Assembly (NCBI GenBank): GCA_947366645.1
Contig: CANBAX010000001.1
Coordinates: forward strand, 1 to 46,568
Direction: 5' to 3'
Source of the DNA: an uncultured Clostridia bacterium
GTDB lineage: Bacteria; Bacillota; Clostridia; Christensenellales; UBA1242
DNA: 46,568 nucleotides
Part shown: positions 1 through 46,568 of the stretch, piece by piece
Position numbering within the stretch: the stretch's first letter is position 1
How the letters are laid out: each line of letters opens with the position of its first letter
Position numbers and translations under genes: made by a program
Notes under the pieces: model-generated
Seen by the model: the letters and a program-made list of their open reading frames with translations, nothing else
What the model was told of the DNA's origin: nothing
Database searches by the model: none

Positions 1-1657
1 GGCCACGTATTGATATTGTTTTATTCTCCTCTTCTTCATCACCTACTATGATTAAGTATGGCACTTTCATGCTTAATGCCTCACGAATTTTATATCCGAT
101 TTTCTCGTTTCTATAATCGCCTTCACAGCGTAGATTTTTATTTCTTAATTCTTCTACTATACTTTTAGCATAATCATTATTTCTATCTGTAAGCGATAGT
201 ACCCTTACCTGCTCTGGAGCAAGCCACAAAGGAAAAGCACCAGCAAAATGCTCAATTAATATTCCGATAAATCTATCTATTGAGCCGTATATCACCCTAT
301 GAATCATAATTGGACGATGTTTCTCTCCGTCCTCACCAGTATACTCTAATTCAAACCTCTGAGGAAGTTGGAAGTCAAGTTGAATTGTACCACATTGCCA
401 TGTTCTACCAAGTGCATCTTTTAAGTGGAAGTCTATTTTTGGCCCATAAAAGGCACCATCGCCCTCATTGATTACATAATCTCTGCCAAGTTCGTCAAGT
501 GCTTCAACAAGTGCATTTGTTGCATTTTCCCAGTCCTCGTCACTTCCCATACTGTTTTCAGGGCGTGTAGAAAGTTCTATCTCATACGAAAAATTAAAGA
601 GTGTATATACCTCATCTATTAACGACACCACCCCCTTGATTTCTTCTTTTATCTGAGCTGGAGTCATGAAGATATGGGCATCGTCTTGAGTAAAGCATCT
701 TACCCTCATAAGTCCGCCAAGTTCCCCTGACTTTTCATGGCGATGTACCAGCCCTAATTCCCCTATCCTTAATGGCAAATCTCGATAGGAATGTGGGGCG
801 TTTTTATATACTAATACTCCGCCTGGGCAGTTCATAGGCTTTATAGCATAATCGGTGTCATCTATTTTTGTTGTGTACATATTGTCTTTATAATGGTCCC
901 AATGCCCCGAAGTTTCCCACAGGTGTTTTGAAAGCATAATCGGTGTCATAACCTCTTTATATCCGGCTTTTCTATGGATTTCATGCCAATAATCGATAAG
1001 CTCATTCCTTACCACCATTCCATTTGGAAGATAGAACGGAAATCCTATTCCCTCTGGTGATATCATAAACAAACCTAGTTCTTTACCTAGTTTTCGGTTA
1101 TCTCGCTTCTTTGCCTCTTGTAACATTGCTAAATATTCCGCAAGGTCTTTCTTTGTCTTAAATGCATATACGTACACACGTTGTAGCATTTTATTCTTCT
1201 CGCTTCCACGCCAGTATGCGCCATTTACGCTATGAATTTTGAATCCATATGCTTGTAATTTATTGGTGCTTTCTACATGAGGGCCGCGGCACAAATCAAC
1301 AAAGTCGTCACCGGTGTAATATAAAGAGACCTCTTCACTTTCTGGAAGTTCTTTGATTATTTCTTCCTTATACTCGTTTCCAGCAAAAAGGCGAAGTGCC
1401 TCTTCTTTTGTCACCACCTTTTTTGTAAACTTTTCGCCTTTATTTATTATCTGTGTCATTATCTTTTCTAGTGCAGGAAAATCCTCAGGTGTAAGTGCTT
1501 TATCAAGGTCGATATCATAATAAAAGCCGTCCTCAATAGCAGGACCTATTGTCAGTTTGCATTGTGGATATGTTTGAGTTATCGCTTTCGCAAGAATATG
1601 AGCAAGTGAATGCCTTGCTATTTCCAAATCTTTATCAACAATTTTTTCAAGTTTCAT
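1..1657 (-). CDS. thrS: threonine--tRNA ligase; C-terminal end runs off the left window edge
   Basis: My own minus-strand translation from ATG 1657..1655 (GGAG RBS about 6 nt upstream) gives MKLEKIVDKDLEIARHSLAHILAKA...YAIKPMNCPGG...VHRHEKSGELGGLMRVRCFTQDDAHIF...LWLAPEQVRVL. These are ThrRS editing-domain and class II motifs. The frame stays open to position 1, which is why it is absent from the ORF track. A T-box leader lies upstream. Confidence 0.9.
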   Translation of the reverse strand, partial: MKLEKIVDKDLEIARHSLAHILAKAITQTYPQCKLTIGPAIEDGFYYDIDLDKALTPEDFPALEKIMTQIINKGEKFTKKVVTKEEALRLFAGNEYKEEIIKELPESEEVSLYYTGDDFVDLCRGPHVESTNKLQAYGFKIHSVNGAYWRGSEKNKMLQRVYVYAFKTKKDLAEYLAMLQEAKKRDNRKLGKELGLFMISPEGIGFPFYLPNGMVVRNELIDYWHEIHRKAGYKEVMTPIMLSKHLWETSGHWDHYKDNMYTTKIDDTDYAIKPMNCPGGVLVYKNAPHSYRDLPLRIGELGLVHRHEKSGELGGLMRVRCFTQDDAHIFMTPAQIKEEIKGVVSLIDEVYTLFNFSYEIELSTRPENSMGSDEDWENATNALVEALDELGRDYVINEGDGAFYGPKIDFHLKDALGRTWQCGTIQLDFQLPQRFELEYTGEDGEKHRPIMIHRVIYGSIDRFIGILIEHFAGAFPLWLAPEQVRVLSLTDRNNDYAKSIVEELRNKNLRCEGDYRNEKIGYKIREALSMKVPYLIIVGDEEEENKTISIRG

Positions 1658-1691
1658 ATAATACTCCTTCTTAAATATATTTTTAGGCGTG

Positions 1692-1907
1692 AGATTTCTC
1701 CGCTCCACTTCGTTTCGGTCGAAATGACAGTGTAGTAAGGACAGGTTTCGGTCGAAATGACAGTAGCTTAGCCGCTTTTTTCGCTACGCTGGATTCTTCG
1801 ACTACGCTTACGCTTCGCTCAGAATGACAAGATGGGCTTTACGCTGTGCTGGATTCTTCACTTTGCTCAGAATGACAAGGGTGGAGTGAGTTTCGGTCGA
1901 AATGAAA
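1692..1907 (+). repeat. mosaic repeat cluster R1, inside the thrS 5' UTR
   Basis: A unit 1692-1729. Short unit GGTCGAAATGACA 1750-1762. Two B/C-type units ending CTCAGAATGACA (1763-1829, 1830-1877). Degenerate short unit 1895-1907. Confidence 0.9.
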
Positions 1908-1916
1908 GTGTAGAAT

Positions 1917-2115
1917 AAAAAAAACGCCCTTAAAAAACTTTAAGGACGATGTGTTAAACCGCGGTTCCACCTTAATTGCAAAATTACTTTTGCCTCTCAA
2001 TTTTTTGCATATCTTCATAAAAGTGGTTTCATTTGATTTTCCGCTTAGGTTTTTCACCAGCCAACCCTTCTCTGTACGCTTCCAATTAAACTACTTGTCT
2101 TTCACTAATGCTTAT
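1917..2115 (-). promoter_or_regulatory. T-box riboswitch leader (Thr-specific candidate) with intrinsic terminator
   Basis: The minus strand reads AAGGTGGAACCGCGG (1959-1971 region), which is the T-box core. A terminator hairpin CGTCCTTAA/TTAAGGGCG plus T-run follows (1917-1949). AGAGA and GGTGAAA stem I motifs are present, as are ACC (Thr) triplets in a GAAACCA context. It sits upstream of thrS. Confidence 0.8.
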
Positions 2116-2121
2116 GCCAGT

Positions 2122-2150
2122 ATATTAGCACTTTGTTTATTTTTTGTCAA
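2122..2150 (-). promoter_or_regulatory. sigma-A-type promoter of the thrS T-box leader
   Basis: Minus strand: TTGACA (2150-2145), 17-nt spacer, TAATAT (2127-2122). Confidence 0.6.
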
Positions 2151-2203
2151 CTGAAATTATTAGGTTTTTTAAATTTATAACCTTTGATAATTTTCACAAA
2201 AAT

Positions 2204-2971
2204 TTACTGCTTTTTAAGTTGCGAAAACTGACATTGTGTTTTTACTACTATGCGTTGTTCATATAATCGTTCAAGAAGGCTGGTTGTATTATTTACTGCG
2301 TTACAATACAGATTTATCTTTTGAGGCGACAAGTCTATTATTGAAGAGATTAATCCCTCATCATTAAAGGTCTTATTTTGATACTGTCCCCTCTCTCCGT
2401 TTTGCATTTCAAGAAATATTTTATAGCCCTCTTCATCTTCAATTATATTGACTTCATCTTCACAAATATCTAAATTATCTACTAAAAATTTTAATAAATC
2501 ATTAAATGCATCTGCACTTATTAAATAATCCCTATTTTCATTTGCAAGAGCAACTAATTCAGTCCATTTATTTTTAAGATTTTTAAGTTTGAATTCGTAA
2601 AACGACTCTAGATACAAGTCACTTTCAAAGGACAAATTTTTTTGGATTATATAATAATCTGTTTCTCTATCAAAATTGAGTAGTGCCTTCTTGAAAGCAA
2701 GTACTCCCATTTTATCATGTTGTGGTAAAAATAAAAACTTGTCTAAAAATGACGATTTATAATATGTGCATATGACCTCAGTTATAAATCTGGATAGAGT
2801 TTTTTCTAACTGCTCTCGACTTACTTCATTTACACCTATTAATATTCTTGTATATCCATTTTCTTTATGAGAGGTTACTACTCCTCCTGTCTGCTTTACT
2901 ATTACTTTTATGTTGCTTAAAAGATATTTCGCTAACTCCTCGTTAGATAAATTTAAGGAAAACTCCCACAT
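2204..2971 (-). CDS. YtxC-like sporulation protein (putative)
   Basis: 255-aa ORF. The segment LESFYEFKLKNLKNKW and the position directly upstream of thrS match the YtxC family and the ytxC-thrS synteny as I remember them. No search was run. Confidence 0.5.
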   Translation of the reverse strand: MWEFSLNLSNEELAKYLLSNIKVIVKQTGGVVTSHKENGYTRILIGVNEVSREQLEKTLSRFITEVICTYYKSSFLDKFLFLPQHDKMGVLAFKKALLNFDRETDYYIIQKNLSFESDLYLESFYEFKLKNLKNKWTELVALANENRDYLISADAFNDLLKFLVDNLDICEDEVNIIEDEEGYKIFLEMQNGERGQYQNKTFNDEGLISSIIDLSPQKINLYCNAVNNTTSLLERLYEQRIVVKTQCQFSQLKKQ

Positions 2972-3095
2972 AAAAATCTCCTTTCTATGCCTATTCTATG
3001 CAGTCGTTTAAAAAAAACTCAAAAAAAAACATTCTTTTATGTTATTTTTGCTAAATAATTTGACAAATATTATAAAAATAACTAATAATATTGGT

Positions 3096-3809
3096 ATGAA
3101 AAAGTTTAAATTCTTTAATTTAACATTACTTCTCTTAGTTTGTATCACCTTTTTTGCGGGGTGCAGCGAAACTAAGTATTTTTCTATTTCTACCAAAAGC
3201 AGCAACTCCGAAATTGGCACTGGAAACGGCAGTATTAATAAAACTTGGGCAGAAGGAAGTGAGCTTAACCTTATTGCAACTTCAAAAAATGAAGACAAAT
3301 TCCCATTTATTTGCTGGGTAAAAGATGGCACAAAGGTTTATTCTACCCAAAGTAACACCCGCCTTAAAGTGAGTGCTGACACTGAAGGTGTATACACCGC
3401 AGTGTTTAGTGAAGGCGAAGACAATATAAACGGTATGATGTACGCCGCTCTTACAAACATTACTTATCCTGCTTCTGATTTTACTAACATTTATTATACC
3501 GTAAGATACGCACCTGAAAAAAATGCCGGCATGGAAATACTTCACTGCGAAGGCGAGTCACAAGAAACAAGTATGAACACCTTTTCTGACAATGTTTTCT
3601 GTCTTTTAGAGGACACTCAACTTAAAGGATACATTTTCAGTCTTACTATTACAACTGTCAAAAGTAATGGAGATGAAGAGATAACTACCTTTAAAAATAT
3701 AAAATTAAGTAATAACTTATTTAATGGCAGTGAATACAAATATCAAGATGAATTTAATAGATTCTCACTCACCTTCTCAAAACTTTCAAAACAGCTTTTA
3801 GCACAATAA
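3096..3809 (+). CDS. putative lipoprotein with Listeria-Bacteroides (InlB B-type) repeat-like region
   Basis: ORF 3039..3809. ATG 3096 gives MKKFKFFNLTLLLLVCITFFAGC, a signal peptide plus lipobox. A terminator follows. Confidence 0.65.
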   Translation: MKKFKFFNLTLLLLVCITFFAGCSETKYFSISTKSSNSEIGTGNGSINKTWAEGSELNLIATSKNEDKFPFICWVKDGTKVYSTQSNTRLKVSADTEGVYTAVFSEGEDNINGMMYAALTNITYPASDFTNIYYTVRYAPEKNAGMEILHCEGESQETSMNTFSDNVFCLLEDTQLKGYIFSLTITTVKSNGDEEITTFKNIKLSNNLFNGSEYKYQDEFNRFSLTFSKLSKQLLAQ

Positions 3810-3838
3810 AAAATCCATGCTAATACATGGATTTTTTG
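3808..3838 (+). terminator. rho-independent terminator
   Basis: ATCCATG-ctaata-CATGGAT followed by TTTTTT. Confidence 0.8.
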
Positions 3839-3855
3839 CTGAAAACTATAAAAGA

Positions 3856-3984
3856 TTATCTGCTACAAGATTTTGTAGAATTCTTTGTGTGAGACATTTT
3901 AGATGACTCTGCTTTTGCCTCGCTTCCTGCTTCCACTTTGTTCTTTGTTGTAGCTTTCTCTTTCTTGTTACGCTTACCGAACAT
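3856..3984 (-). CDS. small basic protein, 42 aa (hypothetical)
   Basis: Below the ORF-track cutoff. GGAGGTG lies 6 nt upstream of ATG 3984. Translation: MFGKRNKKEKATTKNKVEAGSEAKAESSKMSHTKNSTKSCSR, stop TAA at 3858..3856. Confidence 0.35.
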   Translation of the reverse strand: MFGKRNKKEKATTKNKVEAGSEAKAESSKMSHTKNSTKSCSR

Positions 3985-4132
3985 AGTTTTCACCTCCTAT
4001 TTTCAAGGTCATTCACCTTGTATATATAGGTTGGGCATTTTTTCTTTTTTTATACATTGTTGTGGGAAGGTATGGCTTGTAGAAATAGGTTTAATAGCTG
4101 CGTCTTCTGCTATGGACGAAATAATGGAGGAT

Positions 4133-4229
4133 AGATTTCTCCGCTTCGGGCTATCGCCCTTCGGTCGAAATGACATAATAAAAAAATGGCTTCGGTCGAA
4201 ATGACGAGGTAAGTGAGGTCGAAATGACA
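4133..4229 (+). repeat. mosaic repeat cluster R2
   Basis: A unit 4133-4175 (inner hairpin GGGCTATCGCCC). Short units 4194-4206 (ends ATGACG) and 4217-4229. Confidence 0.9.
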
Positions 4230-4242
4230 AGATTATTTGGCA

Positions 4243-4270
4243 ACAAAAAAAGATGCTTTCGCATCTTTTT
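4243..4270 (-). terminator. rho-independent terminator downstream of the DUF1292 gene
   Basis: AAGATGC-tttc-GCATCTT flanked by an A-run and a T-run (bidirectional shape). Confidence 0.75.
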
Positions 4271-4288
4271 ACTTTTTGATTTAACAAA

Positions 4289-4723
4289 TTACTTTGTTGT
4301 CTTTTTGCCGGCAGTTTTTCCTGCTGTCTTTGCTGGAGTTTTCTTCTCTGCTTGTTTTTTTGTTGTTGTTTTCTTAGCAGGTTTTTTAGCTGATGCCTCT
4401 TCAAGAAGGTCATAATATTTATCAAATACTGATATTGCAATTTCCTCATTTTCTTCTACGCGAAGCACTGTATTGCCTTGTTTATCTTGCTCGCAAACGA
4501 ATACTACTGCTTCGTCATCTGCAATACCCTCTACCTTATCTATTGGCTTTAATACTACATAGAGTTTTCTATCATTTTCCAAATCGTAAGGAATTATCGC
4601 TACCTGCTCAAAACTTATCTGTCTACCATTCTCATCTTGTAATACTATTGGCTCTCTATTTTCTTGGTCGAGTAGTATATCAAGTAAATCTAGTGGTTGT
4701 TTTGCTTGTTCTTTCTTTTCCAT
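4289..4723 (-). CDS. DUF1292 (YrzB-like) protein with Lys/Ala/Thr-rich C-terminal tail
   Basis: 144 aa. The FEQVAIIPYD...KLYVVLKPID...DEAVVF pattern is typical of DUF1292. It lies directly downstream of ruvX, as in Bacillus yrrK-yrzB. Confidence 0.75.
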   Translation of the reverse strand: MEKKEQAKQPLDLLDILLDQENREPIVLQDENGRQISFEQVAIIPYDLENDRKLYVVLKPIDKVEGIADDEAVVFVCEQDKQGNTVLRVEENEEIAISVFDKYYDLLEEASAKKPAKKTTTKKQAEKKTPAKTAGKTAGKKTTK

Positions 4724-4725
4724 TT

Positions 4726-5154
4726 TTATTCTCCCTTTTTATTATTCACAAATGTTTGCAAAATTATTTGTGCAGATATTTTATCGATGATTTCCTTTCG
4801 CTTTTCCCTTCGCACCTTGCTTTGAATTAATATCTCTTCTGCTTCCGCCGAGGTTAAGCGTTCATCTACATAGTGAACTTTGACACCTGAAAAACTGGCT
4901 AACTTTTCCCCAAACTCACGATGTAGTTTAGCACGCTCTCCCTCACTTCCGTCCATATTTAGCGGAAGCCCTAGGGCAACTTCATCTACATTACAAGTTT
5001 TTATGATTTGGGCAATATGGGTTATTGCGTCCTCCTGTCCCACATTTTTGTATACCTCATAAGGACTACAAATGATATTTAGCGGGTCGGTAAGCGCTAT
5101 TCCTATCCTCACATCTCCATAATCTATTCCCATTTTTCTATGTCTATCTGCCAT
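4726..5154 (-). CDS. ruvX: Holliday junction resolvase-like nuclease RuvX/YqgF
   Basis: MGIDYGDVRIGIALTD...LPLNMDGSEG...DERLTS motifs. The start may be the internal ATG at 5133. Confidence 0.9.
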   Translation of the reverse strand: MADRHRKMGIDYGDVRIGIALTDPLNIICSPYEVYKNVGQEDAITHIAQIIKTCNVDEVALGLPLNMDGSEGERAKLHREFGEKLASFSGVKVHYVDERLTSAEAEEILIQSKVRREKRKEIIDKISAQIILQTFVNNKKGE

Positions 5155-5201
5155 TTCACTATTTTTATTATAACCTTTATTTTCCTTGTAGTCAAACGAT
5201 T

Positions 5202-7727
5202 TTACTTACATTCGTACAAGTTTTTTCCCTTTCCTACCGTTGCAACAAGTGGCACTTTGAGTTTTACTACATTCTCCATTTCACGACGAAGAAGTTTTTC
5301 CACCTCTTCTTCCTCACCTTTATAGGTATCAATAATAAGCTCGTCATGAATCTGTAAAATTAACTGACTTTTTTTGCCTTTTAGTGCCTTCTGCACATTT
5401 ATCATTGCGAGTTTTATTATATCTGAGGCACTTCCCTGCATTGGCATATTCATTGCCACCCTTTGCCCAAAGCTGCGAGTTTGATATTTTGATGAGGAAA
5501 GTTCGGGTATTCTTCTAATTCGACCAAACATGGTTTTTATATAACCTGCTTTTGTCGCTTCCTCAACATTTTTTTCCATAAATTCTTTTACTTTTGGATA
5601 CCGCGAAAAATATGAATCAATATATGATTTTGCTTTTGCCCTTGAACTTTTTATATTTTGACTTAAGCCATAATCGCTTATTCCATATATTATACCAAAA
5701 TTTACCGCCTTCGCTTCCCGTCTTTGGTCGGCTGTTGGCTTACTTACCCCGAAGATTTGGCAAGCCGTCAAAGTGTGAATATCCTCGCCGCGTTTATATG
5801 CCTCGATTAAATGTTCCTCCCCAGACATATCTGCCAAAAGTCTAAGTTCAATTTGGTTATAATCGGCTGAGATTAAACTTCCGCCCTCAAACTTAGATTC
5901 AAAAATTTTGCGTAGCTCCCGCCCCTCTTCGTCACGTGTTGGTATGGTTTGAAGGTTTGGCTCGCTGCTGGAAAGCCTGCCTGTACTTGTTAATGCCTGA
6001 TTAAAGGTGGTGTGGATTATATTCCCGCCTTCCTTACACAATTTTTTATAAACATCTATATATGTGTTTTTGAGTTTTGAAAGTTTACGATGTTTTAGTA
6101 TTAAGTCCACTATTGGTATATATCTTACTTCTTCAAGCACTCCCACCGCGGTGGACTGCTTTTTATTATTCCATGTTTCTATTTTAAGTTTATCAAATAG
6201 TACACTTGCGACCTGTTTTGGCGAATTGATATTAAATTCTTCTCCAGCTATCTCATAAATTTCTTTAGAAAGTTTTTCAAGACGTATTGTATAATCACTA
6301 TCTAGGTCATCAAGTTTCCTTTCATTGATTTGAAAGCCACTTTCTTCCATTTCTACTAAGATTTCAACAAGCGGAAGTTCTATTTCCTCGTATACCTTAT
6401 TTAGCCCTTCCTCTTTAAGCGTTTCCATGTAGTTATTGTACAAATCATAATAACCTGAGGTTTCCGAAGTTATCTCCCCATTTTTTAAACCTGCACTTAT
6501 TAAATAATGCGCAAGTGATAAATCAAAATAATTTACAAATTTAATTCCAAGTTTCTTTAAATAATGCAAGTCACTCTTTGCATCAATAGTTAATTTCACT
6601 ACATTTTTATCTTCAAATATTGGTTTTAATATTTGGCAGGCCTGTTCGAGTGAAAGTTCACTACCGAACATTGTGTAATTATCATTTAGATAGTATTCTT
6701 TATCTTTATTAAAAGCAAAGGTCATCTTTTTTAAGTTATATGCAAAAGATTTCTCCGCTACGGTCGAAATGACAGATGAAGAGGTGGTCGAAATGACAAA
6801 GGAAGAAACAAGATTTTGCAAAGTCTCATGAGAAAGTTCCTCACGTTCTGCTTTTTTTATTGGCGAGATGGTTTTACCAAACAGGCTATTATTTTTTACA
6901 AGGGAGGAAAAATCCCATTTTACAAAAAATTCATGCACTCTTTCATTAAATGGAAATTTAAGTTTACACTCTTCAATATTGAAAGGAAAATCGCAGTCTG
7001 TTTTAATTGTCGCAAGTGTTTTGGAAATATCGGCGTCTTCTTTACCGTCAATTAATTTTTCTTTGAGTTTTCCATTTATTTTATCAATATTTTCATATAT
7101 TCCATTGATATCGCCATACTCTTCAAGAAGTGAATACGCCGTCTTTTCCCCTATACCTTTTACTCCTTTTATATTATCGCTTGTATCCCCCATTAGGCCT
7201 TTTAGTTCAATTACCTGACTTGGAGATAGGTTGTACTCCTCTTGTAAGACCTTTAAGTCCACCTTCTTAACCTCAGTAACACCCTTCTTTGTAAGCCAAA
7301 CAAAGGTGTTTTCATTGATAAGTTGTAGTAAATCCCTATCCCCTGAAAGAAGTATTTTTTCACAGTCACAGTTTTTGGTAAGCGTACCTATGATATCATC
7401 GGCCTCTATATTTTCATACTCGAAGGTCTTGATGTCCATAGTTTGCAACATCTCTTTTATTACCGGAAATTGAGTTATAAGTTCTGGCGGAGTAGGCTTT
7501 CTTTGACCTTTATAATCCGCATAAATCTCATTTCGAAAGGTTTTTCTTGCATGGTCAAATGCTACCGCGATATGTGTGGGTTTTTGTTCCGTTATCAGTT
7601 TTATTAATATATTTGCAAAACCAAAAACAGCACCCGATGCCTTCCCCTCATGATTTGAGAGAAATGGGAGGGCATAGAATGCTCTGTTTGCTATACTATT
7701 TCCGTCTACTATTAGAAATTTATCCAT
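5202..7727 (-). CDS. polA: DNA polymerase I
   Basis: 841 aa. 5'-3' exonuclease N-terminus (DGNSIANRAFYA, GDRDLLQL) and family A polymerase motifs (DYNQIELRLLA, RREAKAVNFGIIYG, QIHDELI). It carries an in-frame repeat copy at 6747-6798. Confidence 0.95.
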   Translation of the reverse strand: MDKFLIVDGNSIANRAFYALPFLSNHEGKASGAVFGFANILIKLITEQKPTHIAVAFDHARKTFRNEIYADYKGQRKPTPPELITQFPVIKEMLQTMDIKTFEYENIEADDIIGTLTKNCDCEKILLSGDRDLLQLINENTFVWLTKKGVTEVKKVDLKVLQEEYNLSPSQVIELKGLMGDTSDNIKGVKGIGEKTAYSLLEEYGDINGIYENIDKINGKLKEKLIDGKEDADISKTLATIKTDCDFPFNIEECKLKFPFNERVHEFFVKWDFSSLVKNNSLFGKTISPIKKAEREELSHETLQNLVSSFVISTTSSSVISTVAEKSFAYNLKKMTFAFNKDKEYYLNDNYTMFGSELSLEQACQILKPIFEDKNVVKLTIDAKSDLHYLKKLGIKFVNYFDLSLAHYLISAGLKNGEITSETSGYYDLYNNYMETLKEEGLNKVYEEIELPLVEILVEMEESGFQINERKLDDLDSDYTIRLEKLSKEIYEIAGEEFNINSPKQVASVLFDKLKIETWNNKKQSTAVGVLEEVRYIPIVDLILKHRKLSKLKNTYIDVYKKLCKEGGNIIHTTFNQALTSTGRLSSSEPNLQTIPTRDEEGRELRKIFESKFEGGSLISADYNQIELRLLADMSGEEHLIEAYKRGEDIHTLTACQIFGVSKPTADQRREAKAVNFGIIYGISDYGLSQNIKSSRAKAKSYIDSYFSRYPKVKEFMEKNVEEATKAGYIKTMFGRIRRIPELSSSKYQTRSFGQRVAMNMPMQGSASDIIKLAMINVQKALKGKKSQLILQIHDELIIDTYKGEEEEVEKLLRREMENVVKLKVPLVATVGKGKNLYECK
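6747..6798 (+). repeat. mosaic repeat R3 inside the polA coding sequence
   Basis: Minimal A unit AGATTTCTCCGCTACGGTCGAAATGACA 6747-6774 plus short unit GGTCGAAATGACA 6786-6798. It is read through as ...FVISTTSSSVISTVAEKS... in PolA. Confidence 0.9.
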
Positions 7728-8053
7728 TGGGCTAATGCTTCCGCTCCTTCTTTACCTCCGCCTATACCAAACAAGCCTTGAAAGAAAGATGGAATGGTAC
7801 AAGTGAGGATATAAATTATTATTACAAGTGTAAGCAGTACGAAGAAGACTATTTTTAGTGGACTGCCAAAGAAATTTACAAGGGCATACAAAAATACAAG
7901 TGCAAGCCCGCCATAGTCTGCGATACCTTTAAGTATTTTTCCCCATGTGTCCCAAGCCATTATCGCAGTTTCGCCCAGTATATTAAACATACATAATACA
8001 GCGACATATACGATTACCAGCACGGAAAGAATAAAATATATTATTGTTTTCAT
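7712..8053 (-). CDS. small integral membrane protein (hypothetical)
   Basis: 113 aa with about three hydrophobic helices. The 3' end overlaps the polA start by 16 nt. Confidence 0.5.
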   Translation of the reverse strand: MKTIIYFILSVLVIVYVAVLCMFNILGETAIMAWDTWGKILKGIADYGGLALVFLYALVNFFGSPLKIVFFVLLTLVIIIYILTCTIPSFFQGLFGIGGGKEGAEALAQWINF

Positions 8054-8116
8054 TTTGCTCCTTTGTTTATCTCAATTTTAGCATACTTTTCTTGTTATTC
8101 AAAATGATTTTAGAAC

Positions 8117-9127
8117 TTACTCTTTCTCCTTATCCTTCTTTTTTGTACGCTTTAACGCTTTTTCTTTGTTTTTAAGTGGTTTTATCTTCTTGGGTTTCTT
8201 CTCTTTTTTAGTTTTGACTTTTTTATCCTTTTTAGTCTTTGTTTTCTTAGTTCTTTTTGTCTTTTTGATTTTTGTTGGCACCGTGCCGTCATCAGGCAGG
8301 CTCTCTTTTAGACATTCTGGATTTGACATTATATCCTCTATTATTCTAAGAGATTTACCCATATACAGTCCGTCGGCAATACGCTCATCAAGTGATATAC
8401 CTAGATTCATAATTTTTGCTATCGACAATTCTTTGTTATTTACAACTACTGGCTCCATTTTCTCTTTACCCATAGAAATGAAAATACTGGTAGTACCAAA
8501 GTTATACAAGTGATGATAAACATACTTCAATTTAATTGACTTGAGATTTGTCACAAAGCAACTGGTATGAAATGGACTTGCTTTTGCAAATAATTTACCA
8601 AGCAAACCATGTCTATCACAAAATCTTATCACTGCCATTGCCCAGCGGAACATCCAGTCAGGCATATGAGTGAATACTGATGCTACTTCTGTAGTGGCGT
8701 GGTCATCGCTTGCCATATTTTTTGCGATTTCTTCGTCTACTATCTTTTTAACTTCATATATGCTCTCTCTGCCTGTGAATGGGAACTTTAAGGTCATAGA
8801 CTCGCCTTCATCAGTACGCATTTCTTTTTTAACATCTAAGGAGATGAATATTCCCTTTCTTTGATAAGTTGAGCCGCGCATGATAAATCTATTGAGTTTT
8901 GGTCGCATATATAACACCCTAACTATAGTCGCAAAAACTATATCCATATATGTAAAATGCGTGCCTGTCTTTCTTTCATCTGCCAAAAACTTATCTATAT
9001 TTGCACATGGTACTTTTACATTTATATAATTGACTGCGTCAATACGCTGAGGCATAAAAAATGGCCCCGCCTTATCAATTACATTCATTCCTTTTACTTT
9101 CTTCCCGTCGTATCTATGTCCGAACAT
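8117..9127 (-). CDS. CAT-like acyltransferase (2-oxoacid dehydrogenase E2 catalytic-domain family) with Lys-rich tail
   Basis: 336 aa. SLDERIADG resembles the DHRxxDG catalytic motif of the E2/CAT fold. GGAGAGG RBS. The C-terminal roughly 60 aa are poly-Lys/Thr. Confidence 0.5.
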   Translation of the reverse strand: MFGHRYDGKKVKGMNVIDKAGPFFMPQRIDAVNYINVKVPCANIDKFLADERKTGTHFTYMDIVFATIVRVLYMRPKLNRFIMRGSTYQRKGIFISLDVKKEMRTDEGESMTLKFPFTGRESIYEVKKIVDEEIAKNMASDDHATTEVASVFTHMPDWMFRWAMAVIRFCDRHGLLGKLFAKASPFHTSCFVTNLKSIKLKYVYHHLYNFGTTSIFISMGKEKMEPVVVNNKELSIAKIMNLGISLDERIADGLYMGKSLRIIEDIMSNPECLKESLPDDGTVPTKIKKTKRTKKTKTKKDKKVKTKKEKKPKKIKPLKNKEKALKRTKKKDKEKE

Positions 9128-9128
9128 T

Positions 9129-10385
9129 TTATCCTCTCCCTTTTTTCCTTATTAAATTTTTCTCGCGTCCGTTTTCGCTTGGCTTGTAATATACTCTATC
9201 CTTTAACGTATCTGGCATATATTGCTGTTTTACATATCCGCCATAGTCATGTGGATATTTATATTTACCATGACCGTCTTTATTTGTACTTGCATGGTTT
9301 TTTAAGTGATTTGGCACTCTACCGATGTGGTTTTCAGCGTCATCAAGAGCCATATGCATTGCTTTTACTACCGCATTCGATTTTTCCGCTTCGCACAGAT
9401 ATATTATTGCATGAGTTAGCGTGAGTAAGCATTCAGGTTGCCCCAGTTTTTCACAACTTGTAAGCGCGCTGATAGCAAGTAGTAGTGCGTTGCTGTCTGC
9501 CATGCCTATATCTTCCGAAGCATGAGCGACTAGCCTTCTTGCAATTACTAATGGGTCACAGCCCGCTTTTATAAGTCGCATTGCGTAATATAAAGCCGCC
9601 TCTGCGTCACTGCCTCTTAAACTTTTACAAAAGGCAGAAAGATTATCGTAGTATTGATTTTCATCAAGAGAAATTGCTTTTTTATCAGTGGACTCTTTCG
9701 CAATTTCTAGGTCTATATGTATTTTTTTATCCTTACTAGGTTTACTTGTCATAACCGCAAGTTCAAGTGAATTTAACGCATTTCTTCCATCACCACCACT
9801 TGCATATGCAAGATAATCAAGGGCTTCTTCGCTTATTTCCACCGGCATATTTCCAAGCCCTTTTTCCTTATCTTGTAACGCCCTTTTAAGTGTTTTTTTG
9901 ATATCTTTACTTGTAAGAGGTTTAAATTCAAACACCCTACATCTTGAAACTATCGCCCGTGTCATTGAAGTATATGGATTTTCAGTGGTAGAACCTATAA
10001 AGAAAATACTGCCGTCTTCTATGGCCTCAAGCACGCAGTCACTCTGTGCTTTATTCCAGCGATGACACTCATCAAGTAACAAGAAGGTGTCGGTGCCAAA
10101 CATTTGTTTTTCCCGTCTTGCACGCTCTATCATCGCTTTGGCGTCCGCCACACCATTTGATATTGCATTAAGTTTGACAAAGTTTGCCTTTAAATTATTT
10201 GCCACAATATTTGCAAGTGTAGTCTTTCCTGTCCCTGCTGGCCCAAAAAAGATACAGCTGCCCAGTGTACCATATTTAATTGCTCTATATAGAAGTGTGT
10301 CCTTACCAACAATATGCTCCTGCCCTACAAAGTCATTTATTGAGGTTGGGCGCATACGCTCGGCAAGTGGTATTCGTTTTTCCAT
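9129..10385 (-). CDS. rarA: replication-associated recombination protein A (AAA+ ATPase)
   Basis: GPAGTGKTTLA Walker A, LLLDECHR Walker B, YYDNLSAFCKSLRGSDAEAALYY MgsA C-terminal signature. Confidence 0.95.
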   Translation of the reverse strand: MEKRIPLAERMRPTSINDFVGQEHIVGKDTLLYRAIKYGTLGSCIFFGPAGTGKTTLANIVANNLKANFVKLNAISNGVADAKAMIERARREKQMFGTDTFLLLDECHRWNKAQSDCVLEAIEDGSIFFIGSTTENPYTSMTRAIVSRCRVFEFKPLTSKDIKKTLKRALQDKEKGLGNMPVEISEEALDYLAYASGGDGRNALNSLELAVMTSKPSKDKKIHIDLEIAKESTDKKAISLDENQYYDNLSAFCKSLRGSDAEAALYYAMRLIKAGCDPLVIARRLVAHASEDIGMADSNALLLAISALTSCEKLGQPECLLTLTHAIIYLCEAEKSNAVVKAMHMALDDAENHIGRVPNHLKNHASTNKDGHGKYKYPHDYGGYVKQQYMPDTLKDRVYYKPSENGREKNLIRKKGRG

Positions 10386-10405
10386 TTCGGGGTTATTATA
10401 TCATG

Positions 10406-11668
10406 CTAGGAGCCAAAAGACAAATATATTTCATTATTTTTTTGAAAAATTTCATTTGTCACGGTTGTAAAGTTGAAAAACTTTGTCTTACCGCTTAAGA
10501 TATATCGCTGATTTCCTTCTACTATAAAAACCCTTCTATAGCCCGAATTTCCGTAGATTTGAAGCTGTTTAAGTCCTTTAAAATCTTCATTAATTTGCCA
10601 TGCATCGCCAGTCTTTTTTGCTATTGAATTTTTTAATTTTATATACTTATTTTCGTTTTCTTCATCTGTAGACATTTTTAGCCATGAAAGCCAGATTTTC
10701 TGGGGCAAAGAGCGATTAAACTCTTCGTCAAAACTTTTATCGCGAGATAGCACCTTTATATCAAAGATTTCATTCATTTTTTTTTGTGAAATCTCAAAAA
10801 ATTCATCAATATCATGAGGCGAAGAAAAACAATATTTATTTTCACCATAATTAAAATAAAACCGCTTTTGACCTTTCCCATTTAACGAAACATTTACCCG
10901 CATATTAATACAGGCATGAGTGGAAGATTCAAGTCCGCTTATTGTTGAAAAACTGAACTTTGCGTTTTTTGAAATAAAATTAAAATACGCTGTTTCACCA
11001 CTTGTAAGCGAGGTGATTTTCACCGCATTATTTTCCCTTTTAAAATGATAATATCCGCGTGGAAGAACTACATTGATTTCAAAGCTTGCTATGCACTTTT
11101 CCTCCCTAAGGTTTGTAAAATTTACAATAAAGTTTTTACCATTTAGTAAAAACTCTTTAATTTCATATACTATCCCCTCTGATGATGCCTTTTTATGCAA
11201 AAAATAGTTTTGATAGTTTAGATTTACTATTTCATCATTGACTTTGATATAATCTTCTTCTATCTCTTTATTAAATTCTATCCCTGACTTATAATTTATA
11301 TTCAGTGCATTTATACTTGCAAGAAGCCCATAGCCAAGTTCCTCTTCTTTTATATATACAAAGTTTTTTAGCATATTTATTTTACTTTTTTTGCATATAG
11401 GCTGTTGTGTTGTGATTAGATTAAATTCTACCTCTTTTTGTGCCATAAGAAAAGCATTAGTCATCACATTATCTAATGACTTTTCATACTTAAAAACAGG
11501 AAGAGATGGGTCTATACCTATTATTTCAAGTATCTCAAAGTCTATATTATCATCGTAAACAATAGGTGCATGAAAGCGTACCCTATTTACTATCAGATTT
11601 GCCATTTTCTCTACATATTCTTTCTTTGTCATATGAGTGTTATTGACAAAAGAAGGAAGTTTAAACAA
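10406..11668 (-). CDS. hypothetical protein, 420 aa
   Basis: Long uninterrupted ORF with no motif I recognise. The start is uncertain (TTG 11668 or ATG 11632), and neither has a clear RBS. Confidence 0.55.
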   Translation of the reverse strand: MFKLPSFVNNTHMTKKEYVEKMANLIVNRVRFHAPIVYDDNIDFEILEIIGIDPSLPVFKYEKSLDNVMTNAFLMAQKEVEFNLITTQQPICKKSKINMLKNFVYIKEEELGYGLLASINALNINYKSGIEFNKEIEEDYIKVNDEIVNLNYQNYFLHKKASSEGIVYEIKEFLLNGKNFIVNFTNLREEKCIASFEINVVLPRGYYHFKRENNAVKITSLTSGETAYFNFISKNAKFSFSTISGLESSTHACINMRVNVSLNGKGQKRFYFNYGENKYCFSSPHDIDEFFEISQKKMNEIFDIKVLSRDKSFDEEFNRSLPQKIWLSWLKMSTDEENENKYIKLKNSIAKKTGDAWQINEDFKGLKQLQIYGNSGYRRVFIVEGNQRYILSGKTKFFNFTTVTNEIFQKNNEIYLSFGS

Positions 11669-11692
11669 ATAAATTGCATGAGATTTTGTTTT

Positions 11693-11974
11693 AGATTTCT
11701 CCGCTCCACTGCGTTACGGTCGAAATGACATGGTAGTAAAAACGGGCGTTAGGCGAAATGACAATTCCTTAGGCACCTTTTAACGCTACGCTGGATTCTT
11801 CACTTTGTTCAGAATGACATAAATGGGGAAATAGATTTCTCCGCTCCGCCCTATCGGGCTACGGTCGAAATGACAAGGTGGGGGCGAAAGGACAGAGGAG
11901 GGAGATAGATTTCTCCGCTCTGCGACCAAAGGTCGCGCCGGTCGAAATGACAAATAAAAATAGTTGAAATGACA
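11693..11974 (+). repeat. mosaic repeat cluster R4
   Basis: A units 11693-11730, 11833-11875 and 11907-11952. B/C unit 11764-11819. Degenerate short units 11751-11763, 11883-11894 and 11962-11974. Confidence 0.9.
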
Positions 11975-11990
11975 ATAATGTTCTTTTAAC

Positions 11991-12019
11991 TTGACTTTAT
12001 CTTTCCCCTATGCTATACT
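11991..12019 (+). promoter_or_regulatory. sigma-A-type promoter of rnpB
   Basis: TTGACT (11991-11996), 17-nt spacer, TATACT (12014-12019). Confidence 0.65.
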
Positions 12020-12027
12020 CTTGATAT

Positions 12028-12356
12028 CAGTTATGCAGACAGTCGCATCGCAAGATGAGGAAAGTCCGAGCTTCAAGAGAACTGGGTGCTGGTTAACGGC
12101 CAGTGAAGGCGACTTCAAGGATAGTGCAACAGAAATAAACCGCCCGCGTTTTGCGCGAGCAAGGATGGAAAGGCAGTGTAAGAGACTACCGCTTGGTTGG
12201 TGACAACTGAGGCTCTGTAAACCCCACCTGAAGCAAGGTCAAAAAGGCATTAGGGCTTGTTCTCTCCCGCCTTTTAACGCACCGCTTGATTTAATTGGCA
12301 ACAATTAAACTAGATAGATGACTGTTTAATACAGAACTCGGCTTATAACATAACTG
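12028..12356 (+). ncRNA. rnpB: RNase P RNA (bacterial type A-like)
   Basis: GAGGAAAGTCCGAGC (12057-) and ACAGAACTCGGCTTA (12331-12345) form the conserved P4 halves, with a covarying GAG/CTC. P1 pairs CAGTTATG (12028-12035) with CATAACTG (12349-12356). A promoter lies upstream and a terminator downstream. Confidence 0.85.
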
Positions 12357-12379
12357 AAGGGCATTATGCCCTTTTTTTA
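12357..12379 (+). terminator. rho-independent terminator of rnpB
   Basis: AAGGGCA-tta-TGCCCTT followed by a T-run. Confidence 0.8.
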
Positions 12380-12386
12380 TTAGGAC

Positions 12387-12465
12387 AGATTTCTCCGCTC
12401 CGCCCTATCGGGCTACGGTCGAAATGACATGGTTCGGTTGGTCGAAAGGACACCGCCTTAGGCGG
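12387..12465 (+). repeat. mosaic repeat cluster R5
   Basis: TAGGACAG (12381-12388) abuts A unit 12387-12429. Degenerate short unit 12440-12452. Hairpin CCGCCTTAGGCGG 12453-12465. Confidence 0.9.
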
Positions 12466-12485
12466 GTTCTATTAAATGATTAAAT

Positions 12486-12510
12486 AAAAAGGCACCGACT
12501 GGTGCTTTTT
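12486..12510 (-). terminator. rho-independent terminator of the DAC-like gene
   Basis: GCACC-gact-GGTGC flanked by an A-run and a T-run. Confidence 0.7.
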
Positions 12511-13875
12511 CTAACCTACGTTAAACAGGTTTTTAAGTTTGCCGGTTTTCTTATCTGCATAGAAGGCTTGGATGATTCCGTCCTGCGATATCTTAATTGA
12601 GTTGCCGTATTTAGCAAGTGTGGTGGCTGCGGCAAGGCGTCCTCCGCCCTCACTGCCCGCCTCGATTTTTAGTATTGCACCGACAGCAATAATTGTACCA
12701 TCAAAGTCGACTATTGTTGCGCCGTCCATGGCAACAAGTTCTTGACGCATTTTTCGGTTAAGCTCATAGAAAGGCTTACCATTAATTATCTTTCTTAGGC
12801 ACTGGGATTTATAACATTTTTGCTCCGATAAAAAGGTTTCATAATCATGTGAATATATAGCTTCAACACTTGAAAGATTTTGAAGATTATAAAGTTTACT
12901 TGCATTCTCAATTTCTTGTCTTTTCTTCATCTCATAATATTTTGCGTCTAAAATATCATGTGCATTTATATGCACAAGTGCGTCCTCTACCATATCCTTA
13001 TTAATAAGTACAAGTATACCACCGCTATACGCAAAAGAGCAGTCAAGCGCAGTATAATAAATTGATTTTCTGATATCTTTAAGGGAATAGTTGCCTCTAT
13101 AAGAAAGCAGCTGTATCACTTCGTCATGTGAGTAGACATTCCACATTCCTCGGCGTTTTGAAAAAAGAAGTTGTCTATTTTTGAATATAAGTATATCTCC
13201 ATTTTCAGTAAGTATTACACCAACCCTTCTTTCATTACAATAACGAGCTACTTGCTCAAATTCATGCGGTGCTATTGTAGGATAAGCCTTTACCCTACCT
13301 AATTGCACATAACCAGACAGGTAGCCGTCCCTTCCGAACTCCAAAAAGGACATCTTACCATCACTTAGTAGTGCGAAAAAGTCTTTATCAAATATCTCAG
13401 TGTAATGCAATGCATTTTCTTTTTCTGCATCAAGTGTTTCATTTATTATTAATCCTATCGCCACCCGCTTACCTTCATAGGTACGGCTTGCCCATCTATC
13501 AAGTTCATTGACAATACCTAAAAGTGTGGTGGTTATATCTGCATCGCTTAAACTTAGGCAAATTGCCTTTTCAAGTGCGTGAGTTTGAAGAGTGGTAATA
13601 TAGTTATCGTCTTGCAAATTTAATTCCGCAATGACATTCATCTCATAGATAATAGATTTTAACAAACTTAGTTCAGAAGTTTTGAAGGGTTGTCCACGTT
13701 TAAGGACAAGACGATATTCCTCTGCCTTGCTTGGTTTTATGAGTAGCGAGTTCTGTTTACCATATGCCACTTCGCTATCACGCGAACTAGACGCCTCCTC
13801 ACCGCATATATATGAACCGGTGAAAAGTGGTAATACCAATTTTTCTACTACCTTATAAAACTCTTCCTTTTTCAA
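12511..13875 (-). CDS. DisA_N/DAC-fold-like domain protein with degenerate catalytic motifs
   Basis: 454 aa with a TTG start. The C-terminus AMDGATIVDFDGTIIAVGAILK...GGGRLAAATTLAKYGNSIKISQDGII follows the DGA...RHR-AA...VSEE-G-IS pattern of diadenylate cyclase domains, but RHR is replaced by GRL. Confidence 0.5.
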   Translation of the reverse strand: MKKEEFYKVVEKLVLPLFTGSYICGEEASSSRDSEVAYGKQNSLLIKPSKAEEYRLVLKRGQPFKTSELSLLKSIIYEMNVIAELNLQDDNYITTLQTHALEKAICLSLSDADITTTLLGIVNELDRWASRTYEGKRVAIGLIINETLDAEKENALHYTEIFDKDFFALLSDGKMSFLEFGRDGYLSGYVQLGRVKAYPTIAPHEFEQVARYCNERRVGVILTENGDILIFKNRQLLFSKRRGMWNVYSHDEVIQLLSYRGNYSLKDIRKSIYYTALDCSFAYSGGILVLINKDMVEDALVHINAHDILDAKYYEMKKRQEIENASKLYNLQNLSSVEAIYSHDYETFLSEQKCYKSQCLRKIINGKPFYELNRKMRQELVAMDGATIVDFDGTIIAVGAILKIEAGSEGGGRLAAATTLAKYGNSIKISQDGIIQAFYADKKTGKLKNLFNVG

Positions 13876-13943
13876 TTTTTATTGCCTCTTTTTTTTAGTA
13901 TATCTACTTTATTATATATTGGCAAGCAAATTTTAATTATTTT

Positions 13944-14648
13944 TTAATATTTTTCTTCCTCATCTTTCATGGTTTTTCCGAGTTTTTTAAGTGCAGTTGT
14001 TTCAATTCGTGAAATATATGAACGTGAAAGCCCTAAAATGGCTGCAACTTCACGCTGAGCAAGCGGTTTTTGGTTATCTAATCCAAAGCGGTATTTAATT
14101 ACCGCCCTTTCCACATCGGAAAGGCAATTTTCCATTGCTTTATACACCTTATCCATCATGAAATTATTTTCTACAGTATCTATAATTTCATCATCAAGAA
14201 CTACTCCAACTACCCCTTCAAGAGTAGTTTCTTCGTCCCCCTCCTTTCCTTTACATACTGCACTTAATGACACCGTATCCTTATGCTTTTTATTGGAACG
14301 AAGAAGCATGAGTATTTCATTTTGAATACAGCTTGAAGCGTAGGTACTTAGTAGCGCCCCCTTATTTGGGTCAAAACTATCTACCGCTTTTATAAGTCCG
14401 ATAGTGCCTACTGATATTAAATCGTCTGCTTCCATTGTGTTATTAAACTTCTTCACGATATGTGCAACAAGTCTTAAATTATGATTTATCAGGATATCTC
14501 TTGCACGCATATCACCCTGTTTCATCTTTTCAAGACATTCCTTTTCCTCCTCTTTCGTAAGTGGTTGTGGAAAACCTTGGGTTGTATTTACAAAAGATGT
14601 GAAAAAATATAGTTTTGAACTAAAGGTAGCCAAACTTTCAAATATCAT
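13944..14648 (-). CDS. sigK: RNA polymerase sporulation sigma factor K (pro-sigma-K), uninterrupted
   Basis: [46 protein letters not shown] closely parallels B. subtilis SigK ([46 protein letters not shown]). There is a roughly 25-aa pro-sequence and a GGAG RBS. Confidence 0.85.
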   Translation of the reverse strand: [234 protein letters not shown]

Positions 14649-14729
14649 AAATATCTCCTTATCGTAGGCGTTTACCTACTTAGGAAATATATATGTCGGA
14701 AAATGTCAAATTTTGCTTGTACATCAAAA

Positions 14730-14940
14730 TTAGGACAGACACCACTCGGAAATTTATATTTTTAATTGTCCCAATTTTAAATACAAATTTTTACGCGGAC
14801 ACGCCATGCTTTACATGGCTAACCGCTGTCCTCGCGGTTTCTCCACCTAGTCCTCTTCCAAATAAGGTGTCCTTTGGACTACGCGGGAGAAATGATACAT
14901 TTCTCTTTTTCCGCTTTCCTTGCGGAAAGTCCGCCAGTCC
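14730..14940 (+). repeat. E element copy 1 (about 211-nt structured repeat of unknown class)
   Basis: It shares TTAGGACAGACACCACTCG (5' end), CTGYCCTCGCGGTTTCTCCACCT (centre, 14826-14848) and TCCGCCAGTCC (3' end) with 27037-27224. The intervening helices differ in sequence but are hairpins in both copies. Confidence 0.8.
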
Positions 14941-15068
14941 AGATTAAAATTATTATTTGCATGCAAAGTCCCCCGTCCCCATGATGCTTGCTGACGAAGC
15001 CTTGTTTTGTTAATTTAAAGATGTCGTCTGTGTAACGCCTTACTTTGAAAAAGTAAGCAAAAAATGTA

Positions 15069-15137
15069 AGATTTCTCCGCTTTTCACCCCTAAAATGCCA
15101 AAGCATTTTTGGGGAACCCCGAACGGTCGAAATGACA
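15069..15137 (+). repeat. mosaic repeat R6: long-loop A unit
   Basis: AGATTTCTCCGC...CCCCTAAAATGC-caaa-GCATTTTTGGGG...GGTCGAAATGACA. A near-identical copy lies at 31849-31918. Confidence 0.9.
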
Positions 15138-15148
15138 GGTGAGCGTAA

Positions 15149-15171
15149 TAAAAAAGGTGCTTTATGCACCT
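15149..15171 (-). terminator. rho-independent terminator of ftsY, overlapping its stop codon
   Basis: AGGTGC-tttat-GCACCT with an A-run on the + strand (T-run on the minus strand). Confidence 0.7.
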
Positions 15172-16066
15172 AGAATAATCCGTTTATAAATTCGGCGGGG
15201 TCAAATGGTTCAAGGTCGTCTTTGCCTTCGCCGGTGCCTACAAACACCACTGGAAGATGATAATCTTTTTCTATTGCCACGACTACCCCACCCTTTGCTG
15301 TGCCGTCAAGTTTTGTAAGCACTATGCCATCGATTTTCACAAAATCATTAAAGGCTGAGATTTGGTTTAACGCATTCTGCCCTGTGGTAGCGTCAAGCAC
15401 GATAAAATTATACCTATTTGCCTCAGGATAATTTTTTGTAATTATTTTATCTATCTTTTTAAGTTCCTCCATAAGGTTTATCTTTGTATGAAGGCGACCC
15501 GCAGTATCAACAAGAAGAACATCTGTCCCCTTTGCTTTCGCACTTGTAATTCCATCAAAAACTACTGCGGCGGCATCTGCACCTTCGGCCTGCTTTATAA
15601 TCCTTGTTTTAGTACGCTCTGCCCACTGAGTGAGTTGGTCGGCAGCAGCGGCACGGAAGGTATCGCCTGCAACCAAAGTGATATCCTTTTTCTCATTCTT
15701 GAAATGCTGGGCAAGTTTTCCTATAGTAGTTGTCTTGCCTACACCATTTACCCCTATTATTGTGATAATAGCCGGATACTGTATATTGATTTTTGGTAAA
15801 GACGCAAACTCATCAGTAAGAATTCTTTTAAGAACGTTCTTGACATCTTCACTTGTGCGAATTTTTTCTTTTCTTGCACGAAGACGGAGTTCGTCCACTA
15901 TCTCCATGCTTGTTCTAACACCTATATCACAGGAAATAAGAAGGTCGGTAAGGTCATCATAAAAGTCATCATCAAGCTCGCCATGACTGAGCATGGCGTC
16001 TATCCTTCTTGCAAAGGCCTCTCGTGTTTTACTAAGTGCCTTACCTATCTTTTTAAAAAGCCCCAT
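15170..16066 (-). CDS. ftsY: signal recognition particle receptor FtsY (short form)
   Basis: GVNGVGKTTTIGKLA, DTFRAAA, DTAGRLH and TKLDGTAKGG motifs. Confidence 0.95.
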   Translation of the reverse strand: MGLFKKIGKALSKTREAFARRIDAMLSHGELDDDFYDDLTDLLISCDIGVRTSMEIVDELRLRARKEKIRTSEDVKNVLKRILTDEFASLPKINIQYPAIITIIGVNGVGKTTTIGKLAQHFKNEKKDITLVAGDTFRAAAADQLTQWAERTKTRIIKQAEGADAAAVVFDGITSAKAKGTDVLLVDTAGRLHTKINLMEELKKIDKIITKNYPEANRYNFIVLDATTGQNALNQISAFNDFVKIDGIVLTKLDGTAKGGVVVAIEKDYHLPVVFVGTGEGKDDLEPFDPAEFINGLF

Positions 16067-16067
16067 T

Positions 16068-19000
16068 CTAGCCCTCCTGTGCCTGTTTTATTGCATCTGC
16101 GAGTTTTACTGACACTATCTTAGACACACCTTTTTCCTCCATAGTTACGCCAAAAAGTGCTTCGGCGTATTCCATGGTTGGTTTTTTGTGAGTAATCAAG
16201 ATAAACTGTGTTTCATTTGATAATTTCTTTAAGTATTTATCAACAATTTCTACGTTTGAGTCATCAAGTGCTGCCTCAACCTCATCAAACAGGCAGAATG
16301 GCAGTGGTTTTATCCTTAGTATCGCAAAAATTACCGCCATGGCTGTGAGGGATTTTTCACCACCAGATAGAAGGGTCATATTCTGAATTTTCTTTCCGGT
16401 AGGTTGTGCAAAAATCTCTACCCCGCTTTCAAGTGGATTACTTTCATCGCTGAGAGCGAGTTTAGCTGTGCCGCCACCGAACAGTTCGCGGAAGGTAAGT
16501 TTGAAACTTTCATTAATTCTATCAAGTTCATTATTAAACTTCTCTATCATAATGCTTGAAAGGTCTTTGATTATCTTTGTAAGGTCGTCTTCCGCCTTAT
16601 GAAGGTCATCACACTGCGAGGATAGGTCATCATAACGCTCAAGCAGCACCTTACAGTCCTCTATCGCATTTACATTGACATAGCCAAGTGCGGAAATACT
16701 CTTTTTGAGTTTATTTATCTCTGGCATTGCCACATTGATATCAAATTCTGGACGTCGGAAATTAAGGCAGTCAGTGTATACAAGGCTATACTCCTCATAT
16801 ATTCGTTCTTGCATCTGTTCAAGTTCGGTGTCTACCTTTTGAAGATTCATCTCTTCCCTAAATTTCTTATCGTTTAGGAGTGATATCTCCTCCATCACCC
16901 TTGCTTTTTCGCCGTCAAGTTGTTTTATTTTATCTGACAAGGTCACTTTGCCTTTTTCTACCTCATCACGCTTCCCTATTACGGCTTCAAGTTCAGCCTT
17001 TTGTGCCGAGGCTGGTGCAGAGGATAGCCTTTCTTTAATCATTGCCTCGGCAGAGTCAATAAATTCATTATTTTTCTCTATCTGCGAGTCAATAGCGACT
17101 AAGTTAAGTTTTTGTTTCTCAATTTCCTCTTCTAGTCTTTCAAGGTCGCTGATTATAGAATCAAGTTTTGCCTTATTAGATGCAATTTCAACCTTGACTG
17201 ACAAGATATTATCACTGACTCTATCGCGTTCGGCACGAAGTGTTTCGAATTTCTCACGTTTTTCTTTAACAAGTTCGTCAGCGTCCACCCTATTTCCACT
17301 TAAAGCACTTTCAATTTTGGCGGTACGAGCAAGGTCATCTTCAATAAGTGCAAGTTTATTCTTGACAGTTTCTGCCTCCATTTCGCTTACTCTTAAATTG
17401 TCAGACACCTCATTGAGTGAGATAGAATATCTATTTTCTTTCTCTTTTTCCTGTGCGAGAGCGATTTCAGTATCACTACGCTGTTTATTTAAATTTTCAA
17501 GTTTTGTTTTACTTGTTACTGCGTTTTGTTTATTCTCTTCTATATTTTTAGTTATATTTTCAAGTTTAACATTTAGTTTTACTATCTCATCAGCGAGAGT
17601 TTCAATCTCTCTTGCCCTACCCATGAGATTAGCTGATTCTGTCTTTTTACTACCACCGGTAAGTGAGCCTTGTGGATTTACTACATCGCCGTCAAGTGTG
17701 ACAATTCTATAGGCATAACCGGCACTCTTTGCAAGGTTTACCGCTGTAAAAAGCGTGTCAACAATTACGGTGCTTCCAAGAAGGTTGCTTACAACATTGT
17801 CTATCGTCCTATCAAAAGTAACTAAATCACTGGCAACCCCAAATACGCCTTGTTTTCCTGACACAAGTTTTCTATCAAGGTCTCGGCGTTTCATTGAGGT
17901 AATTGGAAGGAAAGTCGCCCTACCAAACTGATTTTGTTTGAGGAAGGAAATAAGTTCTTTTGCACCCTCTTCATCAAAAGTGACAACATTTTGCACCGCA
18001 CCGCCAAGAGCAACCTCTATCGCTGTTTCATACTTCTCTGGCACCTTTATAAGTGATGCAACTACGCCCACTATCTTTTGCTTTAAGCCGTTATTTCTCT
18101 CGCTTTCTTTTAAGAGTTTCTTAATAGCATAGGAATAACCCTCATACTCTGTTTGAAGGTCACTTAAAAGTTTACGTCTATTTTCATAAACCTTGATTTG
18201 TGTGATAGTGTTGGCTTTCTCATCTTCAAGTTCGCGTAAGCCCCGCTCCATAACATAATTTGCAGCACTTAGTTTATCACATTCGGCTTTTAACTCATGT
18301 AGCCCTGTGGACATAGTTGTGATTTTACCAACCACATTTGAATACTCTTTCTCTATTTCATCTTTTTTTGATGTCAAAGCAGTAATATCATTTTCAAGAT
18401 TTTCTAGGCTTGAGGAAAGAAGTTCTTTCTCTGTGGTGAGTTTTGTTGCACTGCTTTTTACATCAGACAAAGAGCCTAACGTTTCAATAATCTTTTGCTG
18501 GCTTTGTCCGGCTTCGTCCTCACTTTGTGTGAGTTCATTTGCTATCGTTAGATATGTATTTGAAAGTTCATTAAAGCTTTTATCTAATATTTCAAGTACC
18601 TGTTTGCACTTATCTCTTTCTGATAATTTTTGAGTAGTTTGCTCTTTACAGATTTCTATTGTCTTTTCACAATTTGTCTTATCAAGATACAACCTATCAT
18701 TTTCTTTATGTGTGTAATTTATTCTCTCTCTTGCAACCTTAGTTTCCCCTTCCTGCTTTTCAAGAGATACCGTCATATCTAAGATATTTTGGTTGAGAGA
18801 TGCCAAAATCCTATCGAAATTAGTAAGGTCTAGCATGCTTTTATTATAGGCATCATTTGCTTTATCAAGTTCTGTTTGGCGAAGTGCAAGTTGCTCCCTT
18901 ATCGCCCTAAGTTTTACATCTATCTTTTCCTTGATATCATTGGCGTTTTCATACTGATAGATATATGCATTTACTTCTAGGTCTTTTAAGCTGCCCTTAT

Positions 19001-19652
19001 ATTCAAGATATTTTTTGGCGTTTTCAGCCTGCTTTTTAAGTGGCCCCATCTGCCTTTCAATTTCACTAAGAATATCATTTACCCTTGTAAGATTATCTCG
19101 AGTGCGTTCAAGTTTCCTTTCCGCCTCGCGTTTATCATTCTTATACTTACTTATGCCGGCAGCATCTTCAAACATCGCCCTTCGGTTTTCTGGTTTTGCA
19201 TCAACAAGTTCGGTGACCTTACCTTGACTGATTACTGAATATCCATTTTTGCCAAGTCCGCTGTTATAGAGTAGATTTGTAATATCGCGAAGATGACAGG
19301 TGTTTCGATTAATAAGATACTCACTCTCACCTGAGCGGTAAAGTTTTCTTGTTATTGCTAGTTCGTCATAATCAAAATTGAAAAAACGAGTGGAATTGTC
19401 AAAAGTAAGAGTAACCTCACAATATGATAAACTCCGCCTCTTTTCCGTTCCATTAAAAATGACATCTTGCATGGAATCTCCACGAAGAGTTTTTGGACTT
19501 TGTTCACCTAGTACCCATCTTATTGCATCGGACACATTGCTTTTTCCGCACCCGTTTGGCCCTACTATTGCTGTAAAATTATTATCAAATTCAATTACTG
19601 TTCTATCAGCAAATGATTTAAAGCCTACCATTTCTATCTTTTTGAAAATCAT
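16068..19652 (-). CDS. smc: chromosome segregation protein SMC
   Basis: 1194 aa. GPNGCGKSN Walker A, long coiled coils, a hinge, LSGGEK signature and LFDEVEAALD Walker B. Confidence 0.97.
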   Translation of the reverse strand: MIFKKIEMVGFKSFADRTVIEFDNNFTAIVGPNGCGKSNVSDAIRWVLGEQSPKTLRGDSMQDVIFNGTEKRRSLSYCEVTLTFDNSTRFFNFDYDELAITRKLYRSGESEYLINRNTCHLRDITNLLYNSGLGKNGYSVISQGKVTELVDAKPENRRAMFEDAAGISKYKNDKREAERKLERTRDNLTRVNDILSEIERQMGPLKKQAENAKKYLEYKGSLKDLEVNAYIYQYENANDIKEKIDVKLRAIREQLALRQTELDKANDAYNKSMLDLTNFDRILASLNQNILDMTVSLEKQEGETKVARERINYTHKENDRLYLDKTNCEKTIEICKEQTTQKLSERDKCKQVLEILDKSFNELSNTYLTIANELTQSEDEAGQSQQKIIETLGSLSDVKSSATKLTTEKELLSSSLENLENDITALTSKKDEIEKEYSNVVGKITTMSTGLHELKAECDKLSAANYVMERGLRELEDEKANTITQIKVYENRRKLLSDLQTEYEGYSYAIKKLLKESERNNGLKQKIVGVVASLIKVPEKYETAIEVALGGAVQNVVTFDEEGAKELISFLKQNQFGRATFLPITSMKRRDLDRKLVSGKQGVFGVASDLVTFDRTIDNVVSNLLGSTVIVDTLFTAVNLAKSAGYAYRIVTLDGDVVNPQGSLTGGSKKTESANLMGRAREIETLADEIVKLNVKLENITKNIEENKQNAVTSKTKLENLNKQRSDTEIALAQEKEKENRYSISLNEVSDNLRVSEMEAETVKNKLALIEDDLARTAKIESALSGNRVDADELVKEKREKFETLRAERDRVSDNILSVKVEIASNKAKLDSIISDLERLEEEIEKQKLNLVAIDSQIEKNNEFIDSAEAMIKERLSSAPASAQKAELEAVIGKRDEVEKGKVTLSDKIKQLDGEKARVMEEISLLNDKKFREEMNLQKVDTELEQMQERIYEEYSLVYTDCLNFRRPEFDINVAMPEINKLKKSISALGYVNVNAIEDCKVLLERYDDLSSQCDDLHKAEDDLTKIIKDLSSIMIEKFNNELDRINESFKLTFRELFGGGTAKLALSDESNPLESGVEIFAQPTGKKIQNMTLLSGGEKSLTAMAVIFAILRIKPLPFCLFDEVEAALDDSNVEIVDKYLKKLSNETQFILITHKKPTMEYAEALFGVTMEEKGVSKIVSVKLADAIKQAQEG

Positions 19653-19708
19653 AAGTTCCTCTTTCTACTCAAAGTTTATCATTTTTTATCGCGTTTACCA
19701 AACTATTT

Positions 19709-20341
19709 TCATTTTTTTATCAAAAATAGTTTCTTAATCGCCTTTTGTGCCGCTTCTTGCTCGGCTTCCATCTTGCTTTTACCTTTGCCACTTGATATTT
19801 TATCTTCGTCCATATAAAAACTGGATTTAAAGCCCTCTTCACTTGGCTCGGTCACATACTGCATTTTGCATTTAAAACTGGCTTGTACAAGTTCTTGAAG
19901 TTGCGATTTATAGTTATCGTCCTTTATATCTCTGAACTGGCACAGGTTAAGTTGTTTTTCTATGAACTCTGTTACCCTTTTAAGGTTGCTATCAAGATAA
20001 ATGGCTGCGATAAGTGCCTCCACTATATCACACTTAATTGCCTTTGACACCTCTCCTTGATAGCTTTTGCCAAGCTCTATAAATTTTTCAAGTCCGAGTT
20101 TATCAAACACCTTACATAGGTTATTTTCTGATACAAAATGTGAGCGAATTACCGTAAGTTTGCCTTCTGCTTCACCCGAATGCTTGAAAAGATACTCACC
20201 TACAACAAAGTCGAGTATTCCATCACCCAAGAACTCAAGCCTTTCATAATTTTCTGCGGACTTTGAACTATGCGTCATTGCCCTTTTAAACAGACTTTCA
20301 TCTTTAAATTTATAGCCTATTTTATTCACTTTTGACCTCAA
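19709..20341 (-). CDS. rnc: ribonuclease III
   Basis: ERLEFLGDGILD signature and a C-terminal dsRBD. It overlaps the plsX stop by 20 nt. Confidence 0.9.
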   Translation of the reverse strand: MRSKVNKIGYKFKDESLFKRAMTHSSKSAENYERLEFLGDGILDFVVGEYLFKHSGEAEGKLTVIRSHFVSENNLCKVFDKLGLEKFIELGKSYQGEVSKAIKCDIVEALIAAIYLDSNLKRVTEFIEKQLNLCQFRDIKDDNYKSQLQELVQASFKCKMQYVTEPSEEGFKSSFYMDEDKISSGKGKSKMEAEQEAAQKAIKKLFLIKK

Positions 20342-21332
20342 CTAGCGAGGCAAGAGCCTCTTCAATTTTTTGATTCAAATTTTTCTCGTGTAAAAGCATT
20401 GTTTGCTCAAGCGATGCAAGAATATTTAGCCTTTTGCAACCACCATGATTTTTAACTACAAGTTTCTTACAACCGAGAAGCGGCGAACCACCATGCTTTT
20501 TCTGAACATCTACGCGATTTTTAATATCTTTAAAAGTAGGTTTCATGAAAAGGTAGCCGATTTTACTTGAAAAGTGAGATTTAATGGAATGTTTGAGAAT
20601 ACTCATAACCGCAGATACAGCACCCTCTGTTCCCTTTAAAAGTGCGTTTGCAGCAAAGCCATCTGCAACCATAACATCCACATCTCCACTCATGAAGTCA
20701 CATCCTTCACGATTACCTATAAAATTGATTGGAGCATTTGCAAGAAGCGGATAGGTTTCCTTTGTAAGTTCATTACCCTTACCTTCTTCGACACCGTTGC
20801 TAAGAAGTGCTACTCTTGGATTTTCAATACCATATCTAATTGAATAATATGCTGAACCCATGAGTGCAAAGTGTAGAAGATTCACACTTTTACAATCGAC
20901 ATTTGCGCCACTGTCGATTATTATAACATCATTTTTCTTTTTGGTTGGAAGAATTGGAGCAAGTGCGGGACGAGATATACCTTTAATTCTGCCTATCTTC
21001 ATAACTGCACCTGTAAGAATTGCTCCTGTACTGCCTGCAGACACAAGACCAATAATATCATCACGCTCTTTAAGTAAATCAAATGCCCTTACAAGAGAAG
21101 AATCCTTTTTATGTCTTATTGCATTCGTTGGATGATCGGTGTTTAAAATAACATCTGGAGCATGAGAGATTTCTATTCGCTCCTCTCTGCCCGCCAATAC
21201 CTCTTTGATTTTTTCTTCGTCACCACAAAGAATAACCTCTAAGTTCTTATGTTTTTTTATAGCAAGAAGCACCCCTTCAATTATCTCTACTGGTGCGTTA
21301 TCCCCGCCAAAAGCGTCTACAACAATTTTCAT
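20322..21332 (-). CDS. plsX: phosphate acyltransferase PlsX
   Basis: MKIVVDAFGGDNAP N-terminus, 336 aa, plsX-rnc-smc-ftsY synteny. Confidence 0.95.
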   Translation of the reverse strand: MKIVVDAFGGDNAPVEIIEGVLLAIKKHKNLEVILCGDEEKIKEVLAGREERIEISHAPDVILNTDHPTNAIRHKKDSSLVRAFDLLKERDDIIGLVSAGSTGAILTGAVMKIGRIKGISRPALAPILPTKKKNDVIIIDSGANVDCKSVNLLHFALMGSAYYSIRYGIENPRVALLSNGVEEGKGNELTKETYPLLANAPINFIGNREGCDFMSGDVDVMVADGFAANALLKGTEGAVSAVMSILKHSIKSHFSSKIGYLFMKPTFKDIKNRVDVQKKHGGSPLLGCKKLVVKNHGGCKRLNILASLEQTMLLHEKNLNQKIEEALASLVEVKSE

Positions 21333-21464
21333 AACATCTCCTAATTTTAAGATATTTATATCTTAGCAAATTTTTAAAGCGTTTGTAAAGAAAATTGGTG
21401 CTAATGTTAAATTCTTCTCCCAACACTATATATTGTGGTAGTATGCATGCATAATAGTACAAGA

Positions 21465-21484
21465 TAGGACAGACACCACTTGGA
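21465..21484 (+). repeat. solo E-element 5' module (TAGGACAGACACCACTTGG)
   Basis: It matches the first roughly 19 nt of both E copies and abuts cluster R7. Confidence 0.7.
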
Positions 21485-21776
21485 AAAATTATTTATAGAT
21501 TTCTCCGCTTTGCGACCATAGGTCGCAGCGGTCGAAATGACAGTGCCTTAAGCGCCTAAACCCTTCGACTACGCTTCCCTCCGCTCATGATAACAAAGAT
21601 GACAATGATTATAAAAAAGATTTCTCCGCTGCGGGCTGTCGCCCTTCGGTCGAAATGACAAGTTGAAAATTTGGCTTCGGTCGAAATGACAGTTGTAGGT
21701 GAAGTCCGAAATGGCAGTGCCTTAGGCACCTTTTAACGCTACGCTGGATTCTTCACTACGTTCAGAATGACAATAT

Positions 21777-21803
21777 AAAAAAAAGTGGCTGAGCCACTTT
21801 TTT
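21777..21803. terminator. bidirectional terminator-like hairpin inside R7
   Basis: AAAAGTGGC-tga-GCCACTTTT. The arms are identical to those of the hairpin at 22020-22046. Confidence 0.6.
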
Positions 21804-22019
21804 GCTTCTTAGACGCTTTTTTTAGATTTCTCCGCTACGTCGTCACAACACAAGCTGAAACTCACATTGCAAAAGCAATGCTCGCCTGACGCATGGTTGC
21901 TCCTCTTCCCACAAATGCTGTCGCATTTGCGGGATCCCTAAACTTCGGTCGAAATGACAAGAGGAAGAAGTCGGTCGAAATGACAAAGTTATGGGCGGTC
22001 GAAATGACAATATTGGAAT

Positions 22020-22046
22020 AAAAAAAGTGGCTTTGCCACTTTTTTA
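22020..22046 (-). terminator. rho-independent terminator downstream of rpmF
   Basis: AAAAAAGTGGC-ttt-GCCACTTTTTT. Confidence 0.7.
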
Positions 22047-22087
22047 TTTTAGATTTCTCCACGTTGGTCGAAATGACATTGATATGT

Positions 22088-22279
22088 CTATTTTTTCTTC
22101 TTTTCAGTATCTACAACTGTTTCATTTTTATAGGTGCCACATTTTGAACATACTTTATGTGGTGCCTTTAATTCATGACATTTTGGGCACTCTACAAGTG
22201 TAGGTGCGTTTGCTTTAAAATTTGCAGAATTTCTTGTATTTCTTCTAGCCTTTGATACTTTACCCTTTGGAACAGCCAT
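22088..22279 (-). CDS. rpmF: 50S ribosomal protein L32
   Basis: MAVPKGKVSKARRNTR...CPKCHELKAPHKVCSKCG zinc-ribbon L32. Confidence 0.95.
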   Translation of the reverse strand: MAVPKGKVSKARRNTRNSANFKANAPTLVECPKCHELKAPHKVCSKCGTYKNETVVDTEKKKK

Positions 22280-22352
22280 TTTCTCCTCCTTTAATTATCT
22301 TACTTTGCTTAGTATATTTATTTCCTTGCCTTTTGTCAAGTGTTTTTGCATT

Positions 22353-23552
22353 TTATTTTGAGTTTTTAACTACACGTGCTGTTTCGCGTGCAATTAAAAG
22401 TTCCTCATTTGTTGGTATCATATACACTTTAACTTTGGACCTCTTCTTTGAAAGAAGATTTACCTCCCCGCGTTTGAAGTTCTTATTCGCCTTTTCATCA
22501 AAGTCAACACCTAAAAATTCCATATCTTTCATAACAAGTCCGCGTAAATCCGAGCCATTTTCACCTGCACCAGCAGTGAACACGATTACATCAACTCCAC
22601 CCATTGCTGCTGCATATGAACCGATATACTTTTTGATTCTATAAATCATTACGTCGATAGCAAGTTGTGAGCGTGCATCACCTTTATTTGCAGCCTCAAA
22701 CACATATCTTTGGTCGCTGGACACACCGCTGATACCGAGTATACCTGACTTTTTATTAAGCGCGGTGAGCATTTCATTTATATTCATGCCTGTTTTGTCC
22801 ATTACAAATTCAAGTACGGCTGGGTCAAGGTCACCAGAGCGGCTGCCCATTACAAGTCCTTCAAGTGGGGTAAGTCCCATTGAAGTGTCTACGCACTTAC
22901 CGTTTTTAATTGCACACACACTGGCACCATTTCCGATATGGCAGTTGATTATTCTTAAATTCTTTTTGCCAGTGATACGAACAACTTCACTTGCAATAAA
23001 CTCATGGCTCATACCATGGAAGCCATACTTTCTTACGCCATACTTTTCCTTCCATTCATATGGAACTGCGTAGGTGGAGGCATAATCTGGCATAGTGGCA
23101 TGAAAGCCAGTATCAAAAAGTGCCACATTTGGTTTCCCCTTCATAACCTTTTGGCAAGCCTTAATCCCCTCAATATTCGCTGGCATATGTAATGGCCCCA
23201 GCGGAATAAGTTTTTCAAGGTCCTTTATTACCTTAGGAGTAACAAGAGTTGCTTCACTGTATATAGTACCACCATGAAGAACGCGATGACCTATTGCATC
23301 GATTTCATCGAGGGACTTAATTGCGCCTATCTTTGGGTCTTGAAGCGTTTTTAAAACAAGTTTTAACCCTTCGGCATGGTCTTTTAAATCCTTCTTAAAT
23401 TCATATGCCTGTCCATTTATCTTATGAGTAAGTTGAGAGTCTGGAATACCTATCTTCTCTACAAGGCCTTTTGCAACAACCTCTTCCTTTTTCATGTCCA
23501 TAAGTTGATACTTAATTGAACTACTTCCTGCATTTATTACTAATACTTTCAT
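22353..23552 (-). CDS. ackA: acetate kinase
   Basis: The ORF track extends to 23618. I prefer ATG 23552 (MKVLVINAGSSSIKYQL), which has an AGGAGG RBS and an ATGA overlap with the pta stop. Confidence 0.95.
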   Translation of the reverse strand: MKVLVINAGSSSIKYQLMDMKKEEVVAKGLVEKIGIPDSQLTHKINGQAYEFKKDLKDHAEGLKLVLKTLQDPKIGAIKSLDEIDAIGHRVLHGGTIYSEATLVTPKVIKDLEKLIPLGPLHMPANIEGIKACQKVMKGKPNVALFDTGFHATMPDYASTYAVPYEWKEKYGVRKYGFHGMSHEFIASEVVRITGKKNLRIINCHIGNGASVCAIKNGKCVDTSMGLTPLEGLVMGSRSGDLDPAVLEFVMDKTGMNINEMLTALNKKSGILGISGVSSDQRYVFEAANKGDARSQLAIDVMIYRIKKYIGSYAAAMGGVDVIVFTAGAGENGSDLRGLVMKDMEFLGVDFDEKANKNFKRGEVNLLSKKRSKVKVYMIPTNEELLIARETARVVKNSK

Positions 23553-24532
23553 TTTTCCTCCTTTTTGCATTGAAGCACTGTAATTACTGTTGTCATTATT
23601 ATATCGTCGACATTGCAACCCCGCGACAGGTCATTCACTGGCTTATTTAGCCCCTGTATAATTGGCCCTATCGCCTTTAGTCCGCCCACATATTGTAGCG
23701 TTTTATACATGATATTCCCCGTGTCTAGATTTGGTAGAATAAGAATATTCGCATCTCCTTCAAGTGGACTTTCTGGACACTTAATTTTTGCTATCTCTGG
23801 TACCATGGCTGAGTCAAACTGCAATTCTCCATCGCATTTTATTCCACTCTTTTTGAACTTCGCATACGCTAGACGCATTTTTTCTACGCTTTCACCTTCA
23901 CTGCTTCCATTAGTTGAATAGGATAGAAATGCCACTTTTGGATTTTCAAGCCCTAACAGCGAATAGGTTTCTACACTATCGCTTGCTATCTGCACAACCT
24001 CATCAACACTAGGATTTGGCATGATGCCACAGTCAGAAATTACTAAAACTTTTTTCTTTAAAAATTTATTCTTTCCATACACAAGAATACTTGAGGATAT
24101 CTTTTTGCCTTTTTTGGCTGTCTTGATTATTTGCAGTGCTGGGCGAATTGTATCGGCAGTGGTGGCTTCCGCGCCCGCAACCATTCCATCCGCATAACCC
24201 TCTTCAACAAGCATAGTGGCAAAGTAATATGGGTCTAAAACAAGTTTTTTGGCTTCCTCTTCGGTAAGGCCTTTTTCTTTCCTCTTTTTATACAAACTCT
24301 TTGCTAGTTGCTCAGTAAAAGGAAATGTTTTTGGATTTACTATATCAAAATTTATAAGTTTTTTATCACGCAGTATTAACGCACTTTCGTCGCCGACAAG
24401 CAGTGGTTTTGCAAGACGTTTTTTTGAAATATATTTAACGGCCTCTATCGTCCTATCACTAAAGCCCGCCTCTGGAAACACTATCGTCTTTTCAGCCGCA
24501 CGCGCCCTTTTATATAATTTTTTTATTTTCAT
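23549..24532 (-). CDS. pta: phosphate acetyltransferase
   Basis: 327 aa of the PTA_PTB family (..GAEATTADTIRPALQII.., ..NDLSRGC..), directly upstream of ackA. Confidence 0.9.
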   Translation of the reverse strand: MKIKKLYKRARAAEKTIVFPEAGFSDRTIEAVKYISKKRLAKPLLVGDESALILRDKKLINFDIVNPKTFPFTEQLAKSLYKKRKEKGLTEEEAKKLVLDPYYFATMLVEEGYADGMVAGAEATTADTIRPALQIIKTAKKGKKISSSILVYGKNKFLKKKVLVISDCGIMPNPSVDEVVQIASDSVETYSLLGLENPKVAFLSYSTNGSSEGESVEKMRLAYAKFKKSGIKCDGELQFDSAMVPEIAKIKCPESPLEGDANILILPNLDTGNIMYKTLQYVGGLKAIGPIIQGLNKPVNDLSRGCNVDDIIMTTVITVLQCKKEEK

Positions 24533-24626
24533 TTTTTACCTTCTCAATTTTATTTTTAATACATATTGTATGTTAGGTGATTACAAATTTAAGTATATAT
24601 TATAGGAGTTTTACTGTCAAACAATT

Positions 24627-25550
24627 ATGAGGTCTTTTTTCAAAAATTATCGCTTTTTTCTTTCTGTTTTCATTCTTTACATCATTATTTGCATGGTGAT
24701 TTTTCCCACACTTTATATCCAGCAAACTTTGGCAGGAATTAATGCTTGGGCTTTAAATGTACTGCCTAGTGTACTGCCCTTTATATTCTTTACCAAAGTA
24801 CTTTCCTCTCTTGGCAGTATTGAAAAATTTTCCTCTCGATTTCCTATGCAAAAATTGTATCGTACACCAAGTAGTTCTGGATACGTTTTTTTAATGAGTA
24901 TTATATCGGGCTACCCTGTAGGAGCCAAAATGACAGCTGACCTTTACCTTTCTGGCAAGGTTTCCCGCGAGGAGGCGTTTAGAATGACCTCTTTCTGTTC
25001 CACTTCGGGTCCTATGTTTATTATAGGTGCGGTGGGAGTAGGTATGCTTGCTTCTCCACGTGCGGGCTACATCATTCTTTTATCACATATTTTAGGAGCG
25101 TTATTAAATGGCTTTCTTTATCGCAAAATTAAAGCAGAAGAGTTAAGCCGCGACAGTTTTAAAGTGGACAAGAGTAATTCTGACATTGGGAGTTTAGTGC
25201 TAGACAGCGCGCTAAGTATAATCTCAGTGGGTGCTATTATCGCGATATTCTTTGTTGTAATAACCTCGCTTTCCCCTATCCTTTCTCTGCTTCCTAAGCC
25301 TATTGCATCTGTACTAGCTGGCTTAATAGAAATTACAAGAGGTTGCAAAGATATCTCCCTTGCCTTTTCTTCTAATCTTGCAATTTGTGCGGCAAGTTTT
25401 GTTATAAGTTTTGGCGGGCTTTCCACCATGCTTCAGTCGCTTACTATGTTAAGCAAAATAAAAATGCCGGTGTGGCTGTTCGCTGTTCAAAAGCTTACTC
25501 ACGCCATACTGGCACTTATAATTTCTGGTTTTTTAGTCGTTATCTTCTAA
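24627..25550 (+). CDS. sporulation integral membrane protein YlbJ-like (nucleoside-recognition-domain family)
   Basis: 307 aa, polytopic. SGYPVGAKMTADLY...FCSTSGPMFIIGAVGVGML resembles the YlbJ family pattern. Confidence 0.6.
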   Translation: MRSFFKNYRFFLSVFILYIIICMVIFPTLYIQQTLAGINAWALNVLPSVLPFIFFTKVLSSLGSIEKFSSRFPMQKLYRTPSSSGYVFLMSIISGYPVGAKMTADLYLSGKVSREEAFRMTSFCSTSGPMFIIGAVGVGMLASPRAGYIILLSHILGALLNGFLYRKIKAEELSRDSFKVDKSNSDIGSLVLDSALSIISVGAIIAIFFVVITSLSPILSLLPKPIASVLAGLIEITRGCKDISLAFSSNLAICAASFVISFGGLSTMLQSLTMLSKIKMPVWLFAVQKLTHAILALIISGFLVVIF

Positions 25551-26372
25551 CGCATTGATAAATCTTTCAATATTCTCTTCAAGTTCCCTTACAAGATACT
25601 TTATACTTTTAACGCCCTTTCCTGCATATTTTAAGCCGTATGTTAAAGCCCTAAGCATATCTAAATCTTGGTCAGCTGTTGCCATTATTAGTGCATAACA
25701 AATCATAAGCAGTTCCTCGGTATGAGCGTCCCGTCTTAAACTTTCAAGTTCGTCAAGCATTTGTCCGCATATTCTTTGACATACTACGCAAAGTTTTTCA
25801 AGACCTGTAACGCTGTCCACCCTATTTAAGTTTCTAACGGTTGGAAATTTAAGTATCTTATTTGCCATGTCTTCATCAACATATACCGGTTGTTTTTCAA
25901 CCCGCTCGGACACCTCTTCCGCTTGTATTTGGTCTTGCTTAGGTGCAAGTTCTATCTTTGGGAAGGAAAATGCTTCGGCTATCAAATTCCTGAAAGGTAT
26001 TATCATTATGCTTATAAAACGTTTATATGGATTATCGCCTTCGTCAGAGAAAAACCTCTTGACAAACTCCATAAAATTAATTTTTCCAACATTGATATCT
26101 GCAAGTGTGCAAAATACTAAGGCTATCACTTTATACTCTTCATCTGGCATAATGCAAAGAAATTTTCCGCCTGAGCCCTGTACAAAGGCTTTACCAAGTT
26201 CTCGGTCACGATTAAAATGCTCCATGCACTCGGCAACAAGGCTATACACCTGTGGAGTTTCGGCAAGCAAACCAAGTACTTTTTGTATTTTGTTTTCCGC
26301 GACCAAAAACTTTCCAGTGATAAGTTCATCACACGCGGACAAAAACTTTAATGTGTTTTGATTTTCTGTCAT
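25533..26372 (-). CDS. hypothetical protein, 279 aa
   Basis: The ORF track extends to 26420. ATG 26372 has a GGGGAAAGAGG RBS. I recognise no motifs. Confidence 0.55.
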   Translation of the reverse strand: MTENQNTLKFLSACDELITGKFLVAENKIQKVLGLLAETPQVYSLVAECMEHFNRDRELGKAFVQGSGGKFLCIMPDEEYKVIALVFCTLADINVGKINFMEFVKRFFSDEGDNPYKRFISIMIIPFRNLIAEAFSFPKIELAPKQDQIQAEEVSERVEKQPVYVDEDMANKILKFPTVRNLNRVDSVTGLEKLCVVCQRICGQMLDELESLRRDAHTEELLMICYALIMATADQDLDMLRALTYGLKYAGKGVKSIKYLVRELEENIERFINALEDND

Positions 26373-26477
26373 ATCTACCTCTTTCCCCCTTATTTTAACA
26401 CAACTAATTGTTATTAACAAAGCATTTTATAACAAAAAAATTTGCAACTTTTCGTTTTTCATGTTAGAATAAGCGTA

Positions 26478-27035
26478 ATGGAAAAATTACTTAGTGAAAA
26501 AGAACAGTTGATTCTCGACAAACTTGTGATGTTATTTGTACTCGATAAGATGGAAATTCCCCTTACCGAGGACTCTATCTTGGACATTTGTAGTGTGAAA
26601 AACGAATGGATTAAAAACTACATGGACTGCAAAGCCATAATTCATGACCTGACTGAATCCAAACTACTCTACAAACTTGGCAACCTTGAACAAGGAAAGG
26701 AACTTTTCTCTCTTACCTATGAAGGAAGAGAATGCCTGTCCTATCTTTACAGACGGATACCTTTCTCTCTGCGTGAAAACATCTCACAATACCTTCAAAT
26801 AAATAAACTTAATGTTAAATCCTCACAAGAGTACACTGCCACTTACAACAAAAATGATGACGGCTCTTACAATGTTATTCTTAGGATTTATGAGCCTCTT
26901 ATTACCGTGCCTATGTTTGAACTTAAAATCAAAGCCCCTTCCCGTCAGTCTGCTAACGAGGCAATTCACAAGTGGAAAACTAGCGCACCTACAATTTATG
27001 AGAGTATTTATGAAAAGCTGATTAATATAGATTAA
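26478..27035 (+). CDS. DUF4364-like (PadR-like winged-helix) protein, putative
   Basis: ORF 26442..27035. The first ATG is at 26478 (MEKLLSEKEQLILDKL...). The family call is from memory only. The last roughly 85 nt are duplicated downstream. Confidence 0.5.
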   Translation: MEKLLSEKEQLILDKLVMLFVLDKMEIPLTEDSILDICSVKNEWIKNYMDCKAIIHDLTESKLLYKLGNLEQGKELFSLTYEGRECLSYLYRRIPFSLRENISQYLQINKLNVKSSQEYTATYNKNDDGSYNVILRIYEPLITVPMFELKIKAPSRQSANEAIHKWKTSAPTIYESIYEKLINID

Positions 27036-27326
27036 GTTAGGACAGACACCACTCGTCGGTCGCTCACAAATCAAAGATTTGATTCGCTGCCTCGCGGTTT
27101 CTCCACCTCCCACGGGTCCCCGAAAAACTTTTGAGTTTTTTGGGAATGGGAGTTTTCTTCCCTAAGGGGTCCTTCTGGATTTCAAGAGCGGACATAGTCC
27201 TTTTACTTTGAAATCCGCCAGTCCGCTAACGAGGCAATTCACAAGTGGAAAACAAGCGCACCTACAATTTATGAGAGTATTTATGAAAAGTTGATTAATA
27301 TAGATTAAGTTAGGACAAGCACCATT
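26952..27326 (+). repeat. tandem duplication, period 273 nt, about 1.4 copies
   Basis: 26952-27053 (gene 3' end plus TTAGGACAGACACCACT) recurs at 27225-27326 with about 6 mismatches. The first copy continues as the full E element. Confidence 0.85.
27037..27224 (+). repeat. E element copy 2 (about 188 nt)
   Basis: It starts 2 nt after the stop codon. It has the conserved 5' end, centre (27087-27108) and 3' end of copy 1, with different internal hairpins (CTCCCA...TGGGAG, GGATTTCAAAG...TTTGAAATCC). Confidence 0.8.
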
Positions 27327-27355
27327 ATCTATAGTTTATATTCTACTTAACGACT

Positions 27356-27383
27356 AAAAAACACACCAAGTGGTGTGCTTTTT
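27356..27383 (+). terminator. rho-independent terminator
   Basis: CACACC-aagt-GGTGTG followed by CTTTTTATTTT. Confidence 0.75.
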
Positions 27384-27388
27384 ATTTT

Positions 27389-27600
27389 AGATTTCTCCGC
27401 GTCGCCCTTCGGGCTATGGTCGAAATGACAAAGGTGAGAAAAACAGATTTCTCCGCTTTGCGACCAAAGGTCGCGCCGGTCGAAATGACAAAAGTGGAGC
27501 AAAGATTTCTCCGCTACGGGCTAAGCCCTTCGGTCGAAATGACAGTGCCTTAGGCACTTTTTTACGCTTCGCTAGATTATTCACTTTGTTCAGAATGACA
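27389..27600 (+). repeat. mosaic repeat cluster R8
   Basis: A units 27389-27430, 27445-27490 and 27503-27544. B/C unit 27545-27600. Confidence 0.9.
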
Positions 27601-27631
27601 AAGGGGTGCCTTAGGTGGGCTTTGTGGTAAT

Positions 27632-27716
27632 TAATGCAATTTTCCTTTGGTCGCAAGAGGCAAACCAAGCGGTAAGGTTGGAAAAATTTGTGCTAGTAAA
27701 TTTTGAGACCAATTAG
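27632..27716 (+). repeat. D module copy 1 (about 85 nt), overlapping the stop codon of the HIT-RNase H gene
   Basis: TAATGC..TTTGGTCGCAA..AAAAATTTGTGCTAGTAAATTTTGAGACCAATTAG aligns with 42143-42226. Confidence 0.75.
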
Positions 27717-28594
27717 CTTGTGTGCAACCTCAGTTTTTCTATCTCGGCACGCGCAAGTGCGTCACAGCGATTATTAAGTGCGTTATCGGCGTGTCCCTTC
27801 ACCTTATGCCACGAAACGCTATGTCTTGCGGTCTGCACTAAAAGGCGTTTCCAAAGGTCAATATTTTGCACCTCTTTTTTCCCACTTGTGTGCCAGTTAT
27901 TCTTTTGCCATGAGCCTACCCAGTCTTCAACAAACGCATTTACAACATAGGCTGAGTCGCTGTATACATCTACCTCACAAGGCTCTTTTATCTTTTCTAG
28001 CCCCATGATTACTGCCATAAGTTCCATACGATTATTTGTAGTTTCTCTTTCCCCGCCTTTCACCTCTTTTTCTTGACTTCCATATTGTAATATACCCGCC
28101 CAGCCACCAAGCCCTGGGTTGCCTGAGCAGGCACCATCTGTATACAATACTATTTTTTTCGCTTCGCCTAGGTCTTGGGATACGCTTACGCTACGATTTG
28201 GTTGAGCAGCATTAAGGCTTAATTTTTCCGCTAGTAGTTTTAAGTCATTACCTATTTTTGGATAGGTTTTATATATATCTTTTCCATCGTCTTTACGGCG
28301 TGGAAATACGTGCATATGAAAATGTGGCACCATTTCATTTACATTCATAAGATTAACGCTATCATAGCCACATTTCTCAGTAAAATGTTTAGACACGAGT
28401 TGCACGGTATTCATTACATGGGCAAGGTCAGCCTTTGGGCAGTCAATTACATTATGGCAATGTTTTTTGGGAATAACAAGAGTATGCCCCTCAATATCAT
28501 CTGCGATATCTAAAAAAGCAAGTGTGTACTCATCTTCATAGATTTTATAACTTGGAATTTCACCTTTTACGATTTTACAAAATACGCAGTCCAT
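27713..28594 (-). CDS. HIT-family hydrolase fused to ribonuclease HI
   Basis: The N-terminal half has CKIVKGEIPSYKIYEDEY...HFHMHVFPR (histidine triad). The C-terminal half has LYTDGACSGNPG...NNRMEL...YSDS...KVKGHADN..NNRCDALA (RNase HI DEDD). GAGGTG RBS before ATG 28594; the ORF track starts at 28606. Confidence 0.85.
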   Translation of the reverse strand: MDCVFCKIVKGEIPSYKIYEDEYTLAFLDIADDIEGHTLVIPKKHCHNVIDCPKADLAHVMNTVQLVSKHFTEKCGYDSVNLMNVNEMVPHFHMHVFPRRKDDGKDIYKTYPKIGNDLKLLAEKLSLNAAQPNRSVSVSQDLGEAKKIVLYTDGACSGNPGLGGWAGILQYGSQEKEVKGGERETTNNRMELMAVIMGLEKIKEPCEVDVYSDSAYVVNAFVEDWVGSWQKNNWHTSGKKEVQNIDLWKRLLVQTARHSVSWHKVKGHADNALNNRCDALARAEIEKLRLHTS

Positions 28595-28641
28595 ATTACA
28601 CCTCATAATTTTTGGAAGCCACCACCTTACAAAGTTGTTTT

Positions 28642-28875
28642 AGATTTCTCCACGACGCCTTCGGCTCTGGTCGAAATGACATCTCCTTAGGCGGTTTATT
28701 GTTGAAATAGATTTCTCCGCTACGGGCTACGCCCTTCGGTCGAAATGACAAAGTAAGAGAGTTTCGGTCGAAATGACAGAAGATAGGTCGGTCGAAATGA
28801 CAAAGTAAGAGAGTTTCGGTCGAAATGACAGAAGACGGGTCGGTCGAAGTTAACTAAGTGTCAGTCGAAATGACA
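28642..28875 (+). repeat. mosaic repeat cluster R9
   Basis: A units 28642-28681 (CCA/TGG variant) and 28709-28750. Short units 28766-28778, 28790-28802, 28818-28830 and 28863-28875. 52-nt tandem duplication at 28751-28802 / 28803-28854. Confidence 0.9.
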
Positions 28876-28973
28876 AACAAGTGTGGCTCACTCTTTATTG
28901 ATTATACCAAAGTTTTTTATTTTCTCAAACACATTTAAGGCTATTAACGAATAAAGAATATTGAGGTGATATT

Positions 28974-29597
28974 TTGAAAAACAAACCAAAACTTTTGGAC
29001 AGGAAAACTGCCCATATATTTAATTGCACCTTTGGTGACGGTGTGGTCATTCACGGAAATGTGACCTTAACCAACTGCGAAATTGGCGACGGCGTACATA
29101 TTTTTTCGGGGTGTGACATTTCTGACAGCGTTATCGGCAGTGGCAGTGTAGTGAAATATAGCGTTATTGAAAAATCTATTGTCGGAAAAAACAACCAAAT
29201 TGGTCCATTTTCACACCTACGACCAAATTCTAAAACCTGTGACAATGTGAAAATAGGAAATTTTGTGGAAGTTAAAAACTCCACCCTTCATGACGGCGTG
29301 AAAGCAAATCATCTTGCCTATATCGGCGACTGCGAAATTGGGGATAACACCAACATTGGCTGCGGTGCGATTTTTGTCAACTACAATGGAAAAATTAAGC
29401 AAAAATGCAAGGTGGGAAAGGACTGCTTTATTGGGAGCAATGTGAATGTTATCGCACCCATTGAAATTGCTGACGGCAGTTACATTTGTGCGGGAACTAC
29501 TATTACCGACAATACAAATACTGACGACTTTGTAATTGGCAGAGTTAAGCCAGTTATAAAGCCAGAACGCGCAAAAAAGTACAGAAAGGAGAAATAA
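28974..29597 (+). CDS. GlmU-like left-handed beta-helix acetyltransferase domain only (no uridylyltransferase domain)
   Basis: 207 aa. TTG start with a GAGGTG RBS. IGPFSHLRPNS...IGNFVEVKNS...ANHLAYIGDCEIG..NIGCGAIFVNYNGK.K..C.VG...FIGSNVNVIAP matches the GlmU C-terminal half. Confidence 0.8.
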   Translation: MKNKPKLLDRKTAHIFNCTFGDGVVIHGNVTLTNCEIGDGVHIFSGCDISDSVIGSGSVVKYSVIEKSIVGKNNQIGPFSHLRPNSKTCDNVKIGNFVEVKNSTLHDGVKANHLAYIGDCEIGDNTNIGCGAIFVNYNGKIKQKCKVGKDCFIGSNVNVIAPIEIADGSYICAGTTITDNTNTDDFVIGRVKPVIKPERAKKYRKEK

Positions 29598-30908
29598 ATG
29601 GGAATATATTTTGGAACTGACGGTATTCGCGGAATTGCTTGTCGCGACCTTTCCACCGACACAGCCGAAAAACTTGGCAACAGTCTGGGGCAGAAAAAAC
29701 GATGTGCGAAAATCATAATTGGAAGGGATACACGAATTTCGGGCAGTCTTCTTACCTCTGCCTTTGCAGTAGGTGCAATGAAAGCTGGAGCAAATGTTAT
29801 TGATGTAGGTATTGTCACTACACCTTGTGTTGCACTGCTTGTTAAGCGTTTTAATGCGGACTATGGTGTTATGGTGTCGGCTTCACATAATCCGCCAGAA
29901 TATAACGGACTAAAAGTTTTTGGTTGTGACGGCAAAAAACTTAGTGAAAAAGAGGAAGAAGAACTTGAAGAACTTTTTTCCTCCCCTCTCGTATGTCCTA
30001 AACTTGGGCAATTATCCTACCTTACAAATGGCGTGAAAATTTACGAAAAGCATTTGGAGAGCGTGACTAGGCTTGATTTTAAAGGTATGAAAATTGCTCT
30101 GGACTGCTCTAATGGTGCTTCCTACAAAATTGCTAAGAAGGTATTCAAAAATTTAGGTGCGGTCGTATTTACCACTGGTGTCAGTGGAAACGGAGAGAAA
30201 ATTAACGAAGGTTGCGGAAGTTTACATATAGAAAACTTACAACATCTTATGAAAACTTCAGGGGCTGATGTGGGGTTTGCTTTTGACGGCGATGCCGACA
30301 GAATTATTGCAGTAGCATCTGACCTTACCGTGTTTGACGGCGACAAACTTATATATATTTTAGCAAAGCACCTTAAAAGCAAAGGCGAACTTAAAAACAA
30401 CACCGTTGTTGGCACAAGTCATACCAACAGTGGTATTTGCCACGCTCTTGAAAAAAACAAGATTAACATGATACGAACGGATATAGGTGACAAATATGTT
30501 ATTGAGGCTATGGAAAACATGAATCTTTCACTTGGTGGCGAGCAGTCGGGACATATAATACTATCCTCTTACGCAAGCACTGGTGACGGCGTTTTGGCCG
30601 CTATTAAACTTAGTGAAATTATTAAAGAAAGCGGAAAAAGTCTTAACGAACTTTTTGACGCGAAACTTTACCCTCAGGAAAACCGCACTTACAGGACTAA
30701 CGACAAACTACGAATTATTAATAACGAAATACTTTCTCAAGAAATTAAAAATATCCAAAATAAACTTCCTCTTTCGGCAAGGATTTTAGTGCGAGCTAGC
30801 GGTACAGAACCAAAAATTCGCGTTATGGTGGAAACCACTAGCGAAAACGATGCTATTAAATATGCTGATGAACTTATTTCTGTCATGAAAAAAATAGATA
30901 ATCATTAA
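29598..30908 (+). CDS. glmM: phosphoglucosamine mutase
   Basis: SASHNPPEYNGLKVF active-site loop, DGDADR, GGEQSGH, 436 aa. Confidence 0.95.
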   Translation: MGIYFGTDGIRGIACRDLSTDTAEKLGNSLGQKKRCAKIIIGRDTRISGSLLTSAFAVGAMKAGANVIDVGIVTTPCVALLVKRFNADYGVMVSASHNPPEYNGLKVFGCDGKKLSEKEEEELEELFSSPLVCPKLGQLSYLTNGVKIYEKHLESVTRLDFKGMKIALDCSNGASYKIAKKVFKNLGAVVFTTGVSGNGEKINEGCGSLHIENLQHLMKTSGADVGFAFDGDADRIIAVASDLTVFDGDKLIYILAKHLKSKGELKNNTVVGTSHTNSGICHALEKNKINMIRTDIGDKYVIEAMENMNLSLGGEQSGHIILSSYASTGDGVLAAIKLSEIIKESGKSLNELFDAKLYPQENRTYRTNDKLRIINNEILSQEIKNIQNKLPLSARILVRASGTEPKIRVMVETTSENDAIKYADELISVMKKIDNH

Positions 30909-30973
30909 TTTTCTTTTTATTTTATTTGATATTTTCTCTTTTTTATAGTATTCTTTTTTTAGGAGGATTTAAA

Positions 30974-31204
30974 ATGGCAAAGAGAAAATCAAGTAAAGAT
31001 TATTTCGGTCTTGGAAGAGTTGTAAGTATCATTCTTGCAATATTCCCATTTACTGCATGGCTTCTTGGCGCTTTTACTAGATTTAGTGAAGGCAAGTTTG
31101 TTGCAGGTCTTATACGCTTAATTTTCGGTTTTAACATTGTTTGGATTGTAGACTTAATCCTTATGATAGTTAAAGGCAGAATTTGGCGTTTACTTAACTG
31201 CTAA
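30974..31204 (+). CDS. small membrane protein, 76 aa (hypothetical)
   Basis: AGGAGG RBS 7 nt before ATG 30974. Two hydrophobic helices. A terminator follows. Confidence 0.6.
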   Translation: MAKRKSSKDYFGLGRVVSIILAIFPFTAWLLGAFTRFSEGKFVAGLIRLIFGFNIVWIVDLILMIVKGRIWRLLNC

Positions 31205-31211
31205 GACTCTT

Positions 31212-31239
31212 AAAAAAACCGACATATGCCGGTTTTTTT
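31212..31239 (+). terminator. rho-independent terminator
   Basis: AACCGACAT/ATGCCGGTT imperfect stem followed by TTTTTTT. Confidence 0.7.
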
Positions 31240-31258
31240 ATTGCTATAGATTTATGGA

Positions 31259-31305
31259 AGATTTCTATGCTTTGCGACCATAGGTCGCATCAGTCAAGAT
31301 GACCA
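31259..31305 (+). repeat. degenerate A unit R10
   Basis: AGATTTCTATGCTTTGCGACCATAGGTCGCATCAGTCAAGATGACCA. Both conserved flanks are eroded but the inner GCGACC/GGTCGC hairpin is intact. Confidence 0.7.
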
Positions 31306-31324
31306 GCGAAAATTTACGATAACA

Positions 31325-31801
31325 CTATTCTATTATGCCCTTGATGTGAATACCCAAAAGTTCGAGATAATAGTATTCGTCTAAAGGTTTATTAAGTGCG
31401 TCATTTGAGTGAGCAGAAACATAAATTCTATTACTTTCTTTTTTTGTGATTATCACGGTATGATTAAAATGTGTAGGATTTTGCCTAAGCTGGATAATAT
31501 CTCCTATCTCAAGACTTTCTATAGGAGCAATTTCGCCGATTACTCCTATTCCGCTCTGCCGTAATAAAAACCTATTGAGATATTGTACACTCGTCCAGCT
31601 GGGCGAACGATTAAAGGAGTTTATATAAAACCAACCATAATATTTATTATAATTCATTACACCACCGCCGGCATACAAGCACTGGGAAATAAAATTTGTA
31701 CAATCACCACCTATTCCCGCAAAATGATAATATCTTGGGTTGGCACCAAGAGCCCATCGCTTAGCATATGCCACAGCGTCTTCTCGATTATATTGTTTCA
31801 T
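31325..31801 (-). CDS. putative amidase-domain protein
   Basis: 158 aa. AVAYAKRWA...GGDCTNFISQCLYAGG...SW..V matches my memory of the putative amidase domain family. Confidence 0.6.
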   Translation of the reverse strand: MKQYNREDAVAYAKRWALGANPRYYHFAGIGGDCTNFISQCLYAGGGVMNYNKYYGWFYINSFNRSPSWTSVQYLNRFLLRQSGIGVIGEIAPIESLEIGDIIQLRQNPTHFNHTVIITKKESNRIYVSAHSNDALNKPLDEYYYLELLGIHIKGIIE

Positions 31802-31848
31802 ACAATGTATTTATTCTAATAAAAAAATTTGGGTGCGGAATAGAAGAG

Positions 31849-32239
31849 AGATTTCTCCGCTTGTTCACCCCTAAAATGCTAAAGCATTTTTGGGGAGCCC
31901 CGAATGGTCGAAATGACAGTGGTTTAGGCGGGTTTTAACAATATATGTAAAAAAGATTTCTCCGCTGCGGGCTACGCCCTTCGGTCGAAATGACATAGGT
32001 AGGGAAAAACGCCCTTCGGTCGAAATGACAAGATGGAAAAACAGAGTTCGGTCGAAATGACATAGGTGAGAGTAAGACTGCGTATGGTGGTCGAAATGAC
32101 AATAAGATAGATTTCTCCGCTACGCTATTGCTCCGGTCGAAATGACATAGGTAGGGAAAAACGCCCTTCGGTCGAAATGACAAAGGTAGGGAAAATGGAC
32201 TGCGGTTGAAATGACAAGGAAGGGCTGGTCAAAATGAAA
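31849..32239 (+). repeat. mosaic repeat cluster R11
   Basis: Long-loop A unit 31849-31918. A units 31954-31995 and 32109-32147. Short units 32018-32030, 32050-32062, 32089-32101 and 32170-32182. Degenerate units 32204-32216 and 32227-32239. A 35-nt block at 31996-32030 is repeated at 32148-32182. Confidence 0.9.
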
Positions 32240-32247
32240 AAAAGCGG

Positions 32248-32889
32248 TTATTCCGCTTCGTCTTCTTGATTTGCAAGTTCTATCGCATCATTTTTAACAT
32301 ATATACCTTCTATCTTTGTATATGGCAGGTTTTCTTGTTTCTTTACTGATTTTATCACTATTTGCTTAGATTCTCCGCTTCCATACAAAATAAAATCGTC
32401 ATCATAGTTATAGTCTGGATAGTTTTCCTTATTATTTTTATATTCTTCTACATTTAAAATTTCAAAGCCAGCATTTTTATAAAATTTTCTTGCACGTTTT
32501 TCAAGTTCTTCCAGTGGCACCTCCCGCTTATAATCACGGTCAGTGGAAAGTTGCTGAGGCGCATACTCTCCGCGAATTACATAACCCTCATAATCATTTA
32601 GGGCAAAGGACAATATATCATTGAGTGCGGAGGCAACTCCTTTACCTCGATATTGTTGATAGGCGTAAACCTCACTTAAAAATAGTCTTTTATTTGGTTG
32701 AACTTGGACAAAAATATATCCAGTTGAATGCCCCTCTAAATTAAATGAATGAATATATATCTTCGTTCTGGCATTCCTTAAATATGCAATGTTTAAATTT
32801 TTATCTTTGTCGGCAAATACAAAGATATCTTCTATAAAGTTATCTTTTTGTCTGAAATTTCTTGCTAGTGAAAGTAATTTCTTTTTCAT
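32248..32889 (-). CDS. GNAT-family N-acetyltransferase (putative)
   Basis: 213 aa. YQQYRGKGVASAL (acetyl-CoA motif A-like) and FYKNAGFE. The start lies 20 nt from the tRNA-Ser 3' end. Confidence 0.6.
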   Translation of the reverse strand: MKKKLLSLARNFRQKDNFIEDIFVFADKDKNLNIAYLRNARTKIYIHSFNLEGHSTGYIFVQVQPNKRLFLSEVYAYQQYRGKGVASALNDILSFALNDYEGYVIRGEYAPQQLSTDRDYKREVPLEELEKRARKFYKNAGFEILNVEEYKNNKENYPDYNYDDDFILYGSGESKQIVIKSVKKQENLPYTKIEGIYVKNDAIELANQEDEAE

Positions 32890-32909
32890 TCCATACCCTT
32901 TGTTTTTTT

Positions 32910-32998
32910 TGGCGCAGAGAACAGGATTCGAACCTGCGGAGGCTTATCACCTCACACGCTTTCCAAGCGTGCGCCTTAAACCGCTCGGCCATCTCTGC
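32910..32998 (-). tRNA. tRNA-Ser (anticodon GGA), CCA encoded
   Basis: Minus strand: GCAGAGATGGCCGAGCGG...CACGC-TTGGAAA-GCGTG...long variable arm...GGTTCGAATCC...TCTCTGCGCCA. It has a 7-bp acceptor stem and a class II variable arm. Confidence 0.9.
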
Positions 32999-33118
32999 AT
33001 GAGCCTTTATTAGAATATCATATATTATTTTTAATTGCAACAAAATATTTATACTTTTTACTAAGCACCATGGTGCTTAGTATATGTTTTTTTAGCGTAA
33101 AAGTGCTTTAATATTATC

Positions 33119-33376
33119 ATGGATAAGAAACACGGAATTATGAACGCAATATCAAATAAATTAGGAAGATTAATGAGCAAAAGAGGCTGGAGCGTGTATA
33201 AGCTTTCCCGAGTTTCTGGTATTACTCCAAATGGAATAGAAGTCATATTACAAAAAAAATATAAAGATATTAAACTTTCAACTATAATTATCCTAGCAAA
33301 TTGTTTTAATATGACAGCATCAGAATTTTTATGTGACGATGATTTTCTTTTTAATAATTTAGATTTATATAAATAA
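33119..33376 (+). CDS. XRE-family helix-turn-helix protein
   Basis: 85 aa. LMSKRGWSVYKLSRVSGITPNGIEVIL...STIIILANCFNMTASEF is a typical HTH_3 pattern. Confidence 0.7.
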   Translation: MDKKHGIMNAISNKLGRLMSKRGWSVYKLSRVSGITPNGIEVILQKKYKDIKLSTIIILANCFNMTASEFLCDDDFLFNNLDLYK

Positions 33377-33387
33377 AAATTATTAGT

Positions 33388-33647
33388 AGATTTCTCCGCT
33401 GCGGGCTACGCCCTTCGGTCGAAATGACAAAATGAGAGAAAACAGGCTGCGGTCGAAATGACAGTGCCTTAGGCACGGTTGGAAAGAAATAGATTTCTCT
33501 ACGACGCCTTCGGCTCTGGTCCAAATGACAAAAGATGTGTTTTAGATTTCTCCGCTTTGCGACTATAGGTCGCGTCGGTCGAAATGACAGAGGCAGGGTT
33601 GGTCGAAATGACAAGGTGGGAAAAAATGGGCTGCGGTCGAAATGACA
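33388..33647 (+). repeat. mosaic repeat cluster R12
   Basis: A units 33388-33429, 33491-33530 (degenerate flanks) and 33544-33589. Short units 33451-33463, 33601-33613 and 33635-33647. Hairpin GTGCCTTAGGCAC 33464-33476. Confidence 0.9.
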
Positions 33648-33670
33648 AAAGGAGTGCTTGCTAAAATTAT

Positions 33671-33699
33671 AAAAAATACGCTAAATCTTAGCGTATTTT
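33671..33699 (-). terminator. rho-independent terminator overlapping the stop codon of 33698..34213
   Basis: AATACGCTAA-atc-TTAGCGTATT with a T-run on the minus strand. Confidence 0.7.
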
Positions 33700-34213
33700 A
33701 TTTTATCAATTTTAAATCCTTTATATTTACTGAAACACAATCTCCATCATAAAATTTCCCATTTTCATTAAAGCCAGAAAAGTCGACAAGAACCGTATTC
33801 TTTATAGAATAATTTATGCACACAACTCCCCTTTCTCCTTTATGTAATCCATATTTTGTATACTTCTCATCTTCAATAATAAGTTCAACCAAATCATTTT
33901 CTTTGAAAATTGACTTTTCAAAGTTCTCTTTTTTTGAAATATTTTCTTCACTTATCTTATTACTAGTTTTAAGTTCTTTTACAAAATTTATAGGTAAAAC
34001 CAAATCTTCTTTTTTTAAGTCAGTTTCTTCCACTTCTAACACTGCATAGTCACCAACTATTTTATCATTTAAAAATAGCACTCTCGCTTTCCCTTTTGGT
34101 AATATTTTTAATACTACTCCGTTTGTGTGCAAATATAGATACTTATTTTCATATTCTTTTTTTAAATTTATTAAAGTTACAATATCATTTTCTTTCATTG
34201 ATTTGTCCTCCAA
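33698..34213 (-). CDS. tandem DUF4926-like protein (candidate immunity/antitoxin)
   Basis: 171 aa with two internal repeats (NDIVTLINLKKEY...GVVLKILPKGKARVLF and NDLVELIIEDEKY...GERGVVCINYS...VLVDF) resembling the small DUF4926 fold. It overlaps the upstream gene by 29 nt. Confidence 0.45.
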   Translation of the reverse strand: MEDKSMKENDIVTLINLKKEYENKYLYLHTNGVVLKILPKGKARVLFLNDKIVGDYAVLEVEETDLKKEDLVLPINFVKELKTSNKISEENISKKENFEKSIFKENDLVELIIEDEKYTKYGLHKGERGVVCINYSIKNTVLVDFSGFNENGKFYDGDCVSVNIKDLKLIK

Positions 34214-34775
34214 AAGGTGTAATATTTCTTATTTTTCCTTCGGGCTCTAGCATCCAACCCGAGTAAAACTTATTACCTCGCAAATTCACAGGTATGGCTA
34301 GCCTCAGTCCATATTGATCTAAATTTCTTAATTCATAATTGCCATTAATATAATTATTTAATGCTTGATTTTTCAATTCGTTCTGTATTTCAACTGAATC
34401 TGCAATACTATATCCCCATGATTCAAATAAATCTTTCTTTCCTTTATTATTTTCAGAATTAAAGATGTAATTACTAATTTTATCTATAGAACAACTGGTT
34501 TGAGCTTTATTTTCTACTTTTGTTTGACTTATTCTTACTTTAGAACAGTCACAATTCTCATGTAATGGCTGAGGTGGACTTTTACTTTCTAAAAGATAAC
34601 AGCCGTCTAATGCTGTACACTTTAAACAATGATTAAAAAAAGCCATCAATTTACGCATTACACTTCTTAATATTGGTGGATTATTTGGTATATTAAAATG
34701 ATCCCATTCAAACCATAAATTATAAACTATATTTCCACTTTCATCTACTTTAATTAAATTTTCAAATATATTCAT
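34185..34775 (-). CDS. MuF C-terminal fragment fused to DUF6883-like domain (candidate toxin)
   Basis: 196 aa. CLKCTALDGCY...PPQPLHENCDC resembles the end of the phage MuF/SPP1 gp7 head-morphogenesis domain. KISNYIFNSENNKGKKDLFESWGY...YGLRLAIPVNLRG...SGWMLEPEGKIRNITPF resembles DUF6883. From memory only. Confidence 0.45.
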   Translation of the reverse strand: MNIFENLIKVDESGNIVYNLWFEWDHFNIPNNPPILRSVMRKLMAFFNHCLKCTALDGCYLLESKSPPQPLHENCDCSKVRISQTKVENKAQTSCSIDKISNYIFNSENNKGKKDLFESWGYSIADSVEIQNELKNQALNNYINGNYELRNLDQYGLRLAIPVNLRGNKFYSGWMLEPEGKIRNITPFGGQINERK

Positions 34776-34856
34776 ATAAACCTCCCTACAAAGAAATAGT
34801 CTTTGTTAATTAAGGTTTAATACATACTTTTTATTAAATCAATACTTTGTGCCAAA

Positions 34857-35933
34857 TTATTTTTTATAAAATCCATTTATTTCGCCACCACCGAGGCAGA
34901 TGCCGTTATCATCATAAAGCACAACATACTGCCCTTCCGTGATAGCACGCTGACTCTCAGCAAAGTCCACCTTAATTTCGCTATCACTAAGCACAGTGAC
35001 ATGCACCTTTTGGTCAGGCTGGCGATATCTGAATTTGGCATAGCAGTCAAAGTCCCTCTCTTTTGGCTTTTCGGGTATCCAATTCATTTTTATTGCGTAT
35101 AGTCCGTCAGTAAAAAGTTCTTTATCCTCGCCTTGCGATACATAGAGGACATTATTTTTTAAATCCTTCCTTACAACAAACCAGCGTTGTCCATTGCCGT
35201 CCGCCCTTCCGCCTATATTTAGCCCACGTCGTTGACCCAAGGTGTAATACATAAGTCCGTCATGACGACCGACTACCTTCTCATTTAAATCCCTAATTTC
35301 TCCGCCTTTTGCTGGAAGAAAATCCTTTAAAAAGTTTTTGAAATTACGCTCGCCAATAAAGCAAATACCGGTAGAATCTTTTTTCTCAGCGGTGGAAAGG
35401 TCAAGTTGTTTTGCTATTCTTCTAACCTCTGGTTTTTCGATATCTTCAAGAGGAAAGAGAACATATTTCAGTTGATTTTGATTAAGTTGATTTAAAAAGT
35501 AGGACTGGTCTTTATTTAAATCACTGGCTTTGGCAAGGTAGAATTTTCCGTCCTTCTCTACCTTTCTTGCATAATGACCGGTGGCTATCATATCAGCACC
35601 CAGCGCCCTTGCCTTTTCTAGAAAGGGACCAAACTTGATTTCACGATTACATAGTACATCGGGATTTGGCGTTCTACCCGCCTTATACTGCTCTAAAAAG
35701 TAAGTGAAAACCCTATCATAATACTCCTTTGAATAGTTTACGCTATAATACGGAATACCGATTTTTTCGCATACACGTTTAACATCTTCAAAATCGTCCT
35801 CTGCCGTGCAGGTGCCGTCACGCTCCTCCCAATTAACCATAAATAGCCCGATGACATCATGCCCCTGTTGCTTTAATAAATAGGCTGCCACTGAAGAGTC
35901 TACTCCGCCACTTATACCTACTACTACTCTCAT
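34857..35933 (-). CDS. mnmA: tRNA 2-thiouridine(34) synthase
   Basis: [19 protein letters not shown]-loop, 358 aa, typical MnmA C-terminus. Confidence 0.95.
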
Positions 35934-36421
35934 CAGTCCTCCCCTAACAAATCTATTGCCACCGGCACTTTAAAGCGTTTTAATGCCACTGCAAAGATAT
36001 CATATATCCACACGCAAAGAATGGCACCACAAAATGGCATCACTATTTCAAAGAAATGTCCACCCCAAAGGGATAAAAAGTATCCATTAAAGACAGTGAA
36101 CGCAATTAGCAGTATCATATTTATAGTAAACATAGCGCCTCTAAGATATCTGCCTGTATAGTAGCAATGTCCGCCAAAAATCCCCAAAAATATAGTATAC
36201 AAAAGCAGTTTTATAAAACTGACATCACTTGGAAGTGTCTTTGTCTTGATTATAAAACTTCGGTCTCCACGCAGTTTTTTGCGTTTAGCATCTTTATTTG
36301 TTGCAAGGGCAAGGCGTTCAAACCTTAAACCACAGTCTTCACAAACTTCGGTGCTTTCCACCGTTTTTAAGCCGCAGCGTGGGCAGGTTTTCATTTTTAC
36401 CCTTGTTTTACTATTTAGCAT
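35933..36421 (-). CDS. zinc-ribbon plus TM2-domain membrane protein
   Basis: CPRCGL...CEDCGL zinc ribbon followed by [19 protein letters not shown]2-like helices. Confidence 0.65.
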
Positions 36422-36456
36422 GGCTATATTTTATCACGACGGAAGGCTAGTGTCAA

Positions 36457-37935
36457 TTAATAATCCTCTTTATTTGCCTTTTCTAGTGCTTTATTGTAAT
36501 AAATGTATGAAGGTTTATCCTCTGGCACTAGGCGTAAAAGTTCCTCAAACTCTCTCGCACTTTCCGCGTAGCGACCATCATTATATTTCCTTACCGCAAG
36601 TTCAAATTTACTTTTTAAGTGAATAAGTTTTTCTCGTCTATCACGAGGATAAATTTCAACACTTTCAAATAGAGGCAGGCTGGTGCCTTCATCTAAACTT
36701 AGTGAACCAAGGTAGCGATAGTTAAATCTATATTTTGACGACACCTCATTAAGCACCGACTGAGTAAATATTACCTTAGTGTGAAGGAATTTATTGATGT
36801 CTTCAAGTTTTGAAGCAAGGTCGATGGTATCTGATACTATTGTTGGACTTTTACGCTCTTCCTCCCCCACAATACCAAAGATAACCTCGCCGGTATGCAC
36901 CGATATTTTTGCGTCCACTGGCGGAAGGTCACGATGTGATTTATTTTTCATTTCTATCGTCCTTACTATCGCATGAGCGCAGTCTATTGCGTTTTGTGGG
37001 CGTGGAAATACCGCCAAAATGCCCTCACCCATATATTTATCAACAAAGCCGTCATACCTTCTGATAATTGGCGAAACAACATTCAAGTAAGAATTTATAA
37101 AATTAAAATTTTCTTCTAAACTTAAGCTACGGCTCATTTCTGTGGCACTCTTTAAGTCGCAAAACAAGGTTGTTGCTGTCTTTTTGACTTGATTGCCAAG
37201 TTCTAGCTCGGCTATACTGGATTTTCCTAAGAATTTAAGGAATTGTTTTGGGATAAACTTTTGTGCTTCAAGGTCGGTCTGTTTCAGTTTATTATCCTTT
37301 TCCTTATAGTTATAGTTTATTTTATTTATAGAATGCTCTACACTTTTAAATTGTTTACTTTTTCCGATGTTAAGTCTATCCTCTTTTAATCCGCCGTCAC
37401 TTAAGCGTGAAAGTAGTTTTTCTATCTTATTCACAGGTCGACAGATGAACATATACATAAGAAGTAGCGCCACTATGTATGCTATCGAAATTAGCACCAC
37501 CCAAAGCACAGTGTTATACACATTTGTTGTTGAAATATTGAGGACATTTCGCACTGAAGTGGCAAGTGGGCTTGTCATTCTTGGAACAGATGTGAGAAGG
37601 TATACACCCACGCCATAAACTAGCGTAAGCGGAAGGGTAGAAAAAAATATTACACGACTTAAGGTTTGTGTACGCAAAAACCTTGTAAATAGTATTCCGC
37701 CGATTATACCATTTATAGTCATTACCGCTATGCCCACATATGCCCATGTATCAAAGGATATGCTGAAGCCACCATTTATTGGTTTTATTCCAGCCATAAC
37801 AAACTGCCCCAGATATATCGCCGGTGGCAGAGTAAGAACAAACAAAACTATTAATATCTTTGTACTTAATTTCATAACTTTATCTTTTGCAAACTTTTTA
37901 ATACTATTCATGGAATAATTTATATCATTTAGCAC
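36457..37935 (-). CDS. membrane-anchored class III adenylate/guanylate cyclase with C-terminal TPR-like segment
   Basis: 492 aa with N-terminal TM helices. LFCDLKSATEMS...GFVDKYMGEGILAVF...HTGEVIFGIVG is a cyclase homology domain. Confidence 0.8.
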   Translation of the reverse strand: MLNDINYSMNSIKKFAKDKVMKLSTKILIVLFVLTLPPAIYLGQFVMAGIKPINGGFSISFDTWAYVGIAVMTINGIIGGILFTRFLRTQTLSRVIFFSTLPLTLVYGVGVYLLTSVPRMTSPLATSVRNVLNISTTNVYNTVLWVVLISIAYIVALLLMYMFICRPVNKIEKLLSRLSDGGLKEDRLNIGKSKQFKSVEHSINKINYNYKEKDNKLKQTDLEAQKFIPKQFLKFLGKSSIAELELGNQVKKTATTLFCDLKSATEMSRSLSLEENFNFINSYLNVVSPIIRRYDGFVDKYMGEGILAVFPRPQNAIDCAHAIVRTIEMKNKSHRDLPPVDAKISVHTGEVIFGIVGEEERKSPTIVSDTIDLASKLEDINKFLHTKVIFTQSVLNEVSSKYRFNYRYLGSLSLDEGTSLPLFESVEIYPRDRREKLIHLKSKFELAVRKYNDGRYAESAREFEELLRLVPEDKPSYIYYNKALEKANKEDY

Positions 37936-37958
37936 AACCTTAGATTATGGAGGAAATT

Positions 37959-38399
37959 ATGGAAGAAAGAAATTCTATCTACCTTAACTGCGTTTATCAA
38001 AATATTAGAACGGCGGTGCAGTCCATTGAGGATATTATCACTAAGACTGATGATGCGTCACTTAAAAAAGAACTTGCTCTTGAAGCGGACACATATCTTG
38101 CACTTCAAAGAGAATGTGAAGTATACGCGAAAAGCGAAAAGCTTGATATCAAAGATAATAATTTTATGGAAAAGGCTAGACTTTGGGGTTCTATTAATAT
38201 GTCAACCCTCATGGACAAATCTACACGGCACATTGCCCAGCTTATGCTTATTGGTACCTTTATGGGCATCTTAACCTGTTACAAAGACCAAAATGACCAC
38301 GGCGGCGAAAACAAGGAAATTGACGAAATGCTTGAAAGGCTTAAAGAATTTGAACGCAAAAATATCGAAAGATTACTACCTTTTTTAAAAGAAAACTAA
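37959..38399 (+). CDS. hypothetical protein, 146 aa
   Basis: GGAGG RBS 5 nt before ATG 37959; the ORF track starts at 37947. I recognise no family. Confidence 0.55.
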   Translation: MEERNSIYLNCVYQNIRTAVQSIEDIITKTDDASLKKELALEADTYLALQRECEVYAKSEKLDIKDNNFMEKARLWGSINMSTLMDKSTRHIAQLMLIGTFMGILTCYKDQNDHGGENKEIDEMLERLKEFERKNIERLLPFLKEN

Positions 38400-38426
38400 C
38401 AGAATATAGAGTGCAGTGAATTGCTT

Positions 38427-38492
38427 AGATTTCTCCGCTGCGGGCTAGTGCCCTTCGGTCGAAATGACAGTGTAAATGTAGTCGAAATAACA
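38427..38492 (+). repeat. mosaic repeat cluster R13
   Basis: A unit 38427-38469. Degenerate short unit AGTCGAAATAACA 38480-38492. Confidence 0.9.
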
Positions 38493-38502
38493 ATGAAGAA
38501 AA

Positions 38503-39402
38503 CTAAGTTTTAAAAATCTCGGCAAAGGTGGTGCTAAGTGGAAAGCGTAAACTCCATTTTAGCACTACTTTTTCATCGACAAGTTTTGTTTGTCCCTCAC
38601 CCACAACATAGAAAACTGTGAAGCGATTAGGTTCGATATGCTTAATCGCCTCATGCAAGGTGGTGGAAAAATTGATTACTAACATATAAGGCCGCGAAAA
38701 CTTTTTAATTTTTCGGCTGAATAAATTTAATTTTTCATACTTACTTTCGCTTTTGGTTTGAATAAGTCCACCAAGCATAAAACACGCGGCAAGGGCAAAG
38801 GTTGGGTTATAATCATAGGTGCAGGAATAGATGAATAATGCGAGGAATAGCAGTGTGAAAATAATATTTGCCACAATAATTATTTTTACAGCTTTTTTTC
38901 GTGATGTACGACCACTGAGAAGGGAGATGAAAATTCTTCCTCCGTCAAGTGGATATGCAGGTAGCAGGTTGAATAATGCAAGTAGTACCGACTGAGATAC
39001 AAAAATATCAGTAAAACCATATAGCACAGGGAAAATCCACCATAGTGCCACCGCGACCACTGACAAAACAATATTTACAAGTGGCCCTGCCACCGCTATT
39101 TTAAATTCGTCACTACCCTCAAAAGTTTTTTCCTTATAGTTTAAACTTACGCCATACGGGGCAAGAAAAAAACTATCGAGTTTATATCCTAGTTTTTTTG
39201 CTACAAAATAATGACCAAGTTCATGAGTTACTACTACACCTACAAATATAAAAAAAGCGGATACCTGTCCCGTCACCATGAACCACGCAAACAAGAGCAA
39301 AAAACTTGGGTGTAGCGGAAACTTTTTCCTTAATTTTATAGTCCGCATAAGGCTAGTACCCCAAGCGTCACGCAGGCCACAGTCAATAGGCAAAAAACGC
39401 AT
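38503..39402 (-). CDS. M50 site-2 metalloprotease, SpoIVFB-like
   Basis: HELGHYFVAKKLGY (HExxH) and NLLPAYPLDGGRI (NxxPxxxLDG) within TM helices, with a CBS-like C-terminal segment. The start is uncertain (39402 or ATG 39348). Confidence 0.8.
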   Translation of the reverse strand: MRFLPIDCGLRDAWGTSLMRTIKLRKKFPLHPSFLLLFAWFMVTGQVSAFFIFVGVVVTHELGHYFVAKKLGYKLDSFFLAPYGVSLNYKEKTFEGSDEFKIAVAGPLVNIVLSVVAVALWWIFPVLYGFTDIFVSQSVLLALFNLLPAYPLDGGRIFISLLSGRTSRKKAVKIIIVANIIFTLLFLALFIYSCTYDYNPTFALAACFMLGGLIQTKSESKYEKLNLFSRKIKKFSRPYMLVINFSTTLHEAIKHIEPNRFTVFYVVGEGQTKLVDEKVVLKWSLRFPLSTTFAEIFKT

Positions 39403-39607
39403 TTTACCAGTTTTAAACGATTAAATCTAATTTTAATTTTTACCGAAGAATAATTCTCTCCATAACTTTTTACTCTTTTTTCTTGCATAGATTAATATAT
39501 GCTTGTACTGATATAGTTAGGACTTGACAATTTATATAAATAAAGTATTTAAAAAAAAGACTTGACAGATTCCCCCCCCATTATAATAGTGGTATGGTGT
39601 AATAAAG

Positions 39608-39892
39608 ATGGTAAAATACTACATAAAACAAGAAGCATTAGCAGCGGTTAAAGAGAGTGGCTTTGCATTAAGTCATGCAAGTGATGAGCTTAGAAACGAC
39701 AAAGAGGTTGCTTTAAAAGCGTTTAAGCAGGATGTGAGAGCATTACGATATGTAGGTAAAGAGCTTATGTCAAATACAGCATTCTTATACCAACTTTGGA
39801 GTAAAAAATCATCGTCAAAACCACTTATCGACAACACAAATGTTAAAAAAGAAAGTATCAATATGAAAGATAATGAGAGCGAAAGCGTATAA
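39608..39892 (+). CDS. DUF4116 repeat protein (putative)
   Basis: 94 aa. ALSHASDELRNDKEVALKAFKQDVRALRYVGKEL fits the DUF4116 repeat pattern. Confidence 0.55.
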   Translation: MVKYYIKQEALAAVKESGFALSHASDELRNDKEVALKAFKQDVRALRYVGKELMSNTAFLYQLWSKKSSSKPLIDNTNVKKESINMKDNESESV

Positions 39893-39893
39893 T

Positions 39894-39921
39894 AAAAAAC
39901 ACACCGAAAGGTGTGTTTTTT
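39894..39921 (+). terminator. rho-independent terminator
   Basis: AAAAAACACACC-gaaa-GGTGTGTTTTTT. Confidence 0.85.
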
Positions 39922-40262
39922 AGATTTCTCCACTTTGCGACCATAGGTCGCGTCGGTCGAAATGACAGTGCTTTAAGCGGTTATTGTCAATTTTTTAAAA
40001 GATTTCTCTGCCCCACTATGTTCAGGTCGAAATGACAGTGGCGTGAACCACTTTTTTACGCTGACACTAGATTCTTCGACTACGCTCAGAATGACGGGAG
40101 GCGAATAGATTTCTCCGCTCCGCTATCGCTACGGTCGAAATGACAGAAAAGGGATTTGTCGAAATGACAGAAGGCGGGGTTTTGACATTTTATTAAAAAA
40201 GATTTGTCGAAATGACATAAAGTGGAAGGTCGAAATGACAAAATGGGTTGGTCGGTATGACA
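39922..40262 (+). repeat. mosaic repeat cluster R14
   Basis: A units 39922-39967, 40000-40037 and 40107-40145. B/C unit 40038-40096. Collapsed units AGATTTGTCGAAATGACA at 40152-40169 and 40200-40217. Short unit 40228-40240. Degenerate unit 40250-40262. Confidence 0.9.
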
Positions 40263-40274
40263 GCGCGTAGCCGA

Positions 40275-40943
40275 TTAGGCTATATCGTCAGATTTTATTT
40301 CCTCGACCTGCTCCCCTCTCAAGAAATCGGGAAGTTCTTCGGTAAATTCTATATCATCAACATTTCGGAAAAGGCTATCAGACTGTTCATTCTCCTCTTC
40401 CCTTATCACTGTGATACGCTGAAGGAGCTCTTCATAATCAGGCAGGTCGGCAAGGTTTGTGAGATTAAACCTCTTTAAGAAGTTTTCAGTAGTGCCAAAC
40501 ATAAGTGGTTTACCCACTGCATCTTTACGCCCTACCACCTCTATCATATCTTGGTCGACAAGTACTTGTACCGCATAGTCTGCGTTTACTCGGCGGATAT
40601 CCTCTATCTCAAGTTTAGTTATTGGCTGTTTATACGCCACTATCGCGAGTGTTTCAAGAGCGGCACGAGTAAGGGACTTTTCGCGAATTGGATTAAGAAC
40701 ATCTGAGATATAATCCGCAAAATTTGGATTTGAGGCAAGTTGTACCTTATTTTTATAGGTAATCACATGTATACCATTTTCCCCTGTATATACTTGTTTA
40801 AGTTCCTCTATTGCTTTATCAACCTCTTTCTCACTTACCCCTAATTTCTCCGCAATAAATGACTTCTCTATGCCATCACCTGACACGAAAAGTACGGAAA
40901 GTACAATATTTTTTAAGTTCATAACTGTATCTATACTACTCAT
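40275..40943 (-). CDS. scpB: segregation and condensation protein B
   Basis: VLFVSGDGI...LTRAALETLAIVAYKQPITKLEIEDIRRVNADYAVQVL...GKPLMFGTTENFLKRF. Confidence 0.9.
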   Translation of the reverse strand: MSSIDTVMNLKNIVLSVLFVSGDGIEKSFIAEKLGVSEKEVDKAIEELKQVYTGENGIHVITYKNKVQLASNPNFADYISDVLNPIREKSLTRAALETLAIVAYKQPITKLEIEDIRRVNADYAVQVLVDQDMIEVVGRKDAVGKPLMFGTTENFLKRFNLTNLADLPDYEELLQRITVIREEENEQSDSLFRNVDDIEFTEELPDFLRGEQVEEIKSDDIA

Positions 40944-41704
40944 TCTGCTACCTCATTTGAAATTATATTTATTTGAGAGAAAATTCCCGACTGCTCAGCA
41001 CGGATAGTTTGAAGTTTTAATAGTTCTAGGAGTGCCAAAAAGACATTTATCATCTCACTCTTCGTCATATCTTGGACAAAAAGCTCCTCAAACGGAAAGC
41101 GTTTATGTCCCCTTGCATAGTCACGAATGGAAATAACCTTTTCTGCCACCGTGAATCTATCTTTGGCTATTTTCTTTGGCTCTTCTTTCTCCTTCCCCCT
41201 TGCTTCCTGTTTTGTAAGGAGTTTTGCAAAGGCGTCCAAGAGTTTATCAAGCACCATGTCTTTTATAACTATCTTGACTTTTTCCGTTTCTTTACCAGCC
41301 GCACGATAGAGTTTATTTATATCTTCAATTTCTCTAAGACGCTGACCTGTTTCTTTGAAAAGTTCATACTCCTTAAGTCGTCTTAAAAGCAAGGTTTCAC
41401 TATCTTCCTCTTCACTATCCTCTTCAACTTCGACTGGAAGGAGATGCTTTGATTTAATCTCGAGTAGTGTGGCGGCAACTATGATAAACTCACTTGCTCT
41501 ATCCATGTCAATATTATCAAGGTCTGCCATGTATGCCATATACTGCTCGGTGATATCACCAAGTTTGACCGTCATGATATCAAGTTTACTATCCTTTATA
41601 AGGTGCAAAAGAAGGTCGAGCGGACCCTCGAAATTATCAAGTTTAAATCTATATTTATCATCTATGAAACTGAGTTGTTCAGTTTGCACCTGTTCTGTAG
41701 CCAT
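40940..41704 (-). CDS. scpA: segregation and condensation protein A
   Basis: FEGPLDLLLHLIKDSKLDIMTVKLGDITEQY, 254 aa, 4-nt overlap with scpB. Confidence 0.9.
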   Translation of the reverse strand: MATEQVQTEQLSFIDDKYRFKLDNFEGPLDLLLHLIKDSKLDIMTVKLGDITEQYMAYMADLDNIDMDRASEFIIVAATLLEIKSKHLLPVEVEEDSEEEDSETLLLRRLKEYELFKETGQRLREIEDINKLYRAAGKETEKVKIVIKDMVLDKLLDAFAKLLTKQEARGKEKEEPKKIAKDRFTVAEKVISIRDYARGHKRFPFEELFVQDMTKSEMINVFLALLELLKLQTIRAEQSGIFSQINIISNEVAE

Positions 41705-41776
41705 TTTTTCTCCATTTGTTACAATATTATTTTAACAAATTATATATATAAAAAGCAAGCGAAATTGTGAAAAAAT

Positions 41777-41801
41777 AAAAAACCGCTGAATGCGGTTTTT
41801 T
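41777..41801 (-). terminator. rho-independent terminator (bidirectional shape), distal to the dacB 3' repeat cluster
   Basis: AAAAAACCGC-tgaat-GCGGTTTTTT. Confidence 0.75.
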
Positions 41802-41823
41802 ATATTGAAATTTACAGATACTT

Positions 41824-42093
41824 AGATTTCTCCGCGACGCCTTCGGCTCTGGTCGAAATGACAGTGTGAGTGAATAGATTTCTCCGCTACGGGCTATTGC
41901 CCTTCGGTCGAAATGACATAGGTTAGAAAGTATGTTCGGTCGAAATGACAAAAGGTAAGAATATAGTTTTAGTAGAAATGACATAATCCGATTTAATAGA
42001 TTTCTCCGCTCTGCGACCAAAGGTCGCGTCGGTCTAAATGACAATATAACTTTGTAAGTAAGGTTAAAATGACAGTGCTTTAGGCGGTTTTTT
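41824..42093 (+). repeat. mosaic repeat cluster R15
   Basis: A units 41824-41863, 41876-41918 and 41998-42043. Short unit 41938-41950. Degenerate units 41981-41993 and 42062-42074. Hairpin GTGCTTTAGGCGG plus T-run 42075-42093. Confidence 0.9.
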
Positions 42094-42142
42094 ATTATCT
42101 TCCTCTCGAAAAGTTGCGACAAATCGCCAATGTAGCAAAGCC

Positions 42143-42226
42143 TAATGCGATTTCGTTTGGTCGCAAAAGACGAGCGGGACGGCAAGGTCGTAAAAATTTA
42201 TGTATGTAAATTTTGAGACCGATTAG
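42143..42226 (+). repeat. D module copy 2 (about 85 nt), 15 nt downstream of the dacB-like stop
   Basis: TAATGC..TTTGGTCGCAAAAG..AAAAATTTATGTATGTAAATTTTGAGACCGATTAG aligns with 27632-27716. Confidence 0.75.
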
Positions 42227-42240
42227 TCCCTTGCGAAGTC

Positions 42241-43404
42241 TTACCACTCGTGAACTATCTTATCAAAGCAGTCTTTGAGGGAAAGTTTATCTAGGGGTTC
42301 TTTGACAATTAGGCTGATTTCCTTTACAACCTGTCCTTCATGAGATATTATCGCTTTTCCGACCTCTTCCCCTGCTTTCTTAGGTGCAGAGATTTTTTCA
42401 GGTAGCTCATAATTTACCTCGTAACTAGATTTATCGCCCTTTTTGACAACTACGCTATAATCCTCTTCAGCGAAAATATCTACACTTTCCTTTTTACCCT
42501 TATTTACTAACATATTCTTGCAAGCGACTTCTTTTTCAAGCAGGCTTTTATTTTCATAATTAGCAAATCCATAATTGAATAGGCTTGAGCATTCATTAAA
42601 GCGAGTTTGGCTGTTTTTAGCACCTACGATTACCGAGATTAATCTCATATTATTTCTTTTTGCACTTGCACTTAAGCAGCAACCTGCTTCATTAGTTGAC
42701 CCAGTTTTACCACCGTCACAACCATCATAGTAACGAATAAGTCTATTTGTATTTACAAGTTCTGTTTTACGTCCTGACGGATGAGTAAGTTCGTCCATCC
42801 AAATAGTAGAATACTTATGATAATTTTCATGCTCTGCCACCGCCTTCAGTACTATTGCACTATCTTTTGCACAGGAATACTGCTCTGGTGCTGGAAGACC
42901 GGTACAATTTGAATAATTAGTATCATTCATGCCAAGTTCCTGTGCACGCTTATTCATTTTTCCTACAAAAGCCTTTTCACTTCCACTGATATGCTCGGCT
43001 AATGCCACTGAAGCGTCATTTGCTGATGCCATAATTACACTTTTAAGTAAATCCTCTGCCCTATATTCAACAAATGGGTCTATAAACACTTGACTTCCGC
43101 CCATGCCTGAAGCATTTTCAGAAGTGGTTACCATAGTGTCAAGAGTTAGGTTACCGTTATCTATCTCCTCTAAGGTAAGAAGAATGGTCATCATTTTTAC
43201 CATACTTGCCACTGGAAGATGCTCGGTTGAGTTCTTCTCATACAGCACTTGCCCCGATTTATAGTCAACAAGACAGGCACTTTTTGAACTTATCTCTATA
43301 TCGCCTGTTGCCATTACTGGCAATAATGCAGTTTGCATACTAGCACAACATATTGTGGCTAGTATGCATAAAAACAATAGACTAGATACAAAAATCTTTT
43401 TCAT
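42241..43404 (-). CDS. D-alanyl-D-alanine carboxypeptidase (PBP5-type, DacB/DacF-like)
   Basis: Signal peptide, SMVKMMT (SxxK), SANDA (SxN), GGKTGST (KTG). Confidence 0.9.
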   Translation of the reverse strand: MKKIFVSSLLFLCILATICCASMQTALLPVMATGDIEISSKSACLVDYKSGQVLYEKNSTEHLPVASMVKMMTILLTLEEIDNGNLTLDTMVTTSENASGMGGSQVFIDPFVEYRAEDLLKSVIMASANDASVALAEHISGSEKAFVGKMNKRAQELGMNDTNYSNCTGLPAPEQYSCAKDSAIVLKAVAEHENYHKYSTIWMDELTHPSGRKTELVNTNRLIRYYDGCDGGKTGSTNEAGCCLSASAKRNNMRLISVIVGAKNSQTRFNECSSLFNYGFANYENKSLLEKEVACKNMLVNKGKKESVDIFAEEDYSVVVKKGDKSSYEVNYELPEKISAPKKAGEEVGKAIISHEGQVVKEISLIVKEPLDKLSLKDCFDKIVHEW

Positions 43405-43474
43405 TTACTTACTCCTTTTTGAAAATAGTTTTTTCCAAATTTATTATTTTATGCAAGGAGTAAGCGTCAAAAAA

Positions 43475-44089
43475 TTATATCACTATTATTACATTTGCAT
43501 TGAATATAAGAAGAAGTATGGTTTCAATAAGGCAAACTATTGCAAGGATAAGGGCAAAACAAAGAATTGTTTTCATTTTGCCACCCTTTCCACCATAACA
43601 TCTATTGTCGCAGTTATTCTTATTTAACATAAAGAAATAAAGGGTTAAAAGCAAGATTAAAAATACTTGGCAAGGCAGAATAACGAAAATAGAGATAATG
43701 ATACCTGACACGCCATAAGTAAGAAGCATTAGGCAAAAATTAAAACCTAATAAATAGGAGCGAAAGGCAAGCAATATAATTGCAAGTGGAGTGAGAAAAG
43801 GTGTAAAACTACAGCCAAACAGTAGTAGCATTACAAGGATACAGGAAAGAAGTCTTGAAAAAAATGTGGTGGTCACTCCACTACCCACAAACTTTACAAT
43901 ACCATAATCCTTTAACACATTTAAAGAGGCATCTGAGTTGTATTGTACCGCGAGTATTATACCTAATACCAAACTTACAAACAGTATGAATGAGGTAATT
44001 ATAATTTTGGTTTTAGATGCACTTAGGCAGTCTAGCACATAATATTTTAGCTCTGCGAAAAAGGTCTGTTTTTTGTAAGATTTTGACAT
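43475..44089 (-). CDS. polytopic membrane protein, possibly SpoIIM-like
   Basis: 204 aa with about 5 TM helices. Size and topology resemble stage II sporulation protein M. The assignment is weak. Confidence 0.4.
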   Translation of the reverse strand: MSKSYKKQTFFAELKYYVLDCLSASKTKIIITSFILFVSLVLGIILAVQYNSDASLNVLKDYGIVKFVGSGVTTTFFSRLLSCILVMLLLFGCSFTPFLTPLAIILLAFRSYLLGFNFCLMLLTYGVSGIIISIFVILPCQVFLILLLTLYFFMLNKNNCDNRCYGGKGGKMKTILCFALILAIVCLIETILLLIFNANVIIVI

Positions 44090-44170
44090 ATTTTAAAATA
44101 TGCGTAAGTCCCATTAGTTATGATAGGAAAATAATGGGTTATATAAAAAGAAAAAAGAGGACTTGACCTC

Positions 44171-45382
44171 TTAATATAATTCTTCTAGTTTGTGGGCAAG
44201 AATTTTGACATGCTCATAGGTTAACCCGCCTTGAAAATAAGCAATATAAGGTTTTTTGATAGGGCTGTCACAACTAAGTTCTATACTTGCACCCCCTACA
44301 AAGGTGCCAGCTGCCATAATAACCTTATCTTCATATCCTGGCATTGCCCATGGCATAGGTAGTGCAAAACTATCTACTGGCGAAATGGTCTGCACGGTTT
44401 GAACAAATTTGACAAGTTCCTCTTCGCTATTAAACACCACTGATTTTATGATATCATAGGCGTTTTCTTTTGATGCGGGTATAACTTTATAGCCTTTTTC
44501 TTCCATAACTTTACCGACAAGGTAACTTCCCTTAATTGCTTGTGCCACCGTATGAGGTGCAACAAATAGGCCTTGATAGAAAAGCCTATATCCGCCTTCG
44601 TAGGAGCCTACCTCAAGTAGCAGTGAGGGAGAGGTGAAACGAGTAGCAATTCTGTTTATTGCCTGTGTTGTTCCTACAATATATCCACCGGTGGGAGCAA
44701 GTCCACCACCCGTGTTTTTTATTAATGACCCGACAGCAACATCTGCACCAACTTCGGTTGGCTCTTTCATTTCAACAAATTCTCCATAACAGTTGTCGAC
44801 AACTATATAACTTCCCTTTGGCATGACCGCTCGCACCCTACTAAAAGCATTTTCTAGTGTTTCTATAGATAAGGCATTACGACTTGAATATCCACGCGAA
44901 CGTTGGAAAAAAATTACCTTTGGTTTTTTAGATTTTACACGTTTTACAAGAGTGTCAATATCTATTTCACCATTTTTAAGGTCTACTTGCTGGTAAGAGA
45001 TATTAAAATCTTGAAGCGAGCCATTTTCTTTACCAAATATAGTATCATGGAGAGTATCATATAACTCACCTGTAGCGGAAAGCAAAAGGTCGTTTGGGCG
45101 TAAAAGCCCGAAAAGCACTATTGAAATAGCATGAGAGCCACAGGTTATTAATGGCGAAACAATTCCGCTTTCGGTGCCAAAAACTTCGGCATAGACTTTT
45201 GACAGTTTATCTCTGCCCATATCATCATATCCATAACCGGTGCTTCCAGCAAAGCACTGAGAGGTTATCTTATTATTTATAAAGGCATTTAAAACCTTAT
45301 TTTGATTAAATAGTGCTATTTTGTCCACCCTATCAAATTGACTTTGCAAGGCTTTTTCTAATTTTTCTAATTTCATAGCCAC
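44171..45382 (-). CDS. PLP-dependent methionine gamma-lyase-family protein (YnbB / aluminium-resistance family)
   Basis: 403 aa. FAGSTGYGYDDMGRDKL..VYAEVFG.E...V.P...SG.HAI is the typical N-terminus of this family. It lies downstream of miaA, as in many Firmicutes. Confidence 0.75.
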   Translation of the reverse strand: MAMKLEKLEKALQSQFDRVDKIALFNQNKVLNAFINNKITSQCFAGSTGYGYDDMGRDKLSKVYAEVFGTESGIVSPLITCGSHAISIVLFGLLRPNDLLLSATGELYDTLHDTIFGKENGSLQDFNISYQQVDLKNGEIDIDTLVKRVKSKKPKVIFFQRSRGYSSRNALSIETLENAFSRVRAVMPKGSYIVVDNCYGEFVEMKEPTEVGADVAVGSLIKNTGGGLAPTGGYIVGTTQAINRIATRFTSPSLLLEVGSYEGGYRLFYQGLFVAPHTVAQAIKGSYLVGKVMEEKGYKVIPASKENAYDIIKSVVFNSEEELVKFVQTVQTISPVDSFALPMPWAMPGYEDKVIMAAGTFVGGASIELSCDSPIKKPYIAYFQGGLTYEHVKILAHKLEELY

Positions 45383-46281
45383 TCCTTTATCTCTTTTTCA
45401 ATACTCTTTTGCGCAAGAACAAAGTCTTCCACATTTATTTCGCTTACATTATAAGTTTTTGCAAGCCCACGAAGATATGTGAGCTGTCTTTTTGCATAGT
45501 GACGAGTATTCTTTTTTATTTCGTCAACTAATTCAGATAATGTTATTTCTCCCTCTATATATTTCACTGTTTCTTTATATCCTATGGCAGTCATGGGTTG
45601 GCAGGACTTTTTAACGCCCTTTGCAAGCAGTGTTTCCACCTCTTTAACAAGCCCTTGTTGAAGCATAATGTCAACTCGGGCTTCTACTTTTTCATATAAC
45701 TGTTCTCTTGGAAGCGTTAAAGCAAAAATTTTAAAGTCATATGGGGGTGAACTTTTTGTCTGTTCTTTACCAAACTTTGCTATCTCTAACGCACGAATAA
45801 CCCTAACCTTATTATTTTTATCAATTTTTTTAGCTAGGTTTGCATCAAGATTCTCTAACTTTTTATAAACATAATATAGTCCATAATTTTCTATTTCTTT
45901 TTCAAGTCCTTTGCGATAGTCTTCATTTCTATTAGTACCACCAAAATTATAGCCACCAAGTAGTGCTGAAACATACAGACCTGTGCCACCGACAACTATT
46001 GGAATTTTGCCATGTTTAAAAATTTCTTCTATCTCTTTACGCGTGATATCTACAAAATCACTTACACTAAAATAATCGGCGGAGTTACAAATATCAATAT
46101 TATAATGTTTTACCCCCTCCATTTCTTTTGTTGTGATTTTGGCTGAGCCTATATCGAAGCCTCTATAAATTTGCACTGAATCCGAAGAAATAATCTCGCC
46201 ATTATATTTTTGAGCGAGTTTTATTGCCATTTTGCTTTTGCCAACGCCTGTTGAGCCAAATATGAATATTACTTTTTCCAT
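45373..46281 (-). CDS. miaA: tRNA dimethylallyltransferase
   Basis: The ORF track extends to 46422 through repeat units. The true start is most likely ATG 46281 (MEKVIFIFGSTGVGKSKMAIKLA, P-loop). Confidence 0.9.
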   Translation of the reverse strand: MEKVIFIFGSTGVGKSKMAIKLAQKYNGEIISSDSVQIYRGFDIGSAKITTKEMEGVKHYNIDICNSADYFSVSDFVDITRKEIEEIFKHGKIPIVVGGTGLYVSALLGGYNFGGTNRNEDYRKGLEKEIENYGLYYVYKKLENLDANLAKKIDKNNKVRVIRALEIAKFGKEQTKSSPPYDFKIFALTLPREQLYEKVEARVDIMLQQGLVKEVETLLAKGVKKSCQPMTAIGYKETVKYIEGEITLSELVDEIKKNTRHYAKRQLTYLRGLAKTYNVSEINVEDFVLAQKSIEKEIKEWL

Positions 46282-46291
46282 AGTTTTTTTT

Positions 46292-46568
46292 AAATTTCTC
46301 CACTGCGGTCGAAATGACAAGGTTAGGGAATAGATTTCTCCGCTTCGGGCTATCGCCCTTCGGTCGAAATGACAAAAAGGGTGCTTATCGAAATGACAGT
46401 GTAAGGGCGGTTGATATGACACCGCCTTAGGCGGTTTTTGACAATTTTTTAAAAGATTTCTCCGCGACGCCTACGGCTCTGGTCGAAATGACAAAGTGGG
46501 AAAAACGAGCTCTGGTCGAAATGACAAGGTTAGGGAATAGATTTCTCCGCTTCGGGCTATCGCCCTTC
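46292..46568 (+). repeat. mosaic repeat cluster R16, continuing past the window end
   Basis: A units 46292-46319 (minimal), 46332-46374, 46454-46493 and 46539-46568 (cut by the window edge). Short unit 46514-46526. Degenerate units 46386-46398 and 46409-46421. Hairpin CCGCCTTAGGCGG 46422-46434. A 43-nt block at 46319-46361 is repeated at 46526-46568. Confidence 0.9.

Follow-up and report, generated by a model that had tools for sequence, protein, structure and literature searches.

TGTC-tagged palindromic repeats in strict co-orientation on a Clostridia contig: a probable branch of the CGTC-tagged REP superfamily

Repeat content and orientation

The window (the whole 46,568-nt stretch of DNA analysed, from an uncultured Clostridia bacterium) carries short palindromic repeats in many of its intergenic gaps, all facing the same way, which raises the question of what class they belong to and what has set their single orientation. 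The repeat is real and structured, and the counts of the first-pass annotation are closely reproduced. GTCGAAATGACA is present in 53 exact copies (chance expectation 0.01) and AGATTTCTCCGC, with at most one mismatch, in 32 copies (expectation 0.29). A covariance model built from minimal units taken across phyla identifies 36 full units at E<0.01, among them two further subfamilies with the stem triplets TCT/AGA. Co-orientation within the window is as strict as had been described, with 53/53, 32/32 and 36/36 of these on the + strand, no GTCGAAATGACA on the - strand and no copy of TGTCATTTCGAC or other reverse-strand forms. The repeats are grouped in 15 clusters, one fewer than the 16 claimed earlier, and occupy 3,025 nt in total, 6.5% of the window, a large share as estimated but short of the suggested 3.4 kb and 7%. 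Most clusters are intergenic, as stated; the single intragenic case among the 15 is array 3, which lies in frame within polA (Table 1). A scan of 40 ORFs of the window against NCBIfam and Pfam identified no transposase, integrase or reverse transcriptase, in agreement with the earlier remark that no mobility gene is encoded in cis.

Table 1. Repeat arrays and the thrS leader in the window
Feature	Position	Strand	Content	Location and remarks
Array 1	1692..1908	+	One full unit, half unit, hairpin then T run, two TCT/AGA units, degenerate half unit	thrS 5' leader, T-box terminator on one side and thrS ribosome-binding site on the other
thrS T-box leader	1939..2110	-	78.2 bits, E=4e-17, full model length; below the Rfam gathering score of 93	
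Array 2	4133..4229	+	One full unit, two half units	Convergent gene gap; at the syntenic gap L121 and L122 have a different array, L120 and L123 none
Array 3	6747..6798	+	Minimal unit (loop TAC), one half unit	In frame, polA linker
Array 4	11693..11974	+	Three TTC-type full units, one TCT-type unit, half units	Upstream of RNase P RNA gene
Array 5	12387..12452	+	Full unit identical to unit 11833-11875	Directly past rnpB terminator
Array 6	15069..15137	+	One unit with 44-nt nested hairpin	ftsY / sigma-factor gap; different arrays or none in relatives
Array 7 (largest)	21497..22078	+	At least 5 full units, one with 112-nt insert in loop; half units	plsX-ackA gap; two bidirectional terminators interleaved
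Array 8	27389..27604	+	Three full units, hairpin then T run, TCT-type unit	Convergent gene gap
Array 9	28642..28875	+	Two full units, 4-5 half units	Divergent gene gap; predicted strong promoter-like site (- strand, 28928..28901) would make it a 5' leader
Array 10	31849..32216	+	Three full units, at least 6 half units	
Array 11	33388..33647	+	Three full units, four half units	Near tRNA-Ser
Array 12	38427..38490	+	One full unit, degenerate half unit	104-nt convergent gene gap
Array 13	39922..40240	+	Four full units (one TCT type), half units	Past bidirectional terminator
Array 14	41824..42046	+	Three full units, two half units	scpA-dacA gap
Array 15	46289..46568	+		Upstream of miaA; contig end falls inside the array

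Unit structure and fold

Written on the + strand the units read AGAT..ATGACA, and the TGTC-tagged strand is the - strand. On this informative strand the unit is TGTC-AT-YYY-GA-…-GA-RRR-AT-CT, which folds as 5'-TGTC / A-T-Y-Y-Y / G·A A·G / N-C - triloop or nested hairpin - G-(bulged Y)-N' / R-R-R-A-T / CT-3'. The pairings ATTTC/GAAAT and CCG/CGG of the first-pass annotation are the same as those predicted by ViennaRNA. The TGTC tag is unpaired and invariant (53/53 on a single strand), as is the A·T, T·A start of the stem that follows it. Full stem pairing is present in 316/352 units, which were not chosen for stem pairing. When the seeded TTC/GAA type is left out, 79/115 units are fully paired compared with 25.6 (maximum 38) in shuffles, and the inner pair covaries (G:C 22, C:G 17, A:U 1). 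The TC/TC loop, equivalent to GA/GA on the tagged strand, is kept in 77/135 unseeded units. More than 10 phyla share the tag, the A·T/T·A start of the stem, the tandem G·A loop and the covariation of stem pairs.

The TGTC-tagged strand forms the more stable fold in 26/30 units with DNA parameters (p=9e-5) and in 20/30 with RNA parameters, the 30 units being related copies for which p-values overstate independence. Stem variants are purely Watson-Crick and wobble pairs show no excess on either strand, so they do not help to choose between DNA and RNA. The hairpins of minimal units are weak (-4 to -5 kcal/mol, z ~ -0.6). No conserved flanking target was found, with only weak composition biases at flanking positions, and no filled/empty pair gave a clean junction with a target signature. 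Half units are found in several phyla and consist of the 3' arm and a variable stretch of the 3' half of the inner hairpin, with an unrelated purine-rich leader before them.

Relationship to CGTC-tagged REPs

The repeats of the window very probably belong to the CGTC/TGTC-tagged REPs, a superfamily of small palindromic repeats that are non-autonomous, within which they would form a Clostridial branch. The first-pass annotation recognised neither REP/BIME nor any other nameable class, a reading that proves wrong because the complementary strand carries the TGTC tag and the A·T, T·A stem start: in published CGTC-tagged REPs the tag is TGTC in many repeats and the stems almost invariably begin with complementary A·T (Di Nocera et al. 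2013, PMC3733652). Canonical CGTC-1 units (GTCATTCCCGCGAAAGCGGGAATC) with the same flanks also co-occur in five of the loci retrieved for exact copies of the window unit (L029, L048, L049, L050, L057). Nor is the family specific to one species, as had been implied, since more than 118 stretches, belonging to more than 10 phyla, contain its exact arms. The superfamily is divided into CGTC-1 to CGTC-4 (Di Nocera, De Gregorio, Rocco 2013, BMC Genomics 14:522; PMC3733652) and includes Neisseria dRS3 (CGTC-1) and Rickettsia RPE-4 (CGTC-4) and RPE-6 (CGTC-1) (PMC3733652). The 2013 survey, from which Firmicutes were absent, found no transposase associated with CGTC REPs, negligible head-to-tail dimers and rare clusters (PMC3733652). 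The repeat class is one already described in many phyla, and here it is unusually abundant, recently active and one-way.

Probable recent activity

Comparison with related loci makes it likely that the repeat has recently been mobile or expanding in this lineage. Array 3 adds FVISTTSSSVISTVAEKS (aa 310-327) to PolA, an addition missing from 7/7 aligned PolA relatives. Syntenic loci differ in their clusters: the window has many, L120 has two, L121 and L122 have a polymorphic set, and L123 and L124 have none. Relatives at 70% PolA identity have 0 copies over 22 kb of synteny. Between loci that are ~99% identical a half unit is present once or twice, the arrays differing by exactly one half unit, and strain comparison also identified a unit whose inner loop segment has been swapped while both flanks are identical. 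In the thrS region the array of the window comes after the T-box terminator, whereas that of L120 and L122 precedes the T-box promoter. In L132 and L133 the mutL-miaA spacer measures 21 nt and has no unit; in L130 and L131 it contains a single unit, and in the window array 15. The spacer is likely intra-operonic because it is only 21-64 nt in relatives.

Lineage-specific polarity

Strict head-to-tail polarity is specific to this lineage and is not a trait of the whole family. Adjacent pairs are 25 direct and 0 inverted here, versus 3 direct and 52 inverted elsewhere, where inverted dimers predominate. In the window and in L010, L120-L122 and L130-L133, every unit is on the C-rich strand and most genes are on the other. 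Units of other lineages do not follow GC skew (all units 52 vs 53; singletons 24 vs 20), so a lagging-strand bias is not general to the family, and their orientation relative to genes is random in other phyla (29 vs 37). For units of this lineage that lie among tandem genes, gene strand and TGTC strand coincide in 29/29. Convergent and tandem gaps are preferred to divergent ones across phyla (convergent/tandem/divergent 17/50/6, background 44/180/49). The lineage differs from the described families by four traits, namely the conserved tandem G·A internal loop, nested loop hairpins, tandem 3'-arm-only half units and strict polarity. Replication direction coincides with gene direction in the window, so transcription explains the polarity equally well, and the earlier caution that the two biases are inseparable from the window alone holds.

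Proposed mechanism and alternatives

The overall best explanation, with a probability of about 0.5, is that a recently active branch of the CGTC/TGTC-tagged REPs spreads through single-stranded DNA coupled to replication; the replication-coupled mechanism, taken on its own, is tentative. An enzyme acting in trans would create new sites by recognising the TGTC strand, folded as single-stranded DNA, perhaps much as HUH Y1 enzymes handle REP and IS200/IS605 ends. The TGTC strand of the window would be the lagging-strand template, transiently single-stranded at the fork, which would produce the strict polarity. Slippage or unequal exchange between the 13-nt direct arms may then lengthen and shorten the arrays, and gene conversion may homogenise them. 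Inserted units would be co-transcribed with leading-strand genes as RNA hairpins and, like other REPs, would probably act as 3'-end or processing barriers or be near neutral. In favour of it, IS200/IS605 insertion and excision target the lagging-strand template (PMC6006769). The REP/RAYT- or IS200/IS605-like hairpin mobilisation first raised from the sequence alone is kept as the best remaining lead. Against it, neither the window nor ~1 Mb of related loci yielded an HUH or other transposase.

The polarity might instead be set at the transcript level, with insertion either way and survival only of copies that place the TGTC strand in mRNA sense in a gene-dense, strongly strand-biased Firmicute, although this is rather unlikely. 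In TGTC sense the RNA hairpin, whose tandem G·A is stable, may serve as an mRNA 3'-end or processing barrier in the manner of E. coli REPs, or the opposite sense may be harmful, in that AGAT-sense hairpin-plus-T-run modules would stop gene-sense transcription. Array 1 follows the T-box terminator and precedes the thrS ribosome-binding site, and is therefore read in TGTC sense within the obligatory minus-strand thrS transcript. The site of array 15, the agreement of strands in all tandem-context units, the terminator reading of GYGCCTTAGGCRC and its T run on the + strand only, the preference for convergent and tandem gaps and the case made for RNA-level action of many REPs (PMC3733652) point the same way. 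However, orientation is unchanged between convergent genes, past terminators and in polA, where no transcript constraint is evident, and both the random gene-relative orientation in other phyla and the weakness of the minimal hairpins argue against selection on transcripts.

That no transposition occurred is improbable. Arrays would then have arisen and spread from ancient copies only through local tandem duplication, slippage and homologous or gene-conversion exchange, with loss accounting for the differences among relatives; this would suit the ±1 half-unit differences between near-identical strains, the loop swap, which resembles gene conversion, and the failure to find a mobility enzyme, but not the in-frame polA insertion, the differing array position within the same thrS intergenic region, the copy-free synteny or the spread of exact arms across phyla. 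An RNA intermediate is very improbable: AGAT-sense transcripts ending in ...AUGACA would be reverse-transcribed from the 3' end, and half units, with their 3' arm, variable inner-hairpin length and purine-rich leader, would be 5'-truncated copies comparable to those of non-LTR retroelements. Against it, reverse transcriptase is absent from the window and related loci, most genes and hence most transcription lie on the opposite strand, and half-unit number changes by exact tandem duplication, which slippage explains. Least probable, and already disfavoured, is a signal of chromosome architecture read on double-stranded DNA, similar to KOPS, Chi or a protein landing pad, whose polarity would follow replication. 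Co-orientation with GC skew over 46 kb and in syntenic relatives would fit such a signal, but compensatory stem changes and the conserved mismatch loop point to a folded single strand and not a duplex site, copy number and position vary between near-identical strains, and other phyla show no polarity.

Comparison with known repeat systems

Both CGTC REPs and the window units have an unpaired 4-nt tag at one end and a short unpaired tail at the other, and both are multi-phylum and mostly intergenic, favour tandem and convergent gaps and lack an associated transposase. In-frame gene copies of CGTC REPs include one in DNA polymerase I (PMC3733652), and the linker of this protein is occupied at aa 338-367 of R. 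palustris RPE_4821 and at aa 310-327 in the window. The stem of CGTC REPs is a continuous 8-9 bp, whereas that of the window unit has five Watson-Crick pairs, the conserved tandem G·A and two pairs with a bulged pyrimidine; the loop is 4-5 nt versus 3 nt or a nested hairpin of 13-112 nt, and the tail is CCA versus CT(N). Tandem half units of one arm and dense, strictly head-to-tail clusters also set the Clostridia lineage apart from the CGTC REPs described in 2013.

The dRS3/NIME arrays of Neisseria resemble the window arrays in their short tagged palindrome with an ATTCCC/GGGAAT-type stem and in their large intergenic mosaic clusters of strain-variable content, but the stem of dRS3 is perfect over 8 bp, its loop is 4 nt, and NIMEs interleave longer RS blocks. 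dRS3 is an integration site for a filamentous prophage that uses an IS110-type enzyme; no such element was seen in the window. Rickettsia RPE-4 and RPE-6 similarly enter housekeeping genes in frame, with tag and stem codons that yield V-I-P/S-type peptides (VIPAKAGI in RPE, VISTT/VISTV in the window), though Rickettsia copies are mostly intragenic singletons or inverted dimers.

GTAG-tagged REP/BIME/REPIN elements are likewise small imperfect palindromes in clusters with a 5' guide-like tetranucleotide, and their proposed mobilisation in trans by RAYT as single-stranded DNA and their RNA 3' barrier roles are comparable to those considered here. Their tag is GTAG and not TGTC, REPINs are inverted doublets whereas the window units are all direct, and RAYT (TnpA_REP) was not found for the window. 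In IS200/IS605 elements the left and right ends differ and the left end adjoins a conserved 4-5-nt target, unlike the single palindrome of the window, for which TnpA was not found. These elements and their non-autonomous derivatives nevertheless resemble the window unit in their subterminal hairpins, recognised as single-stranded DNA, in the lack of target duplication and in an orientation tied to the lagging-strand template (PMC6006769), as is proposed for the window.

Class assignment of the repeat

The hairpin repeat of the window is assigned, at a probability of about 0.85, to the CGTC/TGTC-tagged REP superfamily, one of the two superfamilies, GTAG-tagged and CGTC-tagged, into which prokaryotic REPs are divided (PMC3733652). 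It is not a new class; what is new within that superfamily is the variant and its range of hosts. The first-pass annotation could place the family in no nameable repeat class, and this view is not upheld: read on the minus strand, the unit is TGTC-AT-TTC-GA-CCG...CGG-A-GAA-AT-CT, whose TGTC tag and A·T/T·A stem start match the CGTC class exactly. The tag TGTCAT stands at 53 of 53 arms on the minus strand, and the stem begins with A:U and U:A in all 42 aligned units as well as in every unit of the window. Across phyla, T precedes GTCAT in at least 90% of units, and some have C there, reading ATGACG on the other strand. The identification came from a concept search of the literature; searches of full-text literature with the literal sequences and related strings returned chance primer matches only.

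The CGTC REPs have short unpaired tails, were described from five phyla and are the same as the Neisseria dRS3 and Rickettsia RPE-4/RPE-6 elements (PMC3733652). Five of the cross-phylum loci retrieved through the window's unit (L029, L048, L049, L050, L057) also contain canonical CGTC-1 units, GTCATTCCCGCGAAAGCGGGAATC, which encode 'VIPAKAGI', a peptide listed for the CGTC-1 repeat of R. conorii (PMC3733652). Members of the superfamily are intergenic for the most part, favouring tandem and convergent gene pairs; they also occur as in-frame copies within replication and repair genes, such as that for DNA polymerase I, and have no associated transposase (PMC3733652). The window carries such an in-frame intragenic copy in polA. 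Across phyla, units lie in 50 tandem, 17 convergent and 6 divergent gaps against a background of 180, 44 and 49, respectively. No transposase, integrase or reverse transcriptase is encoded among the 40 window ORFs, as the first-pass annotation had stated. When 4,704 ORFs from 118 loci were clustered all against all in search of a mobility gene, no protein family recurred as a neighbour, and a tblastn search of about 1 Mb with an IS200 TnpA query gave only a spurious match within an ABC ATPase. To our knowledge, no dedicated transposase is known for CGTC/TGTC-tagged REPs.

Several other classes were considered and rejected. The GTAG REP/REPIN-RAYT system has GTAG at the 5' foot of its hairpin and a cognate RAYT gene with repeats on either side; here the tag is TGTC, and no Y1 transposase was found in the approximately 1 Mb searched. 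Miniature derivatives of IS200/IS605 would have distinct left and right subterminal hairpins and would insert 3' of a conserved 4–5-nt target; here there is one palindromic unit, and the flanking 20–24 nt are no more than weakly biased in composition. The R''/R' boxes of integron attC sites or CALINs (RYYYAAC ... GTTRRRY) are absent, the arms being AGAT.../...ATGACA, and the genes between arrays are housekeeping genes, not the promoterless cassette ORFs of integrons. In a CRISPR array, repeats of constant length are separated by unique spacers of about 30 nt at a single locus with cas genes, and the window has mutually related spacers of 10–45 nt, 15 dispersed loci and no cas genes. The defining features of type III antitoxin arrays and TIGR arrays are absent, as are the cores of hammerhead, twister, pistol and hairpin ribozymes and of the k-turn, judged from the sequence and consensus cores alone. 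Rfam 15 at the gathering threshold identified only RNase P and tRNA in the window, and at E values up to 10 gave no credible match in 27300-33800. Carriage by phages or plasmids was likewise dismissed, with three matches among 2.9 million viral contigs and none in the plasmid collection.

Organization of the arrays

The window is a complete 46.6-kb MAG contig of housekeeping genes, the majority on the minus strand (thrS, ytxC, ruvX, polA, rarA, rnpB, a sigma factor gene, ftsY, smc, rnc, plsX, ackA, pta, glmM, mnmA, scpAB, dacA and miaA). The sequence GTCGAAATGACA occurs in 53 copies, every one on the plus strand, with a chance expectation of 0.01, and AGATTTCTCCGC with at most one mismatch occurs in 32 copies, all 32 on the plus strand; reverse-strand forms of the repeat are lacking in the window. 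The co-oriented family proposed in the first-pass annotation is therefore confirmed, together with its counts of about 50 exact arms and about 35 units (36 by the covariance model described below). Its 16 clusters become 15, and its span of about 3.4 kb, or 7%, was about right at 3,025 nt, or 6.5% of the window.

A full unit, as read from the cluster printout, consists of AGATTTCTCCGC, a 3-nt loop or a G+C-rich nested hairpin, and GGTCGAAATGACA. It is commonly trailed by one to five half units, each a purine-rich leader of 10–22 nt followed by the 3' arm alone; in many cases the leader corresponds to the inner hairpin's 3' half. Descent of the leaders from the arm of an inverted partner was also considered and rejected, the match to GGAGAAAT (4.67) being no better than in shuffles (4.58 and 4.65). 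Often the next element is a module of the hairpin GYGCCTTAGGCRC and a T run, beyond which a second subfamily, GGATTCTTCACTACGTTCAGAATGACA, begins. This module lies directly 3' of many ATGACA ends, in one orientation throughout, and only on the plus strand, antisense to most genes, does it read as an intrinsic terminator. The nine bases after ATGACA fit RGGTRRGRRAAA in the window lineage (the host of the window and its syntenic relatives), and in about 230 units across phyla they are depleted in C (9–17%) and mildly purine-rich, which may reflect either the element itself or a preference for certain targets.

Array frames stay open on the minus strand, giving spurious ORFs of 82–152 aa in which SFRP, CHFDR, VISTE and similar motifs occur; such an ORF used as protein query for further arrays gave no candidates. 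In practice, arrays of this kind break assemblies, as they probably do here, create spurious ORFs and N-terminal extensions, and put peptides into real proteins.

Features of the arrays and their surroundings (window coordinates unless another locus is named)
Feature	Location (nt)	Strand	Remarks
SEQ5-type module with T run, GYGCCTTAGGCRC	1763-1783, 21700-21722, 27545-27563, 40038-40058, 46403-46421		Examples; terminator-like on + only
thrS T-box leader	2110..1939	-	78 bits, E=4e-17, under the Rfam gathering score of 93
Minimal unit and half unit, in frame	6747-6798, in polA (5202-7727, -)	+	5'-3' exonuclease / 3'-5' exonuclease linker
Identical 43-nt full units, inner tccgccctatcgggctac	11833-11875 and 12387-12429		Direct repeats ~550 nt apart, flanking the RNase P RNA gene (12027-12361, +)
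Full unit with 112-nt unrelated sequence in its loop	21824-21959		Looks like something else nested into the repeat
Spurious array ORFs	27414-27668, 31935-32183, 33351-33614, 41727-42185	-	One open frame
ORF with two domains	27713-28606	-	HIT domain N-terminal, RNase H domain C-terminal
Longest ORF over miaA	45373-46422		Extends ~45 codons upstream into array 15; real start near 46290
Unit in which the contig ends	46539-46568		Last 90 nt repeat 46320-46360
Inner-segment swap	ftsY/sigma-factor gap, ~2410-2440 of L122 (polA-region relative)		tccactgcgtttc in one strain, gacgcctacggcttt in the other

Distribution, covariation and fold

Exact arms 2–32 nt apart, looked for in one genome of each species, occur in at least 118 stretches. 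Among the matches listed are Clostridia, Planctomycetota, Patescibacteria, Chloroflexota, Bacteroidota, Cloacimonadota, Actinomycetota (including the isolate Bifidobacterium panos), Armatimonadota, Acidobacteriota, Verrucomicrobiota and Gammaproteobacteria. The repeat is not species-specific and reaches more than ten phyla. The same cross-phylum loci hold many sister units that differ only by compensatory changes, and the general form, in the sense of the window's plus strand, is (R)AGAT-NNN-TC-[N R C ... G N']-TC-N'N'N'-ATGACA, with the stem triplets TTC/GAA, TCC/GGA, CTC/GAG, CCC/GGG, CCT/AGG, TCT/AGA, GTC/GAC, CTT/AAG, GCC/GGC and TGC/GCA. Full stem pairing is found in 316 of 352 units chosen without regard to the triplet; after removal of the seeded TTC/GAA type, 79 of 115 still pair fully, against 25.6 (maximum 38) with shuffled partners. 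The inner pair covaries as well (G:C 22, C:G 17, A:U 1). Wobble pairs are symmetric in number (T:G 13, C:A 12) and were dropped as a guide to the type of nucleic acid (RNA or DNA) or to the strand. A covariance model made from 42 minimal cross-phylum units identified 36 full units in the window, all on the plus strand, whereas the 171 units that it identified in 60 other loci lie on both strands. A 50-kb stretch of S. meliloti pSymB, chosen as a positive control with classical CGTC REPs in mind, contained no units and was uninformative as a control.

On the plus strand, the conserved 2x2 internal loop reads TC/TC, and it was retained in 77 of 135 units that were unseeded by the search pattern. 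It therefore places 5'-GA-3' in both arms of the tagged strand, the one carrying TGTC, as a tandem sheared G·A arrangement, which is generally stable. Of the two strands, the tagged one has the more stable predicted fold in 26 of 30 window units with DNA parameters (p=9e-5), and in 20 of 30 with RNA parameters, the units being related copies for which p values are generous. Minimal units are predicted to fold weakly, at -4 to -5 kcal/mol; what their conservation points to is therefore not stability but a partner that recognizes them.

Tandem one-armed half units are also present in Bacteroidales, an Acidobacteriota-like MAG, Pseudomonadales and other Clostridia, and because they occur beyond the window lineage they look like a by-product of a repeat-handling process. 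In locus L043 of a Patescibacteria MAG (candidate phyla radiation), minimal full units are arranged head to tail with a 35–36-nt period on both strands (2049-2153 and 739-845), so direct arrays are not confined to the window lineage, although rare elsewhere.

Recent gain and loss of units

The units have very probably been mobile or expanding recently in the window lineage. The polA copy adds 18 residues, FVISTTSSSVISTVAEKS, that are absent from all seven aligned relatives; the 2013 survey lists a CGTC-3 dimer in R. palustris at a similar site of DNA polymerase I, aa 338-367 (PMC3733652). In comparisons of the window with 22-kb relative loci around polA, the syntenic region holds many clusters in the window, two in the relative with 86% PolA identity, several in each of two strains of the 83% relative, with differing sets, and none in the 70% relatives. 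Two polA-region relatives that are 98.8-99.2% identical (L121 and L122) are one 29-nt half unit apart in one array and one 23-nt half unit apart in another. In a third array, the inner 13–15 nt of a unit are replaced between identical flanks, which looks like gene conversion or a cassette-like exchange between units.

The 215-nt array 1 (1692-1908) separates the T-box terminator from the thrS ribosome-binding site, whereas in the relatives L120 and L122 the array is upstream of the T-box promoter and the terminator-to-RBS distance is only about 15–30 nt. The mutL-miaA spacer is 21 nt long and empty in two relatives (L132, L133), contains one unit in two others (L130, L131), and in the window is an array of at least 280 nt in which the contig ends. 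Unit number and position thus differ between relatives even at about 99% identity.

Polarity and possible mechanisms

Adjacent units of the window lineage form 25 direct and 0 inverted pairs, and in tandem-gene contexts the tagged strand is the gene strand in 29 of 29 units. In other lineages, 52 pairs are inverted and 3 direct, and orientation divides 29 to 37 relative to genes and 52 to 53 relative to GC skew (singletons 24 to 20). The strict polarity is particular to the window lineage and is not family-wide, with few direct arrays elsewhere; the strand bias relative to GC skew that had been raised earlier does not hold as a general property of the family. A lineage-specific pattern scan of metagenome contigs for the other replichore yielded one match.

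GC skew is below zero along the entire window, which makes the plus strand the C-rich, lagging-type strand. The tagged strand carries leading-strand sequence and would accordingly be the template of lagging-strand synthesis, transiently single-stranded at the fork. The data establish three steps, namely the conserved anatomy of the folded strand, the recent appearance and loss of units at new sites, and exact tandem duplication as the way in which copy number changes; the rest of the mechanism is inferred. An enzymatic, replication-coupled process on single-stranded DNA may form part of the mechanism, although the odds are somewhat against it. In such a process a trans-acting HUH Y1-like enzyme would act on the folded tagged strand at the fork, which would explain the tag, the fold requirement, the lack of target duplications and the polarity. 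There are precedents, as IS200/IS605 elements use the lagging-strand template, their HUH Y1 transposases read subterminal hairpins and a guide tetranucleotide, and REPs are cut and rejoined by the related RAYT enzymes (PMC6006769). Against this, no such enzyme was found in the clustering of 118 loci or the search of about 1 Mb, and the model is weakened by the family's lack of polarity elsewhere and by the coincidence of gene and replication direction in the window.

The main rival, considered rather unlikely, attributes the polarity to survivorship at the level of RNA. It draws on the arrays of the thrS leader and the mutL-miaA spacer, which certainly lie within minus-strand transcripts, and on the hairpin and T-run modules, which would act as terminators and occur in the AGAT sense only. 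The absolute polarity, invisible in lineages with inverted dimers, could separate a replication-coupled single-strand mechanism from selection on RNA. A more far-reaching and improbable proposal is that the repeats owe their spread to a conserved activity of the host's own replication or repair, which would act on the TGTC strand, folded with its tandem G·A hairpin, while this is exposed as lagging-strand template. The window lineage would then represent the polar, currently active form, with one-armed half units marking the point of cleavage or strand transfer, and would give a first handle on the movement of a repeat class spanning more than ten phyla.

Comparison with known REPs

How CGTC/TGTC-tagged REPs spread has been a long-standing question since the class was described, and the interest of the window rests on strict polarity, half units, nested hairpins and evidence of current activity. 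The class now extends past the five phyla of the 2013 survey to Clostridia, Patescibacteria, Chloroflexota, Actinomycetota and others, gains a variant whose tandem G·A loop is conserved down to the nucleotide, and has a case of ongoing turnover, in which strains about 99% identical are one unit apart and new sites have appeared in polA, a T-box leader and an operon spacer. The stems of CGTC REPs are 8–9 bp. Here the stem covers nine positions once the two G·A positions are counted, which would reconcile it with that length, but positions 6–7 are a conserved tandem G·A/A·G and one strand has a bulge; canonical 8-bp CGTC-1 stems are present in related loci and absent from the window. The variant departs from the described form in its loop, tail and arrangement. 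In place of the 4–5-nt loop, there are 3 nt (TAC, TTC, TGC or GTT) or a nested hairpin of 13–112 nt, and in place of the CCA tail there is a conserved CT followed mostly by C (on the plus strand, G before AGAT in 50% of units). CGTC REPs form predominantly inverted dimers, with head-to-tail dimers negligible and clusters rare (PMC3733652), in contrast to the exclusively direct adjacent pairs of the window lineage.

Follow-up and report, generated by a model that had tools for sequence, protein, structure and literature searches.

The minus strand of the analysed DNA (46,568 nucleotides, hereafter the window) encodes an 841-aa DNA polymerase I, the single polA match in the assembly of this genome (G000). 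The protein features the Pfam domains 5_3_exonuc_N, 5_3_exonuc, DNA_pol_A_exo1 and DNA_pol_A, matches the Taq, Bst and Klenow structures in the PDB, and has a Pol I fold. The polymerase motifs are intact in the alignment (A1). The polA ORF carries a 52-base copy of a hairpin repeat, located at 6747-6798 on the plus strand, and the element is antisense to the gene. The components of the locus are listed below.

5202..7727, minus strand: polA ORF, DNA polymerase I, 841 aa, with Pfam and PDB matches; host of the insert
6747-6758, plus strand: head motif AGATTTCTCCGC, exact; the antisense strand reads A324-E-K-S327
6759-6761, plus strand: 3-nt loop TAC of the minimal hairpin unit; closing stem CCG-cta-CGG in the predicted fold
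6762-6774, plus strand: core 1, GGTCGAAATGACA, exact; antisense TGTCATTTCGACC, reading V319-I-S-T322
6775-6785, plus strand: purine-rich spacer of 11 nt, GATGAAGAGGT, reading T315-S-S-S318
6786-6798, plus strand: core 2, GGTCGAAATGACA, exact; third base of F310 plus V311-I-S-T314
6799-6819, plus strand: native polA flank, codons L303-S309, aligned gap-free to the LISLLSS / LKNLISK codons of relatives

In the insert an exact head is followed by a 3-nt loop and an exact core, and after 11 nt of spacer the exact core recurs. Head, loop and core form the minimal unit, 28 nt in length. A spacer with its core amounts to a "short unit" of 24 nt, or 8 codons (family D9, 24-nt spacing); the polA insert corresponds to one minimal unit plus one short unit. 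Coordinates, anatomy and conservation of the reading frame are exactly as given in the preliminary description of this DNA. The insert supplies the third base of codon F310 and residues 311-327 (VISTTSSSVISTVAEKS). The frame stays open, and the resulting peptide is F310-VISTTSSSVISTVAEKS327; on the polA sense strand the sequence across the insert reads TGTCATTTCGACC...GCGGAGAAATCT. The tryptic peptide predicted for this part of PolA is EELSHETLQNLVSSFVISTTSSSVISTVAEK. Head and core can pair as an imperfect inverted repeat of 5+3 bp, no more, and the fold of the minimal unit is weak (-4.6 kcal/mol, z -0.6).

The boundaries of the insertion are ambiguous by up to 6 nt. The first 6 nt of the head, AGATTT, may be native polA sequence; the homologous place in the polA genes of loci L022 and L023 is occupied, in the DNA alignment, by AAATCC. 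AGATTT-like motifs are found at both edges of the insert, one ambiguous (6747-6752), the other native (6811-6816). The native flank at 6799-6819 resembles an inter-unit spacer followed by a head-like sequence, AGATTTTGC, and the latter may be a target mimic. Because the boundaries are ambiguous and the flanking linker evolves by indels, neither a target-site duplication nor a defined mechanism can be read at polA.

The insert is missing from all of the 15 nearest PolA orthologues, each of which shows a 14-aa gap in the alignment. These include proteins 86% (P0002) and 83% (P0003) identical to the query, and the genomes encoding them host the repeat at intergenic positions only. The net gain in polA is 42 nt (14 aa), and the DNA alignments of polA loci give net differences of +42 and +30 nt. 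Neither core nor head is found in the polA loci of relatives (L002-L020), and the exact core is absent from 59 of the 60 other genomes sampled in the genus. The insertion is lineage-specific, as had been supposed, since both the close orthologues and the polA loci of the other genomes of the genus lack it, and polA provides a clean comparison of a filled and an empty site for this repeat family.

The 52 nt might have been put into polA by the mis-joining of repeat-containing reads: the MAG is in pieces, with 102 contigs and a completeness of 63%, and one contig ends with Illumina adapter sequence. However, a second assembly (L024), derived from another sample record and differing by 2 SNPs in 5,980 nt at a coverage of ~4x, has the identical insert at the identical place. 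Moreover, 52 nt is less than the length of a normal read, and an open ORF of 841 codons is unlikely to result from the random mis-join of a 52-nt piece. The insert is not an artefact of one assembly, and mis-joining is hardly credible as its origin.

The 5'-nuclease domain of PolA ends near residue 281. In the AlphaFold2 model the next domain starts ahead of the insert, with a strand (294-297) and a helix (300-312). Residues 313-324, located between this helix and a strand at 326-331, are modelled as coil with pLDDT below 50. The insert is predicted to be a disordered surface loop, placed about 30 residues into a vestigial 3'-5' exonuclease-like domain in which the Exo I residues are degenerate. 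The site had been described as an interdomain linker. Its permissive nature is supported, the loop being predicted as disordered, but the model sets it in a surface loop inside the exonuclease-like domain and not in the linker proper. A phmmer search of the PDB with the whole PolA skips the divergent middle domain, and the comparison of a 127-aa fragment around the insert to the same database was uninformative.

The repeat family is abundant. Cores with up to two mismatches number 70 in the window, versus 0.85 expected from shuffles, and 69 of them lie on the plus strand. The whole assembly hosts 145 exact cores and 17 minimal units whose loop is 3 nt long, and the strand carrying the repeat is the C-rich one in 18 of 20 contigs. 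Read antisense, 66-69 of 94 units remain open, depending on the frame. At gathering thresholds the Rfam matches in the window are limited to RNase P RNA and a single tRNA, and none of its families matches the repeat; literature searches with the motif strings returned only unrelated primer matches. Genome stretches with the exact head...core pattern number at least 118 and come from many phyla, between which the motif is identical at its 25 specified bases.

Intragenic arrays are 2 out of 57 in the genome, at a coding fraction of ~0.86. Semi-random insertion followed by purging from coding DNA had been suggested. The rarity of intragenic copies agrees with this, but purging is indistinguishable from a preference of the repeat for sites beside terminators, head-like sequences or units already in place, and the depletion of arrays from genes could reflect targeting instead. 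The polA copy is, as had been noticed, the only intragenic one in the window, but not in the genome. A scan for further in-frame copies revealed one on contig C56 (1522-1591), within a gene encoding an HI0933-like flavoprotein. This insertion adds ~49 aa, is missing from 10 orthologues, and is read in the same VIST...EKS frame as in polA. Both intragenic copies have a spacer coding for SSS. Two cases are too few to speak of a preference for the VIST...EKS frame, and both remaining antisense frames are open just as often. The C56 unit is identical at 47 of 48 positions to the copy at 39921-39968 of the window. In-frame copies recur in unrelated genes. In addition to polA and the flavoprotein gene, both in this genome, copies translated as VISTxAKRSGEIS are found in a loop of a Bacteroidales MBOAT protein, where they are polymorphic among homologues 84-94% identical to the query. 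Other candidates were discarded. The ORFs at 4009-4449 and 41727-42185 are translations of arrays and have no Pfam match; a head-like match in YajC of sister genomes is due to chance, falling in a low-complexity Glu/Lys tail; and long ORFs in the high-GC loci L078, L112, L119 and L143 were judged spurious by composition.

The undecayed state of the polA copy, in which head and cores are exact, might be taken as a sign of co-option. The insert would serve as a Ser/Thr-rich tether altering the coordination of 5'-nuclease and polymerase, or as a cis site in polA DNA or mRNA, where it would limit recombination as a nuclease target or act as a regulatory hairpin. The tether would be flexible. The frame and the SSS-coding spacer shared by the two intragenic copies could be read in the same way, and in Neisseria pairs of Ssn nucleases and NTS repeats modulate the recombination of transforming DNA (PMC11893778). 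Yet the insert is found in one lineage only, its peptide is predicted to be disordered, the hairpin is weak, and neither a promoter nor a terminator created by the insert was found when looked for. Exact motifs are explained equally well by a recent insertion, and a shared frame in two cases cannot establish a preference. Co-option is a very improbable explanation.

A gene encoding a GIY-YIG protein is found among the repeats. Located on contig C11 (7956-8234), it encodes a polypeptide of 93 aa, which matches PF01541 with 62 bits over positions 2-75 of 78 and has no second domain. Repeat units surround the gene at 7725-7904, 7927-7965 and 8250-8397. Inverted units bracket the gene in three genomes: this one, that of L066, whose protein is 96% identical, and that of L068, another Clostridia bacterium, whose protein is 69% identical. 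Across phyla the protein is 60-70% identical. The 93-aa protein has no NCBIfam match above cut-off and no relative in the PDB. In a search of 61 genomes of the genus the gene was found only in G000; the sister organism of P0002 carries it as well. Genome G052, which is 97% complete and hosts 26 cores, has no copy of the gene. Matches to the Y1 transposase profile (PF01797) were sought in G000, G052, G002 and G012, and none was found, while controls were positive; a RAYT/IS200-type transposase was ruled out as partner of the repeats. The mobilising activity is probably provided by the small, Ssn-like GIY-YIG nuclease cassette, a feature out of sight of the preliminary description.

Alternatively, the repeat may have entered polA with no enzyme encoded by the element, by template switching during replication or by microhomology-mediated recombination of hairpin repeats with native sequence resembling a head, and the family would spread passively. 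The AGATTT-like motifs that border the insert on either side and the lack of a visible target duplication are in line with this, as is the growth of arrays by 24-nt short units that resemble slippage products. G052 has repeats but lacks the GIY-YIG cassette, and none of the four genomes searched gave a match to a Y1/RAYT transposase. On the other hand, inverted units bracket the nuclease gene in three genomes, and the identity of the 25 motif bases across phyla, together with the conservation of the nuclease, fits an actively transferred pair of protein and site. The near identity of the C56 unit to a distant copy also argues against passive spread. Entry by an enzyme-free route is unlikely, though less so than mis-assembly or co-option.

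The polA insert is probably a non-autonomous repeat unit that was copied in and persists as a tolerated passenger, the GIY-YIG cassette being the likely autonomous form. A hairpin-forming, strand-polar unit would have been copied into polA after the split from the nearest sampled relative, whose PolA is 86% identical. The gene survived because the net change of +42 nt is a multiple of three, because the insert has no stop codon in its orientation and frame, and because the 14 Ser/Thr-rich residues sit in a disordered surface loop. This loop lies where the 3'-5' exonuclease-like domain, which is catalytically dead, begins at its N-terminal side. The peptide is presumably translated and neutral, and the insert would be a passenger rather than a module with a function. 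As for the autonomous form, the most likely candidate is the 93-aa single-domain GIY-YIG gene set between inverted units, in a layout like NTS-ssnA-NTS. The strand tagged by TGTCAT has the sequence of the lagging-strand template; the nuclease may act on this strand when single-stranded, and such action may drive the copying of the repeat.

The closest precedents are the Rickettsia palindromic elements found in ORFs and the Ssn/NTS repeats. Ssn proteins are GIY-YIG site-specific nucleases for single-stranded DNA, associated with NTS and SRM repeats and found in the NTS-ssnA-NTS arrangement (Chenal et al. 2025, PMC11893778). The system described here is similar in many respects. The protein is a single-domain GIY-YIG of 93 aa (~94 aa in Ssn), and hairpin repeats of its own stand on either side of the gene. 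These repeats are oriented, with a YGTC tag beside the stem (here TGTC-ATTTC...GAAAT-CT). The Neisseria dRS3/NTS repeat, in the description of the Ssn system, reportedly reads CGTC-ATTCCC...GGGAAT. In both systems copies number in the hundreds, are nearly all intergenic, and are widely distributed. In contrast, units of the present family contain an inner hairpin that varies, along with additional short units, and the strict one-strand polarity and the tandem arrays seen here are not described for NTS. The SRM pattern HGTCWYN(0-2)YYVSBRHN(0-5)WNVSBRGN(0-2)RNCYNB has 2 matches in the genome, versus 0-3 in shuffles, and none in repeat units, which resemble it only in the TGTCAT tag and the 3' half. 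Since the pattern misses the units, the repeat was not classed as an SRM in the published sense. The family appears to be tied to the recently described Ssn class of single-strand DNA nucleases.

Rickettsia palindromic elements (RPEs) occur within protein-coding genes as in-frame insertions (Ogata et al. 2000 Science 290:347; 2002 Genome Res 12:808; reviewed in PMC10969869). As in Rickettsia, a dispersed palindromic repeat is found in unrelated housekeeping genes of a small, reduced genome, at structurally permissive surface sites; the frame is kept, a family-specific peptide is added, and orthologues lack it. The units found in polA are shorter than RPEs (28 nt in the minimal form and 52 nt in polA, versus ~100-150 bp), and the repeats of the present genome are grouped in arrays, all oriented alike along one replication strand. 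Intragenic arrays are 2 of 57 here, versus nearly half in some RPE families. Moreover, the host is a gut Clostridia MAG and not an intracellular alphaproteobacterium, and an associated nuclease gene can be identified.

Other repeats are less similar. REP/BIME sequences (associated with RAYT, Y1) and the IS200/IS605-derived PATEs are also short extragenic palindromes in mosaic arrays, with a bias in strand or orientation connected to the exposure of single-stranded DNA at replication forks. The gene associated with the present family, in contrast, encodes a GIY-YIG nuclease, and PF01797 gave no match in either G000 or G052. Intragenic ERIC sequences and in-frame MITE fusions, such as those of Anabaena MITEs and large BOX elements (PMC10969869), are likewise small non-autonomous repeats with open frames, which occasionally insert peptides in frame. 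These are, however, TIR-bounded, derived from DDE transposases or of unknown origin, usually have target-site duplications, and lack strand polarity.

The insert in polA is real, and is a fairly ordinary case of tolerated selfish repeat DNA in a coding sequence, of the kind known from Rickettsia. A dated insertion in a conserved gene is useful evidence on how Ssn-associated repeats spread. More tentatively, and with rather less confidence than the reading of polA itself, one highly conserved, Ssn-like cassette of GIY-YIG nuclease and hairpin may have crossed many phyla. Its non-autonomous units, with few stops when read in the sense of the gene, would repeatedly seed in-frame surface-loop peptides in housekeeping proteins, PolA, the flavoprotein and the MBOAT loop being visible cases. 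If so, the RPE phenomenon of Rickettsia would be one particular form of Ssn-type repeat biology, and many "hypothetical proteins" in databases featuring RDFS...VEMT, VIST...GEIS or CHFDR...RRNL would be explained. For annotation, repeat units yield spurious ORFs and unexpected peptide inserts in many phyla; for enzyme engineering, the insertion site flags a permissive loop in Pol I. In the reduced (~1 Mb) genome of a gut Clostridia bacterium, an enzyme essential for replication can thus take up a selfish hairpin repeat and keep its frame.

The polA gene of the window carries one copy of the hairpin repeat family:

5202..7727, minus strand: polA ORF hosting the insert, 841 aa
6747-6798, plus strand: polA insert, AGATTTCTCCGC-TAC-GGTCGAAATGACA-GATGAAGAGGT-GGTCGAAATGACA

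The Pfam domains 5_3_exonuc_N, 5_3_exonuc, DNA_pol_A_exo1 and DNA_pol_A identify the ORF product as DNA polymerase I, and Pol I structures in the PDB (Taq, M. smegmatis, Bst and Klenow) match it in sequence and fold. A 16-sequence PolA alignment shows conservation of the polymerase motifs DYNQIELR, RREAKAVNFGIIYG and QIHDE. The head and core motifs of the insert are those of the family filling the intergenic gaps of the window, where 70 cores (at most 2 mismatches), 69 of them on the plus strand, compare with 0.85 expected from shuffles. Repeat finding in the window retrieves as families both the head-hairpin-core unit and the 24-nt short unit (spacer plus core). On the polA strand the insert encodes residues 311-327, VISTTSSSVISTVAEKS, and contributes the last base of the F310 codon; motif order and this reading bear out the coordinates, anatomy and translation in the preliminary description. 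The local hairpin at the insert is weak (-4.6 kcal/mol, z -0.6); the fold of a complete unit, inner hairpin included, reaches -14.2 kcal/mol (z -5.7). Promoter-like or terminator-like sites made by the insert were not found beyond chance.

PolA relatives were drawn from a collection of 5.8 billion proteins. The nearest are P0002 (86% identity, 827 aa) and P0003 (83%, 831 aa), the remaining matches being at most 70% identical and 829-838 aa long. All orthologues in the 16-sequence alignment are gapped precisely at the insert (SSF[VISTTSSSVISTVAE]KSFAYNL versus SSH--------------PKQFAYNL). At the DNA level the window exceeds the sister locus L021 by 42 nt, and L022 and L023 by 30 nt. No head or core was found in the polA loci of the relatives' genomes (L002-L020), and the identical peptide in relatives devoid of the repeats, which would have spoken against an insertion, was looked for and not found. 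The exact core is restricted to 2 of 61 genus genomes, the one hosting the window (145 copies) and G052 (26 copies). The sister loci L021-L023 host the family in intergenic positions only, oriented relative to genes as in the window. The parsimonious reading of these comparisons is that the insert was gained in this lineage. That the segment may be an artefact of assembly is very improbable, because it is shorter than one read, and because the identical 52 nt recur on a second contig, which encodes the exact 841-aa protein and shows 2 substitutions relative to the window (L024, from an ENA assembly; 5,980 nt at about 4x coverage). Elsewhere in the genome, contig C28 ends at 9465-9509 with Illumina adapter sequence (AGATCGGAAGAGCGTCGTGTAGGGAAAGAGTGT) right after a repeat unit, a case of adapter contamination.

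The site of the insert had been described as looking like an interdomain linker. The 5'-nuclease part of PolA aligns with Taq and M. smegmatis Pol I to about residue 281, and an alignment of about 580 columns with the Bst large fragment puts the start of the Klenow-like fragment near residue 285; the Pfam exonuclease-domain match begins at residue 329. The AlphaFold2 model (mean pLDDT 81) features in this region:

286-291: low-confidence stretch
294-297: strand
300-312: helix
313-324: coil, pLDDT <50
326-331: strand

According to the model, the insert is a disordered loop about 30 residues into the middle domain, and not the protease-sensitive linker itself. In Klenow, the strand following this loop bears the Exo I motif (DxE). 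Since FAYNLK or FAYDLK stands at this position in the PolA under study and all its relatives (16-sequence alignment), the middle domain presumably lacks catalytic activity and accepts insertions more readily.

Motif matches within long ORFs were scanned over all 102 contigs of the genome. One further clear intragenic copy was found, within a 454-aa HI0933-like flavoprotein (Pfam):

C56 1522-1591: head; GCGACC...GGTCGC hairpin; core; 11-nt spacer; second core; degenerate third core

The polA copy is thus the sole intragenic one in the window, as had been noted, but not in the genome. The C56 copy uses the reading frame of the polA insert (...PVISTFSSSVISTDATYGRKVEKS...), and 10 congeneric flavoprotein orthologues of about 400 aa all lack the roughly 49-aa segment. 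Its head-hairpin-core part is identical at 47 of 48 positions to window 39921-39968. The short unit (window 6775-6798; C56:1522-1558) consists of an 11-nt spacer and a 13-nt core, 24 nt or 8 codons, and is therefore frame-neutral; it could be a later addition, after the first insertion. The GA-rich spacer is read as SSS in both intragenic copies. Two other array-overlapping ORFs of the window, both on the minus strand (4009-4449, 146 aa; 41727-42185, 152 aa), were rejected as genes: mostly translated arrays bearing LSFRP..., CHFDR... and RRNL motifs, they have no Pfam match, and would be annotated as spurious hypothetical proteins. A head-like match in YajC of sister genomes was dismissed as fortuitous. 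In total, 2 of the 57 arrays lie within genes, while ORFs cover about 86% of the assembly. Of 94 units, 66-69 per frame have no stop codon in the gene-sense (antisense) orientation; in the opposite orientation the figure is 22-50. Arrays flank the RNase P RNA gene (12027-12361, plus strand; Rfam RF00010, 261 bits) on both sides (11693-11952, 12387-12452), and share the orientation of the RNA. Direct repeats of 110 nt, 95% identical and 273 nt apart (26942-27051 and 27215-27324), are unrelated to the head/core family.

Genes for Y1/RAYT transposases were not found in a search of the genome. A Pfam GIY-YIG scan gave UvrC-sized matches in most genomes and, in the genome hosting the window, an additional small ORF surrounded by repeat units:

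C11:7956-8234, minus strand: small GIY-YIG ORF, 93 aa, single domain
C11:8250-8397: repeat units upstream
C11:7927-7965: repeat unit immediately downstream, inverted
C11:7725-7904: repeat units following the inverted one

The segment C11:7725-8397 is likely the family's autonomous cassette. Its unit 7927-7965 lies on the opposite strand, a rare orientation otherwise seen only on contig C25. Homologues of the 93-aa protein are P0122 (96% identical, from a sample shared with the P0002 organism) and P0140 (69%, from a different Clostridia bacterium). Their genes are flanked alike, by TGTCATTTCGACC...GCGGAGAAATCT upstream and AGATTTCTCCGC...GGTCGAAATGACA downstream. Proteins 60-70% identical occur across Clostridia, Syntrophales, Nitrosomonas, Burkholderiales and others. 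A gene bracketed by repeats reproduces the NTS-ssnA-NTS architecture of the Ssn family of site-specific single-strand DNA nucleases (PMC11893778), but the published SRM search pattern has no match in the units of this genome. G052 has repeats and lacks the GIY-YIG gene. There is about an even chance that the GIY-YIG enzyme is the mobiliser of the family. In 18 of 20 contigs the C-rich strand is the one that reads from head to core, so that the strand tagged with TGTCAT corresponds in sequence to the lagging-strand template; this bias is compatible with a single-strand mechanism, though no proof of it. Arrays in this genome are strictly co-oriented, in contrast to those of G052, where four loci (L047, L049, L052, L053) host few copies, mostly single units, in orientations mixed within the locus.

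Species-representative genomes contain the exact AGATTTCTCCGC...GGTCGAAATGACA pattern (25 specified bases) in at least 118 stretches (L072-L151 among them). They belong to Planctomycetota, Patescibacteria, Chloroflexota, Bacteroidota, Clostridia, Actinomycetota, Gammaproteobacteria and more, which implies that a strongly conserved pair of protein and site has spread horizontally. A Bacteroidia MBOAT acyltransferase gene (L106:5505-7625) hosts VISTEAKRSGEIS in frame, within a loop. In homologues 84-94% identical the loop is empty, or filled by this unit only, by other repeat types or by combinations; at least one other family is accommodated in frame (FFHPSGVQNDK / VIPSVAKES). The loop is a polymorphic hot spot for in-frame repeat insertion. 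A candidate case is a Bacteroidales ABC-transporter ATPase (L128:1088-2644; ABC_tran plus TOBE_2), in which a sense-frame array, GDFSASVEMTTNSVEKTTKSVEMTTKSDEKTTKS... (DFSASVEMT...), is followed by about 100 aa of additional C-terminal sequence.

The polA insert is 52 nt long, a length not divisible by three, and polA has gained 42 nt on balance. In the native flank, AAATCY stands where the head ends (L022 and L023), and a second AGATTT lies 12 nt past core 2; the inserted piece may therefore be 46-52 nt long, with a small deletion or use of microhomology. No target duplication is definable at the insert. We are highly confident that the insertion in polA is genuine and that it is tolerated. 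What entered polA would be a copied non-autonomous unit, probably mobilised via single-stranded DNA by the GIY-YIG cassette and tolerated as a neutral passenger. NTS are reported to be rarely intragenic (2%; PMC11893778). In-frame repeat insertions are known for Rickettsia palindromic elements, intragenic ERIC elements and some MITEs (PMC10969869); the polA insert joins them, but involves another repeat family and another host, and its family appears linked to the Ssn-type system.

Follow-up and report, generated by a model that had tools for sequence, protein, structure and literature searches.

The BOX elements of Streptococcus pneumoniae (boxA, boxB and boxC) are structured, intergenic repeats in which conserved end modules flank a variable or optional middle; to our knowledge they encode no transposase, and we know of no account of how they spread. 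The attC sites of integrons conserve structure over sequence, vary in length and begin where the preceding ORF stops or immediately beside its stop codon. ERIC repeats also exist in larger versions, which derive from insertions at fixed internal points. ERIC itself is an enterobacterial, imperfect palindrome of ~127 bp that lies in either orientation in transcribed spacers, varies greatly in copy number between related species, affects mRNA decay in an orientation-dependent manner and is occasionally found within genes (PMC10969869). In Neisseria, the Correia (NEMIS) hairpin repeat is co-transcribed with its neighbours and its hairpin is cut by RNase III (PMC10969869). The hairpin repeats of the REP/BIME-RAYT and NTS/SRM-Ssn systems maintain their structure through compensating changes, and a dedicated enzyme reads them as single-stranded DNA (PMC11893778).

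Here, we describe the E element, a two-hairpin repeat of 150-210 bases hosted by one genus of small-genome gut Clostridia, each copy of which probably belongs to a genus-specific, non-coding, structured interspersed repeat of the ERIC/BOX-like kind. Like ERIC, E is non-coding and intergenic and occurs in both orientations, with a long imperfect stem, a variable copy number and insertions at fixed points; unlike ERIC, with which it has no common sequence, it is found in a different phylum, consists of two hairpin domains and a CU-rich linker, has ends that are not inverted repeats and lies with its 5' edge flush with genes, to which it gives a stop codon. Like BOX, it is modular, structured and dispersed among intergenic sites, although its modules are unrelated in sequence to those of BOX and its blocks pair together with extensive compensating changes. 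Like Correia/NEMIS, it is a hairpin-forming repeat within the transcripts of its neighbours, which provides a possible model for an RNA-level side effect, but E lacks the true terminal inverted repeats, the TA target duplication and the IHF site of Correia.

Two copies of E lie in the window, that is, the whole stretch of 46,568 nucleotides analysed here (Table 1), which belongs to an 800-kb assembly of 102 contigs estimated to be 63% complete. An earlier note on this DNA had reported three blocks in one order at both loci, and these were recovered, all on the + strand and with a chance expectation of about zero: the 5' block TTAGGACAGACACCACTCG is exact at 14730-14748 and 27037-27055 (0 expected in 100 shuffles), the central block CCTCGCGGTTTCTCCACCT is exact at 14830-14848 and 27090-27108 (0.01 expected by shuffling) and the 3' block TCCGCCAGTCC is found at 14930-14940 and 27214-27224. 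Between the blocks the two loci align badly, with 121 identical columns between copy 1 (211 nt) and copy 2 (188 nt). All of the local hairpins listed by that note are present, with one arm misquoted (the true arms are GGATTTCAAGAG / CTTTGAAATCC), and copy 1 folds far more stably than shuffled sequence on each of the two strands (z -6.3 and -7.5). The suggested relationship to the A unit, another repeat of this genome, is not supported: it comes down to one common 9-mer (TTTCTCCGC), and the central block occurs genus-wide, with flanks that carry different repeats in other genomes.

Several other features of the window and its relatives were recorded. A-unit hairpin repeats (AGATTTCTCCGC...GGTCGAAATGACA) fill the spacer adjoining copy 1 (15069-15137) and many other spacers too; hammerhead-like cores in this unit were checked by eye and discarded. 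Spacers in the genus are generally crowded with lineage-specific repeats, and other short repeat families, e.g., units ending in CAGTGAAGG, lie to the right of the element at four loci of other species (L025, L064, L100 and L125). The window also contains a bacterial RNase P RNA of class A (12027-12361, + strand, 261 bits in Rfam) and, at 27713-28606 on the - strand, one 297-aa ORF in which an N-terminal HIT domain precedes a C-terminal RNase H domain.

Table 1. Positions of the E copies, their parts and associated sequences in the window.
Feature	Position	Strand	Basis or remark
E element copy 1; subtype with extra AT-rich hairpin and three-hairpin 3' domain	14730..14940	+	alignments
Copy 1, 5' strands of P0 and P1 (5' block, TAGGACAGACACCA...)	14731..14746	+	pairs with 14836-14849; P0 position 2 covaries from A-U to G-C
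Copy 1, optional AT-rich hairpin between P1 and P2; missing in most family members	14748..14790	+	alignments, fold
Copy 1, P2 (CGCGG / CCGC) around loop ACACG...CUAA, and P3 (CCATG CTTTA CATGG)	14794..14826	+	covariation
Copy 1, 3' strands of P1 and P0 (central block, GGTTTCTCCACCTA)	14836..14849	+	alignment, covariation
Copy 1, CU-rich linker GTCCTCTTCC, short loop, GGTG	14850..14872	+	invariant or nearly so in alignments
Copy 1, predicted 3' domain: GGACTACGCGG with 3' block CCGCCAGTCC, enclosing hairpins 14887-14905 and 14908-14928	14873..14940	+	single-sequence folds
Solo 5'-block motif (ATAGGACAGACACCACTTGG) without element body	21464..21483	+	2 mismatches to TTAGGACAGACACCACTCG
Left copy of ~103-bp direct repeat: last ~90 nt of the DUF4364 gene, stop codon, GTTAGGACA	26942..27045	+	96% identity to right copy
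E element copy 2; no AT hairpin; 44-nt hairpin (27109-27152) in the 3' strand of P0; P4/P5 at 27177-27216	27037..27224	+	alignment
Right copy of direct repeat; non-coding duplicate of the DUF4364 gene 3' end	27215..27318	+	103 bp, 96% identity
Degenerate 5'-block remnant TTAGGACAAGCACCA, overlapping the right end of the right direct repeat	27310-27324	+	sequence
Terminator of the DUF4364 gene, 3' of copy 2 and the right repeat	27356-27388		terminator reading

The secondary structure was derived from an alignment of 35 diverse copies (95 columns). The conserved blocks had been taken for single-stranded junctions; instead, the 5' block pairs with the central block to form helices P0 and P1, which close a rod of ~90 nt (P0-P3). 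P0 consists of U[A/G]GG with CC[U/C]A, and its second pair is A-U in 20 and G-C in 15 of the 35 sequences, with none broken. P1 joins AGACACCAAC to GUUGGUUUCU and includes an invariant C.U mismatch as well as distal pairs that covary. P2 (GCSG with CSGC) alternates between G-C and C-G in a ratio of 20:12, and both partners have changed in three of its five pairs; between it and hairpin P3, all seven pairs of which have changed on both sides, lies a conserved internal loop (ACACG / CUAA). Across the whole rod, 94.2% of cells are paired vs. 79.4% in shuffles, both sides have changed in 13 of 25 pairs, the covariation score was reached by none of 500 shuffles, and in slid registers pairing collapses to 32-53%. 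On the 3' side of P0, a near-invariant CU-rich linker (GUCCUCUUCC), a short loop and GGUG precede the second domain, which in the commonest subtype comprises P4, a helix of 15 bp, with P5 (GGGC-AAA-GCCC or variants) as its cap, and has 8 of 19 pairs changed on both sides.

The helices of both domains therefore covary, and the view that E is a genuine structured family rather than a decaying duplication is borne out. The helix previously drawn between GGACAG and CTGYCC fared otherwise, being perfect in only two copies of the genome and showing no compensating changes across the family. The invariant bases of P1, the fixed C.U mismatch and the internal loop exceed what a hairpin needs, which hints at a specific partner, whether a protein or a tertiary fold.

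Subfamilies gain or exchange hairpins at the periphery, in keeping with the idea of variable peripheral helices, although most of this variation concerns optional hairpins inserted at fixed points: an AT-rich one between P1 and P2 in copy 1 and, in copy 2, one of 44 nt that interrupts the 3' strand of P0. Copy 1, which is 87-92% identical to the copies on contigs C57, C15 and C29, differs from the P4/P5 subtype in that its 3' domain comprises three small hairpins; in single-sequence folds of this copy, GGACUACGCGG is predicted to pair with the 3' block and so to close the domain, and the homologous P4/P5 domain covaries in other subtypes. A short subtype was also seen (L015, on the genome's own contig C18 at 620-790, and L057, L085 and L097), in which the 5' rod is followed by one GC hairpin, a second 5'-block motif (TTTGGACAGACACCACTC) and a terminator, so that direct repeats of the element's 5' block lie on both sides of it. 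An 84-aa ORF overlapping copy 1 (14693-14947) was considered as a small protein and rejected because the indels of the family are not multiples of three.

Only two copies of E had been counted, which holds within the window and falls short of the genome: a covariance model of the 5' domain (R1) finds 10 copies there, with scores of 41.7 bits for copy 1 (14731-14859) and 25.7 bits for copy 2, and motif scans of the assembly place further copies on contigs C15 (two), C16, C18 (two), C29, C57 and C61. Many more lie elsewhere in the genus: of its 151 genomes analysed, 85 match R1 and contain 1-23 copies each. R1 is silent in 117 other genera of the order, two of them from the same family. The other 66 genomes of the genus, 100%-complete ones among them, have no match, which makes the element dispensable. 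A scan with the 5'-block pattern found it in 29 of 121 genomes of the genus at up to 16 copies each, and its control, the reversed pattern, gave almost no matches. When one genome per species was scanned across prokaryotes with the central-block pattern, all 79 loci found were in uncultured Clostridia/Christensenellales-type assemblies, such as "Candidatus Caccovivens faecavium".

The earlier note could name no matching RNA family, and comparison with Rfam 15 agrees. At the gathering threshold, the window yields only RNase P and a tRNA; in E-value mode, the best scores for copy 1 are 15-20 bits against cut-offs of 48-87, and six further element-bearing loci have no match within the element. 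A phage or plasmid origin was likewise dismissed, as phage records, plasmid records and IMG/VR contain no match to it.

The two sites in the window illustrate how the element is distributed among relatives. Copy 1 lies between ftsY, whose terminator (15155-15171) it follows, and a sporulation-type sigma factor gene (13944-14648), and copy 2 lies between the stop codon of the DUF4364 gene and the terminator of that gene. Each orthologous site is empty in 11 of 11 relatives, and in the 11 DUF4364 relatives the terminator comes directly after the stop codon. Copy 2 is 97.3% identical to a copy 5' of rpsP on contig C16, which is an unrelated locus, and in the leader of 16S rRNA the element occupies different positions in different species. 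Comparison among these genomes shows an apparent spread of the element to new intergenic sites as the genus diversified. No mobilising enzyme or donor form was found in the searches described below, and the term "mobile" refers to this comparative evidence.

Target duplications flank 4 of 87 copies and measure 42, 46, 54 and 102-103 bp, the last being that of copy 2, which also shows microhomology at both junctions (TTAGGACA and CCGYCAGTCY). In the other 83 copies, no flanking direct repeat above chance was detected at word size 11, repeats of 2-6 bp being below resolution; at word size 7, none was detected in six of the eight copies tested in the genome itself, and the other two were copy 2 and a copy at C16 with a marginal gapped match. 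No short target-site duplication of fixed length was found, the four observed being long and variable (42-103 bp). We infer that long, variable duplications together with junction microhomology fit copy-choice or template switching at hairpin-rich sequence. A diversity-generating retroelement was considered for the repeat flanking copy 2 and set aside, since the differences between the repeat copies, inspected by eye, are not adenine-specific.

The position of copy 1 raises the question of a regulatory site. The promoter region of the sigma factor gene (14688-14722, - strand) begins 7 nt past the end of copy 1, which places copy 1 upstream of that promoter region and therefore not in the leader of the gene. 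It consists of GTACAAGC at 14715-14722, GACA and CATATATA at 14688-14695, is common to 11 relatives that all lack the element, and resembles a sigma-E/K-like -10 combined with a SpoIIID-like box, conserved across the genus. The 5' block of E could itself be a SpoIIID-type site (TAGGACAGAC fits WWRRACAR-Y), in which case the element would spread regulatory boxes; SpoIIID is encoded in this genome and elsewhere in the genus, and the gene downstream of copy 1 encodes a sporulation-type sigma factor. However, SpoIIID is equally present in element-free genomes, the 5' block is constrained by its pairing with the central block and compensates at position 2, and copies adjoin 16S, tRNAs and about 40 unrelated housekeeping genes. 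In addition, the conserved box 5' of the sigma factor gene ((T)AGACAAGC / GTACAAGC) lies outside the element. We regard a SpoIIID site as very improbable.

Across about 74 non-redundant copies, the 5' block lies a median of 3 nt away from the gene on its left, and the next gene begins a median of 254 nt beyond the 5' domain. A long co-directional ORF ends at the element in 45 copies. Of these ORFs, 19 are terminated by the TAG of the element, 15 have their stop 4-9 nt ahead of it, and 4 continue into the element as far as +22 or about +40, with tails such as ...GTDTNYA. Where the 5' block starts with TGG rather than TAG (L088, L124 and L070, in other genomes), the upstream ORF runs seven codons in and ends in ...GTDTNYA or ...GTDTNCA, so that the same short peptide tail is added to unrelated proteins. 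The element has stop codons in three frames within about 45 nt, which would allow insertions that clip the 3' ends of genes to be tolerated. The genes 5' of sense copies are unrelated housekeeping genes (e.g., gyrase/topoisomerase IV, secY, ligA, argS, ftsY and ruvB), and eight copies begin 3-6 nt after the CCA end of a tRNA.

Around 20 copies have the opposite sense and lie upstream of 16S, tRNA, rpsP, fusA, rpsL or S7 genes or in a T-box leader, at 3 nt before the tRNAs; at rpsP, fusA, rpsL and the S7 gene, they adjoin the 5' side of the ribosome-binding site. The 16S leader of several species contains the element: a canonical promoter (TTGACA-17-TAGAAT) lies ~400 nt upstream, and the complement of the element ends 13 nt before the mature 16S rRNA; in the window's own genome it is at the start of this leader. 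A comparison of 16S leaders (L016, from the genome's contig C61, vs. L026, L031, L033, L039 and L105) revealed a strong TTGACA-17-TA(G/T)AAT promoter, an A/T-rich upstream region and a conserved segment, gacaattaaata...aagtcaatgtaagttatcga. One T-box leader (L034, G070:C15, ~1461-1910) carries a 256-nt antisense copy between stem I (35 bits in Rfam) and the GGTGGTACCACG antiterminator. The adjoining rpsP, fusA, tRNA and 16S genes in the genome itself had first prompted a promoter or leader reading, which took the 5' block, in its complement, for a -10 box or for a dedicated leader of highly expressed genes; it was abandoned, as most copies follow co-directional ORFs and the 16S promoter is ~400 nt away.

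These arrangements bear on whether E could be a discrete RNA. If E were a free-standing gene of ~200 nt for a small RNA, equipped with a promoter and a terminator, this would account for the high fold stability and the covariation, and A/T-rich, -10-like hexamers, seen by eye, adjoin the 3' block in several copies. Against this, the family alignment contains no conserved promoter or U-tract terminator, and a scan of copy 1 for a GC-rich hairpin with a U tract found no intrinsic terminator inside it. The 5' block starts 0-9 nt past an ORF stop or at a distance of 3-13 nt from the end of a tRNA or rRNA, too close for a promoter to fit in between; the number of copies varies widely, and the element is missing from many genomes. 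The context is also unfit for the discrete transcript that had been envisaged, E being sense in some transcripts and antisense in others, with copy 1 upstream of a neighbouring promoter. Such a gene is thus highly unlikely, and the tight fit against gene ends, where E often gives the stop codon, looks like that of a new structured-repeat family rather than a discrete RNA gene.

Most copies are nevertheless in transcribed positions, either in a 3' UTR before the terminator or in a 5' leader, so that an RNA-level role is possible. E could be a cis-acting structured RNA module selected within its transcripts as a substrate of RNase III or Mini-III or as a block to exonucleases, thereby defining or protecting RNA ends and insulating cistrons. 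Both domains covary strongly, the end of the rod lies 0-13 nt from functional RNA boundaries, the element recurs at the same place 13 nt 5' of 16S in several species within a promoter-driven transcript, and most copies sit between a stop codon and a terminator or between a promoter and a ribosome-binding site. A Mini-III-like gene, recognised by eye from an ORF translation, is present in the genus, and there is precedent in the cleavage of Correia by RNase III and in the orientation-dependent effect of ERIC on mRNA decay (PMC10969869). Yet E is found in both senses relative to transcription, copy 1 lies past the ftsY terminator and upstream of the next promoter, and the element is dispensable even in complete genomes. 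Under RNA-level selection, the sense strand, whichever it is, should show the wobble pairs. Counted on the + strand, G.U and A.C number 13 and 23 in sense copies and 2 and 13 in antisense ones, so the balance does not flip with the sense of transcription and this test gives no support for RNA-level selection. In sum, we consider a selected cis-acting module possible but rather unlikely.

The same mismatches could be read at the level of DNA, with the folded single strand as a recognition structure for a host or selfish enzyme that copies or moves the element, as in REP-RAYT, NTS-Ssn and attC-IntI. Compensating changes combined with a partly invariant stem sequence would suit a folded strand recognised by a protein, and the mismatches lean one way (A.C on the + strand, G.U on its complement) whatever the sense of transcription, but this lean is small and dominated by one position, and a near-invariant G.U at the base of P4 leans the opposite way. 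Like attC, E keeps its structure, varies in length and begins at or within a few bases of the upstream stop codon; unlike attC, its neighbours are scattered chromosomal housekeeping genes with no cassette arrays, and attC core sites (RYYYAAC / GTTRRRY) are not evident, for which reasons an integron origin was rejected. REP and NTS units measure 20-50 nt and flank the gene of their enzyme, whereas E, at 150-210 nt, is 5-6 times longer and more complex, with two domains, and neither an associated gene nor strand polarity was found for it: its orientation relative to local GC skew is 32:32, which also disposes of replication-strand polarity as such.

Nor did the search for a mobilising partner, which covered TnpB, IS110, reverse transcriptase and Y1, point to an enzyme of this kind. 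TnpB is absent from the genome itself, and IS110 from 19 genomes; the high-copy genomes G076, G062 and G106 lack both reverse transcriptase and Y1 transposase, which do occur in some low-copy ones, and Y1 is missing from most element-carrying genomes. As no Y1/RAYT, TnpB or IS110 gene tracks the element, a TnpB/IscB guide-RNA scaffold, an IS110 bridge RNA and a retroposed leader were all dropped. Inverted pairs of copies enclose only housekeeping genes and no repeat-flanked enzyme gene of the ssnA/RAYT type. Terminal inverted repeats were not found either, the complement of the 5' block being internal (the central block, ~90 nt in) and the 3' ends of the element (...CCAGTCC or ...TGATTTAGAG) having at most GGAC/GTCC in common with the 5' end. 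With no such repeats, no short fixed duplication and no cognate transposase among the families searched, E does not qualify as a classical MITE. A single-stranded DNA structure dedicated to a mobilising enzyme appears decidedly unlikely.

The reading we favour is an interspersed repeat of the ERIC/BOX type. As in those families, E is multi-copy, non-coding, intergenic, self-folding and of lineage-specific, variable copy number, and it is present or absent at orthologous sites of relatives. Each domain folds back on itself, and for this reason the element could be carried in transcripts of either sense, 16S and T-box leaders included, with little harm. It most likely would have spread by way of the folded single strand, through copy-choice or microhomology-mediated events and without a dedicated transposase, which would explain the occasional duplications of 42-103 bp. 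Effects on the stability or processing of neighbouring RNAs would then be a by-product, as with ERIC and Correia elements. Several insertions are common to multiple species and are intact and covarying, and these, together with the flush 5' edge, look like purifying selection on the element itself. With the invariant stem bases and internal loop, they exceed what a passively carried repeat would show and leave room for a functional reading. Terminators of the genus also begin 0-5 nt past stop codons, and compaction along with selection on the integrity of the element could yield this flush fit. A combined reading, in which E is a self-spreading module at RNA boundaries that spreads by transposase-free copy-choice, whose rod is cut or blocks nucleases, and which sets transcript ends and supplies stops at gene edges, seems to us unlikely; if true, E would be a mobile processing or insulator cassette common to mRNAs, tRNAs and the 16S leader.

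In summary, E is a repeat family not catalogued before in these poorly known gut Clostridia of ~1 Mb; its secondary structure has been tested, a covariance model is ready for use, and its definition guards against the annotation of such loci as novel small RNAs. The element rewrites the C-termini of genes, either through TAG as the stop codon or through tails such as ...GTDTNYA, and is also found in rRNA, tRNA and T-box leaders. It thereby offers a natural test case of how a structured repeat spreads without a recognisable transposase and of whether such repeats may gain roles in RNA processing in streamlined genomes.

Follow-up and report, generated by a model that had tools for sequence, protein, structure and literature searches.

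The A units of the window (the whole stretch of DNA that was analysed, 46,568 nucleotides) are best explained as CGTC/TGTC-tagged REPs of the Ssn/NTS motif class that are bound or cut by an Ssn-type nuclease, a reading to which we give a probability of roughly 0.6. SsnA is a GIY-YIG nuclease specific for single-stranded DNA that cuts the Neisseria NTS and other Ssn-related motifs (Chenal 2025, PMC11893778). As a member of this known REP class the A unit is unusual in its strict single-strand polarity, in its tandem arrays of tag-side half-sites and nested apical inserts, in having an in-frame copy in polA and in its Clostridia-like host.

Anatomy of the A unit

On the plus strand the A unit reads GATTTCTCC-apical part-GGTCGAAATGAC(A), and 33 full units were extracted from the window. 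With at most one mismatch, GGTCGAAATGAC occurs 59 times, all 59 on the plus strand, against a chance expectation of 0.15 and a highest count of 1 in shuffled sequence; GATTTCTCC is likewise over-represented. Units or half-sites occur about once per 0.7 kb and are grouped into 15 clusters in 46.5 kb, 14 of them intergenic, the exception being the in-frame copy in polA.

The units are asymmetric between the strands. GATTTCT, TCGAAATGAC and the flanking A on either side are near-invariant across the 33 copies, including the unpaired bases. No unit lacks the 3' GAC, which the tag strand shows as GTC, or the A on either side (33 of 33). The G of GAT corresponds on the tag strand to the C that follows the palindrome, and is kept in 32 of 33; the base next to this G is always A (33/33; tag strand T) and the base beyond it is T in 22 of 33 (tag strand A). 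Read on the minus strand, all 33 units begin with T-GTC-AT, and TGTC-AT...AT-C is found in every one, the summary being 5'-TGTC-AT-TTC..GAA-AT-C-TA. The tag strand starts with an unpaired tag, T-GTC. The stem opens with A-T and T-A, continues with TTC/GAA and is followed, past a small internal loop (GA/A), by a second stem, CCG/CGG, which bears the free apical module; after the stem come an invariant C and then T-A. The stem has 5 bp + 3 bp with the internal loop between them, the usual predicted fold is.(((((.(((..apical..)))..)))))..., and most units are 26-44 nt long, with three of 67-134 nt. An example of the minus-strand unit as an oligonucleotide is TGTCATTTCGACCGTAGCGGAGAAATCT. Single hairpins folded as DNA are only modestly stable (z = -0.8 to -1.8, with z = -3.9 for the long hairpin), so the evidence for structure comes from the comparison of copies.

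Two neighbouring units on the minus strand illustrate this anatomy. The unit at 28643-28681 corresponds on the plus strand (28643-28680) to GATTTCTCC-ACGACGCCTTCGGCTCT-GGTCGAAATGAC, with closing CCA...TGG; on the tag strand it reads TGTC-ATTTC-GA-CCA..GAGCCGAAGGCGTCG..TGG-A-GAAAT-C and its closing pair is A-T. The unit at 28710-28750, which on the plus strand (28710-28749) is GATTTCTCC-GCTACGGGCTACGCCCTTC-GGTCGAAATGAC with closing CCG...CGG, carries a GGGC/GCCC apical hairpin and a G-C closing pair. It is adjoined at 28751-28874 (minus strand) by an array of B units, that is, tag-side half-sites composed of a spacer and xCGGTCGAAATGACA, which includes a 52-nt higher-order duplication. An earlier sequence-only reading of this DNA had located the units at the right sites, but its starts were one base early, at the invariant A.

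Apical versions and covariation

That reading described the apical parts as discrete versions, all of which we recovered at their positions, nearly all of them able to pair. They are GGGC-loop-GCCC (4134, 21619, 28710, 31955, 33389, 38428, 41877, 46333 and the previously unlisted 27504), with GGGCTGTCGCCC in unit 21619; GCCC-TATC-GGGC (11834, 12388); GCGACC-AWA-GGTCGC (11908, 21498, 27446, 33545, 39923, 41999); GACGCC-TWC-GGCTC (28643, 33492, 41825, 46455); a 34-nt hairpin (15070, 31850); and minimal units (6748, 22052, 46293). Three further versions had escaped it: GCTCCACTKCGTTWCGG (1693, 11694, with a diverged copy GCCCCACTATGTTCAGG at 40001), GCTMCGCTATYGCTMCGG (32110, 40108) and an apical insert of ~100 nt (21825-21958). 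The apical part ranges in size from 3-nt loops to this insert; loops of minimal units are ~3 nt in the predicted fold, and most units hold a nested hairpin. Unit 33492 has CTA...TGG rather than the CCA...TGG listed earlier, its 3' arm being GGTCCAAATGAC.

The versions had been taken as compensatory changes indicating that structure, not sequence, is conserved. Pairing is indeed kept, but the basal sequence and the unpaired flanks are invariant, and identical across many phyla. The replacement of CCG..CGG by CCA..TGG is not significant as compensation (Fisher p = 0.38); among 153 unique units of other genomes, A.C accounts for 71 at pair 3, G-C for 42, A-T for 11 and G.T for 3. Whole cassettes have been exchanged and two sub-repeats permuted between the versions, which do not differ by stepwise compensatory substitution. 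What had been called an arm-swapped form has permuted sub-repeats, X = TCGGGCTA and Y = TCGCCCT, in the order X-Y in unit 4134 and Y-X in 27390 and 11834. In one orthologous unit the entire apical cassette differs between two genomes with identical PolA protein, and some units that are minimal in one genome have an apical hairpin at the orthologous site of a relative.

Both the apical hairpin and the basal stem covary. In 30 unique units of the lineage the three aligned pairs of the inner helix are 100% paired, with both sides altered in 4, 9 and 8 sequences for pairs 1-3, and the covariation score of this helix is 0.199 (0.066 +/- 0.012 shuffled, 0/500), while slid partners gave at most 0.046. 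For the basal stem, arm pairs of the wider family were anchored solely on GAT...T / T...ATGAC. Where neither arm is TTC/GAA, 132 of 183 arm pairs are fully Watson-Crick, with 16 triplet types, against a permutation mean of 16.7 and maximum of 29, and an alignment of the arms only gave a covariation score of 0.310 versus 0.138 (0/500). In the NTS/SsnA system, altering the palindrome with the hairpin retained abolishes activity (PMC11893778).

Folded strand and polarity

The sequence-only reading also held that wobble pairs do not identify the functional strand. This is true inside the window (4 vs 1), but across other genomes wobble-compatible states favour the minus strand by 72 to 5 (p = 3e-16), and folding with DNA parameters makes the minus strand the more stable one in 149 of 161 units. 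Thus, the folded strand is identifiable from other genomes and is the minus strand of the window. Every tag in this lineage lies on the G-rich strand, which carries most genes. The tag strand is probably the lagging-strand template, the strand most often single-stranded in replication, and unit polarity may be tied to replication. Since most genes have the tag strand as their sense strand, polarity could equally follow transcription.

Hairpins that stabilise, process or terminate mRNAs have often been proposed as a role for REPs, and it is conceivable, albeit unlikely, that the units act as RNA in this way, being transcribed with the mainly minus-strand genes. The tag strand is the sense strand for most genes in the window, in L028 and in L123-L125, and the G.U-compatible states are strongly enriched on it; moreover, the polA copy is certainly transcribed and units of other phyla prefer convergent over divergent intergenic regions (24 to 10). 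However, the window polarity is the same in divergent (28643-28874) and convergent (27390, 38428, 39923) intergenic regions, and most clusters lie beyond intrinsic terminator-like hairpins and hence outside transcription units. The orientation bias in other phyla is weak, 26 to 16 with respect to flanking unidirectional genes and 75 to 61 with respect to GC skew. In a search of Rfam 15 the units had no match at the gathering threshold or at E <= 10, RNase P RNA and one tRNA alone passing the gathering threshold in the window. Di Nocera et al. (2013, PMC3733652) took G-T pairs and gene context as grounds for arguing that many REPs are transcribed. A DNA-binding partner, by contrast, is suggested by the invariance of the unpaired flanks and by the link to GIY-YIG genes described below, and SsnA does not bind RNA (PMC11893778).

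Clusters, half-sites and turnover between relatives

All clusters lie on the minus strand. The first, at 1693-1906, contains an A unit, a B unit, a terminator-like hairpin and two TCT/AGA-type units, and is missing from the orthologous site of the relatives L123 and L125. At 4134-4228, beyond the terminator-like hairpin 4247-4270, an A unit with sub-repeat order X-Y is accompanied by two B units. The copy within polA (6748-6797) is a minimal A unit plus one B unit, in frame, which encodes ..VISTTSSSVISTVAEKS.. in the linker between the 5'-nuclease and 3'-5' exonuclease-like domains. Two clusters border the RNase P RNA gene: three A units, one TCT/AGA unit and half-sites directly upstream of its promoter (11694-11973), missing in L123 and L125, and an A unit of order Y-X with a degenerate B unit just past its terminator (12388-12451), where the orthologous unit of L125 is minimal. 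An A unit with the 34-nt apical hairpin lies at 15070-15136, beyond the terminator-like hairpin of an ftsY-like gene.

The complex at 21498-22077 has terminator-like hairpins scattered among its five A-type units and half-site arrays, and includes the unit with the ~100-nt apical insert (21825-21958), one TCT/AGA unit and the minimal CCA..TGG unit at 22052. At 27390-27599 three A units with three different apical versions come first, then a terminator-like hairpin and a TCT/AGA-related unit (GATTATTC...TTCAGAATGAC), and the relative L119 has one minimal unit at this site. L119 has only a degenerate remnant at the site of the cluster 31850-32215, which consists of three A units and six half-sites (one degenerate, GGTTGAAATGAC), and shares only the first A unit and first B unit of the cluster 33389-33646, the remaining units being found in the window only. 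The A unit and degenerate half-site at 38428-38492 are contained in a 97-nt insertion (38400-38496) that is flanked by an 11-nt direct repeat, AAGAAAACTAA, and is missing in L119. Also missing there is an entire 775-bp segment with the cluster 39923-40239, which lies downstream of a DUF4116 ORF and is made up of A units, half-sites and a TCT/AGA unit. The cluster at 41825-42073, with three A units and half-sites, lies before its terminator-like hairpin (41803-41775), in contrast to most clusters. The last one, 46293-46568, runs off the contig end.

Tandem amplification is restricted to the tag-side halves. There are 25 consecutive tag-side pairs in the window and none of the other arm, and other genomes have 48 such pairs against ~3.5 expected, compared with 26 against ~25 for the other arm. 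B units have the same 6-10 bases before the arm as their own A unit, and it is likely that they are local partial duplications of its tag, 5' arm and a few bases, each of which could in turn pair with a single distal arm. Cleavage and repair may have generated the arrays.

Units turn over between related genomes, and the sister genome (L119/L123) either lost or never had most of the clusters. This would be compatible with orphan repeats, relics of an ancient invasion that have no present partner and change by slippage, tandem duplication and gene conversion only. There is no partner gene in the available sequence, and slippage or conversion could suffice for the differences in array number and apical cassettes between near-identical genomes. 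We nonetheless find this explanation doubtful, since neither the basal arms nor the unpaired flanks vary among 33 copies, despite the divergence of the apical parts, which argues for ongoing selection or recent sequence-specific copying. Moreover, the in-frame polA copy and the 97-nt insertion with its target-duplication-like repeat are seemingly recent insertions.

Association with GIY-YIG genes in other bacteria

The same 21 conserved bases are found in many phyla, in at least 118 stretches as opposed to ~8 expected by chance over the whole collection. A metagenome scan returned mainly unrelated environmental genomes with single units, and plasmid and phage collections gave no meaningful unit matches, indicating that the units are chromosomal. 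A literature search with the sequence strings retrieved unrelated primers only. An all-against-all BLAST of ORFs of at least 90 aa from the 118 loci revealed no shared neighbour gene. On a search of smaller ORFs, genes for 95-aa single-domain GIY-YIG proteins surfaced, with matches to PF01541 only, in six independent contexts in other bacteria (L145, L148, L247, L248, the L249-253 group and L254).

All six of these genes have a TGTCATTTCGA[CG]C...GAGAAATC-type unit ~15-50 nt upstream, on the gene's own strand, which is exactly the A class of the window in four of the six contexts and a GTCGTTTCGAGC variant in L248. At 25-35 nt downstream, most contexts show a further hairpin unit, which belongs to the wider family and has the opposite orientation; in L148 there is another A-class unit downstream, on the same strand as the gene. 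Among loci fetched by the DNA motif only, three of four GIY-YIG genes lie less than 200 nt from a unit (p about 7e-4). The motif class is therefore associated with GIY-YIG genes in other bacteria, and the units of this organism are probably a target of an Ssn-type protein as well.

Relation to known systems

In the NTS, CGTCATTCCCGCGMAVGCGGGAATCYRG, binding depends critically on the C that follows the palindrome, and cutting on the three bases upstream; in vitro the loop tolerates removal or extension, and the two halves are functional in trans (PMC11893778). The units resemble NTS/SRM sites, which are hairpin-forming inverted repeats of 20-50 nt, in being oriented, in the unpaired HGTC tag on the 5' side of a palindrome with AT at its start, in the essential C and the Y-R that come directly after the palindrome, and in forming hundreds of clustered, largely intergenic copies. 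The identity of the loop is irrelevant in that system, and here the apical part varies from 3 to ~100 nt while the basal parts are invariant; moreover, the motif class flanks 95-aa single-domain GIY-YIG genes of other bacteria in an NTS-gene-NTS layout. The window units differ in their GA/A-interrupted stem, in apical modules of up to ~100 nt, in their restriction to one strand, in their tandem tag-side half-sites and in their Clostridia-like host, described Ssn homologues being mostly Gram-negative (PMC11893778). An Ssn gene is missing from the DNA examined of this lineage, as the window and ~75 kb of non-redundant sequence of three related genomes contain no GIY-YIG ORF. The published SRM string HGTCWYN(0-2)YYVSBRHN(0-5)WNVSBRGN(0-2)RNCYNB, which matches the NTS, has no match on either strand of the window, and only one when a 120-nt loop is allowed, because of the GA/A internal loop and the long apical parts.

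CGTC-REPs have a CGTC tag (or TGTC or CCTC), a stem that opens with A-T and T-A, and a 3-nt tail, and their superfamily includes dRS3 of Neisseria and RPE-4/RPE-6 of Rickettsia (PMC3733652). The A units agree with them in the tag, of which they have the TGTC form, in the two pairs that open the stem and in the short unpaired tail. Both kinds occur in high copy number and mainly between genes, close to gene 3' ends; both include occasional in-frame copies in genes for DNA repair or replication, DNA polymerase I being one, and neither has an associated tyrosine transposase. On the other hand, the described stems are uninterrupted, of 8-9 bp, with loops of 4-5 nt (PMC3733652), neither of which holds for the window units, with their variable apical modules; and those REPs were described mainly as head-to-head dimers that rarely cluster, whereas the window has head-to-tail arrays only, with 59 of 59 copies on one strand. 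Other genomes have both orientations, with 50 mixed loci against 11 single-strand loci. The reported hosts are Proteobacteria, Chlorobi, Bacteroidetes, Spirochaetes and Thermotogae (PMC3733652), and the window genome is of Firmicutes type.

The GTAG REPs and the REPIN-RAYT system are also short, clustered, tagged extragenic hairpins that act as single-stranded DNA, with long maintenance in a lineage and turnover between relatives, but REPINs are inverted doublets and the partner is a Y1 HUH transposase (RAYT, TnpA-REP) instead of a GIY-YIG protein. Movement of the units by such an enzyme (RAYT or IS200/IS605 TnpA) as hairpins on the lagging-strand template is very unlikely: a uniform polarity on the inferred lagging-strand template would fit IS608-type single-strand transposition (PMC6006769), and the composites of two similar direct-oriented hairpins, an A type and then a TCT/AGA or CCC/GGG type, resemble the left and right ends of an IS200/IS605 element, but the tag is TGTC and not GT[AG]G, CGTC-type REPs were never found beside Y1 transposase genes (PMC3733652), no neighbour gene is conserved at the 118 loci, none of the 29 window proteins scanned has a Y1 domain, one insertion is flanked by an 11-nt direct repeat, which insertion of IS200/IS605 does not create, and the motif class flanks GIY-YIG genes instead.

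Integron attC sites are recognised as a folded single strand, with covarying basal boxes, unpaired bases that matter, strict polarity and a "variable terminal structure" that is free in length and sequence. The likeness is limited to how the sites work, as the window has no R''/R' core sites (RYYYAAC/GTTRRRY), gene cassettes or integrase, and the genes between its clusters are housekeeping genes.

Other candidates were set aside. A CRISPR array, in which identical repeats of 23-50 nt alternate with unique spacers of about the same length, does not agree with a repeated core of 13-14 nt, partly repeated spacers of 10-22 nt and arrays spread over 15 sites, and the RNA repeats of type III toxin-antitoxin systems were ruled out by anatomy and by the same dispersal. 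A hammerhead-like self-cleaving ribozyme, considered because of CGAAA, was rejected as there is no CUGANGA and no Rfam match.

Proposed mechanism and significance

In the reading that we favour, the minus strand would fold while it is single-stranded DNA, and a small single-domain Ssn-type GIY-YIG nuclease would recognise the GTC tag, the basal stem and the C that follows it, and could cut a few bases to the 5' side of the tag. As for the apical part, it would be enough that it kept clear or paired with itself; it could therefore vary freely, expand by nested insertion and be swapped between copies. Cleavage of the lagging-strand template at thousands of sites in each round of replication would seem harmful. 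To our knowledge, GIY-YIG nucleases do not carry out strand transfer, thus these enzymes alone do not explain the origin of new copies.

A bolder proposal, which we regard as a rather long shot, is that Ssn-type hairpins form a replication-coupled, self-expanding system without a HUH transposase in this Clostridia-like lineage. The lagging-strand template might be cut again and again 5' of the tag, and the ensuing repair or template switching might multiply tag-side half-sites into arrays, exchange apical cassettes among copies and seed new copies with short target duplications, in-frame gene copies included. If this were true, GIY-YIG/SRM pairs would be a distinct class of strand-polar mobile DNA, and the spread of CGTC-type REPs without a transposase would be explained.

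We know of no partner protein for the CGTC-type REPs, which have been catalogued since 2013. Ssn nucleases were tied to NTS-like motifs only in 2025, mainly in Gram-negative bacteria (PMC11893778). The present data indicate that the motif class is wider than the published search pattern captures, and that natural copies parallel the in-vitro constructs in which the loop is replaced or extended and the halves work in trans. This lineage offers a concrete system for studying how such repeats multiply and whether this is linked to replication. In practical terms, the repeats cause spurious ORFs and assembly breaks in metagenome-assembled genomes.

Results and discussion

The repeat reported by the sequence-only reading is real and highly non-random, and its description was correct: every listed version and coordinate of the hairpin repeat (A unit) was present, with small corrections only. 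The sequence GGTCGAAATGAC, with at most one mismatch, occurs 59 times in the window, always on the + strand, against an expectation of 0.15, and 33 full A units, built as (T)A-GATTTCTCC-[apical]-GGTCGAAATGAC-A, were extracted, grouped into 15 clusters. They are usually followed by tag-side half-sites (B units), each composed of a purine-rich spacer of 10-22 nt and xCGGTCGAAATGACA; in some clusters they are joined by a terminator-like hairpin (GTGCCTTAGGCAC with a run of Ts) together with a second hairpin type, GATTCTTC..TCAGAATGACA. The 46.5-kb window, a whole contig of about 37% GC, has most of its genes on the - strand, a negative GC skew on the + strand, and core chromosomal genes (polA, ruvX, an mgsA-like ATPase, a sigma factor, ftsY, smc, rnc, plsX, ackA, pta, an RNase H-HIT fusion, RNase P RNA and one tRNA). 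Its nearest relatives are uncultured Clostridia-like MAGs.

The A unit is not a new kind of element, but a variant of the CGTC/TGTC-tagged REP and Ssn-related motif class that is divergent, strand-polar and array-forming; this class had not been described in the host group. On the - strand it reads T-GTC, AT-TTC, GA, CCG-apical-CGG, A, GAA-AT, C-T-A. The CGTC-tagged REP superfamily was defined by Di Nocera et al. (PMC3733652); in its members the unpaired tag is CGTC, often TGTC, the stem nearly always begins A-T, T-A, and the tail is short and unpaired. They are mainly intergenic, with occasional in-frame copies in repair and replication genes, including that of DNA polymerase I, have no associated transposase, and include Neisseria dRS3 (PMC3733652). 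Chenal et al. (PMC11893778) redefined an oriented subset of dRS3 as NTS, CGTCATTCCCGCGMAVGCGGGAATCYRG, which is bound by SsnA, a single-domain GIY-YIG protein of 94 aa, only as single-stranded DNA and only on that strand, RNA not being bound; cleavage occurs a few bases upstream. Binding critically requires the C that follows the palindrome, and cutting the three bases in front of it; the loop can be of any identity, deleted or extended, the two halves function in trans, and ssn genes typically have such motifs on their flanks (PMC11893778). Like these motifs, the A unit has a tag, begins its stem with AT and places a C, then Y-R, behind the stem; its natural variation is exactly that of a free apical module.

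The central inference of the sequence-only reading, that pairing is selected, holds, since both helices covary beyond shuffled alignments. For 30 unique units of the lineage (from the window and the related loci L028, L119, L124 and L125), RNAalifold gave ...(((((..(((..(((...)))....))).))))). as the consensus of the - strand. The three aligned pairs of the inner helix are 100% paired, with two-sided changes in 4, 9 and 8 sequences, these being counts of sequences and not of events, from only about five discrete classes. Its covariation score was 0.199, compared with 0.066 ± 0.012 in shuffles (0/500) and at most 0.046 with the partners slid. The basal helix does not vary within the A family (TTC/GAA) and varies across the wider hairpin family, in which arm pairs were anchored only on GAT-NNN-T[CT] and T[CT]-NNN-ATGAC, complementarity not being required. 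The three free basal positions are fully Watson-Crick in 532 of 615 such pairs. Where neither arm is of the ascertained TTC/GAA type, this is true of 132 of 183 pairs, with 16 further triplet types (TCC/GGA, CTC/GAG, TCT/AGA, CCC/GGG, CCT/AGG and TGC/GCA among them), against a mean of 16.7 and a maximum of 29 on permutation. An arms-only alignment of 150 distinct constructs showed 36, 50 and 30 double changes at the variable basal pairs and a score of 0.310 versus 0.138 (0/500). The TCT/AGA variant is present in the window itself, and L124 and L125 have a CCC/GGG variant, the B units of which bear the matching GGG arm. Taken singly, the hairpins have an unremarkable thermodynamic stability, with z-scores between -0.8 and -1.8 for DNA.

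The accompanying proposal that the hairpin is conserved and its sequence is not has to be revised, as little or no variation is seen in the basal arms, in the unpaired bases (G and TC), in GAC and in the A on either flank. In one genome per species, the exact pattern GATTTCTCC-N5-35-GGTCGAAATGAC was found in at least 118 stretches, whereas our own estimate of the number expected by chance in the entire collection is roughly 8; hosts among the matches listed include Clostridia, Bacteroidales, Pedobacter, Planctomycetota, Chloroflexota, Patescibacteria, Verrucomicrobia, Alphaproteobacteria, Bifidobacterium and others. An identical 34-mer, GATTTCTCCACTCGCTTCGCTCGGTCGAAATGAC, occurs in MAGs that are assigned to different phyla (L008, L023, L053 and L064 from Bacteroidales, L078 from Sedimentisphaerales), for which horizontal spread, very strong constraint or mis-binning are possible explanations.

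Compensation at the closing pair (CCG..CGG to CCA..TGG) was not borne out: pair 3 of the 153 unique units taken from other genomes is A.C in 71, G-C in 42, A-T in 11, C-G in 9 and G.T in 3, with no significant association between A and T (Fisher p = 0.38). Sub-repeat permutation and comparison of orthologous sites show that the inner versions are cassettes and not a series of substitutions. The supposedly arm-swapped hairpin is a permutation of two sub-repeats of 7-8 nt, seen in units 4134 (GCT-[TCGGGCTA]-[TCGCCCT]-TCGG), 27390 (GCG-[TCGCCCT]-[TCGGGCTA]-TGG) and 11834 (GCT-[CCGCCCTA]-[TCGGGCTA]-CGG). One orthologous unit contains GCGACGCCTACGGCTTTGG in L124 and GCTCCACTGCGTTTCGG in L125, a difference of a whole apical cassette, with identical flanks; the PolA protein of the two genomes is the same.

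Wobble pairs had been considered unable to identify the functional strand, but the strand is identifiable: in other genomes, states that allow wobble pairing on the - strand alone outnumber the converse by 72 to 5 (p = 3e-16). The - strand is also the more stable in 135 of 161 units with RNA parameters and in 149 of 161 with DNA parameters, an advantage that is partly compositional, because shuffled apical parts show it too.

All units lie on one strand in the window and in the related L028, L119 and L123-L125, the GATTTC...ATGAC form being always opposite the G-rich, gene-rich strand. As the tag strand is therefore the G-rich one, we infer that it is the lagging-strand template; most genes also have it as their sense strand, so the polarity could follow either replication or transcription. 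Other genomes generally show both orientations (50 mixed loci versus 11 single-strand loci), and head-to-head pairs are common. Only the tag-side half (the 3' arm on the + strand) is amplified in tandem, with 25 consecutive pairs in the window versus 0 for the other arm. Elsewhere there are 48 tag-side pairs versus about 3.5 expected, in 27 of 237 loci, the other arm being at chance level. These 27 loci belong to unrelated bacteria (for example L013, L053, L062, L076, L083 and L148). Such arrays are not described in PMC3733652 or PMC11893778. Each B unit repeats the final 6-10 bases of the A unit to which it belongs, a pattern indicative of partial duplication in place. The spacers after ATGACA (27430-27445, 32030-32045 and 46319-46332, for instance) are purine-rich (AAGGTGAGAAAAACA, ATAGGTAGGGAAAAA) and frequently include GAGAAA or GGGAAA, sequences able in principle to pair with TTTCTC, the 5' arm of a unit next to them; the spacers may be what is left of an inverted partner, or may serve as alternatives for pairing.

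Among small ORFs in loci chosen only by their DNA pattern, a motif search identified four GIY-YIG ORFs, three of them within 200 nt of a unit (p ~7e-4); each of the four encodes a PF01541 protein with a single domain and 94-100 aa. Homologues of the L148 protein were located in four further independent contexts; in all four a tag-strand unit lies 15-50 nt upstream on the gene's own strand (TGTCATTTCGACCGAGCCGAAGGCGAGTGGAGAAATC in L254), and in most an oppositely oriented unit of the wider family lies 25-35 nt downstream. With L145 and L148 there are six contexts, four of them with the exact A class of the window; in L148 it stands on both sides of the gene, beside B-type half-site arrays. Given this flanking, the class counts architecturally as an Ssn-type motif, though the published degenerate SRM search string fails to match it. 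The mechanism that seems most likely is one in which a small GIY-YIG nuclease would recognise the folded - strand as single-stranded DNA; for this organism, the grounds are family resemblance and the association with genes seen in other bacteria. A local HMM search found no GIY-YIG ORF in the window or in about 75 kb of non-redundant sequence from three related genomes. Contigs with 95-aa GIY-YIG genes (homologues P0241-P0360) are mostly very short (0.5-3 kb), which fits assembly breaks at flanking repeats; these genes, and any in the window's lineage, may be systematically missing from MAGs.

Inside polA (5202-7727, - strand), a minimal A unit with one B unit (6748-6797) lies in frame between the 5'-nuclease and the 3'-5' exonuclease-like domains and encodes VISTTSSSVISTVAEKS. 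The linker exceeds that of six of the seven aligned relatives by 14 residues and that of the remaining one by 10. None of the seven, one of them 86% identical, has the insertion, and the closest has 12 nt in place of the 54-nt segment (..VISTTSSSVISTVAEKS..).

Relatives at 82-87% protein identity lack the clusters at 1693, 11694, 28643, 31850, 38428 and 39923 or have only vestiges of them. At the site that follows the RNase P terminator, a minimal unit in L125 corresponds to an apical hairpin plus a B unit in the window; at site 27390, L119 has one minimal unit and the window three different ones. Between orthologous regions of L124 (3002-3300, 21782-22087) and L125 (2355-2651, 21985-22319), B copy number differs by one in two half-site arrays. 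As their PolA is identical, these cassette and copy differences indicate recent, rapid change. A 97-nt insertion (38400-38496), after the stop codon at 38399, has the 11-nt direct repeat AAGAAAACTAA on both sides, and cluster 11694-11990, upstream of RNase P RNA, seemingly lies between two copies of the -35 region of the promoter (TTGCAT.. to its left and TTGACT to its right); the two pairs of flanking repeats resemble target duplications that vary in length.

The majority of clusters are located immediately past intrinsic terminator-like hairpins, 12388 being between two convergent ones and 41825 an exception. A composite module recurs at 21708-21775, 11770-11808, 27544-27599, 40037-40097 and 1765-1880, in the order A unit, half-sites, + strand terminator-like hairpin (GTGCCTTAGGCAC, then Ts), about 15 nt, and the second hairpin, whose stem covaries (GATTCTTC..TCAGAATGACA; GATCCCTCC..GGTCGGGATGACA in L124 and L125). 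Large apical inserts, of about 100 nt with two internal hairpins in the A unit at 21825-21958 and of a 34-nt hairpin in those at 15070-15136 and 31850-31917, suggest that the loop may be a preferred site of nested insertion.

A 775-bp segment (39500-40275), absent from the syntenic L119, contains a repeat cluster and a 94-aa DUF4116 ORF (39608-39892) with its own promoter-like site and terminator. The tRNA gene (32903-32999) is 99% identical in L119 and opposite in orientation relative to the flanking syntenic genes, a small local inversion adjoining repeat clusters.
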